This document shows, one piece after another, positions 1 to 64,000 of a stretch of 64,000 nucleotides of DNA. Position 1 is the stretch's first letter; the number at the start of each line of letters is the position of its first letter. The notes beneath the pieces were generated by a model that was not told where the DNA came from, made no database searches, and saw only the letters and a list, made by a program, of their open reading frames with translations. The translations under genes were made by a program, and so were the position numbers. The stretch lies in the sequence record NC_048170.1. One strand, given 5' to 3'.

Positions 1-25
1 CCTTCCCTGATGGGTTGGAGGAGGG
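1..25. terminator. Truncated copy of the dispersed hairpin family (inverted orientation)
   Basis: ccttccctgatgggttggaggaggg is the reverse complement of the ccctcctcc-AA-ccc-loop-ggg-AA-gg motif, followed by TTATG; cut by the window edge. Confidence 0.65.
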
Positions 26-101
26 TTATGCCGTCAAGCAAAAAAAAAAAAAAAAATGATAGTCACAGGCTCTCCAATGAAGGAGAGCCGTGACCGTCAG
101 T

Positions 102-803
102 TTAGGATGCGGATAATCTCGTGTACTTCTGGCGAATATGATTCTTACGGCGAACTTCGTCATCCTCGTCACGCCATTCGAGATAAGCAACGAATCGACG
201 TAACTGCGCTGCAGTCATCGCTGACGAGCGATCTTCTACATCTAGAACAACGTAACGAACGTCACCAACGCCATCGCAATCGACGTAACTGAATACCAAA
301 AGGCCATCGCCGTATTCAACGATGGTAACTTCGAATCGTTTATCGAACAAATAAAACAGTTCCGATTCAATGATCATCGGAATGACGCACATATCAGGAC
401 GATTGAGGATTTCCATCATCACCCGTAACGCGCGAGGAGTATGGCGAGCGAACTGGTCGTTAAAACGTTGTTTCATCGCTTGTTCCACACCATCTGTTTT
501 TGTTCCAAACCACGGACGTACTACAGATTTCGGTGGTGTAAGACGAAAGCGATATGCTTGTATAAACAACAGAATATCAGCGACGTTGGGAAATTCTTCC
601 TGGTCTTCGTATATCTTGCGGATAATATCCGGAATCGTAACCATCAAGTATTTCTTATCGCCTCCTACTTTCTCGAGATTAGCAATATGCCCTTCTACCA
701 CCGGCAGGTAAACGAAATTATACCAATGACGGTATCTTTCGGTACGTTGGTAGTTTGGGATAAAATTAAGAATACTACTCACTGCGCGTTTTAATGGGTT
801 CAT
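102..803 (-). CDS. Hypothetical protein (233 aa)
   Basis: Long ORF with AAGGA upstream; last gene of a co-oriented run; no recognised motif. Confidence 0.8.
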   Translation of the reverse strand: MNPLKRAVSSILNFIPNYQRTERYRHWYNFVYLPVVEGHIANLEKVGGDKKYLMVTIPDIIRKIYEDQEEFPNVADILLFIQAYRFRLTPPKSVVRPWFGTKTDGVEQAMKQRFNDQFARHTPRALRVMMEILNRPDMCVIPMIIESELFYLFDKRFEVTIVEYGDGLLVFSYVDCDGVGDVRYVVLDVEDRSSAMTAAQLRRFVAYLEWRDEDDEVRRKNHIRQKYTRLSAS

Positions 804-817
804 CGGAAGGATCCTTC

Positions 818-1231
818 TTATGTTTTAATATGCGCATCGTCAATCCCCTCGGTAATCCAGCCGATGGGAAGGACAATCGTTGTTATCCTGTTATGGGTGT
901 AGTGGTTGAGAAAATGGAAATAGTAATTTTTGTTAGACTGTTCGATCCGCAGGTCGAGATGCGCGTCTTCAGGTAACCGCAACCAAGCGCCGTACAGTTC
1001 ATTAAACTTACGCTGAATTTTACCGGGGTTCATTGGAACCCCACGACCGTGGTGGTGTAGCTGACGCAATGATTCAATCAAACACTCAGAGATACCCGTT
1101 GTCGTTCCGTTATCGCTTGTATCAATAACGATGAACTCTCGTGACCCACGACCGAGATAAAAACCGGCGACAAAAGCTGCAGCAACAAAAATTATCGTAC
1201 CGATACCAATATACCAATAGTAAGTATCCAT
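818..1231 (-). CDS. Hypothetical membrane protein, N-terminal TM helix (137 aa)
   Basis: GAGGT RBS before ATG at 1231 (MDTYYW...); hydrophobic segment YIGIGTIIFVAAAFVAGFYLG. Confidence 0.8.
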   Translation of the reverse strand: MDTYYWYIGIGTIIFVAAAFVAGFYLGRGSREFIVIDTSDNGTTTGISECLIESLRQLHHHGRGVPMNPGKIQRKFNELYGAWLRLPEDAHLDLRIEQSNKNYYFHFLNHYTHNRITTIVLPIGWITEGIDDAHIKT

Positions 1232-1242
1232 AACGACCTCAC

Positions 1243-1770
1243 TTATACCCAATAGTCGGCAAGCGGTTTTACCTTATTAATGGGCAACTGTACTTTACCG
1301 ATGTTCTCTACATCCGCATCAGCGTAGAGAACAATTTTATCGTCGTCTCTTTCCCAACGAATAGTAAATCGGCCAGGAAGAAGATTACCCTGTTCAAGAG
1401 ACGCAGTAACCTGTTGTGTTAATACAGACAGCCAAGCAGGCATCAGTGTTGCAACATCTAAGTCATTTGACCACTCAGCGCGTTGCTCCACTGGGCGTAA
1501 CATACGTTCGACGGTGCGTTGAACTGTTGCGGTGATATAGCCTTTATCTTCGTCACTGATTGGATCAGGGCGAGACACAAAACGTTCAGCAGGCTTGTGG
1601 GTAATATATTCATGCAAATCGATGAGTGGTGTTGTCATAGTACTCGCTCCATCAGAATGTAATTGGGTAACCCGTAGGGTTGTCTGCATGCTATTCAGAA
1701 GCGCAAAAGCGCCATAAACAACAATGATGCTAAGTACGACCAAAACAGAAATCATTAATGTGTATTGCAT
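1243..1770 (-). CDS. Hypothetical membrane protein, N-terminal TM helix (175 aa)
   Basis: AGGAG RBS 6 nt before ATG at 1770; hydrophobic segment LMISVLVVLSIIVVYGAFALL. Confidence 0.8.
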   Translation of the reverse strand: MQYTLMISVLVVLSIIVVYGAFALLNSMQTTLRVTQLHSDGASTMTTPLIDLHEYITHKPAERFVSRPDPISDEDKGYITATVQRTVERMLRPVEQRAEWSNDLDVATLMPAWLSVLTQQVTASLEQGNLLPGRFTIRWERDDDKIVLYADADVENIGKVQLPINKVKPLADYWV

Positions 1771-1837
1771 TGTCATCTCCTACTCACACGTATCTTGAAG
1801 ATTAGTTAAAATCAACAAAAGAAAAAACGATATAAAG

Positions 1838-1865
1838 CAAGGTCCTCTGATATCAGAGGACCTTG
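1838..1865. terminator. Perfect 28-bp palindrome, probable terminator or processing hairpin
   Basis: caaggtcctctgat|atcagaggaccttg in the gap between two minus-strand genes; A-rich tract 1806-1827 reads as a U-rich run downstream on the minus strand. Confidence 0.65.
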
Positions 1866-1871
1866 GATCAA

Positions 1872-2528
1872 TTAGCTTGCAGCTTCTTCATTTGTATCAG
1901 GTTTGCTTCCCCCTAACAAACCGTCAAACAGACCCGTATGTTTCAGGTAGAAGAGAGCGATAGCGCCCATCGCTGCTGCGCTCGTCGCCGTTAACGCAAC
2001 CCCAGCACGATACTGCCATTTACGGTCAGGCTTTTGATCAAGCGCCATACGACGCATGTATTCAGCCTCTGCCTCATTCCGATGAATTTCGGATTCGGCC
2101 AGACGGGCTAAGGTATCGCGGTCAAGGTTATCATAACGTACGTTCATGGTGGTTTCCTCTTGTTTGGAAGTTGATTGCTTAGTGGATTCTTGGTCAACAG
2201 TCGTTTCAGTTGGTTCAAACGGCTGGTTGTTCATTTTCTGATCTTTATTGGTCATGATAGACTCCTTCGATTTTTGAGATGAAATTGATTTAAACCATCG
2301 TGGATGGCGGTATTCGGTTTTACAGGTACAGTTAAGTTTCTCGTGCAGGAAAGCGTAAAAACGTTTTGCGCCTACACGTAAGGCTTTCAGCATTACCCAT
2401 CCACGAGCACTCAAACGGTGTAGCTGTTGCGGTATGTCTAGTTTCCTAGCCAAGCGAAAGTATCTTTCAATCACTTCGATAGGAAACCATTGTTGTTCCA
2501 CATCGGTGAGACTGAAAGTCTTATCCAT
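1872..2528 (-). CDS. Hypothetical protein with C-terminal TM helix (218 aa, or 127 aa from ATG at 2255)
   Basis: ORF begins just after the promoter motif; strong internal RBS GAAGGAG before in-frame ATG at 2255; TM-like AGVALTATSAAAMGAIALFYL. Confidence 0.75.
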   Translation of the reverse strand: MDKTFSLTDVEQQWFPIEVIERYFRLARKLDIPQQLHRLSARGWVMLKALRVGAKRFYAFLHEKLNCTCKTEYRHPRWFKSISSQKSKESIMTNKDQKMNNQPFEPTETTVDQESTKQSTSKQEETTMNVRYDNLDRDTLARLAESEIHRNEAEAEYMRRMALDQKPDRKWQYRAGVALTATSAAAMGAIALFYLKHTGLFDGLLGGSKPDTNEEAAS

Positions 2529-2551
2529 GAATGAAATCTCGCTGGCTTACT

Positions 2552-2576
2552 TCACTTAAGTAATATAGCCGTGAAA
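2552..2576 (-). promoter_or_regulatory. Early (virion-RNAP-type) promoter motif, core TATATTAC
   Basis: Minus strand tttcacggcTATATTACttaagtga; TATATTAC is the described phiKZ early promoter core; one of four aligned copies. Confidence 0.75.
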
Positions 2577-2678
2577 AATGTTGGATTAAGTTAAATACCG
2601 CAACCGCAGCTAATTTTATAGGCTTTTAGCCTAAACCAATCATCTTCGGAATCATCATCTTTGAAACAGGAATCTATC

Positions 2679-3500
2679 ATGGAAAAAGTATTTGTTTGTA
2701 AGTTGTTTACCAACGGCAATAGCCAACCAATGTATCTGACCGATCCAGTTCTGGGTAATCGGAACAGTACCGTATTCAAAGAAGCTTTCGAATACGCTAA
2801 AAATAAAGCCGTGAGAACGCTGACGTCTGATGACTGTATCAACGGTATCACGTGGGCAGAGTTATTCGGTGATGCTGTTAGACACTTCGTTCAGAACGCA
2901 AGAAAACAGGAAATCAGTCTCACGACTATCGTTGTGCGCGAAAACGCAGAAATTTTATCAAACGTTTTAGTTGATTTTAATGACGTTTGCGTGTTTAATC
3001 CAGAGAACACGTTTGAACAATATCTTACTGCCCTGAACAACCAGCTCGGTAAAGATATTCATCCCGAATTCGCCAAGTTAACATATCAGTTACTTTTTGA
3101 TGACATCGATCCAAATACGAAGATCAATACCAGCTCGTCACACCTGGTAAAGAAATACGGATCGGTTCTTGCTACGGCAACACCCACCACCGATGGCGGT
3201 TATGATATCGAATTGGATGGTCCATTAAAAGAACAAGAGCCTACTGGGGTTAGGGCGGTACATCACAACCTCGTCGTTAAATCTGATGGATGCGATGAAC
3301 ATTACGCTATGATAAACGATGAAAACAATTACCGTTTAAGTCAAGCGATTGGTGTTCTACGCTATACCGAACCCACTGTTGTAGACGATTATACATCGAC
3401 AACAACGCACACCACGTGTTTCATTTTCATTTATCCCAATGAAAGTGTGTACATTACTGACTGCTACGGCAACACTGTAGATAGCCTACGTCGTTACTAA
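2679..3500 (+). CDS. Hypothetical protein (273 aa)
   Basis: AGGA RBS before ATG at 2679; ends just before a terminator. Confidence 0.85.
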   Translation: MEKVFVCKLFTNGNSQPMYLTDPVLGNRNSTVFKEAFEYAKNKAVRTLTSDDCINGITWAELFGDAVRHFVQNARKQEISLTTIVVRENAEILSNVLVDFNDVCVFNPENTFEQYLTALNNQLGKDIHPEFAKLTYQLLFDDIDPNTKINTSSSHLVKKYGSVLATATPTTDGGYDIELDGPLKEQEPTGVRAVHHNLVVKSDGCDEHYAMINDENNYRLSQAIGVLRYTEPTVVDDYTSTTTHTTCFIFIYPNESVYITDCYGNTVDSLRRY

Positions 3501-3506
3501 TCGTCG

Positions 3507-3532
3507 AGCCTGTCCTTCGGGGCAGGCTTTTT
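3507..3532 (+). terminator. Intrinsic terminator with UUCG loop
   Basis: agcctgtcc-ttcg-gggcaggct followed by TTTT, 6 nt after a stop codon. Confidence 0.85.
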
Positions 3533-3603
3533 ATGCTGTTAAATATCCGGAATAAGAATTAACAAAATAGGAAAATGGTGTGAATATAACACAAAGGAGG
3601 GAG

Positions 3604-3726
3604 ATGATTATGTTACTCATTCTAATGGAGAGAGCATTGCTGGCGGGTATCTGCGCATTCTCTGTTAAACACGCTGTTGCTATCATGGCTGAAGAAAGGC
3701 GTAATACGCATAATGTATTACGCTGA
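3604..3726 (+). CDS. Small hydrophobic protein (40 aa), below the ORF-track cutoff
   Basis: AAAGGAGG RBS; MIMLLILMERALLAGICAFSVKHAVAIMAEERRNTHNVLR. Confidence 0.6.
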   Translation: MIMLLILMERALLAGICAFSVKHAVAIMAEERRNTHNVLR

Positions 3727-3835
3727 AAACACTGTGTGCATTAGTGTATGACGAGAAATCGTCGAGGCCCCCGTCTTCACGAGGGCCAACACCTATGCAT
3801 GATTATCCATCGTCTGTTAAACAAAGGTTATAAAC

Positions 3836-4144
3836 ATGAGCAATTTGAACGTTGAGTTTACTTCAACAACGCCTGTCATGAATGGTGTTGGCACTGAAAC
3901 CAAAATCGTATTAGAACCCATTCCAGGGTTACGTGATCTCGGTGATTTTTATCAACTGATGCCGCGTATACGGAAGGCCTTAAACAGTATCGATCTTGAT
4001 TCTAATAAAGATTTCCAACACGATACAGAAAATACCGATCATGTGTTGCTGCCATCGGGGATCGCAAAATTCACCTACACGCAAACATTGAAAGCCTCCG
4101 ATGGTGAAATCCGTCGTTTTATCGTTGAAGTAGAAAGCGCATAA
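3836..4144 (+). CDS. Hypothetical protein (102 aa)
   Basis: AAAGG upstream; stop 4 nt before a hairpin-family copy. Confidence 0.8.
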   Translation: MSNLNVEFTSTTPVMNGVGTETKIVLEPIPGLRDLGDFYQLMPRIRKALNSIDLDSNKDFQHDTENTDHVLLPSGIAKFTYTQTLKASDGEIRRFIVEVESA

Positions 4145-4148
4145 AAAC

Positions 4149-4180
4149 CATCCTCCCAACCCGTAAGGGAAGGGAGGATG
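4149..4180. terminator. Dispersed hairpin family copy between convergent genes
   Basis: catcctccc-AA-ccc-GTAA-ggg-AA-gggaggatg. Confidence 0.8.
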
Positions 4181-4197
4181 AAATATGCCGTTAAACG

Positions 4198-4827
4198 TTA
4201 TTCAACAAACCCTGCGTTCAACAGATTGTCGTAAACACGATTAGCGACATCAACAGGAGAATGTGTGTTACTGGTGTCTATACACAACGTTTTCGCGTCG
4301 CCGAGATAGTCCATAAAATCCATGTAACGATAACGTCGTTTATTGAATGTCGCTTCATCGATGTTATCAAACATCTGATGTTTAGCGTGACGAACACGGA
4401 ACCGTCTTAAATACGTAGGATAGTCGATATCCAGATAAACATAGTAAGACGGCATGATAATCGACGGTAGGTTCGGCAACAATGCGTCAAACAACTTAAC
4501 GTTGGCATCATTAACCTGATAAACATACGTCGAAGCAATCGAACGATCGCTAAGCACAGTCTTCCCTTCGTTAAGGGCTGGATGAATCACCTTGTTGAAG
4601 AGATGATTGCGTTGCGACATCATCGCCAATAGCTCAGTTTCTGGATCGAATCTGTTCGTTGGCGTCTGATCTTCCAGGATAAGTTTACGAATGGCTTCTC
4701 CGTAGAGCGTACCACCAGGTTCGCGTACGACACAGACATTGTTTAAACGACTATGTAAAGACGAGATAACCGAACTCTTTCCTGAATAATCCAGGCCTTC
4801 AATAACGATATATTTATTACGAGACAT
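4198..4827 (-). CDS. tmk: Thymidylate kinase
   Basis: P-loop IVIEGLDYSGKSS, REPGGT, and LSDRSIASTYVYQ (DR motif). Confidence 0.95.
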   Translation of the reverse strand: MSRNKYIVIEGLDYSGKSSVISSLHSRLNNVCVVREPGGTLYGEAIRKLILEDQTPTNRFDPETELLAMMSQRNHLFNKVIHPALNEGKTVLSDRSIASTYVYQVNDANVKLFDALLPNLPSIIMPSYYVYLDIDYPTYLRRFRVRHAKHQMFDNIDEATFNKRRYRYMDFMDYLGDAKTLCIDTSNTHSPVDVANRVYDNLLNAGFVE

Positions 4828-4843
4828 TCCCCGCTCCAATTAA

Positions 4844-6019
4844 CTACTTCGTTTTCGCCATTATCGGCTGCGATACTGTAATCTCGACCCGATCGACATC
4901 GGTACGTTTAACGATGATAAGGCTGCGTTCATCACCGAATGGTTCTGAGATCTTACAAGCCTCTTTAAGATTTTCGAGAATCTTGCCATGGGGTTCAAAC
5001 ACCGCAAAACCGGAACTAGCGTCGATTCTTATTAGACTTACACGCGTGCCGTTTACGGTAATAACATCTTCCGTCTTGAATTCACAACAGGAGGGTAGAC
5101 GGAACTGGCCGGGAATACCGGCTACGTATGCCTCACCACCGAACATTTCTATTAACGTCACTGGTTTGAATGTTTTCTCTGGGAAAGCATTATTAAGGAT
5201 ATCGTTTCCATTCACAAACCAGATCGTTACTTTATCTTCGGAATACGCTAGTCGGTACGGTTGGGTTGCGGACGCTTGCGCTTTATGTTGGTTAAACAAC
5301 TTTGATTTTGTCGCAATCACAGCACGACCTTGGGCGTCAAAGTACAGAACTTCATACCCAACACATCCGATAAACACGCGACGGTTATTAAGTTCCGGAA
5401 TTCTGACTACTAACGCATTACCGTCTTCCGTCGGTGTAATGCCGCGTAGGACGATCGATTCGTTATTCAATACTGAGTTGTCCACAACGATGCTTCGCAT
5501 TACCGCTGGGGTTACTGTTTTATCTGCGGTAGGTTCAGGTTGCTCAGCAATGCGGTCAAAAGGTTCGATGGATACCATGGGAACGAAGTATTCAACTATA
5601 TGCTTGTTTGCAGCACCAACGTCCATGACGGTGATCTGCAAACGCGTAGCATCCGAATTCAATGCTTGTTTCACACGTTCTGCATTAGGAGTATCACGGT
5701 CAATACGAATCAAGGCTTTTACCACACCGTCGTCTTCCAACCATCCCGTTAAAACGCGACCGACGATATCGTTCACGTCACGAATCGGGAAGCACAGTTC
5801 AGCGCCATCGAGCACCGCTTCGATTTTACTGCTAATGACGGGCACCTTACCATCGTTAAGATGCGCCAGCAGACCGGTTAATGCACCTTCACTAACCGGA
5901 TGTTTTGTCGTCGTACTGACCAACGGTACGATAAAACGATCTTCGCTGTATTTCTCTGCACCACAGATAACCGGGACTTGAGGGCATCGATCAACCAGAC
6001 CCCATTCAACGGTATTCAT
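4844..6019 (-). CDS. Hypothetical protein (~391 aa)
   Basis: Long ORF within the sbcC-ruvC-tmk run; AGAAGGA RBS before ATG at 6019. Confidence 0.8.
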   Translation of the reverse strand: MNTVEWGLVDRCPQVPVICGAEKYSEDRFIVPLVSTTTKHPVSEGALTGLLAHLNDGKVPVISSKIEAVLDGAELCFPIRDVNDIVGRVLTGWLEDDGVVKALIRIDRDTPNAERVKQALNSDATRLQITVMDVGAANKHIVEYFVPMVSIEPFDRIAEQPEPTADKTVTPAVMRSIVVDNSVLNNESIVLRGITPTEDGNALVVRIPELNNRRVFIGCVGYEVLYFDAQGRAVIATKSKLFNQHKAQASATQPYRLAYSEDKVTIWFVNGNDILNNAFPEKTFKPVTLIEMFGGEAYVAGIPGQFRLPSCCEFKTEDVITVNGTRVSLIRIDASSGFAVFEPHGKILENLKEACKISEPFGDERSLIIVKRTDVDRVEITVSQPIMAKTK

Positions 6020-6053
6020 AACGTTTTTTCCTTCTTGGGTTTTGTACATGTTG

Positions 6054-6668
6054 CTAACGGCGTTTTGTACCGACCTTCCCATTTCGATGGTCATCAAGAA
6101 TACGCCATTCTTCGAACAGGAGTTCGGCTGCGAAATAACCTACAGCGATGCTGTCTATCGCATGCTCATCAAGATTCGCTAACACAACACCGTTTCTGGG
6201 TGTGATGTTCATGAGGTTCAACACTTTCTGGCGAACATCGTCCTTACCAACACGGGACGTCATGATCCCAACAGCACGTTTCGCGCTTCGGTTATCAACC
6301 CCTAAGAAAGACACCGTAGGATCAAAATCGATAACCGTTGTCTGAATCGCTGAAAACAGCTCGCTGAGCGCCATCCCGCTTTGCTTGAAACGACCGATGA
6401 ACGGTGTCTCACAAGCAACCGCTTGCGGCTGGTACTCTTGCAATAACGTTGTCAGCGAACGACGGTGTTCTTGGATACGTGCGGCACGATTACCGTATCC
6501 AAGCGCAATATCGCCATCAGGATCATATCGACGTGAAGCGTGCCATGTCCCCGCATACAGCAGTTCAATATCTTCGACACGCACGTCCAAACGTAGTAAC
6601 GACGCACCGAGTGTATCGGTGCCAGGGTCGATTGCCAGAATATCGTAAGCGTATTCTGGTGGGATCAT
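6054..6668 (-). CDS. ruvC: RuvC-like Holliday junction resolvase
   Basis: ILAIDPGT, AVACETPF and AIDSIAVG carry the RNase H-fold acidic residues; ATGA overlap with the upstream gene. Confidence 0.9.
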   Translation of the reverse strand: MIPPEYAYDILAIDPGTDTLGASLLRLDVRVEDIELLYAGTWHASRRYDPDGDIALGYGNRAARIQEHRRSLTTLLQEYQPQAVACETPFIGRFKQSGMALSELFSAIQTTVIDFDPTVSFLGVDNRSAKRAVGIMTSRVGKDDVRQKVLNLMNITPRNGVVLANLDEHAIDSIAVGYFAAELLFEEWRILDDHRNGKVGTKRR

Positions 6669-7483
6669 GGTGTTACAACAGCCTCTACTGACCATGGGAA
6701 GGTTTTCGCAACAACACCTTCCAGGAAGCGTTCAACTTCCGATTGCTCATACACCGAAAGCTTTTCGAACGGCGTTTGGTCTTCGGTTAAACCTACCGCA
6801 TGAATAGGACCCAGGTCTTTAACCAGGGTAACTTCGCCTTTAACGCCTTCGCGCTTAACGATGATCGCATGATCGTTAACCTTGGGATCGTACAGCACGC
6901 GCATCATGGTTACCGCGTCATCCGGTTCATAACCGAAATCGATAGCAACACGAGCATTCGTCCCTTCATCGTCCAGAAGCTTGCTTAGCGCTTTACAACG
7001 GTCTTCAATCCAATCCAACGCCACCACGGTTTCTTGGCGTAGCTGAACCTCAACCTCTTTTCCTTGTTCGTCGATACGTTTCACGGTAACAAAATCGTGC
7101 AATAAACGGTCAGGAAGGAGAGAAGCAATAAGCTCAACGTCGGGTTCAGGTTTTTCGTTTTCCAGAATGATGGTCGCTTGTGCGTCCAGATGTTCTTTAA
7201 AACGGATGTAGCGCGTTAATCGCAGAACCTCGTCTTGGGATTTTGCGTTTTCGGGAATAATCTCCGTCATGACGTTATAAATCTTTTCAGCGAACGTCGG
7301 AATTACGGTGATTGTAATTCGTGCTGGCGTACCACGCTCCTGGTACTCATCGGCTAACTTCTTCGCCATCCCGTTAAAGTAGGTCTGGAGAAACGGTTGC
7401 TGCGTTAAAAACATTTTCTCCAGATCGGAATAGCGATGCTTGCGTGCATGGCCCAGCTTCTTCATCGGCTTTTTCATCAACAT
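6665..7483 (-). CDS. Hypothetical protein (272 aa)
   Basis: ORF tightly packed between sbcC and ruvC. Confidence 0.8.
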   Translation of the reverse strand: MLMKKPMKKLGHARKHRYSDLEKMFLTQQPFLQTYFNGMAKKLADEYQERGTPARITITVIPTFAEKIYNVMTEIIPENAKSQDEVLRLTRYIRFKEHLDAQATIILENEKPEPDVELIASLLPDRLLHDFVTVKRIDEQGKEVEVQLRQETVVALDWIEDRCKALSKLLDDEGTNARVAIDFGYEPDDAVTMMRVLYDPKVNDHAIIVKREGVKGEVTLVKDLGPIHAVGLTEDQTPFEKLSVYEQSEVERFLEGVVAKTFPWSVEAVVTP

Positions 7484-7498
7484 AAATCCTTATTTATC

Positions 7499-9955
7499 TT
7501 AAATAATCGTGACGTGTTCGTTATATGTTTCAGGGAGAATGATGTTCGTTTTATCAAGAACCATACACTCTGCTTTACGGAACGACGCATGGTTGATAAC
7601 ATAGTGGCTGATGAACCACACCTGACTTACACGGTGACCATCAACCAAACGACGAACAAAATCCATGGCATTAGATTGGTGTTGTGGATCAAATGTTGAT
7701 GCGAATTCATCTAACATCAACGGATAATCCGTAAACCCTTTGTAATGCATCATCGCGATGATAAACGCGATATTGATAATTTCCTTTTGCCCCTTACTCC
7801 CATAAACAATATCTTTTCGCGGTGTCGGATACTTCTCAGTTAAAAGCGGAAAACGATAGTTCAATCCTTGCGCATCGATAGCACATGGGAGTATCTGAAG
7901 TTGGTATTCCCAAATACTCGCAATGATACCATTCATGTATTCGACGAACGCGTTGATTGGACCCGCGATTGTTTCGGCAATCAGTCCGTTAGATGGACTT
8001 AACTCATCCAGAACCAGTTGTGCGTAACTGAGCTGTTCTTCCACCTCTTTTTGTGTCGTTTCCAACTGAGCCAAAAGCTGCTGGTCGGTTTTAGCTTCCT
8101 GTAGTTGTTGTTCGACATGACTTATTCGGCGAACCGTATCAGACATCGCAGCACGTAACGATTTCGTGTAGAGGTGTTGCAGATACTCTAGCCACAGTTG
8201 CGTTAACGCTTTATCGCTGTTATCAGAACGCACCTGATCTTCCATAATCGTCGTAATGGTTTCCAGCCTACCTTCCGTAGCTGTGATGGCTTGTGTTAAC
8301 CGTTCAACGGTAGTCAGCAACTCTGTCCTGTTCTTATAAAGCAATTCTCGACGTTGCTGTAACGGTTCAACATCAACCGCTTGTACACGTTCGAGCATGC
8401 CTTGAAGATGTTTACGTTCCTGTTCGGCTTGTGTGTAACGCGCAAGTTTCTCAAACGCAAGCAACCAATCGTTAATGATGCCAATGCTGCGGAATCCTAA
8501 ACCGTTTTTACGGCCTTCTTCCAGCAGATTGTCCCACATGGGTTTAATGGCGTAATAATCTTTCGTCCAACGTGTTAACTGACGATGCTGTTCCATCCAG
8601 AGCGTATAACGCTGCACCTTCTCATTAAGTTCGGCTAACGATTTCTCTTGTTCTTCAACCCAAGCACGACCCTTCTGAATACGTTGTTCAATACTCGCTT
8701 TGCTGGTCTTTTCTGTTTCACCAACATGAAAGCGATAATTGCATTTTGGACAGCTGGTCTGGGGTTGATGATTCAGGTGGTCAAGATGCGCTTCCAAATC
8801 GGCTAACGCATGTTTCGCGTTACGCAAACGCATTCTTGCCGCCTCTTCCTCCTTGATGTAAGCTTCAGCATCGTAAACATGATAGGTGTTGTCGGTATCA
8901 ATCCATTCTTGGAGTAATTCTGTTAACGGAGCCTGAACTTGCGTGAGCTGCTGTAAACAAACCGCGGCGTCCAGATTCATTGTTAAAAGCTCACCTGGAT
9001 GATCTTGCTGAAGTTGTTCGTCCAAACGTGCGAGACGGGCTTTAATCTGATCGATATCGCCTTCTCCAGACTGTTTCAACTGGTCAAGGATATTATCGAT
9101 ACCCAACAGCTCGTCAACCTGACTTTCGAGTTTCGCATTCGCATTCGCGAGTTGCTCTCTTAGTTCAGCCAGATTCCGCTGTTCTTGTTGCGATGTTCCT
9201 CCTTGGTAACGAACAACCGCATGAAGAAGCTCGCGATTAAAATGATGAGCACGTTGTGCGGATTCCAGAAGCTGTCGTTGATCAACATCACTATCGAATA
9301 ACGGCAATCCCATCATCGCTTCGAGCGCTGAGCGTTGCTGCTTTAACTCTGCTTCCAATCCCTGGTGGTCGGTTCCGGTGTATTTCGCTTCAATGCGCTG
9401 TGATGTTTCAACCAACTTATTCAGTGTATGCTCATTCACCGCTTTCAGTGAACGTACTTGTTGCTTAACAACCTGAAACAACTCAAGCGCATAATCGACG
9501 TTAACCGGACATATCTGCGTTAATCGTTCGCGACGTTTCATTGGCCCCATTTCAGTGAACTGGTAAGCTGTTTCGTAACCTAACAACAAACGAATGGTAT
9601 CGTCATTAAGTTCGAAATGTTCTTCGATCAGTTTCCACTGGGCCGGTTGTGTGCCACCACCATTCAGGTTCTCGCTATCGTTAACGTAGAACTCATGCTT
9701 AAACCCTTTTTCTAAACGACTGATAAGACGGTATTGCTTATTACGGTGTTCGCAGCGGTACTCGTAATACCCGTCTTTATCAAAATCGGCACGCTCAGGA
9801 ACGGTCGGATACAGCAAAGGCAATAGACTACTCTTACCCGAACCATTACTACCTAAAATGAGTTGTACGGGATTATCTGGCCGGATGACCAGCTCCCGAA
9901 TCATCCCGGTATCAAAACGATTGAATCCACGTAAGTGGAGATAGGTGCATCGCAT
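7499..9955 (-). CDS. sbcC: SbcC/Rad50-like SMC ATPase (phiKZ gp165-like)
   Basis: Walker A GSNGSGKSS, long coiled coils, zinc hook CPKC, signature GSKGQ, Walker B LMLDE and D-loop; GAAGGA RBS before ATG at 9955. Confidence 0.95.
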   Translation of the reverse strand: MRCTYLHLRGFNRFDTGMIRELVIRPDNPVQLILGSNGSGKSSLLPLLYPTVPERADFDKDGYYEYRCEHRNKQYRLISRLEKGFKHEFYVNDSENLNGGGTQPAQWKLIEEHFELNDDTIRLLLGYETAYQFTEMGPMKRRERLTQICPVNVDYALELFQVVKQQVRSLKAVNEHTLNKLVETSQRIEAKYTGTDHQGLEAELKQQRSALEAMMGLPLFDSDVDQRQLLESAQRAHHFNRELLHAVVRYQGGTSQQEQRNLAELREQLANANAKLESQVDELLGIDNILDQLKQSGEGDIDQIKARLARLDEQLQQDHPGELLTMNLDAAVCLQQLTQVQAPLTELLQEWIDTDNTYHVYDAEAYIKEEEAARMRLRNAKHALADLEAHLDHLNHQPQTSCPKCNYRFHVGETEKTSKASIEQRIQKGRAWVEEQEKSLAELNEKVQRYTLWMEQHRQLTRWTKDYYAIKPMWDNLLEEGRKNGLGFRSIGIINDWLLAFEKLARYTQAEQERKHLQGMLERVQAVDVEPLQQRRELLYKNRTELLTTVERLTQAITATEGRLETITTIMEDQVRSDNSDKALTQLWLEYLQHLYTKSLRAAMSDTVRRISHVEQQLQEAKTDQQLLAQLETTQKEVEEQLSYAQLVLDELSPSNGLIAETIAGPINAFVEYMNGIIASIWEYQLQILPCAIDAQGLNYRFPLLTEKYPTPRKDIVYGSKGQKEIINIAFIIAMMHYKGFTDYPLMLDEFASTFDPQHQSNAMDFVRRLVDGHRVSQVWFISHYVINHASFRKAECMVLDKTNIILPETYNEHVTII

Positions 9956-10069
9956 GCTATGATAATCCTTCTTCGATACCTTCTGAACCCGTGGTTCAGA
10001 ATGCGAAGCTGAAGCCATACTTCAGCGTTATTTTCTATATCGTTATTTAAATCAGTAGGAGATTACAGC

Positions 10070-11158
10070 ATGAGCGATCTGGCAACAGACAATCGCACAA
10101 AAGGGAGTCAGCTAGCTCCAGACAACAACGTAAGCGTTTTCCGTATCTATGCCTTGGGTACTGTTGCTGCCGACTTTTCCAATAAAAGTCTGGAGGAAGA
10201 TCCTAACCAGACGCTGGAGGTCTTTCTTGATGAGATGATGTCAGGCGCTGATGGGAAAGTTGAAGCGGCGGGAAGCGTTAAAGAAGTCAGTGCAACAGAC
10301 GCTCAAGGGAACAGTTATACGGCGAAAGCGGCAACAACAACCAGCGTACAGTGTTATTGGTTACCTTTCGGCAGTAACCGGATGACAGCACCTAACTTGA
10401 GGAAAGGTCAGCGTGTGGTGGTCTGGCGTACCGCCGATGAAGAACAACTCTACTGGCAACCCAAAGGAGGGGATAGTGAGTTGATGACCATGGAATCGGT
10501 TATCCTCACCGTCAGCGCACGTCCTAGCGCTAAGAAGGACCGTAAATCGATTTCAACGGAAGACTGCTATTACCTAATGGTTGATACCTTCCTCAAGAAA
10601 GCGGTTATCGGCACCAGCGCACAGCTTGGTGAAGTTACCCAAGTTTACATGGAACTTAATCTGGACGAGGGTTACCTACAGGTTGCGGACAGCGTCCATC
10701 AAAATCTGCTGTTACTCCATTTCGTTGAACATATGCTACGTTATCAAAACCAGGACGACAGCATCATCGACGTGACAAAAAAGAACATCACATTCCAGTG
10801 CGAGGATACGCTCAAAGCAATCGCTAAGAACGATATCCGAATGAAAGCAAAAAACATTTATACCGAATGTGAGAACTTCGAACGTACCAGCAAAACAGAA
10901 AGCGTTACGAGCCAGAATGTTTCTTTGAAGTGTGATCGTTACACGGCGCAAGTATCAGGACAGACCACGTTTAAATGTCCGAATACGGTATTCACTGGAG
11001 CTGTAAGCTTCACAGGTGAAGACGGAAACACGATGACGTTGAATGGGAACTTCATACACGTCGCAGGCTCTTGGCGTTCACCAACCGGAACAAACGTATA
11101 CACCCACGATCACGGTGGTGTAGATCGTGGTAGTGGTCGTACAGACCCGTTCCAATAA
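10070..11158 (+). CDS. Baseplate central spike (gpV-like; phiKZ gp164-like)
   Basis: OB-fold-like N-terminus, beta-repeat body, C-terminal THDHGGV (HxH metal-binding apex typical of gpV spikes); adjacent to sbcC as in phiKZ. Confidence 0.8.
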   Translation: MSDLATDNRTKGSQLAPDNNVSVFRIYALGTVAADFSNKSLEEDPNQTLEVFLDEMMSGADGKVEAAGSVKEVSATDAQGNSYTAKAATTTSVQCYWLPFGSNRMTAPNLRKGQRVVVWRTADEEQLYWQPKGGDSELMTMESVILTVSARPSAKKDRKSISTEDCYYLMVDTFLKKAVIGTSAQLGEVTQVYMELNLDEGYLQVADSVHQNLLLLHFVEHMLRYQNQDDSIIDVTKKNITFQCEDTLKAIAKNDIRMKAKNIYTECENFERTSKTESVTSQNVSLKCDRYTAQVSGQTTFKCPNTVFTGAVSFTGEDGNTMTLNGNFIHVAGSWRSPTGTNVYTHDHGGVDRGSGRTDPFQ

Positions 11159-11185
11159 ACAGAAGAAAAAAGAAATGCTATACAA

Positions 11186-11220
11186 CCTCCTTCCCTAGCC
11201 GTCAAGGCCGGGGAAGGAGG
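11186..11220. terminator. Hairpin family variant between convergent genes
   Basis: cctccttccc...gcc-gtcaa-ggc...gggaaggagg. Confidence 0.75.
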
Positions 11221-11235
11221 ATTATAGTTTATTTA

Positions 11236-11625
11236 TTAACGCGTTGCATTCTGGATGATTTCTTTTCCGATCTTAACCAAAGCGGGTATCTGTACAGCGG
11301 TTGCGCCTCGATGACGAAACGCGGTCGTTAACGCAGTATCGATACTCACCGCACGTCCATGAAGACGATCGAAATAGACTTGAGTGATTGCGGTAGCGTA
11401 ATCCTTTCGCTGTTTCTTGGTTTGGCTCAACAGCGCCGCACTATGACTAACGATGAAGTAAGCGATTAAGAAGAACGCCGCTGAACGCGAACCGGGTAGA
11501 AAACCTTGTCGCTTAGGGAGCATCTCACAATCGCGAACACTATTATCGTTCGCCAGCTCTTCCATATCAACACAGCATAATTTTGCATAGGTGTGGAGAT
11601 AGTGGGTAAAAGTTGAATTTAACAT
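11236..11625 (-). CDS. Hypothetical protein (129 aa)
   Basis: GAGGA upstream; ends next to a hairpin. Confidence 0.75.
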   Translation of the reverse strand: MLNSTFTHYLHTYAKLCCVDMEELANDNSVRDCEMLPKRQGFLPGSRSAAFFLIAYFIVSHSAALLSQTKKQRKDYATAITQVYFDRLHGRAVSIDTALTTAFRHRGATAVQIPALVKIGKEIIQNATR

Positions 11626-11730
11626 TTTCTTTCCTCGATTACAATGAGTTCAATGTATAGCTTAAACGTCACAGAACGACGTATAACAGTTTGTTTTAAT
11701 TTCTAAGGGGTTTCCTTATCTAAGATTGAA

Positions 11731-12093
11731 TTAAAGCGCTCTGAAGAGTTCTGTAGCGTTCTCGTCACGTAAACAGGCTTCGTTCAACAATTCAGCTAAC
11801 AGCTTCGACCGAACTTCAACAAATGTCCTGAGGCGATGCTCCCATTCTAAACGGATAGTGTACGTATTATCCAGGTTTTTGTAATCAACGACAGATGTAG
11901 AACAACGGGCTTCGCGTTTGTTCACAGCACTCCAAACATCACGGATAACCATCACGCCTTTCTTGGTACACGTAAACGTTAAAATAAAGCGATTATTCGC
12001 TGCTTCTTCACGGACATGACTAAATTCACTTCGTAACGATGAGACTTTGATAAGTCGGTCAATAGCTAACGATAAACCGATACGTTGTTGCAT
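11731..12093 (-). CDS. Hypothetical protein, tandem paralog A (120 aa)
   Basis: Shares the LxFxCTxxG motif with the two upstream ORFs. Confidence 0.75.
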   Translation of the reverse strand: MQQRIGLSLAIDRLIKVSSLRSEFSHVREEAANNRFILTFTCTKKGVMVIRDVWSAVNKREARCSTSVVDYKNLDNTYTIRLEWEHRLRTFVEVRSKLLAELLNEACLRDENATELFRAL

Positions 12094-12094
12094 A

Positions 12095-12520
12095 TCAAAT
12101 CCCCTCTTTCAGAATCTCATTAAGACCGTCAGTAATCCAGTCGAACTTCGTCTTAATCATGGCTGGGTTCAATCCATATACTTCCCACACAAGCTGGGGT
12201 TTATGTGTTCCATCGTCCAAACAAAGCACATCGATTGAGAGTACCATACCACCCGTCAATTTCATGTTCTCGCAACTACGAAGATATGCGGATTCTAGCA
12301 ATACTTTCCCTAACGCAGTGCAAGCAAATGTTAACCGGGAAGAGTACAGGTACGATGACGTTTTACAGTAGGTTGCTGATATCGGTTGAATATGTTTGCG
12401 GAGTTTGGCGTCTTCACGTAAAAGCAATAACGTGTGATGTAACCGCGTATGCTCGGTAACCGATGAGCTATACTCACCGATGCACTCTTCGGCGACTGAT
12501 TTAGGCCATTTAATTTTCAT
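12095..12520 (-). CDS. Hypothetical protein, tandem paralog B (141 aa)
   Basis: MKIKWPKSVA start and LTFACTALGKVLLE motif; GAGGA RBS. Confidence 0.8.
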   Translation of the reverse strand: MKIKWPKSVAEECIGEYSSSVTEHTRLHHTLLLLREDAKLRKHIQPISATYCKTSSYLYSSRLTFACTALGKVLLESAYLRSCENMKLTGGMVLSIDVLCLDDGTHKPQLVWEVYGLNPAMIKTKFDWITDGLNEILKEGI

Positions 12521-12535
12521 GTTCGATTCCTCGTA

Positions 12536-12979
12536 TTAACACTGTGTTCCATTCGATAAGCGGGTGGTATCAAAACGATCCAGTTGGTGTACAATGCTAT
12601 CAGCAACACGATGCAAATAGTGTATTTTGTCCATTCGTGAAATCGCAGAAATCGTCCAGCAAGCCTCTGACGTCCAATAGGTGCCGTCTTCACTAAGGCT
12701 AACGTTATAAACTAACTTCGTCATCACATTTCTCGCCTTATGCTCAGCAGACCAGAATATGTTTTCTAACACATCCTTCCCCGTTTGTGAAAACACGAAC
12801 CCAAGCTTCACGTCGAAGTCGGATGCTTCAAGATTAACGCAGTGAAGATGATTCTCTAACGGCGCAAAAGAGGCTAAACGTTCCAGCGCATGTTGCAGTG
12901 TGGGATGATCGAGCTTTTCGAGATCATCCGCAGGTTGTTCAGGTACAATCGCGATCGATTTACAGAATTTAATTTCCAT
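12536..12979 (-). CDS. Hypothetical protein, tandem paralog C (147 aa)
   Basis: GAGGA RBS before ATG at 12979; MEIKFCKSIA start and LGFVFSQTGKDVLE motif. Confidence 0.8.
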   Translation of the reverse strand: MEIKFCKSIAIVPEQPADDLEKLDHPTLQHALERLASFAPLENHLHCVNLEASDFDVKLGFVFSQTGKDVLENIFWSAEHKARNVMTKLVYNVSLSEDGTYWTSEACWTISAISRMDKIHYLHRVADSIVHQLDRFDTTRLSNGTQC

Positions 12980-13048
12980 GGCAGGTTCCTCTTGATAGTG
13001 GTTGATGATAGTAACGGGGACGGCGATGTCCCCTTGGTTTCTTATTGC

Positions 13049-13078
13049 CCCGCCCAAACCCGATGGGGTACAGGCGGG
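13049..13078. terminator. Hairpin family variant
   Basis: cccgcc-caa-accc-gatg-gggt-aca-ggcggg between two minus-strand genes. Confidence 0.55.
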
Positions 13079-13091
13079 TGATGTTGATGCG

Positions 13092-13499
13092 TTATAGCGG
13101 CATCAGACGTTCTTTAAGTTGGGTTAACTTATTTGCAACGATGGTCTCAACATCGATGATCTTGTTCATGTTGTCGAGGGTATCCTGCCAGATGAAAATA
13201 TCCACGGAACCGGTTCCGACTAACGCGTTCTCAGGACGATGGTCACGGGTCACGTAGCGTGGTCCCTGCGGGCAGGTTTGTAACTCGATCCAAAGCGCAT
13301 CTAACGGACCACGGTCCGTGACACCTAAGGCGAAGAATTCACCTCGTACGACCAGAACATCATCAGCCGTCCTGACACGGGTTGATCCTTCGTACACCAA
13401 TTCCATCTTTGCTCGACAGGCTGGGTTCTCGTTCCACGCCTGGACGGCATCGGCAAGGGCTATTGACGTTGCGGTGGTGTTCGTTTGATCATGTTGCAT
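13092..13499 (-). CDS. Hypothetical protein (135 aa)
   Basis: AGGAG RBS; co-oriented run. Confidence 0.75.
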   Translation of the reverse strand: MQHDQTNTTATSIALADAVQAWNENPACRAKMELVYEGSTRVRTADDVLVVRGEFFALGVTDRGPLDALWIELQTCPQGPRYVTRDHRPENALVGTGSVDIFIWQDTLDNMNKIIDVETIVANKLTQLKERLMPL

Positions 13500-13576
13500 T
13501 CTAAGCTCCTGTAACGCTCTCTAAGCGTCGTTTTAAGTTAAGGTATAGTTTCCCTTCTTTGGATTCGTTTATTGCG

Positions 13577-13852
13577 TTATACGGCTTTTCTGTGCGCGTA
13601 GAACGCCTTCGTTCCGTTGTTGATTGCTTCAACCACATCCCGGGTTAACACAACGGCGTTATCGCTTCGAGACGACGGTGCGTAATACCCTTCACCGTTC
13701 TCGGTAATCAGGCGATAACGGACTAAGCCTATGCTCGGTTCAACACGTAGCACCTTCTCAAGTTTGTATTTGATGATCTTCGTCAGGCTGACTGTGTCTG
13801 ACGCGTAGATTGCTTTATAAACCTTGTTCTTTGCTGTCGGTTTCATCAACAT
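13577..13852 (-). CDS. Hypothetical protein (91 aa)
   Basis: Co-oriented run, AAGGA upstream. Confidence 0.7.
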   Translation of the reverse strand: MLMKPTAKNKVYKAIYASDTVSLTKIIKYKLEKVLRVEPSIGLVRYRLITENGEGYYAPSSRSDNAVVLTRDVVEAINNGTKAFYAHRKAV

Positions 13853-13892
13853 GATTTCTGTTGTACTTTCCTTTTCGCTTGTTGGTGTTGGA

Positions 13893-14192
13893 TTAAGGTT
13901 TAGGTTCCGTTTTGTGTTGTGCGAGTAGTGTGTTGATCTGCTCCCGTTGTTCTTTTAAGCATGCGGGAAGCTGGTCTTCCCGTACCGTTCCGATTTCCAA
14001 CGTGATGTACCAGCGTTGTTCGGAAGCCTGCCATTGAAAACTGCTCTGTAGCCGTAGGATGCTAGGATCACGTACCTTGCTTGCGCTGTAGCGATCGAAC
14101 CAATCCAGGTAAGCGGCTTTCCCTTCCTCGTCGGCAACGTAACGCTGCACGCTGTTCTTCCCTTTGTTCTCGTATCCCGTTGCACGTATCAT
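13893..14192 (-). CDS. Hypothetical protein (99 aa)
   Basis: ATGA overlap with the upstream gene; AGGAG RBS. Confidence 0.7.
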   Translation of the reverse strand: MIRATGYENKGKNSVQRYVADEEGKAAYLDWFDRYSASKVRDPSILRLQSSFQWQASEQRWYITLEIGTVREDQLPACLKEQREQINTLLAQHKTEPKP

Positions 14193-14971
14193 GCGAGCGT
14201 TGCTCCTGCATCGTGTTGCGGATAGCGTAGCATGGTAGCATCCCATTGTACGATCCGGCTCCGGCTTACCCGCATCATGATGGATTCATCGTCAAGACCC
14301 GGCTGCGCAACCGGCAACCAACGTTCGTTAAGCACCTTCGCTTCAACGCGTTTCTTGCGGGGATTGTAACGCACCTCGCTAACCCAAGCGAATCCAAGCG
14401 GATGCACAACCCGCGGATAATACATGCGAAGCAATTGATGCATCCGATCTGTTACCTCCAAGCTCGCCTCCGCCATGTAAGGTTTCACCATGGTAAGCTT
14501 TTTGGTGTAATACGTTCCAACGGTATGGTTCGCCCACCCAGGAAGCGCGTGATGGAATCCTACCTGTAATTGTGTATTACCGTTCACCTTCAGCCATCCG
14601 TATTGTCCCGCTGCACGTCCCTCGTCGGTATCGATCCATGTAAGTATATCGATGAATGCATGATCGGTGATCTCGATGCGTTCCACCCGTTCATCCAACG
14701 CACCACGTACCACGAATCCGCTCGTGCTCATCCGTGCAGGATGCTGGCTGCGATGTGCGTACCAATTCTTGTTGCTGGTAAGCAGGTAAGGATACAAGTG
14801 TGCGCCACGCCAAACAACCTTTCCGTTCGTCCCGTCAACGCAGCGTACGCGCATCCCAGCCTGACCGCTGCTGTAGCATGCTACCTTCACGCATTCCGCT
14901 TGCACCGTTGTCGGTAACGCCAGGTATTCATCTTCGGTAAACATCGTATCAAAAATCAATGCTTCTTTCAT
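14189..14971 (-). CDS. Hypothetical early protein (260 aa)
   Basis: GAGGA RBS; first gene after the promoter motif at 15052-15076. Confidence 0.8.
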   Translation of the reverse strand: MKEALIFDTMFTEDEYLALPTTVQAECVKVACYSSGQAGMRVRCVDGTNGKVVWRGAHLYPYLLTSNKNWYAHRSQHPARMSTSGFVVRGALDERVERIEITDHAFIDILTWIDTDEGRAAGQYGWLKVNGNTQLQVGFHHALPGWANHTVGTYYTKKLTMVKPYMAEASLEVTDRMHQLLRMYYPRVVHPLGFAWVSEVRYNPRKKRVEAKVLNERWLPVAQPGLDDESIMMRVSRSRIVQWDATMLRYPQHDAGATLA

Positions 14972-15051
14972 TTAAAAAGTTCCTCTGTTTCACGTTAATT
15001 AAACAACGTATTGATTTCTATTTGACAGAATACGAACAGTGTACGTATCTA

Positions 15052-15076
15052 TCATGAAGGTAATGTAGTCGTGAAA
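15052..15076 (-). promoter_or_regulatory. Early promoter motif, core TACATTAC
   Basis: Minus strand tttcacgacTACATTACcttcatga; aligns with the other three copies. Confidence 0.75.
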
Positions 15077-15777
15077 GGATTTGTGTTACAGAAAGGGTTT
15101 TGTTTGTTTTAAGAAGGGATGGATTTAGAAGAGGTGTTTCAAGGAAGGTAAACGAGGATAGGTATTTTGATTTAAGTAAGCAAGTAAGATGTTATCTGTA
15201 TTTGTTAAAAGTGTATTGTCTATGTTATCTTGTTTATCTTAGGTTATGTCTTATTGTTCAATCGTTTTATCTTGGTATGTTTACGTTGTTTTTATTTATC
15301 TTAAATTAATTTAAAAGTAGATCAATAAGCTTATCTTCAAAACAATGGATAACATGTGTTTACTACCTTAACGGTAACACATGTCATCTGTGCATTACAC
15401 TACGTTACATGCTAGTTAAATCGGATAACTCAAAAAACCATTTGTGATACTCTTCTTCACGTTGTTCATCAGAGTATCTCGTCTATACTCATTGCATTCG
15501 TATACGACATAACCGTTATACGCTAACGCTACGCTTATAGCTTGATAACTCTAAGGATAAAAACATAAACTCGCTTCGCTCGTTTAGTTTTTCTTTTTCT
15601 TAGAGTTATCCTGTTGCTCGTCTCTAAAGGACTTCGCTCCTCCCCCGTCCCCCGAAGGGGCCGAGGTCGTGGAAATTTTACTTTCCAAATACATTTACAA
15701 CATCTGTAAACTTTTACTCCAGGTACTTAATCTTATCGTTAGAAATTATAAAAGAGAAGAATAAACACAAACATAAA
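15077..15777. other. Structured non-coding region; candidate replication origin
   Basis: No credible ORF; six TTATCT repeats, an AT-only tract, several inverted repeats, and a local G-rich to C-rich skew switch. Confidence 0.45.
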
Positions 15778-15809
15778 CCTTCCTCCAACCCAACAGGGAA
15801 GGAGGAAGG
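15778..15809. terminator. Hairpin family copy
   Basis: ccttcctcc-AA-ccc-aaca-ggg-AA-ggaggaagg, 16 nt from the stop of the 297-aa gene. Confidence 0.8.
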
Positions 15810-15825
15810 GAGAGCTTGATTTTAA

Positions 15826-16719
15826 TTAATCAGCAGTGTTATAACCGAATACTGCTTTACCGTAGGTGTGGGTACCGTTAGCTAATGACAGCACCAACAC
15901 ATGGTTGTACGTAGCGTTAACACCATTGTCGGTAGAACTGGTGGTAGCACCGTTATAGACAAAGGTAGCTGTTTGCAGATTGGCTTTCAGCTCGGTGATG
16001 ATCTCATCACTTACACCGGTCTGCTCTTTGATCAGCGTGGTCAGGTTACCTGCCAGGCTTTCATTGATCTTGGTTTCGTTATTGGTAATCCCCTGTAAAC
16101 CTGCAGTGTAGGTGCTGAAGTCTAACGGATAGGTTAACAGACGTGCTGACGTTTTGGTACCATCGCCTTCATCAACGTAGGTTAAGTTACCCAGGTTGGT
16201 AACCTTGATGATGTTAGCCAGATCCAGCGTAGTGTTATAAACTTTAACTTGAACAGAGCCATACCACGCCAACGAATCTTCTTTGGCTTCCAGGGTGATC
16301 GTCTGGATACCATGCTCGTTGAAGGTAACCGGATTAGATAACGTATCGGCTTTGATGTCTTTATCTTTATCCAGGAACTTCTCACCGGTCGGCGTGATCA
16401 TACCGTAGCGTTGAGCTACAAGGTCAACCACATCACCGATGGTGGTGTCAGCAGTAACGTTAACACGTACAGCGATTTTCTGGAACCACTTAGCCAGATC
16501 CAGACGATGGTAGGTAACATCGCGGTTATTGAAGTAAGGGGTACCTTCACCAGGGCTAAGCGTTAAAGTTGCGTCTGGAGCAGAATCACTTTTGGATTTA
16601 AGGACGTATTTAAGGTCGGTATATTTGAAGTTGGCACCAGTGTCAGTGTTGAGTTTGTTAATCTCATCAACGATAAGTTGCCAAGGTGTTTTTAAAGTAA
16701 GCGATACTTGAGTTGCCAT
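15826..16719 (-). CDS. Virion structural protein, phiKZ gp131-like paralog family (297 aa)
   Basis: YHRLDL and AWYGSVQV motifs shared with ORFs at 16862, 27787, 29609 and 30471; strongly biased high-expression codons. Confidence 0.8.
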   Translation of the reverse strand: MATQVSLTLKTPWQLIVDEINKLNTDTGANFKYTDLKYVLKSKSDSAPDATLTLSPGEGTPYFNNRDVTYHRLDLAKWFQKIAVRVNVTADTTIGDVVDLVAQRYGMITPTGEKFLDKDKDIKADTLSNPVTFNEHGIQTITLEAKEDSLAWYGSVQVKVYNTTLDLANIIKVTNLGNLTYVDEGDGTKTSARLLTYPLDFSTYTAGLQGITNNETKINESLAGNLTTLIKEQTGVSDEIITELKANLQTATFVYNGATTSSTDNGVNATYNHVLVLSLANGTHTYGKAVFGYNTAD

Positions 16720-16861
16720 TTTCTACCTCTATGGTTGTTACATCACTCTCAAAAGATGTAAGTGTTTACAGAAATCAGTATATTTTATATTAATGTAAAT
16801 ATTATGGAGAACGACTCCGATTCTCCTTTTCGACCATCAAAAAATCAGAGGATACACAATC

Positions 16862-17404
16862 ATGGCCTTAGACTTTAACAAAGCAGCAAAATCCCTTCTG
16901 CTTGATCTTATCAACACCAAAGCAACCCGTTCACTGGCCGAACAAGAACTGCAGTTCGGTACTCCGGCGGCATCTTTCGAACATTCTAAGAACACCGTTA
17001 TTCAGCTGGACGCTGCGCCTGAAGCAGAAAACCTGCAGGGTACTCAGCAGTTCTACTACGATCGTCTGGCTCTGTCTGACGTTTTCGCTGATGTAACCGG
17101 CGATGTTACTTTCGAACTGCCGCACGGTACCGACAGCATTCAGGCTTCTGAACTGGTGAACAAACTGGTCACCAAATTCGGCCTGGCTTCACTGAACGGT
17201 GAAATCAAAGAAGAAACCTTCCAGCTGTCTGGAGGTACTGTTGGTCAGGTAACTCTGAATGCGATCGAGAACGGCCTGGTATATACCGGCACTCTGCAGG
17301 TTGCTCTGACCTATGCAGCAGCACCGAAAGACCAACTGGCAACCGTTCTGGCGGATAACGTAGCTGATGGCTTCGTGAAACCGACCGTTAGCGTTGTTGG
17401 CTAA
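16862..17404 (+). CDS. Short gp131-like virion protein (180 aa) ending in the shared docking-like motif
   Basis: YYDRLAL and VYTGTLQV family motifs; lacks the family C-terminal domain; high-expression codon bias; GAGGA RBS. Confidence 0.85.
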   Translation: MALDFNKAAKSLLLDLINTKATRSLAEQELQFGTPAASFEHSKNTVIQLDAAPEAENLQGTQQFYYDRLALSDVFADVTGDVTFELPHGTDSIQASELVNKLVTKFGLASLNGEIKEETFQLSGGTVGQVTLNAIENGLVYTGTLQVALTYAAAPKDQLATVLADNVADGFVKPTVSVVG

Positions 17405-17603
17405 TAAGCACATAGAGCAATAGTATGGGTTTTGTACAGCTCGGCTATTGCTCTTCTACAATTTGGTTGTAACAATCTGCGTGGTTGCACGCTTATCTTT
17501 CTCATTGAGCGCTTCGTATGAAGCGTGGTGTTGAAAGGGTTGTGGATCTCCTCAAGCGGCCAGGGACCCAGACCAACCTGAATAAACACAAACAAACCTT
17601 AAG

Positions 17604-17636
17604 CCCCTCCTCAGCCCTTATCGGGTTGGGGAGGGG
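17604..17636. terminator. Hairpin family variant between convergent genes
   Basis: cccctcc...gccc-ttatc-gggt...gggagggg. Confidence 0.7.
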
Positions 17637-17699
17637 TCTTATACGTCTTTATGCGTTTCGTTCGTTCTGGAGCGTTTTAGGGCGGTTTACGACAGGGTT

Positions 17700-18335
17700 T
17701 TATTCAACACTGAAACCATTCAAACAGATAGCTTCATAACGCTTACGTTCACGACGTTTACGCGCCTGCCAGCCGTAAATAAACTTCTCGTCTTTCTCAC
17801 GACGTTCAGCTAATTCGATGTAATAGGTGCTCTGCATATCCAGCATCGCATCGATGAGATAATCCTTACCGGTTGCGCCACGCTTAGCGATATAAGCATC
17901 AAGAGCCGCCAGTGTTTTGGGGCCCATTGCGCCATCAGCGTCGATATCTTTCCAGTAAGTTTGACGGTTGTTCATGACGTTCAGGTAACGCTGGAGGTTC
18001 TTAACCGCAACCGTTTTACCTGCATTGATACCCAGGTCAAAGAGACGGTCAGCTAAAAACACAGAACGTTTCATGACGTCATCAAGTTTCATTTTATCCC
18101 AGAAATGGGTCTTGTAGATAAAGAACGCCATTTCCGTGGTAAGGTTACGCATGTTACCGTTCCAGCCGAATTTCGTTTTCAGCGTGGTTTTGTATTGATC
18201 AGCAAGCGCTTGCGTAATGCCGTGGTTTGTACATTTTCCGCTGTCGTCTGGGTCATCAACATACCCGCCTTCAACATCGGTTTTGTCGCGAATGATGAAT
18301 TCGCAGGTAAAATCTTTTTCAGTAATCTTAGCCAT
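17700..18335 (-). CDS. Endolysin, glycoside hydrolase family 108 with C-terminal peptidoglycan-binding domain
   Basis: EGGYVDDPDDSG..TNHGIT catalytic motif; DLGINAG; DG.MGPKTL; FIYGW. Confidence 0.92.
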   Translation of the reverse strand: MAKITEKDFTCEFIIRDKTDVEGGYVDDPDDSGKCTNHGITQALADQYKTTLKTKFGWNGNMRNLTTEMAFFIYKTHFWDKMKLDDVMKRSVFLADRLFDLGINAGKTVAVKNLQRYLNVMNNRQTYWKDIDADGAMGPKTLAALDAYIAKRGATGKDYLIDAMLDMQSTYYIELAERREKDEKFIYGWQARKRRERKRYEAICLNGFSVE

Positions 18336-18461
18336 TAGAACTCCTCGTTGGAATAACGATTTAGAGGAACAGGAAGGGTCTAGAACGCGATAAACGATTT
18401 AATCCAGGCAAACCCCAGGTTAAACTTTTCGAAGCGTTACAACGCGTTCTAGAACGTTGAA

Positions 18462-20510
18462 TTAAATACCCTTGGTTCCTTTCACGTGATGTGCGATTTC
18501 TTCAACCATTGCACGCAGAGCACGAAGCTGTTGGTCGTGTTCGTACCAACCACCTAACAGAACCCCGCTATACACCATGGTGTCAAGACTTAACAGTCCT
18601 TTATCTGATACGTTGATCATTTCAGGGAACTGTTCTTGAACACGCTGTGCGATAACACCGATCTTCTCGACATCAGGATCGTAGTTGTGACGGAAACGGG
18701 CAAGCCCACTGCGCGCCATTTCACGTAAACGTTCACTGAGAGATTCCGGATGATCTTTCAGATAACGAATGTCGTGTTTACTACGTTCATCCGAGCGAAT
18801 GTAAGCGTTAGGAACATCGATATTGCTGTTGAAGTACAGCGCACTACCACCGCCTGCAGAGTTCCCCCAATAGAAGCGTGTGATCTCACCGCCGCCATTT
18901 TCCGTGATGATAACATGTTTACCTAAACGCGTACCACCATTACCATCAACGAAGACCAGTTTGTTTCCGCTGTAAGAACCCCAGAACAAGCGTGTATCGA
19001 TGATGTGTGTTGCAGCGAGACGGGCGTTACGTGGTGTAGAATACACGGTGTTAACATCTTGCTGCGCATGTGCATCGGAAGCGATACCATAGTTCTGTAC
19101 GTTACCCAATCCCACCTGCGCTTTCGTAACAGCGTGAGGGTTATCCCGACGGTTAGCGTGAGCGTTAACCAGATCACCCGCTAATTTCTGAATTGCCCAG
19201 TTGGTAGACTGTGGTGTCATGTAACGGTTCGTTGCAGAACCACCTTGCGCTTCAGCTTGGTTAGCGGTTGGGTAGTTCTCAACACTTCCTAACCCTACTT
19301 GTGCTTTAGACACTTGGTGTGGGTTATTCTTGTCAGCGATATGCGCATTAAGCGGAACTAACGCAAAGGTCTCAATGGACGCTTTGGTTGTGTTCGGTGC
19401 CATTAATCGGTTAGCTGCAACACCGGCACGCGCTTCTTCTTCAGAAGCCATTGGGTAGTCTTGCACATTCCCCAACCCAACCTGCGCTTTGGTTACCCTG
19501 TGTGGGTTGTTGTAATCGGCTTTATGCGCATTAAGTGGGATCAATGCGAACTGTTCAATCGATGCAGCGGTGCGTAGCGGCGTCATGAAACGGTTGTTCG
19601 CTGTTCCGGCTTTCGCCTCTTCATCCGAAGCGGTCGGGAAGTTATCAACGTTCCCAAGGTTAACCTGTGCTTTGGTGACGCTATGTGGGTTATCCCGACG
19701 GTTAGCATGCGCGTCGACCAGATCACCCGCCAGTTTAGCAATCGCCCAGCCAACCGTCTGTGCGGTCATGTAGCGGTCAGGTGCAGTACCGGCTTCTGCC
19801 TCCGCCTTGTTTGCGGTAGGATAGTTCTGTACGTTACCTAGTCCGACTTGGGCTTTTGTTACTTCGTGTGGGTTATCGGTACGGTTAGCATGCGCGTAAT
19901 GCAGATCGGTCAGATCTTTATCCGCCGCTTGCATGTCTTTGCGTAGCTGATCGATTGCCGCCCAGAGACGGTTATCGGACGCAGCATCACCGATAAGTAT
20001 TGCGGCTTTTAACGAATAGATCGCTAAGCAAAGATGTTCGGTACCGTAAATAGCACTAACGTGGTGGATGTGTGGCTCAGGCGGATAAAGTTCCGGTTTG
20101 TTCTTGATGTCATCCCAGTTGATCGGACGATCGTCAAGTTTGAGTTCTTCGATAGCCTGATATAACGCGTCAATAAGACTTACGTAAACACCACCGATGA
20201 TACGATAGTCGTTAACTAACGTCCCCTCGATATCATCGTTGATAATGGCGATGGCTGCACAGATTTCTTTACCCGCGTAAAGCGTTGCATCCTGGTACAA
20301 GAAAATGGGTTTATAATCCACGCCTCGTACCAGTGTCTTACCGGTAAGCTTTTCAGTGATGACCAGACTTTCGGTGAAGAACGGTCCGCCATCAAGGGCG
20401 TAACATTTATTCTCGGTTCGTGGAACGGTATGCTCTTCACCAACGATGTGGTTGCTGGCGAGTGTACCGGTCCAGTCCTCGGGGTACTTCAGGGTAATTG
20501 GTGTCGACAT
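18462..20510 (-). CDS. Tail fibre with five NPH repeats and a C-terminal intramolecular chaperone (peptidase S74-like)
   Basis: 5x HxxxxxNPHxV(T/S)KAQVxLGxV; SDERSK auto-cleavage motif; IGVIAQRVQEQFPEMI. Confidence 0.88.
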   Translation of the reverse strand: MSTPITLKYPEDWTGTLASNHIVGEEHTVPRTENKCYALDGGPFFTESLVITEKLTGKTLVRGVDYKPIFLYQDATLYAGKEICAAIAIINDDIEGTLVNDYRIIGGVYVSLIDALYQAIEELKLDDRPINWDDIKNKPELYPPEPHIHHVSAIYGTEHLCLAIYSLKAAILIGDAASDNRLWAAIDQLRKDMQAADKDLTDLHYAHANRTDNPHEVTKAQVGLGNVQNYPTANKAEAEAGTAPDRYMTAQTVGWAIAKLAGDLVDAHANRRDNPHSVTKAQVNLGNVDNFPTASDEEAKAGTANNRFMTPLRTAASIEQFALIPLNAHKADYNNPHRVTKAQVGLGNVQDYPMASEEEARAGVAANRLMAPNTTKASIETFALVPLNAHIADKNNPHQVSKAQVGLGSVENYPTANQAEAQGGSATNRYMTPQSTNWAIQKLAGDLVNAHANRRDNPHAVTKAQVGLGNVQNYGIASDAHAQQDVNTVYSTPRNARLAATHIIDTRLFWGSYSGNKLVFVDGNGGTRLGKHVIITENGGGEITRFYWGNSAGGGSALYFNSNIDVPNAYIRSDERSKHDIRYLKDHPESLSERLREMARSGLARFRHNYDPDVEKIGVIAQRVQEQFPEMINVSDKGLLSLDTMVYSGVLLGGWYEHDQQLRALRAMVEEIAHHVKGTKGI

Positions 20511-20523
20511 AACCTGGAGGTCC

Positions 20524-23127
20524 TTATAACGTGACTGTACCTAATTTGGTTGTCTTATTGAGATTAATGACAGAGATCTGGGTATCGCTGGTCGTAATCG
20601 TTCCGATATTAACGCGCTGTCCTTTATCATCTTCTTGCTTGTAGATGGTTAACTCCAGCTCTAACTGATTACCATTAGGAACAACGGAAACGTACCATGT
20701 TTTATTACCTGGTGAACTATTATAGTCTTTTAGGTTATAATGGCCTTTAGGTAAGGTCATGACCTTACCGGCAAACAAGCAAGTGATGTCTTCGTTGATG
20801 TAGATATCGTAACCGGAAGCAGCAACGACCGTAGAAACCATGTAACGGTTTTTAACAGCGAGAGCTTTATATTCCGCAACGGAATTACCGACAGCGTTAA
20901 AGACCTGCCCGCCATTACCCATCACCGTAGAGACTGCGGTATCAACATAACCGATTCCCCACACCGGATGCACGTTCCAGCGATAGCCGCTTGTCTGTAG
21001 GTAAGCATACATACCTTCAAATGCGATGGTTGTCCAGTTCCCATCGTTTTGTCGTCCAGCTCGGAACTGATAGGTGTTCTGGTTCCCTGCAGACTGACGG
21101 GAGTACGGAACATGTCCCGCAACAAGCCATCCATCACTAACCTTCTTGTAAGCTAATACACCCCAGGCAGCATCCTGACTACCGATATTTGTTGAATCGG
21201 GTTCTTCGACATAACCCAGCAATTTGGTTACGCCCGTCACCGTAATAGCGCCTTTACGCGCGGATACGGTAACCTCTGCAGCGATTCGTCCATGTACGCG
21301 TGTGCTGGTATTACAGCCAGCAACAAACAGGATACAGGGTGCGTTTGTACCATCTGGAGGCACTGCTAACGCATGTCGCCACTGACTTACCCCTGATAAC
21401 TTAGATCCTGTATATGCGTTCCACACAAGCTGACCGCCTGCCTGCAGATTCGCTGCGGTTATGCTGATGGCTTCACCGGATGGTGCAAGTTTGGTTGCAT
21501 CGTAACCGATTTTGCTTGTTAGGACCGCATCGGTTAAATAAGACCCGCTAACCACCGTATTGTCATCGCTTAAATGCACGGTTAGGAAAGGTAACGACAT
21601 TTGACCCGTTCTAACCACCACGTTGTTGGAAGGCGGAAAACCGTAAACATTAATACCCTCGCCCTGATAATGGTAATTGAGGTTCCAGTCATAGGTCACT
21701 AGACGAGCCTCAAAATTACCCTGTCCGCCAGCCGTACGCGAGTTAACAAAAACCTTGTTCTTAGAAAAGAAACCCAGGTAACCATGGGACGCGAGTGCAC
21801 CAACGACGCGATCCCCGACGCTTTTCCAGTTTGAATCGTACTGTCTTCCACCGGTCGGGCCGAGTTTGGCGAGTTCGTCGAACACGTTTCCAGAGAAACC
21901 ATTGATGGTGTACGATCTCGCTTGGGGGGCGGATAAGTTGTCGTTTTGGATAAGGGCTACCTGACCACGTTCGTTGATTTCGATATTCCCGGTACCGTTA
22001 CCCGAACCCCATTGCCAGAAACCATCGTTATATGCACTTGTCCCCTCCGTTGTGTTGGAAGGTCCTATCCAGTCAATACCGCTGCTGGTTGACGTGTAAG
22101 TCGATTGTCCAGCGCCTGGGTTCATGCTGTAACTGTTGTTGGCGGTTTCGAAATCCAGATAAAACTGATGCAGCCCATTTTTATTCTTGTTATTGCGGTT
22201 GTTCGTCCACCACGCCGAAGCAATCAGAATGCGTGCTTTAGTGCCTTTGGTTGCTGCAAGCAGACGAATCTGGGCACGCCAGACGATTTGACCGATCCCG
22301 TCAGAAGGGAAATCGTTCGCAGTTATGCGGTTGCAGACAATCATCTCGGCGCTGTTGCTTATTGCCGTTCCTTCTATCGTTCTACCGCTAATATTCGTAA
22401 GCTGTGTAGCTGCTACGCTGCCACCGCTGGGACCGATGGAAGATTTAGTTACGGTATAAACATTTAAGTAGAGTTTATAACTGTTAGTGCCAGCAATAGC
22501 GATGTAGATTTTACCGTTAATTTCCCAACAGCAGACATTCGGTGACGTATCAACAAAGTTGGCAAGACTACCATCGAGATACATGGCGACGTGTTTGGAT
22601 GCATCAAACGTTCCGTCTGTCAATGCGATAAACATTTTAGGGCTGCTACCGTCTTCAAAAGCAGCTTGACCTAACATGATACCGTTCTGGTGACAGTATA
22701 TCGCCGTAGGAATACGGTCGAGCGTCGCGGGTTCATAACGACGACTGGTTGGGATAACTTCGGTGATTTGCCCGTTTTGATCTGTTTTACAGATAACGTA
22801 GTAAACCCCTTTCTTTACGCTGTTTGTTGCTGAACGCAATAACACGATGGTACCGTCCGATTCACGACATACGCCGTAACGACGGTATCTGTCGTTTAGG
22901 GAGATAGCACCATCAGCGGAGCCTTCAATTGCCAGAGGAAAATAACTTTGGTCCCCAACCTGTTCGATATCGGTTACGCCAATATCGATGTATTTTTCCA
23001 TCTCGGCGTTGAACTCAGCGGTACTGTAGGCCCCAAGATCACTCGCTTTTAGTCCCGTTGGGTTGTCGCGACTGGCGATACGCGTAGTAACGCTACTCAC
23101 CAGTTCGCTGAACTTTTTCATTGCCAT
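20524..23127 (-). CDS. Large tail-fibre/baseplate-associated protein (867 aa)
   Basis: N-terminus (RDNPTGLKASDLGA) and C-terminus resemble the neighbouring 171-aa and 161-aa ORFs; G/S/N/T-rich beta-type body. Confidence 0.75.
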   Translation of the reverse strand: MAMKKFSELVSSVTTRIASRDNPTGLKASDLGAYSTAEFNAEMEKYIDIGVTDIEQVGDQSYFPLAIEGSADGAISLNDRYRRYGVCRESDGTIVLLRSATNSVKKGVYYVICKTDQNGQITEVIPTSRRYEPATLDRIPTAIYCHQNGIMLGQAAFEDGSSPKMFIALTDGTFDASKHVAMYLDGSLANFVDTSPNVCCWEINGKIYIAIAGTNSYKLYLNVYTVTKSSIGPSGGSVAATQLTNISGRTIEGTAISNSAEMIVCNRITANDFPSDGIGQIVWRAQIRLLAATKGTKARILIASAWWTNNRNNKNKNGLHQFYLDFETANNSYSMNPGAGQSTYTSTSSGIDWIGPSNTTEGTSAYNDGFWQWGSGNGTGNIEINERGQVALIQNDNLSAPQARSYTINGFSGNVFDELAKLGPTGGRQYDSNWKSVGDRVVGALASHGYLGFFSKNKVFVNSRTAGGQGNFEARLVTYDWNLNYHYQGEGINVYGFPPSNNVVVRTGQMSLPFLTVHLSDDNTVVSGSYLTDAVLTSKIGYDATKLAPSGEAISITAANLQAGGQLVWNAYTGSKLSGVSQWRHALAVPPDGTNAPCILFVAGCNTSTRVHGRIAAEVTVSARKGAITVTGVTKLLGYVEEPDSTNIGSQDAAWGVLAYKKVSDGWLVAGHVPYSRQSAGNQNTYQFRAGRQNDGNWTTIAFEGMYAYLQTSGYRWNVHPVWGIGYVDTAVSTVMGNGGQVFNAVGNSVAEYKALAVKNRYMVSTVVAASGYDIYINEDITCLFAGKVMTLPKGHYNLKDYNSSPGNKTWYVSVVPNGNQLELELTIYKQEDDKGQRVNIGTITTSDTQISVINLNKTTKLGTVTL

Positions 23128-23139
23128 TATTCACCTCGA

Positions 23140-23625
23140 TTAAATAGGCGAGTCGGGTAGCTGACCATCATCGATCTCGATGGTGGCCACCTTACGTGTT
23201 GCAGCAAGATGTGATGTACCCTGGATTTTGTTCCAGGTGCCGATACGCATGGCGTTTTTGTAGCTACTATCGCTATCGTTCAGCGTGTAAACAAAACCGC
23301 TATCGGTTACGGCAAGATAGATCCAGCCCACAGACTCACTGATACCAGACACATCCAAAGTCGTTGCTGGTACTGTCCCTACCACCGTGTTGTATTCCGC
23401 TGTACCTTGACCAATGCTGATCCGCCCGTTGCTGTAACTGGCTGCCGGAAGCGTTTTATTTCGACTGAAGAAAAGAAACGGAAGGTAACGCTGGGTAACA
23501 AGCGGTGCAAGTTTAGGAGCCACTTCGGTCTTAACGTAGACATCTGTTTGTTCTGGCGTTACCTCGTGAGGGTTCTTTTGGGTAAGATACGTCCCCCATT
23601 CAGAAAGCAGTGTTGATAGCTTCAT
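23140..23625 (-). CDS. Small tail-fibre-associated protein (161 aa)
   Basis: Single KNPHEVT unit; within the fibre operon. Confidence 0.75.
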   Translation of the reverse strand: MKLSTLLSEWGTYLTQKNPHEVTPEQTDVYVKTEVAPKLAPLVTQRYLPFLFFSRNKTLPAASYSNGRISIGQGTAEYNTVVGTVPATTLDVSGISESVGWIYLAVTDSGFVYTLNDSDSSYKNAMRIGTWNKIQGTSHLAATRKVATIEIDDGQLPDSPI

Positions 23626-23629
23626 GCGG

Positions 23630-24145
23630 TTACCCCATGTAACGTTTTTGGCCGAGGATGAAGACTTTGTTGAATACCACCGAAGTGATTCCTGTTGCGT
23701 TACAGCTCACCTGCCCGACGCGAATTGCTGTTGACGTATCGACCCCAGCACTACTCTGCCAGATCCAATCGATCGATCCGTCTTTCTGACGAATGAAAAG
23801 ATAACCGGTTTTGTTCGCCCAGTCGGAAGTAAGTTTTTTGATGTCTAGCGTTCCTTTCGCCAGAATATAGTCGGTACCGGCGATCATGACGGGTATTTCA
23901 GGATACGAGATTACCGTACCGCTGGCAGTAACGTTGCTGATGCGTTCGCTACGAATATCGGTACAGTCACCGAAATACGCTACGGGGAGTATCCCCTTAG
24001 GGAGCTTTTTGCCGATTCTCGTATCGATCGTGTTTTTATCGGGTGCGCCGATTTGTGCTGCGGTGACTTGGTTAGGGTTATCCTTCCTTGTGTACCAAGT
24101 CGTCATGCGAGCACCTAATTCACTCATTTTTGTGCCCATTTTCAC
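23630..24145 (-). CDS. Small tail-fibre-associated protein (~171 aa)
   Basis: KDNPNQVTAAQIGA unit; C-terminal similarity to the 867-aa protein. Confidence 0.75.
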   Translation of the reverse strand: MKMGTKMSELGARMTTWYTRKDNPNQVTAAQIGAPDKNTIDTRIGKKLPKGILPVAYFGDCTDIRSERISNVTASGTVISYPEIPVMIAGTDYILAKGTLDIKKLTSDWANKTGYLFIRQKDGSIDWIWQSSAGVDTSTAIRVGQVSCNATGITSVVFNKVFILGQKRYMG

Positions 24146-24173
24146 GTCCTATCGAAAAATAAAAAGAAGGAAA

Positions 24174-24190
24174 GGTGGGTAGAACCCACC
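24174..24190 (-). terminator. Probable terminator
   Basis: ggtgggt-aga-acccacc followed by a U-rich run on the minus strand. Confidence 0.55.
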
Positions 24191-24196
24191 CATCCG

Positions 24197-26350
24197 TTAT
24201 AACGTTTCGAAGTCGGTTGCTTTGATAACCGCGTTGAAGTTGGCAAGGAATTCCTTAAGCAGTGCTTGGAAGACATCACGAAACGCTGTGTTCGTCTGCA
24301 AGCTGGTTAAATAATCGTTCTTAAGGTAATCGCTCAGCTTACCGATCTTCTGCATCTTCTCGCCGTCTTGGTTCTCTCCAGGTTCTTGGCTGTTGATGTT
24401 AACCCATTTGATCCCTTCGAGATCGCCATCGGCAAGGAAGTTGGCGGGTGTCTCATCGTCGTTCAGGATTTTAATCGTATCACTGGATTCAATGCCACCG
24501 TAAGCTTCCAGAAGCTGGTTGACTGTTAGCTTATTGGTGTTGATTGAACCATTGACACCATCGATACCGATGCCTGCACCTGTGATGGATGTCGCCGAAA
24601 GATCGATCGGTCCGGTTAACTTACCACCGTTGATCGGTAACGCACCAACTTGCTCAGCGGTGTGTGTATGGTCAGCTAACGCCGCAAACGCCACGATAGA
24701 CTTATATGTCGAATACGGCGTCATATACGCTGATTGGTTGGTGTTGTCAGCCGCTTCAGTATCGGTAGCGATATTAAAGTTCTGCACGTTGCTGAGACCG
24801 ACCTGCACCTTCGTTACTTCATGCGGGTTGTTCTTATTGACAACGTGTGCTGCAAAACCATCACCAGCTAAAGCAGTGATTGCCGCTTTTGTCGCAGCCG
24901 GTGTCATATAGCGGTTGGTTGCTTCACCCGTTTGCGCCTCTTCGTCGGAAGCAACAGGATAGTTCTCAACGCTTCCCAAACCGACCTGAGATTTTGTTAC
25001 TTGGTGTGGGTTTTCGGTATTCGCAATATGACTACTGAACCCTTGACCCGCCAGTTGCTCGATTGCGTAACGAACAAGTATTGGTGTCATGTACTTGTTG
25101 TTAACTTGACCATCGATAGCTTCTTGGGTGGTGGCAACCCCGAAGTTTTGCACGCTCCCCAACCCAACTTGCGCTTTCGTAACAGCGTGGGGGTTATTGG
25201 TGTTACCGATGTGATCGGTAACCGTTGGGGTGATTAATCCTGCGATAGCGGCTGCCGTGGTCGCAGGGGTCATGTATTTATCGTTAGCAACACCCGCAGC
25301 AGCTTCTACGTTAGATGCTACACCGTAGTTCAATACATTTCCTAACCCAACCTGCGCCTTGGTTACCCCGTGGGGGTTGTTCTTGTCTCCGGTATGGGTT
25401 GTCAACGTAGCGTTAACGTTATCGATACGCGTGCTTAAGCTATCAGTGATTGCTTTGATTGCGGCTCGTACACCCGCTGGTGTTGTGTACAGATCTGTGG
25501 CCGTACCGGTAATGGTTGTATTACTATCGGCTACACCGTAGTTCTCAACGTTTCCGAGTCCCACCTGGGCTTTCGTTACCTTGTGTGGGTTGTTGTAGTT
25601 GCTGATGTGCGCAGCAGCACTATCACCACTCAGGTTAGCGATCATCTTACGCGTCATCGCCAACGTCATGTACAGATTTTCACCGATGGTTTCCAGATCG
25701 CTCTCGGTCGCCGTTGTGAAGTTCTGAACATTTCCTAACCCAACCTGCGCCTTGGTTACCCCGTGGGGGTTATCGCGACGATTCTCGTGCTGCAGCAATG
25801 CAGTCATTGCTTTATTGAACCCTTCTTCAAGCGGTTCTTTCAATGATTCGATTGCAGCCACCACATCGTCCCACGTCATTGTGTCGGTTTCGACATTATG
25901 TTGGTGGTTGATTGGCGGGAATACGGAAGGAACGTCAGCAACCTTTTCCCAGAACGTAACGCGAGGGTCGTAAAGGTTGTTGGCTAAAACGTTAAGAATT
26001 TGTTGTTGATCAAGTGTAAACTCACCCCCCAGTGAATAGTAGTTCAGTTGCAACTGTCCACTGAATGCGGTGTCCAACAGCATGATGGAACCGTATAATT
26101 CCAGGCCGGTCAGCGCAGCCATGGCACGGAAGGGGTGAGTGCATAAAAAGTCAACGCCTTCTTCCAGATACGCGTTTGTTTCAGGGTTGTAGATCTTTAA
26201 CCCATTGCGAAAATATGGCGCGTATTTAGGAACGAGAAAGTTAAATCCGGTCCCCGTGGAAGGACGGACAGTGACGAGTTCTTCTGGAACCCATGCGCCA
26301 TCCAAATTCCCCTGCGGGTTATACGGAAGGCGTTTAATTTCATCTGTCAT
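24197..26350 (-). CDS. Tail fibre with six NPH repeats (phiKZ gp145/gp146-like)
   Basis: 6x HxxxxxNPHxVTKxQVGLxxV; N-terminal attachment domain paralogous to the 682-aa fibre. Confidence 0.88.
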   Translation of the reverse strand: MTDEIKRLPYNPQGNLDGAWVPEELVTVRPSTGTGFNFLVPKYAPYFRNGLKIYNPETNAYLEEGVDFLCTHPFRAMAALTGLELYGSIMLLDTAFSGQLQLNYYSLGGEFTLDQQQILNVLANNLYDPRVTFWEKVADVPSVFPPINHQHNVETDTMTWDDVVAAIESLKEPLEEGFNKAMTALLQHENRRDNPHGVTKAQVGLGNVQNFTTATESDLETIGENLYMTLAMTRKMIANLSGDSAAAHISNYNNPHKVTKAQVGLGNVENYGVADSNTTITGTATDLYTTPAGVRAAIKAITDSLSTRIDNVNATLTTHTGDKNNPHGVTKAQVGLGNVLNYGVASNVEAAAGVANDKYMTPATTAAAIAGLITPTVTDHIGNTNNPHAVTKAQVGLGSVQNFGVATTQEAIDGQVNNKYMTPILVRYAIEQLAGQGFSSHIANTENPHQVTKSQVGLGSVENYPVASDEEAQTGEATNRYMTPAATKAAITALAGDGFAAHVVNKNNPHEVTKVQVGLSNVQNFNIATDTEAADNTNQSAYMTPYSTYKSIVAFAALADHTHTAEQVGALPINGGKLTGPIDLSATSITGAGIGIDGVNGSINTNKLTVNQLLEAYGGIESSDTIKILNDDETPANFLADGDLEGIKWVNINSQEPGENQDGEKMQKIGKLSDYLKNDYLTSLQTNTAFRDVFQALLKEFLANFNAVIKATDFETL
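25335..25771. repeat. Exact 44-bp direct repeat (25335-25378 and 25728-25771)
   Basis: acatttcctaacccaacctgcgccttggttaccccgtgggggtt is present twice. Confidence 0.9.
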
Positions 26351-26454
26351 GATGCGCCCTTTACAAGTTGTTAGTAAGTATGGGATACCCTGGGGTATCC
26401 TGTGTTAACAGCGGTAAAATATTACTGTAACTATAAAATAAGGGGGCCTCTCCC

Positions 26455-27735
26455 ATGTATACATTGGTAAAAACTTACGGGTTACCCGTAGGTTCTGGCA
26501 CGGCCTGGACAGCGCTTGAGGCGGGTGAAAGTGTCCTGAGTACGTTGTTCTCAACGTATCAAAAACTCAAGATCCAGGTCCACGAAAGCTATGCTGACCA
26601 GCAACAAGTTATTGATCTGTACACATTTCAATCCGAGCTTCAAAACAGCAGCGATACGCTCAATGCGTGGTTGAAAGCGAAATCGGATGCGCATACCAAC
26701 CTTCGAGGACAGCCTGGCGAGCTGTCGATTAAAACCCACAAGCTTTATTGTCACGACGCTATTACTGTAGGCTTTCTCCCTAAAGTCGGTAATAGTGGCT
26801 ATCATCCGAGCAACGCGATCCCTGAGTCGGAACGCACTGATATCCTGTTGACGAAAGCGAATACGAATTACGAAAATATCGGCAAACACTGCTTGTTCAC
26901 CGTAGGCGGTTATGTTCATCCTCACGTCTACGGTAAAGACGTCGGTGTCTATATCCAGGGTGGGTTCAAGACGGCACAGCGCAGCCAAGAAAACGATATC
27001 GGCATGATTGATTTTAGCCGTATCGGGAGTTTGGAAATCCATGCTATCACAGAAGAGATGATTGCTGATTCCACGAAGCTCTTGCCGTATAAGGACGAGA
27101 TGTACTTGCGGTTACCGCGCAAGGTCGCCGAAGATGAAACCGTCGCGCTGGTGTTCGGGGGATATTTACATCTTCTTGACGATTGTTACACGATCGTTAG
27201 CGACACGACAGCGAAAATAAACTGCATTAACATGTTTCTCTATGAACGGTACTTCCGTTCCCGTAAATACCTTGATCTAACATCTCTTGGTATTCTGTTG
27301 AACGAAGAAGACCCACAGTCCGACATTGTTGCCAATCGTTTATTGTCCGATAAAGCATTAAAAGCGTGGGTGACGCATCCTTGCAGTTTCTGGGTGTATA
27401 TCAAAGCAACATCAATTCAGGTTACGCAAGAACCTTTACCACGAAGCGGTGTACCGGGACAGTATTTCTTAGGTAAGAAACCGGAAGGATTGATTCGGGC
27501 CGATCTCGGTGAGTTACCCGCTTACGTGCAGACCTATGAAAAACCGTTATGGGTACTTCACTCGCGCTGGGGACTTCGTAAGAACATGTTGTTTGAAAAT
27601 ACGTTGTACAAACATACGCGCGTTAAGCGACTTAACGATACGCCTTATCTTCACCAGGTCTGGTTGGAAACGCATGCGACGTTGCAGACAGTACACAAGC
27701 TCGAATTGATCGATTCCAGTCAGAAAAACAAATAA
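26455..27735 (+). CDS. Conserved virion structural protein (426 aa; phiKZ gp139-like by synteny)
   Basis: Long ORF divergent from the fibre operon; position matches the phiKZ-like gene order. Confidence 0.7.
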   Translation: MYTLVKTYGLPVGSGTAWTALEAGESVLSTLFSTYQKLKIQVHESYADQQQVIDLYTFQSELQNSSDTLNAWLKAKSDAHTNLRGQPGELSIKTHKLYCHDAITVGFLPKVGNSGYHPSNAIPESERTDILLTKANTNYENIGKHCLFTVGGYVHPHVYGKDVGVYIQGGFKTAQRSQENDIGMIDFSRIGSLEIHAITEEMIADSTKLLPYKDEMYLRLPRKVAEDETVALVFGGYLHLLDDCYTIVSDTTAKINCINMFLYERYFRSRKYLDLTSLGILLNEEDPQSDIVANRLLSDKALKAWVTHPCSFWVYIKATSIQVTQEPLPRSGVPGQYFLGKKPEGLIRADLGELPAYVQTYEKPLWVLHSRWGLRKNMLFENTLYKHTRVKRLNDTPYLHQVWLETHATLQTVHKLELIDSSQKNK

Positions 27736-27745
27736 CCAAACATAA

Positions 27746-27777
27746 CCCTCCTCCAACCCGTAAGGGAAGGAGGAGGG
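27746..27777. terminator. Hairpin family copy between convergent genes
   Basis: ccctcctcc-AA-ccc-GTAA-ggg-AA-ggaggaggg, flanked by CATA and TATG. Confidence 0.85.
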
Positions 27778-27786
27778 AATATGCTG

Positions 27787-28692
27787 TTATGCTACATATA
27801 ACGTCAGATAACCGTCGATGAGCGTATTCATCACACTGAGCTGAAGTACGACAGCTTTACTAACATCTGTACGTACACCGAACGGTAGTGTTTTGAATTG
27901 CTCTGGATCGGCTATTACTTGCGCATTCTGCAAGTTGAGCGGTCCAGGCATTGCTGATAATACCCAGCGATCGTTGACCATAAGGCCGTCGATCTCTTCA
28001 GAGAGACCCAATTGCAGTGCGTTCATTTCTGCGATTAGTGCCTCCGATTGCGTATCGCCTGAGGTTAGCGTATACCCATCGGTAAGCGATGCCAGAACAC
28101 CAGCAGATACGAACCAGTTGTACGAAACAATAGCGCCTGGGAGTTTACTGCTATCTCGATCGATGATATAATTCAACCCAGCCAACATATTGTTGCGAAC
28201 GAGGTTGTTGAGGTCGTTATGTCCTGAGGTTAACTCAACAAGTAACTGACCAACCCATACTTGGTTACCGGGTTTAGGTGTTATCACAACCTGTATCGGT
28301 GACTTGGATTTATCCAGATCCGCGTCGACAATCTCGGTTTTGTTGAGAAGGATACCGTACGTCGATGCTAAGACAGGTAGGATCTCAGAGACCTTGGTTA
28401 GTGCATCTAAGGTTTCGATCTCGATAGGCCAGCGGTGCTGTCCGCCAGACCAAGTACCTAGTTTACCAAGATCGATGCGGTTATAATAGATGTCGACAGA
28501 GTTCACCAGCCCTGAACCCGGTTGGGGATGCACGGTTAACTTGCTGTTACGCTTGTACCCGGTGCTTTCAGAAGCCTCACCGATAACCAGTTTATCCAGC
28601 GTTACGCCTCGAGCATCGAAATCGCTATGCTTTCGAATCAGCCGAAAGAGGATTTCTTTCGATTCTAACCCTAGGATTTCACTGTACTCCAT
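27787..28692 (-). CDS. gp131-like virion protein (301 aa)
   Basis: YYNRIDL and VWVGQLLV family motifs; C-terminal GYLTLY. Confidence 0.8.
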   Translation of the reverse strand: MEYSEILGLESKEILFRLIRKHSDFDARGVTLDKLVIGEASESTGYKRNSKLTVHPQPGSGLVNSVDIYYNRIDLGKLGTWSGGQHRWPIEIETLDALTKVSEILPVLASTYGILLNKTEIVDADLDKSKSPIQVVITPKPGNQVWVGQLLVELTSGHNDLNNLVRNNMLAGLNYIIDRDSSKLPGAIVSYNWFVSAGVLASLTDGYTLTSGDTQSEALIAEMNALQLGLSEEIDGLMVNDRWVLSAMPGPLNLQNAQVIADPEQFKTLPFGVRTDVSKAVVLQLSVMNTLIDGYLTLYVA

Positions 28693-28707
28693 TTAACACC
28701 CCTTAGG

Positions 28708-29592
28708 TTACGGTAGGATTTCTGCGCCCGTCGGGCCTGCCTTACGAGCTTCCAACGCACCAAGGTCGTATTTCAGTGTCAGCGTATCGTTGGTAGTATA
28801 AAGGTTGTGGTAAGTCGAAATCAGATCGGTAACCTGCGCGCCGACGATTTCGTTCATGTCGAAGGCCGAACCTTGACCATCATCAGCACGAACGATTTTA
28901 TCGCCAGCAGAGACCATCCCGATTTCAGAAATAACCGCGTACTCTTCACCACCTTCGGTGAGTTTAGCCACATTGAGATATTCGTTAATATCCCACGGCG
29001 TCCAAACCAAAGAGACTTTACAGCTGTAGTCGTAGTACTCTCCGGTCGCTACCAGAATTCCGGTTGTTGGGATATCCGGTCGGGTGGGGTTGAGGTTCTT
29101 GTCGGTTGGGTGCCATTCGATGGTCTGAGCGACGCCGTCGACGTATTTGGTATAACGCATGGAGCGGACAACGTTATCGAAATCGATGCGACGACCGTAA
29201 TAACAGATATACTTTTTACCGCTTTCCAGTGTCTCAATACGACGTAACCCAAATTTAGCGCGTTCGTCTGTGGTCAAATCGTTACCAACTTCACGCATCA
29301 CGAACGGCTTGATTTTCCACGGTGAAAGATCGCTTGCTTCGTGAGCGATCGGCATCGAGGAAGGGATACCGTTAGCGTTGCGGATGAATTCATGACCTTG
29401 GTTGCCGATACAGAAGTAACGTACAGCAGGATTACCCTCGGGGTAAACCTTTGATTGAATCTGAAGCTTTTCATTCAAGGTGCTGTGTTCTTCCCATGCA
29501 TGAGGAAGACCGAGCGTAAGGTTAGTTTGTACTTGACCGCCGATAATCGTACGGACGATACGATCGGTAGCACGGATTTGTGTAGAAGCCAT
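28708..29592 (-). CDS. Baseplate/virion protein (294 aa; phiKZ gp130-like)
   Basis: YFCIGNQGH, PFVMR and ISEIGMVS pattern; syntenic position. Confidence 0.7.
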   Translation of the reverse strand: MASTQIRATDRIVRTIIGGQVQTNLTLGLPHAWEEHSTLNEKLQIQSKVYPEGNPAVRYFCIGNQGHEFIRNANGIPSSMPIAHEASDLSPWKIKPFVMREVGNDLTTDERAKFGLRRIETLESGKKYICYYGRRIDFDNVVRSMRYTKYVDGVAQTIEWHPTDKNLNPTRPDIPTTGILVATGEYYDYSCKVSLVWTPWDINEYLNVAKLTEGGEEYAVISEIGMVSAGDKIVRADDGQGSAFDMNEIVGAQVTDLISTYHNLYTTNDTLTLKYDLGALEARKAGPTGAEILP

Positions 29593-29608
29593 GTCTTTTC
29601 CTATTTAA

Positions 29609-30460
29609 TCAGTTATATTGCATCAACAGGATACCGCCGTAGTTCGTGCAGTAATCTTGGCTAAGCGTAACGATAACAGCGTTAGCGAACGCAGGGTTAA
29701 CAGGATAACCCTGTGCGATAAGTTCTGTTGTTTTACCGGTTGCAAGCACGGTGGCTCCGTAAAGGTTGTTTTCGTCTTCACGGCCGTTATAAACCCATGG
29801 GGTTGGCGCAACGTTGTTGAATAAGCTAACCAATGCGCTTAAGTTGCCACCAACTTTTAACCCGGCGAGATCGGAACGGATAGCTGTACAGTCTATAGCG
29901 TAACTGTAGACCAATGCCTGGATACGATTTGCGGTGTAGTACGGGAAATTGAGACCGGTCATCACCGTGGACTTCATCATCCCCGCAATATCGCGTGCGC
30001 TATCGAGGAGGTAGAACGTGACACTTCCCGTCCAAGCCAATCCGGTTGTTTTCAACTCTACGGTGTGAGGGAACGGATATTCATCACCTCGTACAATCGG
30101 AGAATCGACGCAGCTATCCTGATCGATAACGATTCCGTACGTTGATTGAATCAGAGGGATAAGATCGTGCGTTGTTCTAACCCCGGCATCGATAGCAAGC
30201 TTCGGTTCCATTCCCAAGAAGAAGTCTTGAATAGGGATACGATCGTACCATACGTAGCTGCTTTCACGGTATTGTGCCGGTGTTACTGTTGCCGAAGGGG
30301 ATACCTTAGCGCGAGTGTTTCGGCTATACGCGTGGTTTCCGTTTTCAGCAACATCCGTGATATCAAGTGCATCGAAGTTAAAGTCGAAGTCAGGATTGGC
30401 TGCCTGAATAAGTTCAGCGACCAGTACTTTAGGACTTTTGTTTAACAATTTCTGACTCAT
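29609..30460 (-). CDS. gp131-like virion protein (283 aa)
   Basis: WYDRIPI and AWTGSV family motifs; C-terminal GGILLMQYN. Confidence 0.8.
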   Translation of the reverse strand: MSQKLLNKSPKVLVAELIQAANPDFDFNFDALDITDVAENGNHAYSRNTRAKVSPSATVTPAQYRESSYVWYDRIPIQDFFLGMEPKLAIDAGVRTTHDLIPLIQSTYGIVIDQDSCVDSPIVRGDEYPFPHTVELKTTGLAWTGSVTFYLLDSARDIAGMMKSTVMTGLNFPYYTANRIQALVYSYAIDCTAIRSDLAGLKVGGNLSALVSLFNNVAPTPWVYNGREDENNLYGATVLATGKTTELIAQGYPVNPAFANAVIVTLSQDYCTNYGGILLMQYN

Positions 30461-30470
30461 TGTTTATTCC

Positions 30471-31406
30471 TTAGCCTTGTTCTTCTGGAGAACGACCCTG
30501 GAGGCTTGCGGTATGTCCGTCGACGTTGTAATAGAAAATCAATGGACCGCCGACGGCAGTACAGTAGTTTTCATCCAGACCGATCTCGATACCGTATTGG
30601 TAACCCGCTCGTGCTGGAATACGTCCGCCTAACTCGCCGTTGAAAGCCACTTTAGCGTTATACAGGTTATACGGTGCTGCGTTGTCGTCTAATACCCAAC
30701 GATCGGCGGTCATTTCAGCCAGAAGATCGGCGACCACCACATCGCTAATGACGGTACCTGTTACCAGCGAAGCTAGCAACTCACCGTAATCAGAAGTATC
30801 GCGACTGTAACTGTAGATCTCACCGCTAGCGCGTACGCCCTGTCCGAAGAACTTAAGACCATCAAGCTCTTTGATCGCGATAATATCATCAAGATTCGGT
30901 ACACGCGATTTCATCAAGATACGAACACTTCCCGTCCAAGCCAGGCAGCTAGATACGACACGGAGCAATTGTCCGTTAACGGTATCCCAGTTAAGTTCGT
31001 CGTTGACAATTTCTTCCGCGGTAAGGCCAAGACCGAAACGTTCTTTGATGATAGGCCAGATATCACGCATCTTGGTGGCGTCTGGCGCATCGATAAGAAT
31101 AGGCGCTACGTTACGCAGATACGCACCGATATTGATACGATCGTAATACAGCGTCGTCGAACCTTCATAATCGTCTAACTCGGTAAGCTTAGCGGTTGCT
31201 GTCGCCGTAATCTGGGTGTCGCGCTCGTAGGCGCTTTGGTTGGTGGTTGGTGTTCCTAAAACCAATAATTCAGGGGTTAGAACATGCTCTCCGTTCTGAG
31301 GTGGGTTATCGTGGTTGATAAGACCATACACGAGATCGGATGAGGGTAAAGAGACGTCGACCGGGTAAAGTTCGGTGTCGTCAATAGTTGTTACCGTATC
31401 ACTCAC
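30471..31406 (-). CDS. gp131-like virion protein (~311 aa)
   Basis: YYDRINI and AWTGSV motifs; GGAGG RBS before GTG at 31406. Confidence 0.8.
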   Translation of the reverse strand: MSDTVTTIDDTELYPVDVSLPSSDLVYGLINHDNPPQNGEHVLTPELLVLGTPTTNQSAYERDTQITATATAKLTELDDYEGSTTLYYDRINIGAYLRNVAPILIDAPDATKMRDIWPIIKERFGLGLTAEEIVNDELNWDTVNGQLLRVVSSCLAWTGSVRILMKSRVPNLDDIIAIKELDGLKFFGQGVRASGEIYSYSRDTSDYGELLASLVTGTVISDVVVADLLAEMTADRWVLDDNAAPYNLYNAKVAFNGELGGRIPARAGYQYGIEIGLDENYCTAVGGPLIFYYNVDGHTASLQGRSPEEQG

Positions 31407-31465
31407 GGTGACCTCCACGCCAGGAATTAATTAAAAAAGACTTTACGATTTGCAGCGCTATCACG

Positions 31466-33877
31466 TTAAGCGTCCTCGATAGGCAAAGGTTTAACAATCA
31501 AACGATTGAGCGGATTCGATAGACGCATACTGATAGGCTTATACGCAACATGATTCGTCTCACTTAGAGCCACTGATCTGAAACGACCGTTCAACTGTTT
31601 GTAAATCGGCTCTATCCAGAGACCTTGAAGATCGCGTTTACGGAAACGTTGTTCGAACGGTTTGATCGGGGTTACGGTCAACCCACGCAACGACTCTGAT
31701 GGCAGACGTTCACGAAGGTCGCGCGGTGCCCGACCTGGGAACGGCGCAAGCCACAACCCGTCAAGCGGATTTTTACGGAAACGTAACGAGATAGGATCAC
31801 TGATGACTTGTGCCCAATATTGCGTACTGAATCGAACGGTTTGGGTGTTCTCGTAACCACTACAATCACACCAGGTTGGTTTCGGAGGCGCTTCCAAACT
31901 TTCAACCGCTGATTCACGCCAGTTCGTCATCGGGTTGTTATCATGCACGAATTTGATAACTTCCGTAGCCTGGTTATCCGTATCATGAACGTTTGCCTGT
32001 GCCCAGTCTTCCCACAGTTCTTCACTACCACTTACTAAACTCGAACCAAGACGGACGGCAATTTTGTTTAGTGGTTTGATTGGATCACTGTTGATTGTCT
32101 GGATAAAATGGATGGTGTAACTGCTCAATGTCTTAAGCAGCTGCAGCATTCCGTATTGAATATCCTTAAGACTGGTGACATCTTCCAAATCTTGACCGGT
32201 GGCCTTTGTGAAGATATCGAGAGCCAGAATTCCCGCCTCTTCTTGACTGATTGCGTCAAGCTCCCAATCCATCGCTAAGAACCATTCCTTGTAAAGCTGC
32301 CCAATACCGAAGTCGACACCAACATCCATGTAAAAGTTTTCAACGATGGCTTCAGCCATACCTCGAGCTTGATAATGCTCTTGGAGCTGGTACATGAACT
32401 GATGACGACGCCAGCCCTGGTAGATCTCGGTAACGGCGGTCAGAAACTCTTCAGTACTGACGACAGCACGCAGCGTCACTTGTTTATCCAAACACCACCA
32501 GATCAGTTTATCGGGAATGATAGCAGGATCGGTAATGCTACGGAGATGGTCGAATGTCGGTAGCGTTAACACCCTGACATGGTTAGCATGGATCTTAGGT
32601 ACTTCAATCAGCGTCATGCCCATCGAATAGTTCAGCAAATACAAGAACAGCTTGTATGCATCTTTCATCGACATCGTCATGGTATCACCCGTCACCGGGT
32701 TGGTTGTCGTTAACCGTGACTGATACATGCCTATTGCGCTAAGATGAATCCATTCATTCAGCAGGAAATCATACTTAGGATACAATTCACTGTCTGTAAG
32801 GTCTTCGGCTTCACTTTCCAACACCTTGGTCGTTAAGGTATTGTTGTCGTGCATCGACATCTTCTCTATCGTGCGGTTAAGCTCGGTATAATACTCCGCT
32901 TCGTTATCCCGCGCTAAAGGGAACTGTTGCTGCATCACGGTGGTGACCTTACGTCTTACCGTGCCATTACCGACGATCTCTTGAAGGTTAAGCGGTTTAC
33001 GCTCCATGTAAACTGCGGGTTTTAACGTTTGGGGTATCTCGGAAGCGTCTTGTTTGATCGAGAACGCACCGATTGGAATCCCACGATCGGTTAATACCTT
33101 TTGAATGAGCTTATCGTAGTTTTCCGTCCTACCCATGTTTCGTTCAACGTAAGCGATGTTACGATAGAACCAGAGCATTTGGGATTCGGTCATGTATCGC
33201 TTGAATCGATCGAGACCTTGATGGCTTGCCAGATAACTCCAGATATGGAAGCTATGGGCATAATGGGTATGACAGTTTTCCCAACGAATACCTTTTATCA
33301 TCTCAGGTATTTGTGTGAATAGAATGGCGTATAGCGCAGGCCAATGAAGCATATCGACGCTCTCATATGCCGGATGTTCCCAGCGTCTGAAGTAATCGTC
33401 GATTTCTTGCTGTAAACGTGGAATAAGATTGGCCTCGCGTGACTCAACCTCTTGTGTATCGTACCAGAGAATCTCGTGATTGCGGGCTGCAATTGCTTTC
33501 TCGATATCGATGGGGTTAAGGATACCCAAGATCAACATACGTTGTTCCGGGTACCGCGCAATTAAACGATTGAAATAATCTCCACCATACGCGTATTCCC
33601 TTGCCGTCATGCGATGCCGTAACATGTTTTCCTTGGTGAACTCGATCTCTTCGAGCGTATCCAGGGAATTTACGGTCATCATTGTCTGACAAGGATGATA
33701 CTCGCCAGCGAGATTCATGTAGTATAACCACGTGCGTGGGTCGTCCCCGACGGCCATCTGGTAGACTTCGGAAACCTTGAGGTTTAACCGTTCTGCCGTG
33801 ATGTCGCTTTTAATAATCAGGGTGTCCGTTAGACGCTGCACGCTTTCCGAATAAAGCTGATAGTCAGTGTTGGACAC
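31466..33877 (-). CDS. Large virion/baseplate protein (~803 aa; phiKZ gp128-like)
   Basis: WLYYMNLAGEYH motif; divergent from the portal as in phiKZ-like phages; GGAGG RBS before GTG at 33877. Confidence 0.8.
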   Translation of the reverse strand: MSNTDYQLYSESVQRLTDTLIIKSDITAERLNLKVSEVYQMAVGDDPRTWLYYMNLAGEYHPCQTMMTVNSLDTLEEIEFTKENMLRHRMTAREYAYGGDYFNRLIARYPEQRMLILGILNPIDIEKAIAARNHEILWYDTQEVESREANLIPRLQQEIDDYFRRWEHPAYESVDMLHWPALYAILFTQIPEMIKGIRWENCHTHYAHSFHIWSYLASHQGLDRFKRYMTESQMLWFYRNIAYVERNMGRTENYDKLIQKVLTDRGIPIGAFSIKQDASEIPQTLKPAVYMERKPLNLQEIVGNGTVRRKVTTVMQQQFPLARDNEAEYYTELNRTIEKMSMHDNNTLTTKVLESEAEDLTDSELYPKYDFLLNEWIHLSAIGMYQSRLTTTNPVTGDTMTMSMKDAYKLFLYLLNYSMGMTLIEVPKIHANHVRVLTLPTFDHLRSITDPAIIPDKLIWWCLDKQVTLRAVVSTEEFLTAVTEIYQGWRRHQFMYQLQEHYQARGMAEAIVENFYMDVGVDFGIGQLYKEWFLAMDWELDAISQEEAGILALDIFTKATGQDLEDVTSLKDIQYGMLQLLKTLSSYTIHFIQTINSDPIKPLNKIAVRLGSSLVSGSEELWEDWAQANVHDTDNQATEVIKFVHDNNPMTNWRESAVESLEAPPKPTWCDCSGYENTQTVRFSTQYWAQVISDPISLRFRKNPLDGLWLAPFPGRAPRDLRERLPSESLRGLTVTPIKPFEQRFRKRDLQGLWIEPIYKQLNGRFRSVALSETNHVAYKPISMRLSNPLNRLIVKPLPIEDA

Positions 33878-33904
33878 GATCGGTCCTCCAAGGAGCCAGT
33901 GTAA

Positions 33905-36814
33905 ATGAACGATATAAATAAAGGGCGCGTCGCCCTCGAACGTCAAATGAGCAATAATGACGTTGCGAAGGCACTCATGAACAAATTTGTCGCTCCTGCT
34001 CCGCAGTCACGTCTTTATAACACACGTGATGCGGAAGGAGCGAACGGTCGTTTCGGGTTAGTTGTTCCCGACCAAATGACGATGAACACGGTTACGCGTG
34101 CGACCGCGACAAACATCGAGGATAATAAAAACATCCTCGAGTTGTTCCCTGAACTTAAACGCGTGATGCAGATCTATGTTGCCGCGTTGACGAACCCTAA
34201 CGATCTTAAGACGGTCGAGATGTTTATCGACAGCGAAGATTTCCCCGGCAGAGTCGCAGAAATCGTTCAGCCGATGATCGATACCATCGACACGCATTTT
34301 AAGAATATCTATAAAATAAAGACGCTTATCCCTCGTATCATCGAAGACGTCTTCTTTATCAAGGGCAGTTATAACTTCGTTGTTCTGCCAGAAAGCACGC
34401 TCGACCGCGCCATTAATGGTAACGGTCAACTGAAACTTGAAGAATACGGTTTTAAAGACAACCATTTTGCAAGCTGGGGACTTTTAGGTAACGACAGTCG
34501 CAAACGCCACGAAAATCAATTACCTGCGACGGTTTCGATGGAAGATTATTTCTCAGGCGTTAATGAAACCATACCGTACGATCCTGTTGTTCGCATAGAC
34601 AGCATTAAATTTACCAATACCCTGCTTCGTGATAAGGACGGTAAATTCATTGAAGCGAAGATCGATATTCCGGATATGGTTACGGTTGTCGATAACCCGG
34701 ATATCCTCCGCATGCCTATTCTGCATCAACGTCGAGCAGCGACAGCAGTGCAGCGTGCGTTACGTGCAAACACGTTAGGAGGTAGTGGTTTGGTAACGCT
34801 GTCAGGTGATCCGACCCTAACCGCTAACCGACGTGAGCTGACGCAAGAGCAGGTTAACGAGATCTGGAATAAACTCAACATCCAGCGTCACACCAAGGTA
34901 TCTCCCGTTTACGCGTTGGCAACCCCAGATACACTCGATCGTCAAAGCGTCGGTCATCCTGGTGTGATGCACGTACCACCTGAGGCATTAGAACCTGTAC
35001 ATGCGCCGGGTGATCCGGAGAACCATATCGGATATTTGGTTCAGTTGGATGAGTTTGGTTATCCGGTGCGTTTGGTTGAAGATGCTGCGTATTACAAGCA
35101 GTTGGAAGGTCGGTTGTCGAAGATCACTGCAGATATCGCGGGCACGTCAAGCAACGGCATGGCGAGCGAGATGATTGGTGCAGCCAAGAACATGATCCAA
35201 GGTACGTCATGTAATCAGGTAGACATGTCGGCCTTCGTATCGTCGTACGAATCGCTGATGCAACGTTACATTGTCGAACGTATCGTTAACGGTTATCTTG
35301 GCAGTGCGGTGGAGATCGGTGCGACATCATCGTTTTATCTGTCGATGCTTGCCCGTAGCCTCGCTCACAAGCAGACCCGTGTTTTGTTTATTCCTCGAGA
35401 GATGGTGACTTACATCGCCTATGAATACAACAAATACGGTATCGGTCGTTCGCTGCTTGAAAGTACGAAGATGATCTCGTCGCAACGAGCCATGCTCATG
35501 GTTCAAGAACTGATGGCAAAAATCAAAAGTTCGTTGAACTATACGACGCTAAGCGTAATGCTTGAAGACACCGACAGAAACCCGGTCGATACCGTCGAAC
35601 AAGCACTGCATAGTTTCGCTCGTGTCTACCAGTCTGGTTTCCCGTTGGGTGAAACTAACCCGATGGATATCATCAACGCGTATGAACGAAGCTCGATTCG
35701 ATTGAAGGTTGAGGGGAATAACCCACGCTTCCCGAAATTGAATACAGACGTCAGTGTTGAGCAGCGTAACTATCAGTCTCCTGATAATGAGCTGATGGAT
35801 CGTTACCGTCGTGACCATTTCATGGGCTTGGGTGTGTCTCCGGAGATTATCGATACTTCCTACCAATCTGAATTCGCAGCTTCTGTGATTACAGCTAACG
35901 CGATGCAAGAGAAACAGTTCACGGTTTGTCGTGAGGTGATCACGAATGGATTATCGGACCACATCAAGAAATATACGGCATACAGTCCCGTGTTGTTGAC
36001 GTCGTTACGAAACACGGTTCGTGCGAACATGTCTAAGCTTTCCCAGGCACAATTGAAGCAGCTTTTTGGTAGCGATTTCGAAAACGGTGTTATCCGTAAC
36101 GTTAACGCCTATCAGGAGATTGACGACCAATCAGCAACAATGGATCTGGATTACACTAAACCAGAAGTCCAGGAAGTTATTGCCGATGCTTATGTGTCCA
36201 TGTTCTTAAACAGCCTGCGTGTGCGTTTACCGGATAGCAATGCTCGTCGCCTTGAAGATCAGGTACGTGAATATAATCAGTACAAGGAAGCGATTACTGC
36301 GCAACTTGATGATTATTTAACGCCTGATTACGTCATGGGTCTGGGTGGGGTTGATGAAACAACGCTGCAGATGATCCGCGCATGCATTATTGGTACCGCG
36401 ATGCGTACGTGGGCAAAAGAGAACAACTTCAATCAGGAGCTGGCTGATCTCTTCAGTCTTGACGATAAGAAGAATGCCGTGCAAGATTGGAAACGTATGT
36501 CCATGGAACATATTGAAGTCATGGGTAAATGCATGGGTGATTTTGCATTGTATATTCAGAATCTGACGAAGAAGATTGAAGAGAAGATGGGAGCTCAAGC
36601 ACAGGACGGTAGCGTTTCATCTGATGGTTCGTGGTCATCCGATTCAAGTAGCGATACCGGTTCTTCTGATGACTTCGGTGGCGGTGACGATTTCGGAGAT
36701 ACCGATTTCGATACCGAAACGATGGAGGAAACCTCAACAGAAGAAACAACCACATCTGAGGAAACGACTACCGACACAACGTCAGAAGACGACACTTCAG
36801 GTGGCGTTGTCTAA
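33905..36814 (+). CDS. Portal protein (phiKZ gp129-like)
   Basis: 969 aa; PGDPENHIGYLVQLDEFGYP and GIGRSLLE segments; acidic low-complexity tail; syntenic position. Confidence 0.8.
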   Translation: MNDINKGRVALERQMSNNDVAKALMNKFVAPAPQSRLYNTRDAEGANGRFGLVVPDQMTMNTVTRATATNIEDNKNILELFPELKRVMQIYVAALTNPNDLKTVEMFIDSEDFPGRVAEIVQPMIDTIDTHFKNIYKIKTLIPRIIEDVFFIKGSYNFVVLPESTLDRAINGNGQLKLEEYGFKDNHFASWGLLGNDSRKRHENQLPATVSMEDYFSGVNETIPYDPVVRIDSIKFTNTLLRDKDGKFIEAKIDIPDMVTVVDNPDILRMPILHQRRAATAVQRALRANTLGGSGLVTLSGDPTLTANRRELTQEQVNEIWNKLNIQRHTKVSPVYALATPDTLDRQSVGHPGVMHVPPEALEPVHAPGDPENHIGYLVQLDEFGYPVRLVEDAAYYKQLEGRLSKITADIAGTSSNGMASEMIGAAKNMIQGTSCNQVDMSAFVSSYESLMQRYIVERIVNGYLGSAVEIGATSSFYLSMLARSLAHKQTRVLFIPREMVTYIAYEYNKYGIGRSLLESTKMISSQRAMLMVQELMAKIKSSLNYTTLSVMLEDTDRNPVDTVEQALHSFARVYQSGFPLGETNPMDIINAYERSSIRLKVEGNNPRFPKLNTDVSVEQRNYQSPDNELMDRYRRDHFMGLGVSPEIIDTSYQSEFAASVITANAMQEKQFTVCREVITNGLSDHIKKYTAYSPVLLTSLRNTVRANMSKLSQAQLKQLFGSDFENGVIRNVNAYQEIDDQSATMDLDYTKPEVQEVIADAYVSMFLNSLRVRLPDSNARRLEDQVREYNQYKEAITAQLDDYLTPDYVMGLGGVDETTLQMIRACIIGTAMRTWAKENNFNQELADLFSLDDKKNAVQDWKRMSMEHIEVMGKCMGDFALYIQNLTKKIEEKMGAQAQDGSVSSDGSWSSDSSSDTGSSDDFGGGDDFGDTDFDTETMEETSTEETTTSEETTTDTTSEDDTSGGVV

Positions 36815-36845
36815 ACGGATATAAAAAAAAATAACACATAGTTAA

Positions 36846-36880
36846 CCTTCTCCCCAACCCGATGAGGGAAGGGGAGAAGG
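36846..36880. terminator. Hairpin family copy between convergent genes
   Basis: ccttctcccc-AA-ccc-gatga-ggg-AA-ggggagaagg. Confidence 0.85.
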
Positions 36881-36897
36881 GCTATGCGCTATTTAAT

Positions 36898-37173
36898 TTA
36901 TTTCGAGGTTAACCACGATTCAATTGTGGTGAGTTTGCTTCTCAGTACGCGCCAACTAGGGTGTGGTGGGATCACAGCGCCATTGTCGATTACGGTTAGC
37001 TGAACCTGGTACTTCTGTTGCATACGTGCTACCGTGTCGCTTATCGAGAGGAAAAGCTGGTAACGTTCATATGCCGTCAGTTCACTGTCCTGTTGAACTG
37101 CGTTGGCTGCTAACGTAATTTCGCGTAAGTCCTTTGCATCCACAGAGACGGTAATGAGTTTATATTGACTCAT
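36898..37173 (-). CDS. Hypothetical protein (91 aa)
   Basis: AAGGA RBS; ends next to a hairpin. Confidence 0.7.
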   Translation of the reverse strand: MSQYKLITVSVDAKDLREITLAANAVQQDSELTAYERYQLFLSISDTVARMQQKYQVQLTVIDNGAVIPPHPSWRVLRSKLTTIESWLTSK

Positions 37174-37234
37174 ACGGTTTCCTTATCAACTGGGGTATTG
37201 CAAATACAATACCCGTCGTCGGACGATAAGTTAA

Positions 37235-39793
37235 TTACTGCTCTTCACGTTCCAGCAGATACTCGGAAGCGGTAATACCGTTTACCGTACGTACTGCTTT
37301 CAGACGAGTATCATCACTCAGAATCACGGTAACAGATTGCAGACCTTTTACTTTGGTTTCGAAGGTCTTGAACACCTGATCCAGCATACGAGCAATGCTT
37401 GGGTTGGTTGCAGCCGATGCGTGGGTGTAACCGCTTTGGTTCAGCTTCAGAATCTTGGCGTTGGTCGGTACGCGAACAACAACATGCGGACGCATCGCGA
37501 ATACGCTGTGATTGAACCAGTAAGCGTCGTTACTATCTTCGTCGGTAACGATGTCTGGATTAACACGCATATCCTCGACAGCCGCATCCGCCAAACGACG
37601 TTCGATTTCATCGGCGTCCAGAGAGCCATCTTTCTCCAGTTCTGCACGATACTCACTCATGGCAACCAGATGACGTTCACGATTCGCTGCGGATTTTTCG
37701 TGAGCGGCTTTCAGGTAGTCATGCATGTTGTACAGTTCTGCCATGGAAAGACGAATGTTCCACTGACCTTCGCCATCGCGATTGCAGTAGAGACACTTCA
37801 GCATGTTGACCCAGGTATAGTAGCAATTGGCGAATTCATCTTCAATGAACTTCTGGTCCATTTTAAGATCGTGAATCAGCCAACCGGACAGTTCTCCGAT
37901 ATCATCAACGAAGCTAGAGATGGTGGTTTCAGAGAAGTTCTTCGGTACGATACGTTTGATCAGCTTATTGACGTCTTTGGTCATGCTATCGTTCAGGAAA
38001 TGCCAGATACGCAGAGGAATGACATCTCGATACTGTTGCATGATCTGACGATAAGCTTTGATATCGTCGCTACGACCTTTATCAATAGACAACGCATCCA
38101 GGAATTCATGGATTGCATCCAGCTCTTTGTCGGTATAGGTTCCCAGATAGGAATTGACGGTGGCCAGGAATGCTAATGCGTCGTTTTGGTTGACGTCGGT
38201 GTTGGTCTGCTGAATGATCGCCACTGCAGCTTTAGTTTCAGCATCCTCAACGCTTGACGCTGCGATCGCGTCGGTGACGGTAAACAGTTTCATTTCGCGC
38301 TGCTCACCGACAACGATTGGCTCACGCTGAACCGGCTTGTTAAGACTAACGCGAACAACTTCTGCTTGCGCGATACGATCCAGTTTTGCCATTTCCTGCT
38401 CTGCCATACGACGAGCGGTTGGATCTGATTCAAGTTCGATGTATTCCACTTCTTCCTCCGTGAGGGATGTAATGTCAACAATGGTTTCATGAAGAATTCC
38501 GTTTTCGTCGATACGTGCTCGACGAGCGAAGTGCCTGAAGTCATACAACGTCGGCCAACGACTATTAGGTGCAAAGTCTTTGGCTTTCAGACGCATCTGC
38601 ATAAATTCTTCATGTTGAACAACACGACCGTAACGCTTAGCATCTTCGGTCGCATCAATTGGATTAACGGTCTTTGTTGCCGTAGCGGAACGAGCCGTAC
38701 GAACCGGTTCCGGTTTCACCTGCGCCGGTTCAGGTTGAACGGGTTTCTGCTGTCCAGCCTTAACATGCCATTCTGGCTCTTCGTACTGTTCAGCAAATTG
38801 CTCAGCCGCTGCAAAGATATCGTTGATACCACCAATATCTCCTTCAGGATTTGTCGAGTAAATCCGTGGTTGCGGTGCCTCGTAACGCGGCGCTGTAGCA
38901 GCAGGTGCCTCATCAACGATAGGATCATCATCACCGACATCATACAAACGGTTGAACGCACAATCCTTCGAATCAATGTACGATGGTGTTTGTGGTTGGA
39001 CAACCGTAGGCCGAGGTTGTGTGCCGTATCCTGGTGTTGTTGGAGCCATACCACGCATAACTGCTGGGTTAGGTTGGTATTGTGGTTGTGGGTAGGTTCC
39101 ACCATACATGGCGTACGCAGGCTGTTGTGGTTGACCATACCCGTTGCTAACCATCGCACTTGCTTGCGGCCCACGATAAGTCATCCCCATCTGCATCACC
39201 TGCTGCTTCAAACCACGTGACTTCTGCGCGATTTGCGCTAGGCTTCCGCTTTTATTCAGCTGCGTGTACTTATTCGCGGCTTCCGGGTTAATGCGTGATA
39301 ATTCAATCGCGCGATAATATTCCGGGTACTGATTCGGTTCAAAGAGCCACGTTACAAGATGATACAGCGCAACTGTACTCACGGCAGCAGAGACGATCTG
39401 GTCGTCGGACGCGTTCTGTGGCATCGGGTTGATGTAAGAGAACACGTTCCAACAACAGTCTTCAACAAGCGATTCCATCATCATATCGTTATTGGTATAA
39501 CGTGCGACGAACTCGGTTTGTATTTTGTCTTGCTGAGCGAAGTCTTTCAGGACATTAAAGATGGCTTGACGGATTTTGACGATCGTCGCTTCTTGGGTGA
39601 TGAAGTTATAGTTCTGCTGATATGAGGGTTGTTGGTATTGTGGTGGTTGATAGGCGTTATTCGGGTATGCGCCGTACGGCGATTGCTGATACTGTTGCTG
39701 ACGAACCTGTTCAGCCGCATAATTAATCGTGCTCGTATAAGGGTTTTCGCTATAGCCCATTTGTTGATACATGTTGTTACTGCCATTATACAT
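37235..39793 (-). CDS. Conserved hypothetical protein with Q/Y/P/N-rich low-complexity regions (852 aa)
   Basis: Directly downstream of the RNAP subunit gene; AAGGA RBS. Confidence 0.85.
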   Translation of the reverse strand: MYNGSNNMYQQMGYSENPYTSTINYAAEQVRQQQYQQSPYGAYPNNAYQPPQYQQPSYQQNYNFITQEATIVKIRQAIFNVLKDFAQQDKIQTEFVARYTNNDMMMESLVEDCCWNVFSYINPMPQNASDDQIVSAAVSTVALYHLVTWLFEPNQYPEYYRAIELSRINPEAANKYTQLNKSGSLAQIAQKSRGLKQQVMQMGMTYRGPQASAMVSNGYGQPQQPAYAMYGGTYPQPQYQPNPAVMRGMAPTTPGYGTQPRPTVVQPQTPSYIDSKDCAFNRLYDVGDDDPIVDEAPAATAPRYEAPQPRIYSTNPEGDIGGINDIFAAAEQFAEQYEEPEWHVKAGQQKPVQPEPAQVKPEPVRTARSATATKTVNPIDATEDAKRYGRVVQHEEFMQMRLKAKDFAPNSRWPTLYDFRHFARRARIDENGILHETIVDITSLTEEEVEYIELESDPTARRMAEQEMAKLDRIAQAEVVRVSLNKPVQREPIVVGEQREMKLFTVTDAIAASSVEDAETKAAVAIIQQTNTDVNQNDALAFLATVNSYLGTYTDKELDAIHEFLDALSIDKGRSDDIKAYRQIMQQYRDVIPLRIWHFLNDSMTKDVNKLIKRIVPKNFSETTISSFVDDIGELSGWLIHDLKMDQKFIEDEFANCYYTWVNMLKCLYCNRDGEGQWNIRLSMAELYNMHDYLKAAHEKSAANRERHLVAMSEYRAELEKDGSLDADEIERRLADAAVEDMRVNPDIVTDEDSNDAYWFNHSVFAMRPHVVVRVPTNAKILKLNQSGYTHASAATNPSIARMLDQVFKTFETKVKGLQSVTVILSDDTRLKAVRTVNGITASEYLLEREEQ

Positions 39794-39827
39794 TTCTTAC
39801 GATCCTTTTTATTTATTCGGTTATGTG

Positions 39828-41627
39828 TCAATCGATTATGTCGCGATCGTTAATTTCTACAATTTCTTCATCGAATCGACCGACGTCTTTCTTCAAGCCT
39901 GCATTGGTTGCTGCAACGTCATTTGCAATTTGTGGGGTAATGATTAACCGACCGCGCTCATCGATAGGTGCGTACATACTGAACTTCTGACGTCCGGTTG
40001 GTTCGGAGTGTGGAAGATTCAGATAGCTTGCACAGAACGGGATGGAACCACTAACCAAACGACTCTCGTCAGCCAATGCAGCACCGCCTGCGTTTTGGCT
40101 CTGGAGAACAACATGCGTGCTCACTTTGAACAGCATGCAATCACCAGGTGACTGAATCGATGTTGCCACTTTCTCACGTTTATCACGATTGCTCTGGATA
40201 TTGAGAATCGCTTCCGTTGCAACTTGATTTCGCAACGCCTTCTGTACATCGCGATTGGTCATCTCTTTACGGTTGTTCTGTCGTTTACCACGTTCTGTGG
40301 TTTTAAGATGGAACCCCAGTTTAAAGATGCTCTTACGCACATCCTCCATGACATATTCCAACACCATCAATTCCTTACCGAACATCGTCGTGGTATCAAC
40401 ACGACTCATTTCGATAGTGACATTGTCAATCAGATACGCCATAAATTCGTAGAAGTCGTCGCAAGGAATATTTTCCTGTTTGAACTTCTTCTGTTGAATC
40501 TCGTCAACGTAAAGATCGAGACTGTCGATGTGGTGGTTTACATCACGCAACAAACGCGCATCCGCATTGTTGTTATTAAAGATAATCAAACCGAGTAATG
40601 TACGCCAATGGTCTGGCGCATTCGCGAACTCCTCAACCGGATAGTCTTCCGGAAAACGATCGTAATAACGGTCGATGAGATACAAGAATGCACCGACAAG
40701 GCCAAGAACAATACGTTCCGTGCCTCCACGTCTTACAGCAATTTGAATATCAGGATGTTTGTAACGTACAGCGCTAGCGCTACGGCTTTTACCGCTTTTG
40801 CTGATACTAAAGCCTTTAGGAATAACCCCCATGGTGCGATAGATTACCCATTGGTCACGCGGAAAATCACGTTCAGCAAGGTTCCGTCCGGTTACGGCTT
40901 CGACACCTGCAAAACGTCGGAAACACTCACCCACCCCGTACTTCGCAAAGAGATAGTGACCCAGTGTGGTTACGCTGGTGTGGTTGATGTTGTCACCGTT
41001 CACTTTACTTTGTTTAGTAAGATGATAGATTTGCGACCAGGGTAATGACAGGTAATGACGATAATCGATACCGGTCGGTGTATCATTGCTCAGGAACTGA
41101 TACGGTGTACGTTTAACCGTGATTTTGTCACGCGGAAGCATGATGAACGCCATGTCTTTCGTGTAACTGATTACGGGGTCAGCGAGTACCGCACTGAGAA
41201 TGAAGTTCGCACCACGTAGACGCATTTTACCACCCTGACCTACCGCGGGCAATAGGAGAGGATGTCGGATAATGCAGTAGTCCTTTCCTGGTTCACGACG
41301 GTCACCTGATTCCATCGCGCCGTACCAGCGGAATTCCAGCATCACCATAAACACATCGGAAGGCGCAAGGTCGAAGGTCAGCTTACCGCTATCCTTCCCT
41401 TTGGTTTTCTTTCCTCCGCTTAAGTAGTGGAACTGTTCGCGGGCCATACAACGACGCAGGCCATGATACACCAGATCCTTAGGTAAACTATCTTTGCTGT
41501 TCCGCCAAAGACGATCAACATAGGACTCAACATCTTGCATCTTATCGACGACGATGTTGCGTGCTATCTTCTCGTTCATCTTCGGTGCAAGCTCAGCGAC
41601 AGCTTTGCAGAATCTAGGATCCATCAC
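39828..41627 (-). CDS. Non-virion RNA polymerase beta-type subunit (phiKZ gp123-like)
   Basis: HPLLLPAVGQGGKM..RG..F..SAVLADP and FGKELMVLEYVM segments; position two genes downstream of the MCP. Confidence 0.75.
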   Translation of the reverse strand: MMDPRFCKAVAELAPKMNEKIARNIVVDKMQDVESYVDRLWRNSKDSLPKDLVYHGLRRCMAREQFHYLSGGKKTKGKDSGKLTFDLAPSDVFMVMLEFRWYGAMESGDRREPGKDYCIIRHPLLLPAVGQGGKMRLRGANFILSAVLADPVISYTKDMAFIMLPRDKITVKRTPYQFLSNDTPTGIDYRHYLSLPWSQIYHLTKQSKVNGDNINHTSVTTLGHYLFAKYGVGECFRRFAGVEAVTGRNLAERDFPRDQWVIYRTMGVIPKGFSISKSGKSRSASAVRYKHPDIQIAVRRGGTERIVLGLVGAFLYLIDRYYDRFPEDYPVEEFANAPDHWRTLLGLIIFNNNNADARLLRDVNHHIDSLDLYVDEIQQKKFKQENIPCDDFYEFMAYLIDNVTIEMSRVDTTTMFGKELMVLEYVMEDVRKSIFKLGFHLKTTERGKRQNNRKEMTNRDVQKALRNQVATEAILNIQSNRDKREKVATSIQSPGDCMLFKVSTHVVLQSQNAGGAALADESRLVSGSIPFCASYLNLPHSEPTGRQKFSMYAPIDERGRLIITPQIANDVAATNAGLKKDVGRFDEEIVEINDRDIID

Positions 41628-41663
41628 ACACTCCTTTCAGAAAGTTGCTTAAGCAGATTAAAG

Positions 41664-43100
41664 TTACTTTTTCGATGACGCCTTCTCAAGAATCTTGAAA
41701 AAGGTCATACCTATACCGACAACAGCCGCGGTTATACTCGCAGCGGCTTTCCAAACATCGACGTTACGTTGACGTCGCGCTTCTTCCGCTTCACGTTGTC
41801 TTTTTGCCTCTTCATCACGTCGACGTATCTCAGCCGCAAACTCGTCATGCTTACGTTTGGCTTCTTCGTCTCGACGACGAAGTTCAGCGACGAATTCTTC
41901 ATGTTTGCGTTTAGCCTCGTCGTCACGACGTTTTAAATCAGCTTGATAATCTTCGTGTATTTGTCTACGTAGATCATCTTGACGTTTCATTTCGGCTTGG
42001 TGTTGTTCCATCCTACGTTTTTGTTCGTCTTTAAGCTGATCGAGTTCGGCTTTATGTTGTTCATCACGCAGCTTTGCGTCGGCGCGATGCGCCTCATGCA
42101 TCTGTGCGATAACTGCCTTGTGTTCATCCGCCATACGTCGCATTTCAGCCATCACCCCTTTAAGGGTTTCTTCTGATGCCTTACGTTCGTAGCTACGTTG
42201 GTCGAAATCATTTTTGTAGGCTTCTTTTTGGATGGGGTCGCGCCAATGCAATGCCGATTCACGCGTCGGAAAAACATTGTACTTCCACATCTCTTTTTCC
42301 AAATCTTCGACCGGTACGAAGACGGAGTCATTATTCCCGAAGGTAACCAACATACCTGGCGCGCCTGCTCCATTCGTTGGTTTTATTTCGAACGCTTTCC
42401 CCAACACGTTAACCCATAAGCTATACGGATTATGAAAGTCGGGCGGCGTCCAATGGATAGTGAGTTGCGTTCCGAGAATCCGGAAACCCTCTGTTTTTCC
42501 CGTCAAGCTCCGCGCGCACGTTGCGATGTAGGGGTGATCAATCCCTTTCGTAACGTGGTCTGCGCTTTTGTATTCTCCTTTAACTTTTACGATTGCCACG
42601 TTGATTTGCGCGACATAAGCGGGTTGATTAAAGTTCAACGTGTTGAGGTCAATTTGACATATTTCATCCAGCGTATCGTACCAGTCTTGCTGGTCTAATA
42701 GACGCGGCATTTTCTCTGTGTTAACAATACGACGGATATGCGGTTTCCTTATCGCGTAACCTGTGCCGTTTTTAACACGGAGTATATCCCGACGTCTACC
42801 CGCGTAGACGAAGTTTCTGAATGCACCATTCGCATTAGATACGTCATGGCTGTCAACTATTACAGGACTACGAAATTTTGAACGTCGTACGATCCTGAAT
42901 GTATTGCCGTCCTCAACCCTACCAGGAATGTACTGGAACATATTGTCGGAGGTGATAACCAACACGGTATGGCCAGATTCATTAATACATGCCCATCCTA
43001 ATTCCAGGTCATATAACGGTTCAGCATAACCGTCAATGCGATATGCGTGCGTACCATCCCACGGTTCGAACGCAGTATCACATATTGGCATGGAGGGCAT
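41664..43100 (-). CDS. Early protein with charged coiled-coil repeats and C-terminal TM anchor (~478 aa; phiKZ gp122-like by synteny)
   Basis: GGAGG RBS before ATG at 43100; 3x 18-aa E/R/K repeats; hydrophobic AAASITAAVVGIGMTFF near the end. Confidence 0.85.
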   Translation of the reverse strand: MPSMPICDTAFEPWDGTHAYRIDGYAEPLYDLELGWACINESGHTVLVITSDNMFQYIPGRVEDGNTFRIVRRSKFRSPVIVDSHDVSNANGAFRNFVYAGRRRDILRVKNGTGYAIRKPHIRRIVNTEKMPRLLDQQDWYDTLDEICQIDLNTLNFNQPAYVAQINVAIVKVKGEYKSADHVTKGIDHPYIATCARSLTGKTEGFRILGTQLTIHWTPPDFHNPYSLWVNVLGKAFEIKPTNGAGAPGMLVTFGNNDSVFVPVEDLEKEMWKYNVFPTRESALHWRDPIQKEAYKNDFDQRSYERKASEETLKGVMAEMRRMADEHKAVIAQMHEAHRADAKLRDEQHKAELDQLKDEQKRRMEQHQAEMKRQDDLRRQIHEDYQADLKRRDDEAKRKHEEFVAELRRRDEEAKRKHDEFAAEIRRRDEEAKRQREAEEARRQRNVDVWKAAASITAAVVGIGMTFFKILEKASSKK

Positions 43101-43250
43101 CGTCAACCTCCATCAGATTGAAAACTATCACGCATAATACATTTCCCTTTTTCTTGTTCTTATCAAGCCGACAGCCGACGGTTTCAGCATCGTTCCTAGC
43201 GCGAGAACGACCTTACGTGTTGTCTATGCCTTATTCATCGCAGGCGTCTG

Positions 43251-43275
43251 TCACCTAGGTAATGTAAGCGTCAAA
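43251..43275 (-). promoter_or_regulatory. Early promoter motif, core TACATTAC
   Basis: Minus strand tttgacgctTACATTACctaggtga, right after the MCP terminator and upstream of the operon carrying the nvRNAP subunit. Confidence 0.75.
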
Positions 43276-43309
43276 TTTTTTCTATTCGCAACGATAAACG
43301 GCATAGAAA

Positions 43310-43339
43310 CCTCCCCCAACCCTTACGGGCTGAGGGAGG
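43310..43339 (-). terminator. Hairpin family variant ending the MCP transcript
   Basis: Minus strand cctccc...ccc-GTAA-ggg...gggagg, then tttctatg. Confidence 0.75.
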
Positions 43340-43351
43340 CTGACTTATGTA

Positions 43352-43441
43352 TCACGGTGCCGGATGAATGTCCGGTGCAATGAAACCATCTGCAACGTTG
43401 TCATCAAGAATATCATCCAACGAAGCAGCTACGGTAGTTCA
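43352..43441 (-). other. In-frame readthrough extension of the MCP (UGA + 28 codons + UGA)
   Basis: ...VQTN-TGA-TTVAASLDDILDDNVADGFIAPDIHPAP-TGA; matches the C-terminus of the 180-aa virion protein. Confidence 0.7.
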
Positions 43442-45661
43442 GTTAGTCTGAACCGGCAGCTTGATGTTTTCAGTGTAGACCTTACGCAGGTTCACAACGT
43501 TAATCAGACCCAGCAGCGGGCAGTTGTTAACGAAGCGGCAGCGCGGCTGAACCATGGTTTCTTTAGAAACCTGACCGTTACGGGTAACCTGAGCAACAGA
43601 TACCAGTTCCGGTACATACAGGAACATACCGAAGGTCAGCGGATCCGGAGAACCCTGGATACCACGAGACAGGGTCACGAAGATCTTATCGCGCAGCATG
43701 ACGTTCGGGTTATCTACAACCACGAAGTTGAAGCTTACACCAACGGTACGGAAATCGCCATCGGTCTGCAGGAACTGCGGGATGTAGTTGTCAGTTGCTA
43801 CTACGCAACGCGGTTTCTCATCAGCGTTGGAAGACAGCAGCTGCAGAGCTGGCTGATAACCAGACTCGGAGTACATGCGGTATGCCATCTCACGAATCAC
43901 GTTCATGATCGCAGCAGACACTTCAGCACGACGTTCTGCAGTGGTGGTACCCTGAACAGATTTCTCCAGGTCCAGATTGATTTCTTCGAACCACGGACGG
44001 ATCAGGTAACGACCGAAACCTTCGATCTGGATGTCACCGAACTGACGGAAGCGAGAGGTCGCAACCGCTTTCAGTGCGTCTTTGTAGCTGAACAGTTTCT
44101 CAACCATCAGGTTGTCGAAACGTGCGTTAGCAGCTTGGATCAGAACGTCCAGGTCAGCAGCGTTTTCTTCCCAATCCAGCGGACGAGGAATGGAGAACGG
44201 AGCCAGCAGGCCGATTGCGTAACGTTCTTGCTTCATGTTGAAGTCAAGGTGCTTACCGCGCTCACGACGGTTGCTGTTGTTACGACGGATACGCAGTTCG
44301 TAACCAACCAGTTTGAAGCTCAGGTCTTCAGCCAGTTGTTTGAACTCTTCGCTCTTACGCGGTTGTTCGATGTTGTCCTGATCAACCAGGCGATACAGTT
44401 CAGCGTTAGCGCCGTTAACACGCAGACCCGCTTTCTCTACGTTGGAAGAACCGTAAACTTCGATCGCCAGCTGAGCAGCGGATTTCGCATCGATGATGTC
44501 CTGCAGCGCTTCGGCTTTCGCACCTTTAACGTCTTTGGTGTTCTCATCAACGAAGATGGAGTGGGTGTCGAACGCCAGGGTCATTTTGCGGAAGTCGCCT
44601 TCCAGGGATTTCTGGAAACCGTTGGTGATCAGACCAGATACGTCGAACGGTACGTAAGAGGTTTTGCTGTGCTTGGTAGATTTGATTTCCACCAGGATTT
44701 TGGTCAGCGTGATCTGAGCATCCAGCGCGTCGGTGTTGTCGCTGTAACCGTTAGCCAGAATGCTGTCGTCTTCAGCGATACCGATCATGTCGATCAGTTT
44801 ATCAACAGCCAGGTAAGACGTTTTATAAGTTACGCCTTTAATTTCGATGTCGCGCGGAGCAACGATAGCTTTGTCAACGAAGTACTGCGCGTTAGCATCG
44901 TCAGCACGATAGATCGGATGCAGATCGGTCACGTCGTTGGACAGAACGTCGTTATACATGAACGCATCCAGCAGCGGACGACGTACCCAATCAGCCGGAG
45001 TACCGTCAGCGTTACGACGCAGGTGGTTGAACACCAGCGGACGACGGAAAGATACGTCGTAACCGATCTGGTTCGGAGCCAGAACGATGGTGTTGTACAG
45101 TTCGTTACCCATGCGGCTCAGACGAGAAGCCTTCACGTTGAACACGACGGAGTACGGCATCATGTCACGCAGTTCTTTCTGGTCGTAGGACAGCTGAACC
45201 AGTTCTTCAGATTCGCAACCGCAGGAATCAGCAGCCATCATGACGAAGTTAGAGCTGTCAACTTCACGACCTGACGGAGTGGTGCTGATGTTCATGGAAC
45301 GTGCTTGTTTAGCATATTCTACCGGGTTGCCATGAGCCAGCATGATCAGTGCTGCTGCACGAGCCTGCTGTGCGTTCATGGTGAACAGCTGTTCTTCAAT
45401 ACGCTGCTTCTCTTCCGGAGTGGTGGTTTCGAAGCCCAGCAAGGTCAGAACCGGTTCTTCGGCTTTACGGATGTCGCTGCTGAAGCTCTTAACATCCATT
45501 TCGTTAACCAGTTTGTCCATGGATTTGAAATCAACCTTAGAAGCAGATTCCATAGACAGGAAGGTGTTCTCCAGACCTTTGTCTGCTGGTTTGCTACCAT
45601 TAGCGGTCAGGAACTGGCGAGTGGCCGCGACCTGTTGGCTAAGAAGGGTTTTATCATTCAT
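43439..45661 (-). CDS. Major capsid protein (phiKZ gp120-like)
   Basis: 740 aa; YSVVFN, YAIGLLAP, LTFGMFLYVPE and TMVQPR segments; extreme high-expression codon bias; next to the helicase. Confidence 0.92.
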   Translation of the reverse strand: MNDKTLLSQQVAATRQFLTANGSKPADKGLENTFLSMESASKVDFKSMDKLVNEMDVKSFSSDIRKAEEPVLTLLGFETTTPEEKQRIEEQLFTMNAQQARAAALIMLAHGNPVEYAKQARSMNISTTPSGREVDSSNFVMMAADSCGCESEELVQLSYDQKELRDMMPYSVVFNVKASRLSRMGNELYNTIVLAPNQIGYDVSFRRPLVFNHLRRNADGTPADWVRRPLLDAFMYNDVLSNDVTDLHPIYRADDANAQYFVDKAIVAPRDIEIKGVTYKTSYLAVDKLIDMIGIAEDDSILANGYSDNTDALDAQITLTKILVEIKSTKHSKTSYVPFDVSGLITNGFQKSLEGDFRKMTLAFDTHSIFVDENTKDVKGAKAEALQDIIDAKSAAQLAIEVYGSSNVEKAGLRVNGANAELYRLVDQDNIEQPRKSEEFKQLAEDLSFKLVGYELRIRRNNSNRRERGKHLDFNMKQERYAIGLLAPFSIPRPLDWEENAADLDVLIQAANARFDNLMVEKLFSYKDALKAVATSRFRQFGDIQIEGFGRYLIRPWFEEINLDLEKSVQGTTTAERRAEVSAAIMNVIREMAYRMYSESGYQPALQLLSSNADEKPRCVVATDNYIPQFLQTDGDFRTVGVSFNFVVVDNPNVMLRDKIFVTLSRGIQGSPDPLTFGMFLYVPELVSVAQVTRNGQVSKETMVQPRCRFVNNCPLLGLINVVNLRKVYTENIKLPVQTN

Positions 45662-45708
45662 TGAAAGTATCCTTTACAGAATTAACTTATATAAGTCGGT
45701 CGATAGAC

Positions 45709-45712
45709 CATA
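45709..45712 (-). promoter_or_regulatory. Possible late promoter core TATG upstream of the MCP
   Basis: TATG 47 nt before the MCP start; TATG is the described phiKZ late core, but it is only 4 bp. Confidence 0.3.
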
Positions 45713-45810
45713 GCGTACACGCGTGCATGCGCCACTATAGTATCAGTAAACACTTACCGTTATTGAGGTCGTGATACAACACTAAAAATGCCGCATAACT
45801 TTTCCCTACG

Positions 45811-46431
45811 TCATAAACGACGCAGGCGATAATGGATGGAACGATTGGTGCAATATGAACGGAACAGCGGCAATTGCGCAACTTCCGCAAGACTCATATT
45901 AATTCGCAGGTGTTCAATAACGGCGCTGTAGTTATCAGCAATACGATCGCTCAATAACTCTTCTGCCAATAAAGGAAGACAATCGACAACAATCGCGATC
46001 ACATCCTCATTAACATAACGCACCCGAACACTCAACGGACGTTTGTCTGGGCTGTAAGTTGGATCCGCCAAACGACGTTCAATATCACGCGGATAGCTCG
46101 TCAGTAAATGGTAATAACCATTGTCATAACGATTGATGTACTCGCACAGCACATCAACATTCTTCTCTGGCGGCAAACCTGTTTCGTCATAGTGATACGC
46201 AAACATACCACCAAGCAGGTTGTTAAGATGAACTGCAGGGTTCGCTTGTTCGTGTTCTTTCGTGATGAAGAAAGGCACGTTTTGAGCCGCGAAATAAAAA
46301 CCTACATCATTGGGCGATAGTATGCCGAAAAGACTTTTAGGATCTAATAACACCTGTAAGTCATCACGCGCATTTCGAATGATCGCGTGTTCTACCCAAT
46401 TCGGAACGACGAGATATCGGAGTTCCTTCAT
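45811..46431 (-). CDS. Conserved protein between helicase and MCP (206 aa; phiKZ gp119-like by synteny)
   Basis: GAGGT RBS; syntenic position. Confidence 0.75.
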   Translation of the reverse strand: MKELRYLVVPNWVEHAIIRNARDDLQVLLDPKSLFGILSPNDVGFYFAAQNVPFFITKEHEQANPAVHLNNLLGGMFAYHYDETGLPPEKNVDVLCEYINRYDNGYYHLLTSYPRDIERRLADPTYSPDKRPLSVRVRYVNEDVIAIVVDCLPLLAEELLSDRIADNYSAVIEHLRINMSLAEVAQLPLFRSYCTNRSIHYRLRRL

Positions 46432-46470
46432 TATGATTACCTCTTTGCAAGTATCGAAAGGATTGAGTCG

Positions 46471-48081
46471 ATGGACCCAAAACAGATAGCCATTAAGATT
46501 ATTACGTTACTGTTTCGTAATGCACAATTGAACCATCCCGATCCCAGTACGATCGAACATGTTAAATCCGTCTTAGATAAAGTCGAACCCCCGAAAAACC
46601 ATCTCGCTACAGACGTAGATAGAGAGGTTTTCAGCAACCTGATGAACACCATTCATTGGATGCTGGAACAACCGTTATCGGAACCTTTCGATAAACAACA
46701 GTTGTTACAAAGGATACGTTTAGATTGCCTTGAACAAAGCAATCTTTACGAGATTCTTGCCGACGGACTGTACGATATCGAAGACGACGCTCATATCAGT
46801 AAGGTCTGTTCGCTCTATTACAATGAATTACGTAATCTGATTACCCGTCGTCGTGTTTTCGAAACCTTTAAAAACACGTACATGGATATCAGTAACGGGC
46901 GACTTGGGGATAAAGAATTTTTCGATGCGATGGCGAATTTGAAATTATCGCTAGACAGTATCGAAATGGATACCGAAAATCCCGAAGAGATGTCGTGTAT
47001 GATTGACGGCTTTATCGCTGACAGCGAAGACGATATCGAGAAAGTTGAACGTATGTTCGTCAAAGCGATGGAACGTAACAGTCCTGAAGGTGGATTTGTA
47101 ACCGGCTGGCAAGGCTTTAATAAAATGTTGGGGTCGGTCGGTGTTTTACGTCGCGGTACCTTAGGACTGATTGGTGCAATGCAGCACCGAAACAAGTCAG
47201 GTGTGTTGTTAAAACTGTTCACGCATCTGGCACTGTACAATAAACCCCATTTCTTTTTTCCGGAGCGAGCAAAGAAAGCACTACTGATTCACTTGTCAAC
47301 AGAAAACGAAGTAGAAGAAAACACGCTTCAGATATACAAGAACATGCGAGAACAGGAAACAGGCGAATATGTCGATATTCGTAAGATTGACCCTCGCGAG
47401 GCATCACGTTATGTGTTGAAGGTGTTCAACGATGCGGGTTTCTCTGTTTGTATGCGTCGTGTTGATGGGATGAGTTATAAACAACTCGCTAATCTCATCG
47501 ACCATTTCGAACGCATGGGTTATGAAGTCATGGCGTTGTTCATTGACTATCTGAAAATGTTCTCATCGGAAGGGTTGGATAGAAATGGACCGACCGGCGC
47601 ATGGTTACAAGAACTCTTCAACAAAGTACGTAACCTCTGCAGCGTTAAACGTATTTTAGGTATGACCGTACACCAGCTGTCATCCGACGCGAAGATGCGC
47701 GCACGTGACGGTAACGATGAAGAGTTCGTTGACCAAGTCGCGGGTTTAAGTTACTGGGATGGTTGTAAAGGGATTGACCGTGAGATTGACCTCGAAGTGA
47801 TTGTTGATATCGTTAAGGAACCGGGTAAACGTCAAAGCTGGCAAGTCTTTGCGTTAGGGAAAGACCGTCAACCGGATAACGGTTCAACGAAACCTGAAGA
47901 CAAACATTTCGCGATGCCATTCCAAACCATCGGGATGCTTCCTGATGATTACGGTAAGAAAGCAGTATATTGCCGCAAGGTTGGCGGACAACCTGTCTCC
48001 GAGGGAGGTAAAGGTCCGTGGAACAAGTTCGATGAAAACGCAGCACCGAGTAATGAATTACAATTTGATTTAGAATTTTAA
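46471..48081 (+). CDS. dnaB: DnaB-like replicative helicase (phiKZ gp118-like)
   Basis: Variant Walker A GAMQHRNKSG, LIHLSTEN, FIDYLKM, TVHQLS; AAGGA RBS before ATG at 46471. Confidence 0.88.
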   Translation: MDPKQIAIKIITLLFRNAQLNHPDPSTIEHVKSVLDKVEPPKNHLATDVDREVFSNLMNTIHWMLEQPLSEPFDKQQLLQRIRLDCLEQSNLYEILADGLYDIEDDAHISKVCSLYYNELRNLITRRRVFETFKNTYMDISNGRLGDKEFFDAMANLKLSLDSIEMDTENPEEMSCMIDGFIADSEDDIEKVERMFVKAMERNSPEGGFVTGWQGFNKMLGSVGVLRRGTLGLIGAMQHRNKSGVLLKLFTHLALYNKPHFFFPERAKKALLIHLSTENEVEENTLQIYKNMREQETGEYVDIRKIDPREASRYVLKVFNDAGFSVCMRRVDGMSYKQLANLIDHFERMGYEVMALFIDYLKMFSSEGLDRNGPTGAWLQELFNKVRNLCSVKRILGMTVHQLSSDAKMRARDGNDEEFVDQVAGLSYWDGCKGIDREIDLEVIVDIVKEPGKRQSWQVFALGKDRQPDNGSTKPEDKHFAMPFQTIGMLPDDYGKKAVYCRKVGGQPVSEGGKGPWNKFDENAAPSNELQFDLEF

Positions 48082-48106
48082 ACGCAAAAAAAAAGATTGT
48101 GCGGTT

Positions 48107-48138
48107 CCCTCCTCCAACCCGTAAGGGAAGGAGGAGGG
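48107..48138. terminator. Hairpin family copy between convergent genes
   Basis: ccctcctcc-AA-ccc-GTAA-ggg-AA-ggaggaggg, identical to the 27746 copy. Confidence 0.85.
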
Positions 48139-48154
48139 GTTATGACCGCTTTGA

Positions 48155-48481
48155 TTAACTTATTGTCATGAATTCATTAGGTGAAAATTTCCAGCCGTTC
48201 TCAGTGAGAAGCGTGTTGAGTTTCGCTGCAACGATAAGCCATGCATGCATGGCCGTTACATCGTATTGGCGATTCACTCGACGTTGGTTTTCGATATTGA
48301 TTTGCTCCTGTTCAGTGATGTTTGGATAAAGTGCGATAGCGCTAGGTTTACCCAGCGCGCTAGTCATCACCGCAGTACATTCACTGATAATGTTGTTTAA
48401 GTGGTAGTTATACACCGTTCCACGCATGACGCGATGACGGCATTCGATAATAGCGTCGTAAATGATTTCTCGAGTAATCAT
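48155..48481 (-). CDS. Hypothetical protein (108 aa)
   Basis: Co-oriented early run. Confidence 0.7.
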   Translation of the reverse strand: MITREIIYDAIIECRHRVMRGTVYNYHLNNIISECTAVMTSALGKPSAIALYPNITEQEQINIENQRRVNRQYDVTAMHAWLIVAAKLNTLLTENGWKFSPNEFMTIS

Positions 48482-48487
48482 GATAAT

Positions 48488-48889
48488 TTAAAACATACGG
48501 TCGTTTTTAGCACGGGCGTCCATTACCAGATCGTAGATGCCTGCGGTTCGTAAGCACTCTTCGTAGTAACGATGCGCGCCTTCATCAGCCATCCACGATA
48601 ACCCTCGGCTATCCGCAACGATAACCAGTTTGTTATTGTTGAACGCACACACCACACGGTAGGTCGCGTTGTTATTCGGATCGCGAGTGATAAGTTCGTA
48701 AACGCCGTTAACAGGTTTACTGAATTCACCGTTTAACGGGATGAGTTCGGTAGTACCTTCAGCAAACGTTACGTTGATCGGTGATGGGTCTTTAGCGATA
48801 ACAGTATATTCCACATTGTGTTCTTTACTGGTCATGATACCGAAGTAAGAACTCACAGGGGAACGCGGTACACTAAGAATATTAAACAT
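48488..48889 (-). CDS. Hypothetical protein (133 aa)
   Basis: GAGGA RBS. Confidence 0.75.
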   Translation of the reverse strand: MFNILSVPRSPVSSYFGIMTSKEHNVEYTVIAKDPSPINVTFAEGTTELIPLNGEFSKPVNGVYELITRDPNNNATYRVVCAFNNNKLVIVADSRGLSWMADEGAHRYYEECLRTAGIYDLVMDARAKNDRMF

Positions 48890-48943
48890 GGATGTTGTCC
48901 TCTTAATTGGATTTAGATTGTTGGGTATGGATTGGGAAATGAA

Positions 48944-49513
48944 TTAGACGATGAGTGACCAGGTGGTAAGCACCCCGCTTGCGAATTCGAGCTTAAGACG
49001 TTTACCGATAAGTTGTTGTTGGATCATCTTCTCGGTGATGCGTCGATCTTGCTGAACCGCTTTATCAAACGCTTCTTTTGCTTCAGCTTGGTAGAAGTTC
49101 GTTTCTTCGTTGTCGTCGATCTCTTCGAGAGTATCGTCGTCGATGTCGGCAAGTTTCACTCGACCGTTTTCATCAGGTTGTTCTGCAGGTTCATTGTCAT
49201 ACGGCGTGTCTTTTGTTGGTGCGACACGATGTTGCAACTCGACCTGTGTTAACATGATCTCCATCTCACCATCGATAGGAATGATTTCATCGGCGCTGCC
49301 GTTTTCGGTTAGCTCTCGACTTTCCAGTAATGTCGTGGTAACAGAGAACACCTCTTCAACAGGAACCTCGTCATCGTCGATGGTGTTAACCGTGTTGCTG
49401 GTAACTTCGGCAACGACCATCAAATCAAATGCGTGAGGGTCACCTGGCATTTTGATTCCTGGAAGTTTGTTGAGGTACCAAGGATCAAGAATCATGATTT
49501 CTGGATTAAACAT
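48944..49513 (-). CDS. Highly acidic hypothetical protein (189 aa)
   Basis: About 42 D/E versus about 15 K/R by hand count; AAAGGT RBS. Confidence 0.8.
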   Translation of the reverse strand: MFNPEIMILDPWYLNKLPGIKMPGDPHAFDLMVVAEVTSNTVNTIDDDEVPVEEVFSVTTTLLESRELTENGSADEIIPIDGEMEIMLTQVELQHRVAPTKDTPYDNEPAEQPDENGRVKLADIDDDTLEEIDDNEETNFYQAEAKEAFDKAVQQDRRITEKMIQQQLIGKRLKLEFASGVLTTWSLIV

Positions 49514-49583
49514 CGTATTTTTACCTTTCTATGTTAGGTGGATTGCGGATAGAAGAATCAATGCATAGATTGATCGTTCTATG

Positions 49584-49661
49584 TTAGAAATTATTGCCGA
49601 ACTGGTTATGGTTATAACGCGTGTTTTCGTATTCTGACGGGTCGCGTATTAATAAGGTCAT
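49584..49661 (-). CDS. Possible 25-aa micropeptide
   Basis: GAGGA RBS 7 nt before ATG; MTLLIRDPSEYENTRYNHNQFGNNF; first ORF after the promoter motif. Confidence 0.4.
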   Translation of the reverse strand: MTLLIRDPSEYENTRYNHNQFGNNF

Positions 49662-49716
49662 GACTGTATCCTCGATTATTAAGAGAAATTTACAACGATA
49701 ACAGTAACCGCTGTTA

Positions 49717-49741
49717 TCATCTAGGTAATGTAGTCGCGAAA
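49717..49741 (-). promoter_or_regulatory. Early promoter motif, core TACATTAC
   Basis: Minus strand tttcgcgacTACATTACctagatga. Confidence 0.75.
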
Positions 49742-49775
49742 TAAACTGGAGTAATGCGAAATAAGACAGCATAAG

Positions 49776-49807
49776 CCCTCTCCCAACCCGTAAGGGAAGG
49801 GAGAGGG
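49776..49807. terminator. Hairpin family copy
   Basis: ccctctccc-AA-ccc-GTAA-ggg-AA-gggagaggg. Confidence 0.85.
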
Positions 49808-49811
49808 AATA

Positions 49812-51179
49812 TTAAACGGTTGGACGAACGGTGTTGTCTTTTTCTGGTGCAAGCCATAACGTGACCGTACCATGGCATGTCCACTGTGGTTCACGTACAG
49901 AAGAACCTGCCATCGTAACAGCACAATCGGTACGCATGATAACCCCGTATGCTTCGCAGAGATTGTTATCCTGCATCCACACAACTTTAGCAGGCATGCC
50001 GGGATACAACAAATCCATGTTTGCGTATTCCCACACCAACTGCATTGTTCTACCGCGTAATCCAGCAGTATTGCTTAATTCACGCCATCGGTTATCGGTT
50101 ACGCGTCCCATCCCTTTCGCCACCTTCACGTTATCGCCACGTTCTTCAGTTACGTACTCGCTAACGTTTACAGTACGACTGATTATTGTATCGCCCCCTT
50201 TTGATAACGTCATTCCCTGGCTCATCTGACTTGCCGAAACAAAACGCCCACCCGCATTACCTAACAACGAAGCCGCGTTATTGATGTCGCTTACCGACGC
50301 CCCTCTCGTACATGCAATTTCCACGTATTTGTCACGATTGATCCAGGTCTTGTCCATGCCCGGAAACATATCGGCAGGATAGTTGTAAAAGATAGCCGTG
50401 CGCCGACCATCAGAAAAACGGGTTTCGTCATAGAGAGGATAAATATACAGATACGGAGATTGATAATAACAACCGACGTCCGCTGAATAAATACCGACCT
50501 GGTTCTGGATTTTGTCTACGAGATCCATTGCGTTGGTACCGTGCGGAAGAATAAGCAACTTGAACAGGTTGTCGTTATTCGGTGCAACAATATCCACACC
50601 CTGCATTTTGAATCCGGTGTCAGCTTCAACCGCAGAAAGTATCTTGCTGAATTCGAGCCGTAACACATCCAGCACTTTCGACCCGGTATAGTTCTCACCG
50701 GTTTCTGATTGCATGAAGCTTTCAAGAACAGGATCGAACAGTTGAAATTGAAGGTCGACCATTTGTTCGTAGTCTTTCTTCGAAGAATCGGTTGCGGTAC
50801 GTTCGTCGGTAGCAGACATACGACTGTCTACGGTTGTTAAACAAACCGCCCGGTAGACATAAGCCTGTGTGGCATCGTCTACGGTTTGGCGTTGTCCACG
50901 CATCAGGCTGTACGCCTGCACGATGATGCGCATTTTAAGTTGTTGTTGGTACGGTAGAATGTATTTTCCGTAACTGCCGGGCGGGAACTTTACAGAGATA
51001 TAAAGTTCATCTCCTGCGTTACGTTCATAGTCTCGATACGTGTGGACTTGAGTCACTAAAGGAACAGACACCGTCATTGACGGCGTGATTAATTCCGCGG
51101 TGACTTTATACGCAACAGCAACTGCTTCCTGCGCAAATGTACCGATATACCGTCCTAACGGCGTCTGTTTGTAATCCAT
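49812..51179 (-). CDS. Virion structural protein (455 aa; phiKZ gp101-like by synteny)
   Basis: GIYSADVGCYYQ..YLYIYPLYD and LLYPGMPAK segments; last gene of the late operon. Confidence 0.7.
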   Translation of the reverse strand: MDYKQTPLGRYIGTFAQEAVAVAYKVTAELITPSMTVSVPLVTQVHTYRDYERNAGDELYISVKFPPGSYGKYILPYQQQLKMRIIVQAYSLMRGQRQTVDDATQAYVYRAVCLTTVDSRMSATDERTATDSSKKDYEQMVDLQFQLFDPVLESFMQSETGENYTGSKVLDVLRLEFSKILSAVEADTGFKMQGVDIVAPNNDNLFKLLILPHGTNAMDLVDKIQNQVGIYSADVGCYYQSPYLYIYPLYDETRFSDGRRTAIFYNYPADMFPGMDKTWINRDKYVEIACTRGASVSDINNAASLLGNAGGRFVSASQMSQGMTLSKGGDTIISRTVNVSEYVTEERGDNVKVAKGMGRVTDNRWRELSNTAGLRGRTMQLVWEYANMDLLYPGMPAKVVWMQDNNLCEAYGVIMRTDCAVTMAGSSVREPQWTCHGTVTLWLAPEKDNTVRPTV

Positions 51180-51181
51180 GT

Positions 51182-51787
51182 TTAACGACCCCGTTGCTGT
51201 TGTTGAATGATGAATTCTTCGATCTTCGTACCACGGAATTCGCTGTGACGAACTGCTTGCAGTTGCTCTTCAACGGTTGGGCCTGCATTGAGACCACCAC
51301 GACGTGCGCGGTTGATGCCGATTTTACGGCGCTGGCCGATTTCACGCAAACGTGAAGATAATCCGCTCATTTCGGTTGGGTCTTTAATACGACCGCGTGC
51401 AACGTTCCACAGACCGCCCATGAACTCTTCGAGAATACGGCTGGCTTCGAGAGACGGTACGCGCGCGTTGGGATCGTTTTCAAGATTGTATTTAACGTAT
51501 TCCGTGTGTTCCAGAAGAAGCATGAACATCTTCATGGCGTTCACGTCGGGATTTGCAATACGCATAGGAACACCACGAGAATGTTTTTCAGCGGCCTGCG
51601 GTACGGTAAGCTGTGCGGGCACCTCTTCGTTCATGGCCATATCGTCGATTTCTGCAACCCCTGAAGAGTAGACGCCGCTGACCTCATTGGTGTAGTTATC
51701 CACCATGAATTTACGGGGAATCCAGAATTCGAATTTACGTTCAAATAGACGTTTGGTTGGGGTATCTTTAACGTGTTGTAGACTCAT
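51182..51787 (-). CDS. Conserved hypothetical protein (201 aa)
   Basis: ATGA-coupled within the late operon. Confidence 0.75.
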   Translation of the reverse strand: MSLQHVKDTPTKRLFERKFEFWIPRKFMVDNYTNEVSGVYSSGVAEIDDMAMNEEVPAQLTVPQAAEKHSRGVPMRIANPDVNAMKMFMLLLEHTEYVKYNLENDPNARVPSLEASRILEEFMGGLWNVARGRIKDPTEMSGLSSRLREIGQRRKIGINRARRGGLNAGPTVEEQLQAVRHSEFRGTKIEEFIIQQQQRGR

Positions 51788-53100
51788 GGTTCAATAGCTC
51801 CTGCTCGTAACAGCATAATAACGAACGGTGTGAAATAATAACGATCTAGCGGAGAAAGCAACGGTATTGCGTCGACCATCTGTTTCAGTGCTGGATGACT
51901 GATTGCTTTCTCGTCGACCATATCACGTACCATACTCTCAATGATCGTCATTGGGGCTTGGTTGCGATAGAAAGCCTCTGTGAAAACATAGTACGGATCG
52001 TCCGCTACCGATGGAAACAACGGAACGCCGTCATACTCCATCGATGTAAGGTTGGTCACCAACGGATTTGTCGGTGGTGTGTTTTCAGGTACAGCCAACT
52101 CTTTACCGACGTCTTCACCGAGCGACGTGGTCGCAGGCCACATACAGAACCGCGCACCACTAAAACGAATCCCGCCTGCAGCCGGGTATTGATAGAAACG
52201 CTTTGTTGACAACAGTGTGAATTTCACCGTCAACCGCGCCTCGTCTTCCCGACGTCCATCCATGACCCATTCAAAGACAGAAATCGCATTCGCTTCCTGG
52301 TTATCGTCTACGTTAAGGCGTCCAAAGTTCCATGATGGCTTTCCTTCAAGCGACGACCATAATTTCGTAAACGCGTTAACGCACCAGGGATCGTAGGTTG
52401 CAGCATCTTGACCAGGAACAAGCAGTGTGTTGAGTTCACGGCTGTAGAATTCATGGTAATACGCGTGACAAAGCCCCAGCGCACGACGGAGATAATCATA
52501 CTTACGATTGTATTTCTCCGTTGCCATTACGGGATGTTTTCCGTGCTTTAACTGGTCTTGGTCGTACAGTGTATCCTCAACGATTTTCGCTTCCAGTTCG
52601 ATAAGCTGTTTTTCGTCAAGAATACGTTGGAAGGAAATATCACATTCGTAAGCCGGTGCTAAGCTGATGTTCTTCGGCGTGATTCGGGTGATTGTGTACA
52701 CCGCGATACGATGATCGAGACCGGAGATTAACAGCATGTTACCTAAAAGAGGAACCGATACCGCCGGAAGTATACACGTACCCTCTGATTGAAAACGCGC
52801 AGTACCGTTGTCGTACGATGGCGTCAATGACGACATTAACTTGATAGGGTAATGTCTGATGCGACGGTACTGCTGTTCAGCGATGTCACGGTTAGCTTGA
52901 AAACTGCTTTGTTCATCATCGCGACCGAGAATCTGTTCGTAATAATCGCATTCTACGGAATAACCGGATGCGTAATTCACTAACCCGATTTGACTATTGT
53001 ATTGCTCATCCACCACCGCAGAACGATAAACATCGTCGCGAGCCTTCGCGGGTTGTTGGGGGTTGATGTTGGGTTTCGCGGGCTTCTTAGCGAGCGCCAT
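51784..53100 (-). CDS. Virion structural protein (438 aa; phiKZ gp99-like by synteny)
   Basis: CDYYEQILG.DD and YDPWCV segments; coupled operon. Confidence 0.7.
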   Translation of the reverse strand: MALAKKPAKPNINPQQPAKARDDVYRSAVVDEQYNSQIGLVNYASGYSVECDYYEQILGRDDEQSSFQANRDIAEQQYRRIRHYPIKLMSSLTPSYDNGTARFQSEGTCILPAVSVPLLGNMLLISGLDHRIAVYTITRITPKNISLAPAYECDISFQRILDEKQLIELEAKIVEDTLYDQDQLKHGKHPVMATEKYNRKYDYLRRALGLCHAYYHEFYSRELNTLLVPGQDAATYDPWCVNAFTKLWSSLEGKPSWNFGRLNVDDNQEANAISVFEWVMDGRREDEARLTVKFTLLSTKRFYQYPAAGGIRFSGARFCMWPATTSLGEDVGKELAVPENTPPTNPLVTNLTSMEYDGVPLFPSVADDPYYVFTEAFYRNQAPMTIIESMVRDMVDEKAISHPALKQMVDAIPLLSPLDRYYFTPFVIMLLRAGAIEP

Positions 53101-54652
53101 AGCGTTTTACTCCTACGATGGTACCGACAAGAATTCTCGGTACGAATAAACTACGATGTTTGAACCATGAAGCTGTTGTTGGGATACGTTTGATGGCTTC
53201 GATAAGCCCGATTAGCGTATAGCACCCCCGACTGTTCTTCTTAGGCCAGTACTTTTTATCTAGACCTAATACTGCAAACAGTTCATCCACCAGATTGGGA
53301 TAACAACACAACGCTTCAAGTGTTTCAACCTGTAACTGACTTAAATCTAACAGTATCGCTAGACGAACGTGGTAATCACTCCGTAAGTCTAACGGATCTT
53401 TCGCTTCAAGATCGCCAACGTCGGTTAATGTCCACGCGTCTCTTGCGTAGCGGTATTTGCCCTTCCAAACCTCAAGGAAAAAAGGAGACTGGTAATGACA
53501 TTTTGACCATTCCGGGTACTCGCGGAACCATCGAACAAGATCGGGATGGAATTCACCTTCTTCGGCTAACGAGTCCAACGTCACCAATAGGTTAGGTTGT
53601 TCGGGATCGATAGCAAGCAGCGCGGTGAAAAGCGTGCTTGATGGAAGCTCGGTTTCCACGCTCGATGGAGGCAACCATTCATCCAAATCGGGATACCGAT
53701 ACGCTTGAATCGACGCACCCTGCTCGGGCAAGAACGAATCACGAAGAATGTCCTGATACTGCACCACCATACCACCACGACGCGCACGGGATTTATCGCG
53801 CACCGAGAGGCTCGGTTTGTATAGGTACTCTTCGGGGAGTATCTGTTGGTGTACTTGAACCGGATACCGTGCTACGATGTGTGTTGGTGTGTCGTACGTG
53901 TAACGGTAAGAGAAGGTTGCGTTGTATGAAGAACTGTTCTCATTCTTCTCGGGTTTCGGAGCGTCGGTGAAATCAAATTGACCAGAGATCTCTTCTTGCA
54001 TTTCCCTGATAACCAATTTAACGCTCTTACCGTCACCTGCAACCGTCGTCATGGTGGTTGCACGGTTGTCGAACCCGTCTCTAAGATACTCACTGAATTT
54101 ATCCCCATAACCCGCGACAGCCTCTCGGTGGGTGTGGATAACTTTTAACAACATGAGAAACTGTGTAGGGATCGCATAGCTGTATTCGGCACTGAGAAAC
54201 GCGGCAACATGCTGACTTGTGAGCAAGCGTTTCATGTCGTACCACCAACGTTCGGCGGTGACCTGATCCTCGAACCGTTTGGTGATCTGCATGGTCGCAA
54301 CCATCGTACTGTAAACAGGTACTAGCGATACGCCAAGGTTACGGTCTTCAAATACTGGAAGACTGTTTCGTTTGTAAACGGTATCGTACATGGACGCCTG
54401 TTCTTCAGGGACAATGTTAAGCTCAATTTGGATGAACCCGTCAGCAGGCCCTTTTACATCCTGATCAACAACTTGCGGCGGTTGCTCGTTCGCAGCGCTC
54501 ATTTTAGCGTGAAGCGCTTCCCCTCGAAAAAGAATGTTCTCCCGATTATAATCCCACCCGCAAAGCTCGCTGATCTGCCGTAACACCGCGATTGCAACCG
54601 GACGTGTTACCGTCGCGTATACGTCATTGATTTTTCGATCAAGTTTAGGCAT
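53087..54652 (-). CDS. Virion structural protein (~521 aa; phiKZ gp98-like by synteny)
   Basis: GAGGA RBS before ATG at 54652; YPVQVHQQILP and YPDLDEW segments. Confidence 0.7.
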   Translation of the reverse strand: MPKLDRKINDVYATVTRPVAIAVLRQISELCGWDYNRENILFRGEALHAKMSAANEQPPQVVDQDVKGPADGFIQIELNIVPEEQASMYDTVYKRNSLPVFEDRNLGVSLVPVYSTMVATMQITKRFEDQVTAERWWYDMKRLLTSQHVAAFLSAEYSYAIPTQFLMLLKVIHTHREAVAGYGDKFSEYLRDGFDNRATTMTTVAGDGKSVKLVIREMQEEISGQFDFTDAPKPEKNENSSSYNATFSYRYTYDTPTHIVARYPVQVHQQILPEEYLYKPSLSVRDKSRARRGGMVVQYQDILRDSFLPEQGASIQAYRYPDLDEWLPPSSVETELPSSTLFTALLAIDPEQPNLLVTLDSLAEEGEFHPDLVRWFREYPEWSKCHYQSPFFLEVWKGKYRYARDAWTLTDVGDLEAKDPLDLRSDYHVRLAILLDLSQLQVETLEALCCYPNLVDELFAVLGLDKKYWPKKNSRGCYTLIGLIEAIKRIPTTASWFKHRSLFVPRILVGTIVGVKRYGAR

Positions 54653-55028
54653 CGATGTCGTCCTCGCTAATTTCCTCACCTCCTTGTTGTCGATATCCGG
54701 TATAATGAATCAGACTGCTCTGTAGAAGCTCTTTAACGAGCCCTAGACGCGTTTTATCTGTTTCATTGGACGTTTCCATTAATGTTTCTATTTCGTTGTT
54801 TAAAACAGCGTATAGCGCTTCTAACGGCAATCCTTGGATGATTGGTTTGTTGGTACCTTCCGGTAGTGCCGCAACAGGAATCTGCACGACGGTTTCATGT
54901 GAGGTATGTGGGTTGATACGGCAAATATACATACCGGGTACTGAATGTCGCGGGCACGCCGCTACCAAGCATGTCTGTTGCTGCGCACCGTTAAGTGCGA
55001 GTGAAAGAAATTTTGCTTCACGTGTCAT
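54645..55028 (-). CDS. Hypothetical protein (127 aa)
   Basis: AGGA RBS; overlaps the next start. Confidence 0.75.
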   Translation of the reverse strand: MTREAKFLSLALNGAQQQTCLVAACPRHSVPGMYICRINPHTSHETVVQIPVAALPEGTNKPIIQGLPLEALYAVLNNEIETLMETSNETDKTRLGLVKELLQSSLIHYTGYRQQGGEEISEDDIDA

Positions 55029-55080
55029 CGCAGATTCCTGTTTGAAAGATAAGATATCACATGATGGTCGACAGCATAAA

Positions 55081-55100
55081 GCCCACCCCGAAGGGCGGGC
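55081..55100 (-). terminator. Short hairpin terminator
   Basis: Minus strand gcccgccc-ttcg-gggtgggc followed by tttatg. Confidence 0.75.
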
Positions 55101-55116
55101 TGTTTATGCGTACGGA

Positions 55117-58100
55117 TTACTTGTAGGCACCGCAATGTGCTTTGATGAGGAAAAGCACCGCTTGCATCGGTTTATTGAACTGTTGCCATAACGTCAATGC
55201 AGGATGGAACAACCAATCTTCCAGGCCAAGAACAATACCGTAGTTAACGACATTATTAACATCGTTCTCAACGTTGAGTTCGCTGTCCAGGAATTTATCG
55301 ATTGAACGCAGGGTCTGCATGGCGTTGTCAGCAATAAGCCAAGCTTCATGTGCTTCACGAGCCGCACGCAGCACTGCCTCCAGTTCGCTGATAGTAGCTA
55401 CCGGTAATTCCTCACTGGTGAGGTCGTCAGAAACCGTAAACTGGCGATTGATACCGGTGTAGATCCACTGCATCAGTTTCGCTGCTTCCTCGTTCGGGTT
55501 GTTGCGCGTTGTCGCATAAGTCGCGCTCACCTTCACGATGTGCGTTTCACCAAGATACGCTTTGGACCCAACACCTTTACGATCGCTGTCTTTCCACGGT
55601 TGTACGGTAGCGACCATGAGCTTATCCCATTTCTGAATAGGAATACGCTTCAGACCAACAACCGATCCGGCGGATGTTTCGGACTGGTTGCTCTTCCGCA
55701 CTTCGCTGAGCTCACGATCGATAGCAACGATTAATTCACGCGTCATGTTACCGAGCATTTTGATTTCACCCAACGCAGCGATGAGCTTCTTCACATCGGT
55801 AACAGGTTCACCACCGATGGTAAGATGACGGATGAAACGTTTCAGAATAATCCGTTCCGCTGCTGGATTACCGCGACGCGCTTTGGCCAGCGCTTGCTGT
55901 GTTTCGGCGAACAGCTTATCCCATGGAGCCGTAGCGGCGGTATAGTAACGGTGGTTGGTTTCAATCCAGTTACCGATACGGTTGACCGCGCTCTTAACGG
56001 TATCCATGAATCCTTCCATCGCAATTTCGGTAGCTTCCACGTTACCCTGGAAGTTATCAGGACCGATCTCGCGTGCCGCTACCAGAATACCTTCCACCGC
56101 ACTCACCGCATGACGACCGATAGCCAGATTTCGCTGCGCTTCTTCAGCACGCTCAACGAATTCCACTACCGCAGGATCGTCGACGATTTCCGCCTCGGCA
56201 ACAGCACGCGTACCCGCATCACCTTCCAGCGTTTCGATGGTGACAACCGGATCGTTTTCACCGGCAACATCCTGGTACTCTTCCTGTTTGAGATCGCCGT
56301 TATCAGCCGCTGCGACAGCGGTGAGTATACGGACGGTAACATCACCGAGTTCTTTTGCAGTGAATCCGTAGACGGTGCATGCTGTTGTCGCAAAGTTCAT
56401 CAGTGTGCGTGTGCGTTTAACGATGTAGCCAACATCATAATCGCTACCGCTCTTATCGATGTCACGGATTAACCGTTCAGCTGTCTCCTGAAGTTGTGTA
56501 GCTGCTTTCAGAAGGTCTTCGTCAAACAGTTTCGTTGACGCATCGATCAGCATATCAACGCTAACGTTAGACGGTACAGCATCATCCTGCTGTTTCATGG
56601 CGCTAAGTTCGTCACGGAACTTACGAATACCGTCTAAAGCGGCGTCAGCGGTATGTCCGAACGCAGCCACGCCTGACATTGTTGTTGCCGTCAGCATGTC
56701 TGAATCTGCGTTTGGACTTTCGCCTTCTTTAAGATTCTTCAACTGGTCGAAGAACTTACGAGATGCTTCAGCGATACGTTTACTGTCTTTGACCGCGTTT
56801 ACGATCTTATCGACAGATTTAGCGTCGTTCGCGAGCAGAGTATCCAGTTTATTCCACTCAACGTCAACCTTCTTGGTATCGCTTGGTGGTGGAAGCAGTT
56901 TCATCACTGGCGTTGTACGTTGTTCTTTGGTGAGCTTATCGGCCTTCTCATCGATTTTCTTTTTACTAACACCGAAGAGTTTTCTTAGGCGTGCCACGAT
57001 TGCTTTTAAGAACTTCGCGACCGCTTCGTAAACCGATTTCAGAATCTGTTTAAAGCGACCTGGCTGCTTTTCCCCGTCTTCCAGATTGAGATCGCTATTC
57101 AGTGCGACATCAAGCTGTTTGTACGATTCCATGATGTATTCGTCTTTGATTTCAGGACGAATCTCGAAGCTTTCCATCGGACCTTCAGCCGGACGGAATT
57201 CCATTTTCAGTTCGCCTTGCAGGGTAGGGTCGATAATAGCGATAGCTTCACCCTGACCATCAGCGTTAAAGCGTTCAGCGTAACGAGTACGGCGAACAAT
57301 AACACTCTTATCCCCATCAAGACGACGTACCACCATGGTGCCAGGAATGTACGGTTGTTCTGTTTCAATGACGGTTACATCTGCTTCACCTTCGCCGAGA
57401 ATAACCGATGCGCGCTGTTCAACAACAGGAACATCTAATACGCCACGGGCTTCCAGCTCTTGACGAATTTCGAACGACTCTTGTTTCAGATCTTCATCTT
57501 CTTCGTTTTCGTCGTCTTCATCATCGTCACCTTTGGTGTTTTCATTACCCTCGGTGGTTGTGGTGTTTGTAGCAGCAGCGTCGGCGTCTGTGTTGGTAGG
57601 TTCTTCGGACGCAGGTTCGGTGGTGCCGTCCTCGGCAGGCGTTTCGTCAGCGTTATCGACGTCAACATCACCTTGCAGCTCCGTTTCTTGAGCAACTGCT
57701 TCGGCTTTCTGCTCGCCGGTATTACCATCATTAGCGTCGACAACAGGTTGTTCGTCAGCGACGGTATCTTCAACCTTTTCTACTTTCTCCACGACACGTT
57801 TAATCACGGTGACTTTGATGGGTTCTTCCGTTGTTTTGGTTTCTGGCGTCACCTCGGCTGCCGCAGCCGCTGTTTCAGCAACAGGTTCTGCTTTTTCCGG
57901 TTCGACGACATTACCTTTAACACCTTCGGTGGTTTCTGCAGGTTGCGCTGCCTGTTCGATTTGCGCCGGATTGGTTGGATCGATGGCGTTAGCCGCATCC
58001 TGAATCTTGTTCTTCAGGTTGTCGCGGTCAGCGTTAACGGTCGGGTCGTTGGTCACTTTCGGTGCCGGTGTTTCGGTCGGCGCGTTTGCCGGATACGGGT

Positions 58101-58494
58101 TCTTCGGCTCCTCGCCAGGTGCGGTCGGTACCGCGATCAGAACGAACGGCTGAACGTCGTTACCGTCTTCCATGGTTACGCCGCCGTTGCTTGGCGTGAA
58201 ACGGATTCGCAAACTACCATCGATAGGACGGGTCACAATAACAGCACGTACGACATCCTCGCCGTTTTCATCTGTGCTACGAATCACGCGAACAGCGTCA
58301 TCAACGGTAGCCCCTTCCTCGAGCGTATCTGATTCGATCGTCGCTTCGATGCTGTCTGGCCGTGCCGCTGTAGGTAATGCGATCACTTGCTCTTCTTTAT
58401 CAGTAGAAAGCGTTGCTTTGACTTCGATAGGTGTATCGCCGCTTTCCAGGTTAAGATGCGACTTACGCATCAGATCAGCTAACGATTTTTTCAT
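55117..58494 (-). CDS. Large head/ejection protein of the phiKZ gp93-95-like paralog family (1125 aa)
   Basis: Acidic A/E/P/T-rich pro-regions, multiple xxE|S/G candidate maturation sites, and two helical family-like domains. Confidence 0.75.
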   Translation of the reverse strand: MKKSLADLMRKSHLNLESGDTPIEVKATLSTDKEEQVIALPTAARPDSIEATIESDTLEEGATVDDAVRVIRSTDENGEDVVRAVIVTRPIDGSLRIRFTPSNGGVTMEDGNDVQPFVLIAVPTAPGEEPKNPYPANAPTETPAPKVTNDPTVNADRDNLKNKIQDAANAIDPTNPAQIEQAAQPAETTEGVKGNVVEPEKAEPVAETAAAAAEVTPETKTTEEPIKVTVIKRVVEKVEKVEDTVADEQPVVDANDGNTGEQKAEAVAQETELQGDVDVDNADETPAEDGTTEPASEEPTNTDADAAATNTTTTEGNENTKGDDDEDDENEEDEDLKQESFEIRQELEARGVLDVPVVEQRASVILGEGEADVTVIETEQPYIPGTMVVRRLDGDKSVIVRRTRYAERFNADGQGEAIAIIDPTLQGELKMEFRPAEGPMESFEIRPEIKDEYIMESYKQLDVALNSDLNLEDGEKQPGRFKQILKSVYEAVAKFLKAIVARLRKLFGVSKKKIDEKADKLTKEQRTTPVMKLLPPPSDTKKVDVEWNKLDTLLANDAKSVDKIVNAVKDSKRIAEASRKFFDQLKNLKEGESPNADSDMLTATTMSGVAAFGHTADAALDGIRKFRDELSAMKQQDDAVPSNVSVDMLIDASTKLFDEDLLKAATQLQETAERLIRDIDKSGSDYDVGYIVKRTRTLMNFATTACTVYGFTAKELGDVTVRILTAVAAADNGDLKQEEYQDVAGENDPVVTIETLEGDAGTRAVAEAEIVDDPAVVEFVERAEEAQRNLAIGRHAVSAVEGILVAAREIGPDNFQGNVEATEIAMEGFMDTVKSAVNRIGNWIETNHRYYTAATAPWDKLFAETQQALAKARRGNPAAERIILKRFIRHLTIGGEPVTDVKKLIAALGEIKMLGNMTRELIVAIDRELSEVRKSNQSETSAGSVVGLKRIPIQKWDKLMVATVQPWKDSDRKGVGSKAYLGETHIVKVSATYATTRNNPNEEAAKLMQWIYTGINRQFTVSDDLTSEELPVATISELEAVLRAAREAHEAWLIADNAMQTLRSIDKFLDSELNVENDVNNVVNYGIVLGLEDWLFHPALTLWQQFNKPMQAVLFLIKAHCGAYK

Positions 58495-58509
58495 AAAGCG
58501 TTATTCCTC

Positions 58510-59616
58510 TTAAAAGTAATATTTCAGCGCCTCGCGAGAGACATCAAGCATAGCCGCTGTTGAATTCGTAAAGAACTCGGCATAGCCCACAAGCGGCACC
58601 TTGATCCACGCGGTATACGCTGTAAGGTATCGAGAAAGGGCTACCATAGCATCATCAGAAGCAGTAGTAACTGACAACTGACCTTGTTGACGATAAACGT
58701 CGTTAAGTTTTGCTTGTAGATTCCCTGCGATTTCGAGTAACTCGTTGGCGTACTTTTTACGATGGTAACTAACCAGCAAATCAACACCCGTATTTACAGA
58801 CTCGAGTAGAAGACCAACTTGTTCTAATGTTGGCATTGTAACCACCATATCCCGTTCAACGGATGGGACATCCTGGACTTCAAACCGTGCGGATTGAATG
58901 GCGAGGGACTGTTGAATTGATCCAGAACCTGAAGCGGTAACTTGATCGAGTCGTAGCATACGGTTGCCCAGTAACGTCACGTTGACGAGTTTCGATTCGT
59001 TCAGCGTACTGTAGACTTTATGCAATAACGTATACGCATCACGGTTAATCACATCGATTAATGCGGTATCCGTCTGTTTTAAGATAATGTCGAGTGCTCT
59101 ATCTAACGTATTAGCGAACTGCTTAAAATCATCACGGAACGACGAAGACAAGAGATATTCAGCGATCGCTAAATTCTGTTTGTATAACGTATTCCCGGTT
59201 GTGAAATCGAACCCAAAACTGTTCCCATACCGTAGGTGCGGAGCCAACGTCGACGAAGCTTCGAAGCTTTGCGCGATAGGTTTACGACCAACGGCTTTTG
59301 TGTAGTGACGGCGGATGTTGCTGAGTTCGAGCTGTAGTGCGCGACTACGATCGATAAACCGTGCGATAAACGCGGTAATGTTCCGCAACGTTGTCCAGAT
59401 TGCATCGATGATAGCTTTGATGATCTTCATCGCAAGTTGATCGTACGATTCCATTGTGAGGAGATCAGCACTTTCCGTGGTATAACTGGTTGATAGCATA
59501 CCACCCGCTTGCTGATAAATAAGCTGGTGAATTTGTCGTTGCGTTGCTGTCTCTGGCACAGGTAATGTTTTTAACAAGCTTAACGCTTGAATCTGTCCAT
59601 CATTGGTCTGCAGCAT
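58510..59616 (-). CDS. Head/ejection paralog (~368 aa)
   Basis: GAGGA RBS before ATG at 59616; LTME|S followed by KIIKAIIDAIW; PTLEQV segment. Confidence 0.7.
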   Translation of the reverse strand: MLQTNDGQIQALSLLKTLPVPETATQRQIHQLIYQQAGGMLSTSYTTESADLLTMESYDQLAMKIIKAIIDAIWTTLRNITAFIARFIDRSRALQLELSNIRRHYTKAVGRKPIAQSFEASSTLAPHLRYGNSFGFDFTTGNTLYKQNLAIAEYLLSSSFRDDFKQFANTLDRALDIILKQTDTALIDVINRDAYTLLHKVYSTLNESKLVNVTLLGNRMLRLDQVTASGSGSIQQSLAIQSARFEVQDVPSVERDMVVTMPTLEQVGLLLESVNTGVDLLVSYHRKKYANELLEIAGNLQAKLNDVYRQQGQLSVTTASDDAMVALSRYLTAYTAWIKVPLVGYAEFFTNSTAAMLDVSREALKYYF

Positions 59617-60901
59617 TGCTGGTTTCCTCAAGTTCGAGATGCGCGTCAAGATAATCATTAAGACCATCGATGACGTCGCAGACAGTTAACAGGAATCGGG
59701 CAAAAGCAACCGCCTGGAAGCCGACGACGTTACGCGCGATACCCACGCGTTGAACGATAGCGGATGCTGCGGTATCGTTATTGCCCATCTGTTGTAGCAA
59801 ACGTTCATACGGTTGAATCCATTCGTCCTGGTCGGCAAGGCTTGCTTCAAGACAACGTTTAAATTCCAACTGTCGTAGCGTAGACCATAACGTACTTAAT
59901 GCGTTGATGATCGCGTTGGTTCCGTCGATAACATCGTTTAACGGTAAGAAACGGAATCCGTCTTTTGCTGATTGGAAAGGTGCGGCTTCCCACACAACGC
60001 TGAACTGCGTTCCTGTTGCGTCTTCGATGTTGTGTAATTTAAGATAGGAAGCACCAACAGGAACGTCAACGACCAGATCGTCTGTTCCGGTAGGTGTTAA
60101 CGGCTTCTCGCATAACGCCTCGTTGATGGCCTCGAGAATATTCTCCCAACAGGCTTCGTTTTCCGCAGCGATACCTTCTTTGTTATCCGCTGATGGTGCT
60201 TTTAGTAGCTGCATTAATAACGGATCAAGTTGACGGTGCCATGCTGCGAGGATTCCTGTGTTCGTTACGATGTTTTCTGCGGTTTGTCGTAAATCAGCAA
60301 TACTGCTTACCGCACCGCCTTTCGGATGGAGATATCGCCAGTTGTAGGGAAAGTTCTCCCAGAATGCGTTATCTTCATCGACGTCGTATTCGGAAATAGT
60401 TTTCAACGCAGCCGCTTTCTTTAATAACGGCTTCACCTGACGAACGAATCGACGATAACAGCGATTGCAGATATCGATCGCATAGCGGTATAATTCGTTC
60501 ATGTAAAGCCATAATGCACGGGTTGCTTCTTTTGCTGTCTTGTCAAAACTTTCCATGTTCAGACTCATCCCGCTGGAAGTTTCCTCTTCCAGACCCTCGA
60601 TGATGTGGTTTGGATCCATCCCCATCCCGGCTGCTGCGGTCGATGCGATATGTTTGATGGTGTTGATATCGCGTTCCTCGACTTCAGCCATGTTTGGGAC
60701 AATATCCAGCCTGAGTTTATTTAATGTTTGAAGGTGTTGTTCACCTTCTTTCATCGCCGTGTTTGTTTCGTCGATTGAGTGAAACTGATTCTCAATATTA
60801 CTGGCATCGAGAATGTTGCCAGCGATACCGAACGATTCTACAGGTTCATCATCAATCCCTTGAAACAACGATGTCATGGGTTGTTGTAACACGTTTTCCA
60901 T
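59600..60901 (-). CDS. Head/ejection paralog (433 aa)
   Basis: AGGAG RBS; LNME|SF followed by a helix, same layout as its neighbours. Confidence 0.75.
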   Translation of the reverse strand: MENVLQQPMTSLFQGIDDEPVESFGIAGNILDASNIENQFHSIDETNTAMKEGEQHLQTLNKLRLDIVPNMAEVEERDINTIKHIASTAAAGMGMDPNHIIEGLEEETSSGMSLNMESFDKTAKEATRALWLYMNELYRYAIDICNRCYRRFVRQVKPLLKKAAALKTISEYDVDEDNAFWENFPYNWRYLHPKGGAVSSIADLRQTAENIVTNTGILAAWHRQLDPLLMQLLKAPSADNKEGIAAENEACWENILEAINEALCEKPLTPTGTDDLVVDVPVGASYLKLHNIEDATGTQFSVVWEAAPFQSAKDGFRFLPLNDVIDGTNAIINALSTLWSTLRQLEFKRCLEASLADQDEWIQPYERLLQQMGNNDTAASAIVQRVGIARNVVGFQAVAFARFLLTVCDVIDGLNDYLDAHLELEETSNAADQ

Positions 60902-61008
60902 TTGGGACTCCTACGTAGGAAAATCTTGGCGGGTGATCATGTCCGCCATTTACCTTCTGAACCGTTGATTCAGAAGTCAAAAGATAACCGGATACCAACG
61001 CCATAAAA

Positions 61009-61040
61009 CCTTCCTCCAACCCGTAAGGGAAGGAGGAAGG
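61009..61040. terminator. Hairpin family copy
   Basis: ccttcctcc-AA-ccc-GTAA-ggg-AA-ggaggaagg. Confidence 0.85.
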
Positions 61041-61050
61041 GATATAGTGG

Positions 61051-62340
61051 TTATGCTTTTTCGGTTACAGCATCGAAGTATTTCGCTGCAGCAAATACGG
61101 CATCCGCATATTGACGGTTAGCAACACGGAGGATCTTAGCTGCTAATACCGCACTCAAGAGCGCCATTTCAGAAATGGCGCTTATATAAGGGCGAACGGT
61201 TTCACGATCTGCTTCCGGTAGATTGTCGAGCATACCGTCCCATTTGGTTTTAATTTTCATACCGTTCAGTTTAGCGGTACGTTCGACAGTACTCGTTAAA
61301 CTTTCCGTCTGGTTAAAATACGCAGGGTCAACAATACGAAACGCGTTAAGATACGAAGTCAGTGCGGCTTTCAATTCGTCGTCGTTATTGAAAATGTTCG
61401 CGTTTTCGATACTACCAGTCGCGGTTTCTTCCACTTCGATCTGAATATTCTTCACGAGCGCGCAGGCCTTAATGGTATCTTTCTCAGCCATAAGAGCGTC
61501 AAGACCTTTAACAACATATCGTTTCCCACCGCTTTCTGGTATTTTGAGTCCTTTTAACGCGGGCTTGATGGCGTAAATATAGTCGTCCAGAATATCGGCA
61601 AGTGTCGTCAAATCGGTTAGTTTATTAACTTTCTTGTTAATGTCGTCGGTTTGGAGTAGTAAAAAAGAGGATGCTTGTGTGGATGCCGCTAACTGCTCAA
61701 TATGTTTACGGACCTCCAACGCGTTAACTGTTTTTGCGTTAGGGAACATGCTAATCATATTCCCGGTCGGTTTATTTAGTTGTTTGATGTGACGCTCGCC
61801 TTTATTTACAGCGGTTGCAACATCGGTAATTTTTTTATACGCTACCGCAAGGTTTTTGAAAAGCAGCTGAATCAGTTTACATAACTGTTCAGCCATGTTC
61901 GCAATGATTACCCAAACTGCGTATAGCGCTTGTGCTGCGCGTTCTTTAAAGCCTTCCAGTACGATAGCCTGCCCTTCCACCAAACGATCGTCAGCTTGGA
62001 ACATGTCTTCATCAGACATCCCCAGGTTAGCTGCTGACGTCGAAGCAATCTGGCGGATAAGGGCGATGTCGCTCGCACGTGCTTCAGGGATCGTAGGTGC
62101 GATCATGTACGCGGTATCTTCCAGCGTTGCTGAGGTACGCACCGCAATTTCAGCCAGTTCGCTGGATTCGTCGATCGTCTCGTCGGTGCGTCGAATCACC
62201 AACTCAACTTCGTCCTCTTCAATTTCTGCGTTAGGATCGTTCTGCTCCGCTGGAATTGCCGCAAGAAGATCTTCGGCGCTGAGCAGTGCGAGTTCGAATG
62301 CGTTTTTATTGACGTTATCAAAAAGAGAAATGCGGGCCAT
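61051..62340 (-). CDS. Head/ejection paralog (429 aa)
   Basis: IVLE|GFKER; N-terminal half aligns by eye with the 446-aa neighbour (DIALIRQIASTSAANLG vs DVALVRNVQESASIALG). Confidence 0.8.
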   Translation of the reverse strand: MARISLFDNVNKNAFELALLSAEDLLAAIPAEQNDPNAEIEEDEVELVIRRTDETIDESSELAEIAVRTSATLEDTAYMIAPTIPEARASDIALIRQIASTSAANLGMSDEDMFQADDRLVEGQAIVLEGFKERAAQALYAVWVIIANMAEQLCKLIQLLFKNLAVAYKKITDVATAVNKGERHIKQLNKPTGNMISMFPNAKTVNALEVRKHIEQLAASTQASSFLLLQTDDINKKVNKLTDLTTLADILDDYIYAIKPALKGLKIPESGGKRYVVKGLDALMAEKDTIKACALVKNIQIEVEETATGSIENANIFNNDDELKAALTSYLNAFRIVDPAYFNQTESLTSTVERTAKLNGMKIKTKWDGMLDNLPEADRETVRPYISAISEMALLSAVLAAKILRVANRQYADAVFAAAKYFDAVTEKA

Positions 62341-62349
62341 GTTAGTTCC

Positions 62350-63666
62350 TTAACCTTTGGTATAAGCGTTAACGAGAGTGTTGATAAATGAAGTCAGTGC
62401 GCGAAGATACTGGTAAGCGAATTGGTTTTCAATACGGTTCTCTTTACCGCAAAGCAGAATCGCACGCTTAACGAGTTTAGGATAGATCTCGACATACGGT
62501 TGGTAGCTTGCATCAAAATTCTGCTCGTTGAAGCGTTTCATGGTGATTTCCTGGATACGCTCCATGGTGCGAATTTTATTGCGAGAGAATATCTCAGAGA
62601 AAGCACGTCCGCGTTTTGTTACCATCAACAAATCTTTCGCGAACGTCAGTTGTCGAACGCTACGTAATTCGTCAGGTGTTGGCAGGACATACGTTTCTGG
62701 ATCGTTATCCCATTCAACATCTTCAACGATAATATCCAAGTCGAGGTAACGTTTAACAGCATCGATGATGTTGTCTTTTGACGCATCGAATTCTTTCAAG
62801 AAGACTGCGCCGTTGATGTAGCGGATGCGTTTCCCAGAAACTGTTGGGGTGATAACATCAGCACCTTCCACGGAACCGCGATTTTCCAGTGTCGATTTGA
62901 CAGCGTGCAAGAAAGACAGATAATCAACAGGAAGTTTTTCAACCTTATCTAAATGGAAGTCGATGATGTTTAATCCTAACCCATCAATAACTGAATAGCC
63001 GTCCGATTTAAGGAACATCTGATTGAAGGTATCGATGTTGCTTTTCAGCGTGTCTACGCCACCAACGCTGTTACGGTTAGGGAAAAGTGTCCGCCACTCC
63101 GCTTTAAACGCAACCTCTTTATTTTCCTCGTATTTGCCTTTAGGCATTTGTTCGAGGTCTGCAACGGCTTTCTGAAAATTGCGCGTCTCGTCGTAAACAA
63201 GACGGGTAAGCTTCTCGAAGGCTGCTGCCAAGGTCAGGGCAATATCAACAATGATATCCCAGATCTTTTTCATGGCTTTTACAACGGTGTCCTTAAACCC
63301 CTCAACAACCAAAGCTTCTCCAACCTCAACACGATCGGTTGGCGTCAGCAATGCTTCGGAGGGTAGACCCAGAGCAATCGACGCGGATTCTTGAACGTTA
63401 CGAACCAACGCAACATCACTGTAGTTAGCCGATTCGATAGTCGGAGCAACATCAAAACTGATTTCCCGTAATGCAGCAACAGCAGGGAAAGCACGATCAA
63501 GCGCATCTTCATGTTCGTCGATTGCCGCCAAACGTAATTCGACGCCATCGGCATCGATGACTTCAGCGGCAGGCTCCACAGCAAGCGCCTCAGCAACAAT
63601 AGGATCTTTTTCAAACGCCTCAAGGCTGATATCGCCTTGGGTCGCAAATAGCGGTATGTGTACCAT
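62350..63666 (-). CDS. Head/ejection paralog (~438 aa)
   Basis: GGAG RBS before ATG at 63666; ISLE|A and LVVE|GFKDT; VLPTPDEL segment. Confidence 0.8.
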   Translation of the reverse strand: MVHIPLFATQGDISLEAFEKDPIVAEALAVEPAAEVIDADGVELRLAAIDEHEDALDRAFPAVAALREISFDVAPTIESANYSDVALVRNVQESASIALGLPSEALLTPTDRVEVGEALVVEGFKDTVVKAMKKIWDIIVDIALTLAAAFEKLTRLVYDETRNFQKAVADLEQMPKGKYEENKEVAFKAEWRTLFPNRNSVGGVDTLKSNIDTFNQMFLKSDGYSVIDGLGLNIIDFHLDKVEKLPVDYLSFLHAVKSTLENRGSVEGADVITPTVSGKRIRYINGAVFLKEFDASKDNIIDAVKRYLDLDIIVEDVEWDNDPETYVLPTPDELRSVRQLTFAKDLLMVTKRGRAFSEIFSRNKIRTMERIQEITMKRFNEQNFDASYQPYVEIYPKLVKRAILLCGKENRIENQFAYQYLRALTSFINTLVNAYTKG

Positions 63667-63714
63667 GTGTTGTCTCCAGTAATGATTCAAAAGATAAACC
63701 TGAGCGGCATAGAA

Positions 63715-63746
63715 CCCTCTCCCAACCCGTGAGGGAAGGGAGAGGG
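63715..63746. terminator. Hairpin family copy
   Basis: ccctctccc-AA-ccc-GTGA-ggg-AA-gggagaggg. Confidence 0.85.
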
Positions 63747-63768
63747 AATATGTCAGTTTATTAACTGA

Positions 63769-64000
63769 TTACTGCTGTGCTGCGTCAGCCGGTTTCTCAG
63801 CCGCCTGGCCGCCGTACTCTTTCAGCATTTTAGCAACGCCATCCAGGACAGCGTTACCTGCCTGAACACCGTATTTCATCAGACCGGTCTGCGGGTTCAC
63901 GTAGCAGGAACGTGCGTCTTTCAGTGCAGACAGTACAGCTTGAACACGCTGTTTTTCCTGAGCGGAAACTTCGCCTTTCTTAGACAGATCGGCTTCCATA
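63769..64000 (-). CDS. 3' end of a highly expressed head protein paralog (5' part outside the window)
   Basis: Frame open to the window edge; strong codon bias; C-terminal helix like other family members. Confidence 0.7.
   Translation of the reverse strand, partial: MEADLSKKGEVSAQEKQRVQAVLSALKDARSCYVNPQTGLMKYGVQAGNAVLDGVAKMLKEYGGQAAEKPADAAQQ

Follow-up and report, generated by a model that had tools for sequence, protein, structure and literature searches.

The window analysed here is a 64,000-nucleotide stretch (bases 1-64000) of the genome of Escherichia phage Goslar, a 237-kb dsDNA phage (record NC_048170.1). It carries the major capsid protein gene gp41, the genes of the DUF7941 proteins gp22, gp23, gp31, gp33 and gp34, and those of the baseplate proteins gp32 and gp35 (Table 1). 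The product of gp41 is identical to the solved Goslar capsid chains of 740 residues. Its gene ends with TGA at 43439-43441 and the next base is A. TGA is the minority stop in Goslar, where it closes 63 of 254 ORFs, compared with 175 of 254 for TAA. A UGA in weak context thus terminates the major coat gene of this phage. The frame stays open beyond this codon, and the putative extension includes a 16-residue motif, here called the plug, which is also found in the DUF7941 proteins.

Table 1. Features of the Goslar window relevant to the capsid-gene tail and the DUF7941 plug
Feature	Position	Strand	Remarks
gp22, two-domain DUF7941 protein	15826..16719	-	Pfam E 2.6e-52; linker motif 16174-16221
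gp23, short DUF7941 protein, 180 aa, N-domain and C-terminal plug	16862..17404	+	plug 17336-17383
gp31, two-domain DUF7941 protein	27787..28692	-	linker motif 28165-28212
gp32 (DUF7208), baseplate spoke protein	28708..29592	-	Pfam hit; candidate partner of gp35 repeats
gp33, two-domain DUF7941 protein	29609..30460	-	linker motif 29942-29989
gp34, two-domain DUF7941 protein	30471..31418 (annotated start 31406)	-	linker motif 30846-30893
gp35, upper-wedge baseplate protein, 826 aa	31466..33877	-	C-terminal five-unit repeat 31481-31792
Strong GC-rich hairpin, terminator-like, 3' of the tail's stop	43308..43341	-	from folding
Putative readthrough tail, 28 in-frame codons 3' of the capsid TGA	43355..43438	-	second TGA at 43352-43354
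16-residue plug motif within the putative tail	43373..43420	-	seven-residue run identical to gp23 plug
gp41, major capsid protein gene, 740 aa	43439..45661	-	Pfam PhiKZ_MCP, E 5e-218

The five DUF7941 proteins all match the Pfam family (PF25613), with scores of 72-215 bits against a cut-off of 27. The short form gp23 covers positions 4-174 of the 276 positions of the family model and ends after the linker. Such plug-terminal forms represent 7 of the 144 diverse DUF7941 representatives over which the linker columns were counted. These columns are under strong constraint. Hydrophobic residues occupy position 1 in 99% of them, position 5 in 90%, and positions 10 and 13 in 96% each, and single residues prevail at three others, with Gly at position 12 (74%), Tyr at position 15 (71%) and Pro at position 16 (71%). 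A Gly-Phe plug was considered as a hallmark of the short forms and rejected, since Phe is found there in 21 of 137 long forms too. Conservation among gp23 homologues, followed down to 44% identity, is highest in the C-terminal peptide. The AF2 model of gp23 places a helix at residues 159-167, followed by coil (pLDDT 74-76), and that of gp22 (pLDDT 93.5 overall, 82-88 in the linker) comprises two confident domains and a lower-confidence linker. In the favoured reading, the motif serves the DUF7941 fibre proteins as their docking peptide; it lies immediately C-terminal to the N-domain and is formed by a short amphipathic helix and then an extended stretch.

A recent preprint has proposed that the linker of Goslar DUF7941 proteins docks on the N-domain of the next protomer and thereby builds filaments, on the evidence of AlphaFold 3 head-to-tail dimers and of negative-stain images of filaments of purified gp22 (Basu et al., bioRxiv 10.64898/2026.04.21.720040). 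By mass spectrometry, the same study estimated about 2140 gp23 and 580 gp22 copies per virion. The DUF7941 proteins were sited at the peripheral baseplate, and a filament length of about 3 microns was derived from the assumption of six baseplate anchors (Basu et al., bioRxiv 10.64898/2026.04.21.720040).

The motif had been noticed in a first-pass annotation of this DNA, which reported it at about eleven virion sites. The motif is real: the pattern given there occurs 8 times in the 59 ORFs of the window against 1.34 occurrences expected from shuffling, and none of 300 shuffles reached 8. The count of sites was too high, because the five paralog sites share the alignment columns of one family and thus represent a single conserved position. 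The translations of the four paralog segments cited were as written, and the 180-aa protein does end with the motif. The suggestions that the shared N-domain binds the peptide in trans, and that gp23, a very abundant protein made of domain and peptide, chains into fibres, agree with the independently predicted AlphaFold 3 dimers and with the filament model, gp22 filaments and gp23 copy number of the preprint. Two further proposals are not supported. Donor-strand complementation is at odds with a plug predicted as a short helix and then coil, and the fold search with the N-domain gave no pilin match. The paralogs had also been labelled gp131-like, after a group comprising gp131, gp133, gp134 and gp135. 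A DUF7941 profile of 134 sequences, run against all PDB chains at E <= 1, returned phiKZ gp127 alone (E 5.6e-39), and Foldseek with the gp22 model matched only the phiKZ gp127 N-domain chain, so the label was rejected (the presence of the gp131 N-domain in the PDB copy is unconfirmed). Nothing useful came from searching the PDB by sequence with gp31, gp23 or the tail. It was also considered whether the motif corresponds to the six-helix-bundle helix of phiKZ hexons and gp131 fibres; this idea was dropped because the equivalent Goslar arm precedes the stop and because DUF7941 belongs to the gp126/127 family, not to gp131.

Candidate plugs were scored with a profile trained on DUF7941 linkers, from which the capsid tails had been left out. 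The gp22 linker reaches 21.8 bits. Capsid tails from the family Chimalliviridae score 6.7-25.4 bits, and most of them exceed all decoys, which reach at most 9.1 bits for shuffled tails (99.9th percentile 7.6) and 9.3 bits for reversed-proteome peptides; motif-less capsid tails give no score. The Goslar tail, at 9.5 bits on this generic profile, is about level with the best decoy, and tops the 298 post-stop peptides of the genome, the runner-up having 3.8 bits. Several other sites were scored. The C-terminus of gp202 obtains 11.1 bits, barely above the best decoy. A site in the 717-aa fibre gp29 (24299..24337, minus strand), tentatively listed in the first pass, is attributed to chance, with 7.3 bits in isolation and 0.1 in its protein context against decoys of up to 9.3. 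A pattern match in gp42 (46312-46359; 0.9 bits) and the ORF at 48944-49513 are at noise level.

The repeat array of gp35, an upper-wedge protein according to the preprint (Basu et al., bioRxiv 10.64898/2026.04.21.720040), had been counted as a tandem series of the same motif. Its units score at most 2 bits on the linker profile, within the shuffle background, and the positions of its repeats do not vary among homologues with about 50% identity. The array is therefore a genuine conserved repeat that is probably not the same motif as the DUF7941 plug. A tentative alternative, somewhat doubtful as it stands, is that every repeat binds one of the five gp32 dimers in a baseplate spoke, the array acting as a ruler or tether that leads to a DUF7941 protein. 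Five gp32 dimers per spoke are found in both Goslar and phiKZ, matching the five conserved units of the array; in phiKZ the row of five gp32/gp139 dimers extends between the wedge protein and gp127, and in Goslar gp35 adjoins a gp32 dimer. The argument for gp32 binding is purely one of matching numbers, and the repeats have a Leu-x-Gly-Leu core in common with the plug. Moreover, one relative that has no capsid tail carries a true gp23-type plug at the C-end of its gp35 homologue, directly after the array, which implies that array and plug may work together. The reading based on gp32 dimers would fit the array at least as well as the one based on DUF7941 plugs.

The case for the Goslar capsid tail rests on its specific match with gp23 and on the relatives of the phage. 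Among all six-frame pieces of the window, the top local match of the tail is the C-terminus of gp23, with a score of 55 that none of 200 shuffles reached. In the seven-residue run shared with the gp23 plug, the third base differs in four of seven codons, which indicates likeness at the protein level and rules out that the tail is a recent duplicate of the 3' end of gp23. Three Goslar-like genomes differ at three positions of the tail, all third codon positions and all synonymous. The gp23 plug itself varies, with Asp or Glu at one position, and there is no matching change in the capsid tail. A tblastn search of phage genomes with the 28-residue tail matched Goslar alone, and an exact DNA scan of IMG/VR, made with a back-translation of the seven-residue core, yielded 43 hits, close to the chance expectation, of which the relevant ones were all Goslar-like contigs. 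Folding of the region 43290-43450 (z-score -4.5) predicts a hairpin that a simple terminator scan did not call. As the hairpin lies after the tail and not before it, the tail should be part of the capsid mRNA.

The ends of 84 distinct capsid genes of the Chimalliviridae were compared (13 TGA and 71 non-TGA; the phiKZ capsid 3' end is outside the set). An in-frame tail with the motif follows the stop in 8 of the 13 TGA ends and in none of the 71 others (Fisher p = 3e-8, not corrected for phylogeny). These eight ends come from about five deep lineages and never use TAA or TAG. The TGA is directly followed by A or C in seven of the eight, and by T in the three motif-less TGA ends in which this base was read. 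A relative with 78% capsid identity retains both the TGA and the motif in spite of a diverged tail sequence. Among relatives whose capsid gene ends differently, the closest one (81% identity) stops with TAA and lacks a tail. Judged by the synonymous changes in the Goslar clade and by these comparisons, the in-frame extension is conserved under purifying selection, and the survey strongly supports the early proposal that the stretch behind the capsid stop bears the same peptide as the DUF7941 proteins.

The Goslar tail could alternatively be an untranslated relic of an ancestral fused plug. A nonsense mutation would have severed this plug, and its sequence would persist because it has yet to decay or because it matters at the RNA level near the terminator. 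Fused plugs do occur in other lineages, the tail has been lost entirely in the nearest relative with a different capsid end, and the Goslar clade offers just three tail substitutions. A relic would hardly account for the use of TGA in eight of eight distinct ends with an in-frame plug, or for the lineage with 78% capsid identity, in which a different tail sequence retains an intact motif; the predicted hairpin, in addition, is located 3' of the tail and not inside it. This explanation is considered improbable.

In other members of the family, the plug is encoded in two further ways. It is fused to the capsid protein in about 15 of the 84 ends, including the capsid C-termini of LucasX, RTH11, SA002, Proteus phage 10 and the Agricanvirus group; RAY is likewise a phage with a fused plug. 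In seven of the 84, the stop is TAA and the motif follows in the +1 frame, which continues through the stop without interruption. This arrangement was compared with programmed +1 frameshifting of the prfB type, which would call for a slippery codon in the P site; three of these seven have CCC there, and the rest CCG or CAA. Differences within this group comprise 12 synonymous and 14 non-synonymous changes in the +1 frame, against 1 and 22 in the other frames. The absence of a plug from many lineages indicates that the feature is dispensable. The out-of-frame position of the motif in the TAA group, together with a TTG codon at the first motif residue of the Goslar tail, might point to re-initiation after the capsid stop. 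The product would then be a free micropeptide that caps DUF7941 sockets and limits or regulates filament growth. This is the least probable of the explanations, and a very unlikely one: neither the TGA nor the TAA group has a conserved start codon or ribosome-binding site, several tails start with CTG directly after the TGA, and independent ORFs would lack the strict pairing that is observed, TGA with frame 0 and TAA-G with frame +1.

The capsid plug also agrees at positions 12-13 with the plug of the short DUF7941 protein of the same phage. Both have Gly-Phe in Goslar, pEa_SNUABM_54 and FLC9, and Gly-Leu in RTH11. This correspondence bears on another possibility, namely that the tail is translated by readthrough and acts within the capsid, by stabilising or plugging the hexon centre or by interacting with a factor for assembly or docking. 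The likeness of the tail to DUF7941 would then come from a shared small structural element and not from a shared partner. The C-terminal arm itself oligomerises at the hexon centre, as a six-stranded barrel modelled to residue 740 in Goslar and as a six-helix bundle in phiKZ hexons. Goslar capsid maps have no assigned gp23 density on the hexons, and no fibre density has been reported on the heads. A purely internal role is nevertheless unlikely, though it is the strongest of the rival explanations for the tail. The capsid plug tracks the plug type of the short DUF7941 protein, the likeness extends over the whole 16-residue family motif, with Tyr-Pro present in the capsid tails of several lineages, and the same plug is found on a baseplate protein, where no hexon needs stabilising.

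The reading that is favoured on balance, by a modest degree of confidence, is that recoding provides a minority of capsid subunits with a fibre-docking plug. Most ribosomes would terminate at the capsid TGA and yield the 740-residue protein, and a minority would read through the UGA, adding the plug to the C-terminal arm located at the hexon centre. No tRNA gene is present in the whole Goslar genome, and hence no phage-encoded suppressor; readthrough would proceed without a phage tRNA. The plug would be exposed on the outside of the head; in phiKZ pentons, the C-terminal arm touches an outer-surface protein. Since the plug of one DUF7941 protomer is predicted to bind the N-domain, or socket, of the next (published AlphaFold 3 models and gp22 filaments), the rare extended subunits could act as seeds of DUF7941 filaments on the head by recruiting gp23 or gp22. 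The efficiency of recoding would then set the number of anchors per capsid. Relatives would attain the same end with a plug fused directly to the capsid protein or placed in the +1 frame behind TAA. The published virion mass spectrometry of Goslar used annotated proteins as its search set, and readthrough is not mentioned there. The tail contains neither Lys nor Arg, so that a tryptic peptide diagnostic of it would extend across the stop. Searches of the literature for head fibres in relatives with fused plugs gave nothing usable.

A broader proposal, for which the chances seem a little short of even, is that the DUF7941 plug is a portable module throughout the Chimalliviridae and that its encoding, whether fused, behind a leaky UGA or reached by a +1 shift, sets the number of fibre anchors on the capsid. 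If so, Goslar heads would bear DUF7941 filaments seeded at hexon centres. The roughly 2700 copies of gp22 and gp23 together are hard to accommodate on six baseplate anchors, and seeding at hexon centres would explain them better. The presumed attachment site of the "fibre cloud" proposed for nucleus-forming jumbo phages would be moved accordingly. Conserved stop-codon readthrough, and probably +1 frameshifting as well, would be added to the expression of a large dsDNA phage capsid gene. Among jumbo dsDNA phages, this would be the first description of conserved recoding in a capsid gene. A minority capsid isoform would be missing from present annotations as well as from the solved capsid model of Goslar. 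The DUF7941 docking peptide, regarded in the literature as a disordered linker, also receives an exact definition at the sequence level. The 16-residue tag and its socket form a defined pair, for which existing mass-spectrometry and cryo-EM data can be searched.

The linker-docking filament model had already been proposed in the preprint of Basu et al.; what is new here is the post-stop tail of the capsid gene bearing a DUF7941 plug. Their model concerns the same phage, the same proteins (gp22, gp23, gp31, gp33, gp34 and five more) and the same docking of linker on N-domain, with gp23 as the abundant short form. It differs in that the linker is described as disordered, without a defined sequence motif, and that filaments are anchored at the peripheral baseplate only; the capsid post-stop tail and recoding are not mentioned.

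The plug resembles donor-strand exchange in the chaperone-usher systems, where a short peptide of one subunit fills a site on the next to form linear polymers. Unlike a donor strand, it is predicted as helix and coil and not as a beta strand, it follows its domain instead of preceding it, and the domain has no pilin-like fold match. In phiKZ, the nearest equivalents are gp126 and gp127 of the outer peripheral baseplate. The DUF7941 profile hits gp127, whose N-domain shares the fold of the gp22 model and is the only part of gp127 that the solved structure includes. In phiKZ, a link to the capsid is not known.

Recoding of capsid genes has precedents in smaller phages. In T7, a -1 frameshift near the end of the capsid gene yields the longer minor capsid protein 10B beside 10A, and the 10B extension is not known to have an assigned function. 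The recoding proposed here likewise affects the 3' end of the capsid gene in a dsDNA phage and would give a C-terminally extended minority form, and the relatives with TAA and a +1 frame are the closer parallel. Their putative shift differs in being +1 and at or near the stop, and the extension bears a recognisable interaction motif. In the small RNA phage Q-beta, readthrough of a UGA in the coat gene produces A1, a minor extended capsid subunit whose extension is a large folded domain. Goslar shares with it the UGA at the end of the major coat gene, the in-frame extension and, if readthrough occurs as proposed, the small extended fraction. The differences lie in the size of the genome, 237 kb of dsDNA, and in the extension itself, which measures 18-28 residues and looks like a docking peptide for separate fibre proteins.

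The window matches bases 1-64000 of Escherichia phage vB_EcoM_Goslar, a nucleus-forming jumbo phage, at 100% identity, and its coordinates are also those of the genome. The region treated in the first-pass annotation extends from gp22 to the 3' end of the major capsid gene, gp41. Five Goslar proteins (gp22, gp23, gp31, gp33 and gp34) are members of the Pfam family DUF7941, whose profile matched 2264 cluster representatives. In sequence and fold searches, the only PDB match of this family is phiKZ gp127 (E 5.6e-39 by sequence, and also by fold), and the label 'gp131-like' given to these paralogs in the first-pass annotation is therefore unsupported. The recurring motif described there is present in all five proteins, but as one site rather than five, since it occupies the same alignment columns directly behind the N-domain. 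Among 144 diverse members, these linker columns rank with the most constrained of the protein. Hydrophobic residues prevail at positions 1 (99%), 4 (77%), 5 (90%), 10 (96%) and 13 (96%), with Gly at position 12 (74%), Tyr at 15 (71%) and Pro at 16 (71%). AF2 models place positions 1-9 in a short helix followed by coil, at a confidence below that of the domains. Of the 276 profile positions, the short protein gp23 spans only 4-174 and thus consists of the N-domain and the motif; its C-terminal peptide is almost invariant among homologues as low as 44% identity.

The same peptide lies behind the stop codon of the major capsid gene, gp41. This gene ends in TGA followed by A, 28 open in-frame codons (the tail), a second TGA and a strong hairpin. 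When the tail was aligned locally with every six-frame piece of the window, the gp23 C-terminus came out best (score 55; shuffled tails averaged 35.8 and reached 55 in 0 of 200 trials). Among the 298 post-stop peptides of the whole Goslar genome, all frames included, the tail scores highest. Tail and gp23 share an identical run of seven residues in which four third codon positions differ, so the likeness is maintained at the protein level. Two further Goslar-like genomes retain the TGA and the tail, with three substitutions, each synonymous and at a third codon position. Together with motif tails in relatives, these results strongly back the first-pass claim that this stretch carries the motif. 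No tRNA genes were found in Goslar. The TGA closes the most abundant virion gene in a genome where 175 of 254 ORFs end in TAA versus 63 in TGA. A T run followed by ATGCCG stands directly 3' of the terminator-like hairpin and recurs at the equivalent place in 64 of the 106 loci from relatives; it may serve the next gene as a conserved late promoter or start-site motif.

Phage records, IMG/VR and Logan contigs yielded 84 distinct capsid-gene 3' ends. Their survey, in which post-stop and shifted frames were read and searched throughout as separate pieces, revealed four encoding states. In the first, TGA is followed by the motif within 18-28 in-frame codons. This state comprises eight distinct ends from about five deep lineages: the Goslar clade, L056 (a lineage with 78% capsid identity), L099-101, Burkholderia phage FLC9, Erwinia phage pEa_SNUABM_54 with L083/84, and L108/L120. 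In the second, the motif follows TAA in the +1 frame. In the third, it is fused, without an intervening stop, to the capsid C-terminus (LucasX, RTH11, SA002, Proteus phage 10, the Agricanvirus group and several metagenomic lineages). The fourth lacks the motif and includes the nearest relative with a different end (81% identity), whose stop is TAA. In-frame plugs, as the linker-type peptides are called here, occur at 8 of 13 TGA ends versus 0 of 71 others (Fisher p = 3e-8, uncorrected for shared ancestry). Seven of the eight plug-positive ends have A or C immediately behind the TGA; T stands there in all three TGA ends without the motif for which this base was read. On a profile trained solely on DUF7941 linkers, tails score 6.7-25.4 bits, decoys reach at most 9.1 (shuffled tails) or 9.3 (reversed-proteome peptides), and motif-less tails give no score whatever. 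Several tails also carry the Tyr-Pro of the family, which lay outside the pattern originally described. Ralstonia phage RP12 (L144) is a weak partial case, with a partial Asp-Gly-Phe core (5.7 bits) among the 15 open in-frame codons behind its TGA. In Pseudomonas phage D6 (L148), the capsid TGA precedes 28 open in-frame codons without the motif.

The TAA group, in which the stop is followed by G and the +1 frame is open across it, consists of seven distinct ends, every one from an uncultivated lineage. Between L079 and L071, 26 of 63 bases differ, with 12 synonymous changes in the +1 frame versus one in either other frame, and the seven ends share no conserved start codon. This pattern suggests +1 frameshifting at the stop or close to it. 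Three of the seven have CCC as the P-site codon; the remaining ones have CCG or CAA. In 11 related loci, the stretch that separates the capsid stop or tail from the terminator hairpin contains a conserved element of about 17 bases, with an inverted repeat as its core; the Goslar window holds no match to it with up to three mismatches.

The capsid plug is also tied to the fibre family within single phages. At positions 12-13, four phages have identical residues in the capsid plug and in the plug of their own short DUF7941 protein: Gly-Phe for Goslar, pEa_SNUABM_54 and FLC9, Gly-Leu for RTH11. In a lineage that has lost the capsid tail, the homologue of gp35, an upper-wedge baseplate protein, carries an extra gp23-type plug at its C-terminus (protein P0047), which matches the capsid tail of sister lineage L056 at about 10 of 16 positions. 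The plug thus behaves as a portable C-terminal module. Directly 3' of the capsid gene in the tail-less sister lineage lies a gene whose N-terminus resembles a GIY-YIG homing endonuclease; this gene may be connected with tail loss there.

Other proposed sites fared less well. The tandem array of gp35 is a genuine five-unit repeat, kept at about 50% identity, but its units do not match the DUF7941-linker profile. gp35 lies in the upper wedge and adjoins the spoke protein gp32 (bioRxiv 10.64898/2026.04.21.720040). Each spoke contains five gp32-type dimers, and in phiKZ it terminates at a DUF7941 protein. Given the profile mismatch, the adjacency and the five dimers, a role of the array in spoke binding is at least as likely as a plug role. 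The proposed fibre site in gp29 scored at noise level, as did gp42 and one unnamed ORF. A partial plug core at the C-terminus of gp202, a lower-wedge baseplate protein, scored 11.1 bits, slightly over the best decoy (9.3), and may be a further anchoring site or a chance match.

Coordinates of features in Goslar and related loci
Feature	Genome or locus	Position	Strand	Remark
Major capsid gene gp41	Goslar	43439-45661	minus	
Capsid TGA	Goslar	43439-43441		
T run and ATGCCG	Goslar	43290-43305		
ORF at noise level	Goslar	48944-49513		
gp202	Goslar; L141	224422-225489 (Goslar)		
gp35 homologue P0047	L137	10001-12520		capsid gene of same lineage TAA, tail-less
GIY-YIG-like gene	L054	12434-12973		179 aa
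TAA-G with motif in +1	L071, L077, L078, L079, L093, L115, L121	about 3640-3720 (L079)		
Element of about 17 bases	L066, L069, L070, L071, L076-L079, L093, L115, L121	downstream of capsid gene		

The solved hexon of Goslar is modelled as far as residue 740, and its six C-terminal arms together make a central barrel (bioRxiv 10.64898/2026.04.21.720040). An extension would therefore exit the shell at the hexon centre, presumably directed outward. In phiKZ hexons, the C-terminal arm makes up a central bundle; in the pentons, it touches a protein on the outer surface.

The Goslar virion was solved in an April 2026 preprint, which reports ten DUF7941 proteins in the genome and about 2140 gp23 and 580 gp22 copies per virion (bioRxiv 10.64898/2026.04.21.720040). 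In its AlphaFold 3 models, the N-domain of the next protomer, the socket, receives the linker of the preceding one; purified gp22 formed filaments in negative stain, and a 'fibre cloud' with six anchoring sites at the peripheral baseplate was proposed. The preprint defines no motif and mentions neither readthrough nor stop codons; a June 2026 jumbo phage review covers neither DUF7941 nor recoding, and literature searches found no paper connecting Chimalliviridae to recoding. The first-pass annotation is thus confirmed in part as an observation and supported in part as an interpretation. Its core proposal for the paralogs, that the linker binds the N-domain of another copy, is independently corroborated by these models and filaments and is already known. 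The capsid part, in which the tail would presumably be translated and bind such a socket, appears to be new; sequence comparison argues strongly for the plug peptide behind the capsid stop.

Follow-up and report, generated by a model that had tools for sequence, protein, structure and literature searches.

The analysed stretch of DNA, hereafter the window, comprises bases 1-64000 of the genome of Escherichia phage vB_EcoM_Goslar (NC_048170 / MK327938). Goslar is a nucleus-forming jumbo phage of 237 kb that infects E. coli and is classified in the Chimalliviridae. Its major capsid protein is encoded by gp41 (Table 1). The gp41 product matches the major head protein family phrog_3231 (E=3e-164), is identical to the solved Goslar capsid chains 11bt and 36za of the PDB, and is related in PDB comparison to the phiKZ gp120 structure 8y6v. 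The Pfam domain PF25620, which describes the phiKZ-type major capsid protein with HK97 fold, was found on the representative of the gp41 cluster, and both sequence and structure place gp41 in this group.

The gp41 frame ends in a TGA followed by A, remains open for 28 more codons that include neither Lys nor Arg, and is closed by a second TGA. A G+C-rich hairpin with a stem of 13-15 bp, taken as the terminator of the capsid transcript, starts 11-12 nt downstream of this second stop; a consensus terminator scan did not flag it, and counterparts exist in the related contigs L005, L007 and L051 and in Ralstonia phage RP12. A first-pass annotation of this DNA had described the two stops, the intervening codons and a distance of 12 nt to the hairpin, and every coordinate and letter of it that could be checked proved right. 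It had also raised the possibility of a sequencing error. Both stops are kept in 8 independent assemblies, which are 94.7-100% identical over the region, so that a sequencing or assembly error at the TGA is ruled out.

An open run of 28 codons is by itself ordinary, as at least 25 open codons follow the stop in 11 of the first 47 Goslar genes. These genes end in TAA (37), TGA (8) or TAG (2). TGA is thus not unique to gp41, and the contrast drawn earlier between TAA in other structural genes and TGA in the capsid gene is weaker than it was made out to be, as is the argument from the open run. TGA with a following A is confined to gp006 and gp041 among the 47 genes.

A 7-bp hairpin (GGTTCAG / CTGAACT) is located at window positions 43436-43454 on the minus strand, with the gp41 UGA in its 3' arm; it is unchanged in close relatives and has no counterpart in L007. 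Immediately past the terminator hairpin, the sequence TATGCCG (43299-43305, minus strand) recurs after the equivalent hairpins of L005, L007, L051 and RP12. It may represent a promoter or start site of the phage RNA polymerase for the next gene, gp040. On the opposite strand, a 636-codon ORF (43364-45274, plus strand) runs antisense to gp41 and is codon-aligned with it. The stop-free antisense run over the capsid gene has 611 codons in Goslar, 741 in L011, 459 in L005, 182 in L007 and 72 in phiKZ. This ORF was dropped as a gene and is most likely a by-product of codon bias, namely the avoidance of TTA, CTA and TCA in a highly expressed gene.

Table 1. Position of the features discussed, in window coordinates unless a contig or record is named.
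Feature	Position	Strand	Basis or remark
gp22, 297-aa DUF7941 paralogue	15826..16719	-	Pfam PF25613, E=3e-52
gp23 (HOV27_gp023), 180-aa DUF7941 virion protein	16862..17404	+	annotation; Pfam PF25613, E=7e-20
gp23 C-terminal tail, template resembled by the capsid extension	17336..17401	+	sequence
Terminator hairpin of the capsid transcript, G+C-rich, then TTTCT	43310..43340	-	RNA fold, whole stretch z = -5.5
Second stop TGA, closing the gp41 extension	43352..43354	-	sequence; invariant in 8 assemblies
28-codon in-frame extension, proposed C-terminal tail of a minor capsid isoform	43355..43438	-	sequence
16-residue core resembling the gp23 tail, DNVADGF identical	43373..43420	-	alignment
First stop TGA, next base A; proposed leaky stop	43439..43441	-	sequence; invariant in 8 assemblies
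Major capsid gene gp41 (HOV27_gp041)	43439..45661	-	740 codons + stop; ORF list, annotation
phiKZ gp120 end: TGA-G, then 26 in-frame codons with R-Y-L-E-N/D-G repeats	L085:2510-2590 = NC_004629.1 120509-120589		
phiKZ gp143, DUF7941 protein, tail nearly duplicated by the gp120 extension	L085:27694-28227		
L042 Ig-like extension after TGA-A	L042:3143-3757		IMG/VR UViG_3300043122_000192

The capsid extension resembles the C-terminal tail of gp23, a virion protein of the DUF7941 family. As had been noted at first pass, a 16-residue match falls at the end of gp23 (17336-17383) and contains the DNVADGF core, which is encoded in the two genes with four synonymous codon differences. These differences had been taken as evidence of selection on the peptide. 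That argument is circular, because the core was defined as a run of identical residues. The local alignment of the extension with gp23 scores 55 (shuffles: mean 22.7, sd 4.0; 0 of 2000 reach 55) and stops at residue 176 of the 180 of gp23. The DNVADGF 7-mer has no further occurrence in the six-frame translation of the 64-kb window. The tail is better conserved than any other part of the gp23 family when homologues down to 44% identity are aligned (alignment A4), and none of its invariant positions is lost in the capsid extension, with one of them represented by a conservative Val to Ile change. By its score and by these retained positions the extension classifies as the C-terminal tail peptide of a short DUF7941 paralogue, which is the proposed docking strand. 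It does not include the globular N-terminal DUF7941 domain, and its resemblance to gp23 is confined to the final ~20 residues. A terminator cassette shared by gp23 and gp41 was considered and dropped, as the flanks of the two genes differ and the DNA 3' of gp23 is unlike the capsid terminator region. A PDB sequence search with gp23 gave chance matches only.

DUF7941 proteins are present in more than 2,500 subunits per Goslar virion. A 2026 study of Goslar by cryo-EM and proteomics estimated ~2,140 copies of gp23 and ~580 of its longer paralogue gp22, neither of which is visible in the cryo-EM maps (PMC13742148). The gp23 protein consists of a globular N-terminal domain and a disordered tail (PMC13742148), and AlphaFold predicts that this tail docks onto the next DUF7941 subunit to give head-to-tail oligomers (PMC13742148). 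Purified gp22 forms filaments in vitro, as seen by negative stain (PMC13742148), and is likely to be a partner of gp23 in the same assembly. The authors proposed a filament 'cloud' anchored at the baseplate and estimated ~3 micrometres of filament per baseplate site (PMC13742148). The order gp22, gp23 and the GH108-type endolysin gene gp24 (window 15826-18335) is kept in the Logan contigs L090 and L092. In phiKZ, PhiPA3, 201phi2-1 and Noxifer the short DUF7941 gene alone directly adjoins the endolysin gene, a position which indicates that the short DUF7941 genes are orthologues.

Relatives of Goslar were drawn from IMG/VR, JGI and Logan contigs. The nearest capsid protein of a deposited phage is 33% identical to gp41; megablast and tblastn searches of the phage collection with the extension returned Goslar itself only, and a scan of genome contigs found nothing. 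The survey was made on 64 capsid-gene ends from IMG/VR, Logan and named isolates, which were dereplicated to 45 Chimalliviridae clusters. TGA is the stop in 16 of these clusters, and in all 16 an in-frame extension is found in frame 0 directly behind it. The extensions of 15 clusters have 15-97 codons and carry one of two motifs. In the sixteenth cluster, L042, the in-frame stretch is 203 codons long and includes a Big_2 Ig-like domain (Pfam E=4e-9), and the related contigs L043 and L053 have a TAA stop and no Ig-like domain. Among the 29 clusters with TAA or TAG, a single one has a motif match, which occurs by chance inside a 52-codon run. The association of stop type with extension over the 45 clusters (Fisher p = 7e-10) is indicative only, since the motif patterns were written after seeing the data.

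In Goslar, L007, L019, Ralstonia phage RP12, Serratia phage 2050HW and several uncultured lineages, the peptide behind the TGA carries motif 1 (D-L-x-G-F and variants). Motif 2 (R-Y-L-E-D/N-G repeats) is found there in phiKZ, PhiPA3, 201phi2-1, Noxifer and L051, and the phiKZ extension peptide is 100% identical in about 47 phiKZ-like records. L007, whose capsid protein is ~68% identical to that of Goslar, has a TGA and then 20 in-frame codons, with a stop 5 codons further on than in Goslar; the two extensions align ungapped and in frame with the pattern S-L..L.D...DGF..P. In L019 (capsid ~29% identical) the TGA is followed by 16 codons with N-G-F..P. The capsid proteins of L005 and L006, ~71% identical to that of Goslar, end in TAA and the stretch is absent, so the capsid tail is dispensable in some lineages. 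In other phages a motif-1-like sequence is found inside the capsid protein, before a TAA and with no interrupting stop (Ea35-70, Proteus phage 10, pEa_SNUABM_48, LucasX, P0007 and L047/L055). These fused versions indicate that the peptide is a legitimate capsid C-terminus in some lineages and lies behind a leaky-type stop in others. Glycine/threonine-rich tails occupy the same position in Machina, Asesino and SEGD1.

The UGA is followed by A in 10 of the 16 clusters, by G in 3, by C in 2 and by T in 1. The leaky UGA-A context to which the first-pass annotation had appealed is thus the most frequent one and not universal. Its proposal that relatives should show a conserved stop and downstream frame has been borne out, as TGA with a conserved in-frame peptide recurs in 16 of the 45 clusters, and programmed readthrough yielding a minor isoform with a docking tail is the best-fitting reading for a trait far more widespread than had been supposed. 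The survey supports this interpretation not for Goslar alone but for much of the Chimalliviridae.

Two side observations concern individual contigs. In L037 (L037:2783-3079) the extension after TGA, with Q-G-F-A-P, meets no stop before a terminator-like hairpin, and readthrough ribosomes would reach the end of the transcript; this may be a decaying or atypical case. An ORF of 179 aa lies between the capsid terminator and the next gene in L005 (L005:8434-8973) and L006 (L006:7291-7830) and is absent from Goslar and L007. Judged from its N-terminal sequence alone, its product looks like a GIY-YIG homing endonuclease.

Covariation provides a link between the capsid extensions and the DUF7941 proteins. 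The best alignment of the capsid extension is, in each of five genomes, with the very C-terminal end of the short DUF7941 protein of the same phage, which is gp23 in Goslar, gp143 in phiKZ, gp162 in PhiPA3, gp228 in 201phi2-1 and gp141 in Noxifer. The tails of gp143, gp162, gp228 and gp141 carry motif 2 and not motif 1. Own-tail scores are 42-63 against a shuffle mean of ~21, with 0-1 of 2000 shuffles reaching the observed value, and scores across the motif classes (15-30) are at background level. The comparison covers Goslar alone for motif 1, whose largest group is the uncultured L023-L036, and the four other phages for motif 2; in the Goslar-like group, the gp23 homologues P0039 and P0049 come from other samples than L005 and L007. 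That a capsid extension and the DUF7941 tail of one phage should share a motif, and that this should hold for two unrelated motifs, has no easy explanation unless both peptides bind the same site.

These observations are best accommodated by low-level readthrough that produces a minor capsid isoform displaying a DUF7941 docking peptide, and we regard this explanation as a whole as likely. Most ribosomes would stop at the gp41 UGA and release the 740-residue capsid protein, and a small fraction would decode the UGA as sense and go on through the 28 codons until the second UGA. It is very probable that the extension is translated in this way, in one piece with the capsid protein. Among stop codons UGA is the leakiest, and tRNA-Trp is a natural suppressor of it, with ~5% readthrough in the formation of the A1 protein of Q-beta (PMC7026636). 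The most likely decoder in Goslar is the near-cognate tRNA-Trp of the host, because Goslar encodes no tRNA.

The added tail would be expected to project from the capsid surface, because the C-terminal arm lies at the capsomer centre and is probably exposed outside. The C-terminal arms of the capsid proteins converge at the hexon centre in both Goslar (PMC13742148) and phiKZ (PMC11297242). In the phiKZ penton this arm contacts the outer-surface protein gp244 (PMC11297242; PMC13250141), and GFP fused to the C-terminus of Goslar gp41 shows a capsid-like localisation (PMC13742148). The Ig-like domain of L042 likewise points to an external position of the C-terminus. Sparse extended subunits could then act as anchor or nucleation sites on the head for filaments of DUF7941 proteins, including gp23, gp22 and paralogues with sugar-binding domains. 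Paralogues that combine an N-terminal DUF7941 module with sugar-binding domains could join the free tails. For the role of the extension we lean, with some reserve, towards this DUF7941 docking.

Readthrough could also be real without any recruitment of DUF7941 filaments. A third partner, for instance a factor of assembly, of nucleus docking or of the baseplate, might bind both the capsid and the DUF7941 tails, or the capsid tail might compete with the DUF7941 tails and limit polymerisation. This would agree with the placement of DUF7941 proteins so far only at the peripheral baseplate of phiKZ and not at the head (PMC13742148; PMC13250141), the baseplate being the sole location of DUF7941 density, and with the fact that contact between the DUF7941 tail and N-terminal domain is an AlphaFold prediction and not a solved interface. 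The diversity of what relatives bear at the same capsid position, that is, the Gly/Thr-rich tails and the Ig-like domain described above, also fits. On the other hand, own-tail covariation in two motif classes is explained most simply if both tails bind one pocket, and the sole pocket proposed is the DUF7941 N-terminal domain. A role apart from filament recruitment therefore seems unlikely, if worth keeping in view.

The pattern of substitution bears on whether the stretch is translated at all. Over six separate pairs of extensions, differences at codon positions 1, 2 and 3 number 43, 32 and 71 (chi-square p = 2.5e-4), and pN/pS is 0.3-0.7, an uncorrected ratio with pS near saturation. The extension DNA of Goslar and L007 is only ~50% identical, and the peptide pattern is kept. 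Within the Goslar species, positions 1+2 of the extension vary by 8.9%, against ~19% at neutral proxies (p = 0.05), for which third positions of the capsid gene and flanking non-coding DNA were used. The same positions of the capsid body vary by 1.2%, and the extension is accordingly far less constrained than the body. Most of the replacements seen are D/E, I/V and D/N. Taken alone, the comparison of Goslar with L011 reveals no surplus of synonymous changes in the extension. The first-pass annotation had proposed to look among relatives for a dN/dS below 1; the uncorrected pN/pS is below 1 between lineages, whereas constraint on the extension within the Goslar species is only moderate. Conserved stop, frame and coding pattern are evident across the family, and the coding signal is weak within the Goslar species alone.

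This modest constraint would be consistent with an untranslated and decaying relic, either a once-fused tail that a nonsense mutation has separated from the capsid protein or a DUF7941 3' end copied together with a terminator. The occurrence of fused versions in relatives and the complete loss of the stretch in L005 are in agreement with such decay. A relic is nevertheless improbable. All 16 clusters have TGA as the interrupting stop, with no instance of TAA or TAG, frame and peptide persist between lineages at the low DNA identity mentioned above, and differences peak at the third codon position. The complete identity of the extension across the phiKZ-like records is also difficult to reconcile with decay, and the dissimilarity between the DNA downstream of gp23 and the capsid terminator argues against a copy carried with its terminator.

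Independent translation of the extension has been considered as well. A free micropeptide made by re-initiation at the UGA or from a weak internal start might, for example, cap DUF7941 N-terminal domains in solution. Start codons do lie near the beginning of the extension in L019 (ATG directly after the TGA), L035 (ATG at codon 4) and L023 (TTG at codon 4), and Goslar has a single in-frame TTG at codon 7. The absence of an in-frame ATG and of a ribosome-binding site, reported for Goslar at first pass, was confirmed, and no Shine-Dalgarno-like sequence precedes the TTG. RP12 and 2050HW have no in-frame start codon in their extensions, phiKZ, Noxifer and L051 have none ahead of the motif, and Shine-Dalgarno-like sequences are almost always absent near the extension starts. 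Independent initiation cannot therefore be the general mechanism. A separate ORF, moreover, need not keep the frame of the capsid gene, yet all 16 clusters do, and fused capsid versions exist. A free micropeptide is thus quite improbable. The arrangement found in Goslar, a stop followed by an open in-frame stretch without an independent start, is that of a readthrough cassette, and the same layout occurs in 16 of the 45 clusters.

No stimulatory RNA element shared across lineages was found around the capsid UGA by RNA folding or in Rfam, and the sequence after the UGA is not conserved as RNA between lineages. Insertion of selenocysteine is extremely unlikely: UGA is its codon and E. coli has the machinery, but no SECIS element was recognised (the Rfam search at the gp41 end gave only a chance match, E=6.4), the sole local hairpin contains the UGA rather than following it, and the post-UGA RNA diverges between lineages. 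A suppressor tRNA of the phage was dropped as a candidate, as the Goslar genome encodes no tRNA genes (annotation; PMC6563267). Since neither tRNA genes nor a SECIS-like or other known RNA element is present, decoding by a near-cognate host tRNA would be the simplest mechanism of readthrough.

Two protein products from one capsid gene are known from other viruses. The closest case by mechanism, and not by sequence, is the coat/A1 pair of Q-beta (Leviviricetes). There, a single UGA ends an abundant coat protein, and readthrough of a few per cent, ~5% (PMC7026636), places an extended minor subunit in the shell with no need of a phage-encoded factor. Q-beta is, however, a small ssRNA phage with another coat fold, and its A1 extension is a folded domain of nearly 200 residues that is needed for infectivity. 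Goslar is in contrast a dsDNA phage of 237 kb with an HK97-fold capsid, and the jumbo phage extension is a linear peptide of 15-30 residues that copies the tail of another virion protein.

By biology, the closest cases are gene 10A/10B of T7 and T3, Lactobacillus phage A2 and the Listeria phages A118, A500 and PSA (PMC5009743). In these phages one gene also gives two products, the minor one with a C-terminal extension displayed on the head, which is Ig-like in several of them (PMC5009743). They use -1 or +1 frameshifting at slippery sites, whereas the jumbo phage extensions lie in frame 0 behind the stop in every lineage, without the shifted frame and slippery site of a frameshift, which identifies the probable mechanism as readthrough and not frameshifting. 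The Big_2 domain behind the TGA of L042 can be viewed as the readthrough counterpart of the Ig domains added by frameshifting in T3 and A2. A further parallel is offered by the readthrough domain of luteoviruses, where a minor capsid isoform projects from the particle surface and mediates contact with the exterior (PMC7026636). Luteoviruses differ in that they are RNA viruses of plants; their readthrough domain is large, and termination there involves the eukaryotic machinery and long-range RNA signals. Within the jumbo phages themselves, the extension corresponds in sequence to the tail at the C-terminus of the short member of the DUF7941 (PF25613) filament proteins, which include gp22 and gp23 of Goslar and gp126, gp127 and gp143 of phiKZ. 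It is a mimic of this tail on a capsid protein, and not a member of the family.

Full-text searches of the literature yielded no account of readthrough at a capsid gene, whether of a jumbo phage or of another tailed dsDNA phage; matches concerned transcriptional readthrough or were unrelated. The published proteomics and cryo-EM of the Goslar virion do not mention readthrough or an extended capsid protein, and neither was designed to find it (PMC13742148). If the interpretation is true, this would be the first capsid gene of a tailed dsDNA phage with programmed stop-codon readthrough. The trait occurs in phiKZ, PhiPA3, 201phi2-1 and Goslar, the best-studied jumbo phages, and an unannotated capsid isoform would have to be added to models that were thought complete. 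The interpretation also provides a testable answer to a question of the 2026 Goslar structure paper, namely where and how the abundant DUF7941 filament proteins are attached, which the length of filament estimated per baseplate site leaves to be settled.

A broader possibility can be put forward tentatively. Readthrough might be ancient and widespread in nucleus-forming jumbo phages, phiKZ included, and might set the number of capsid subunits that mimic the DUF7941 tail. The filament cloud would then be rooted at capsomer centres of the head and not only at the six baseplate sites, with filaments ending in paralogues that carry sugar-binding or hydrolase domains. If such head-rooted filaments exist, the termination efficiency of the host would tune the 'hairiness' and adhesiveness of the virion.

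Recoding of this kind is discoverable by comparative genomics, because the type of stop predicts whether a conserved peptide comes next. In every annotated record examined, the stretch of 45-90 nt that holds the extension has been left 'intergenic'.
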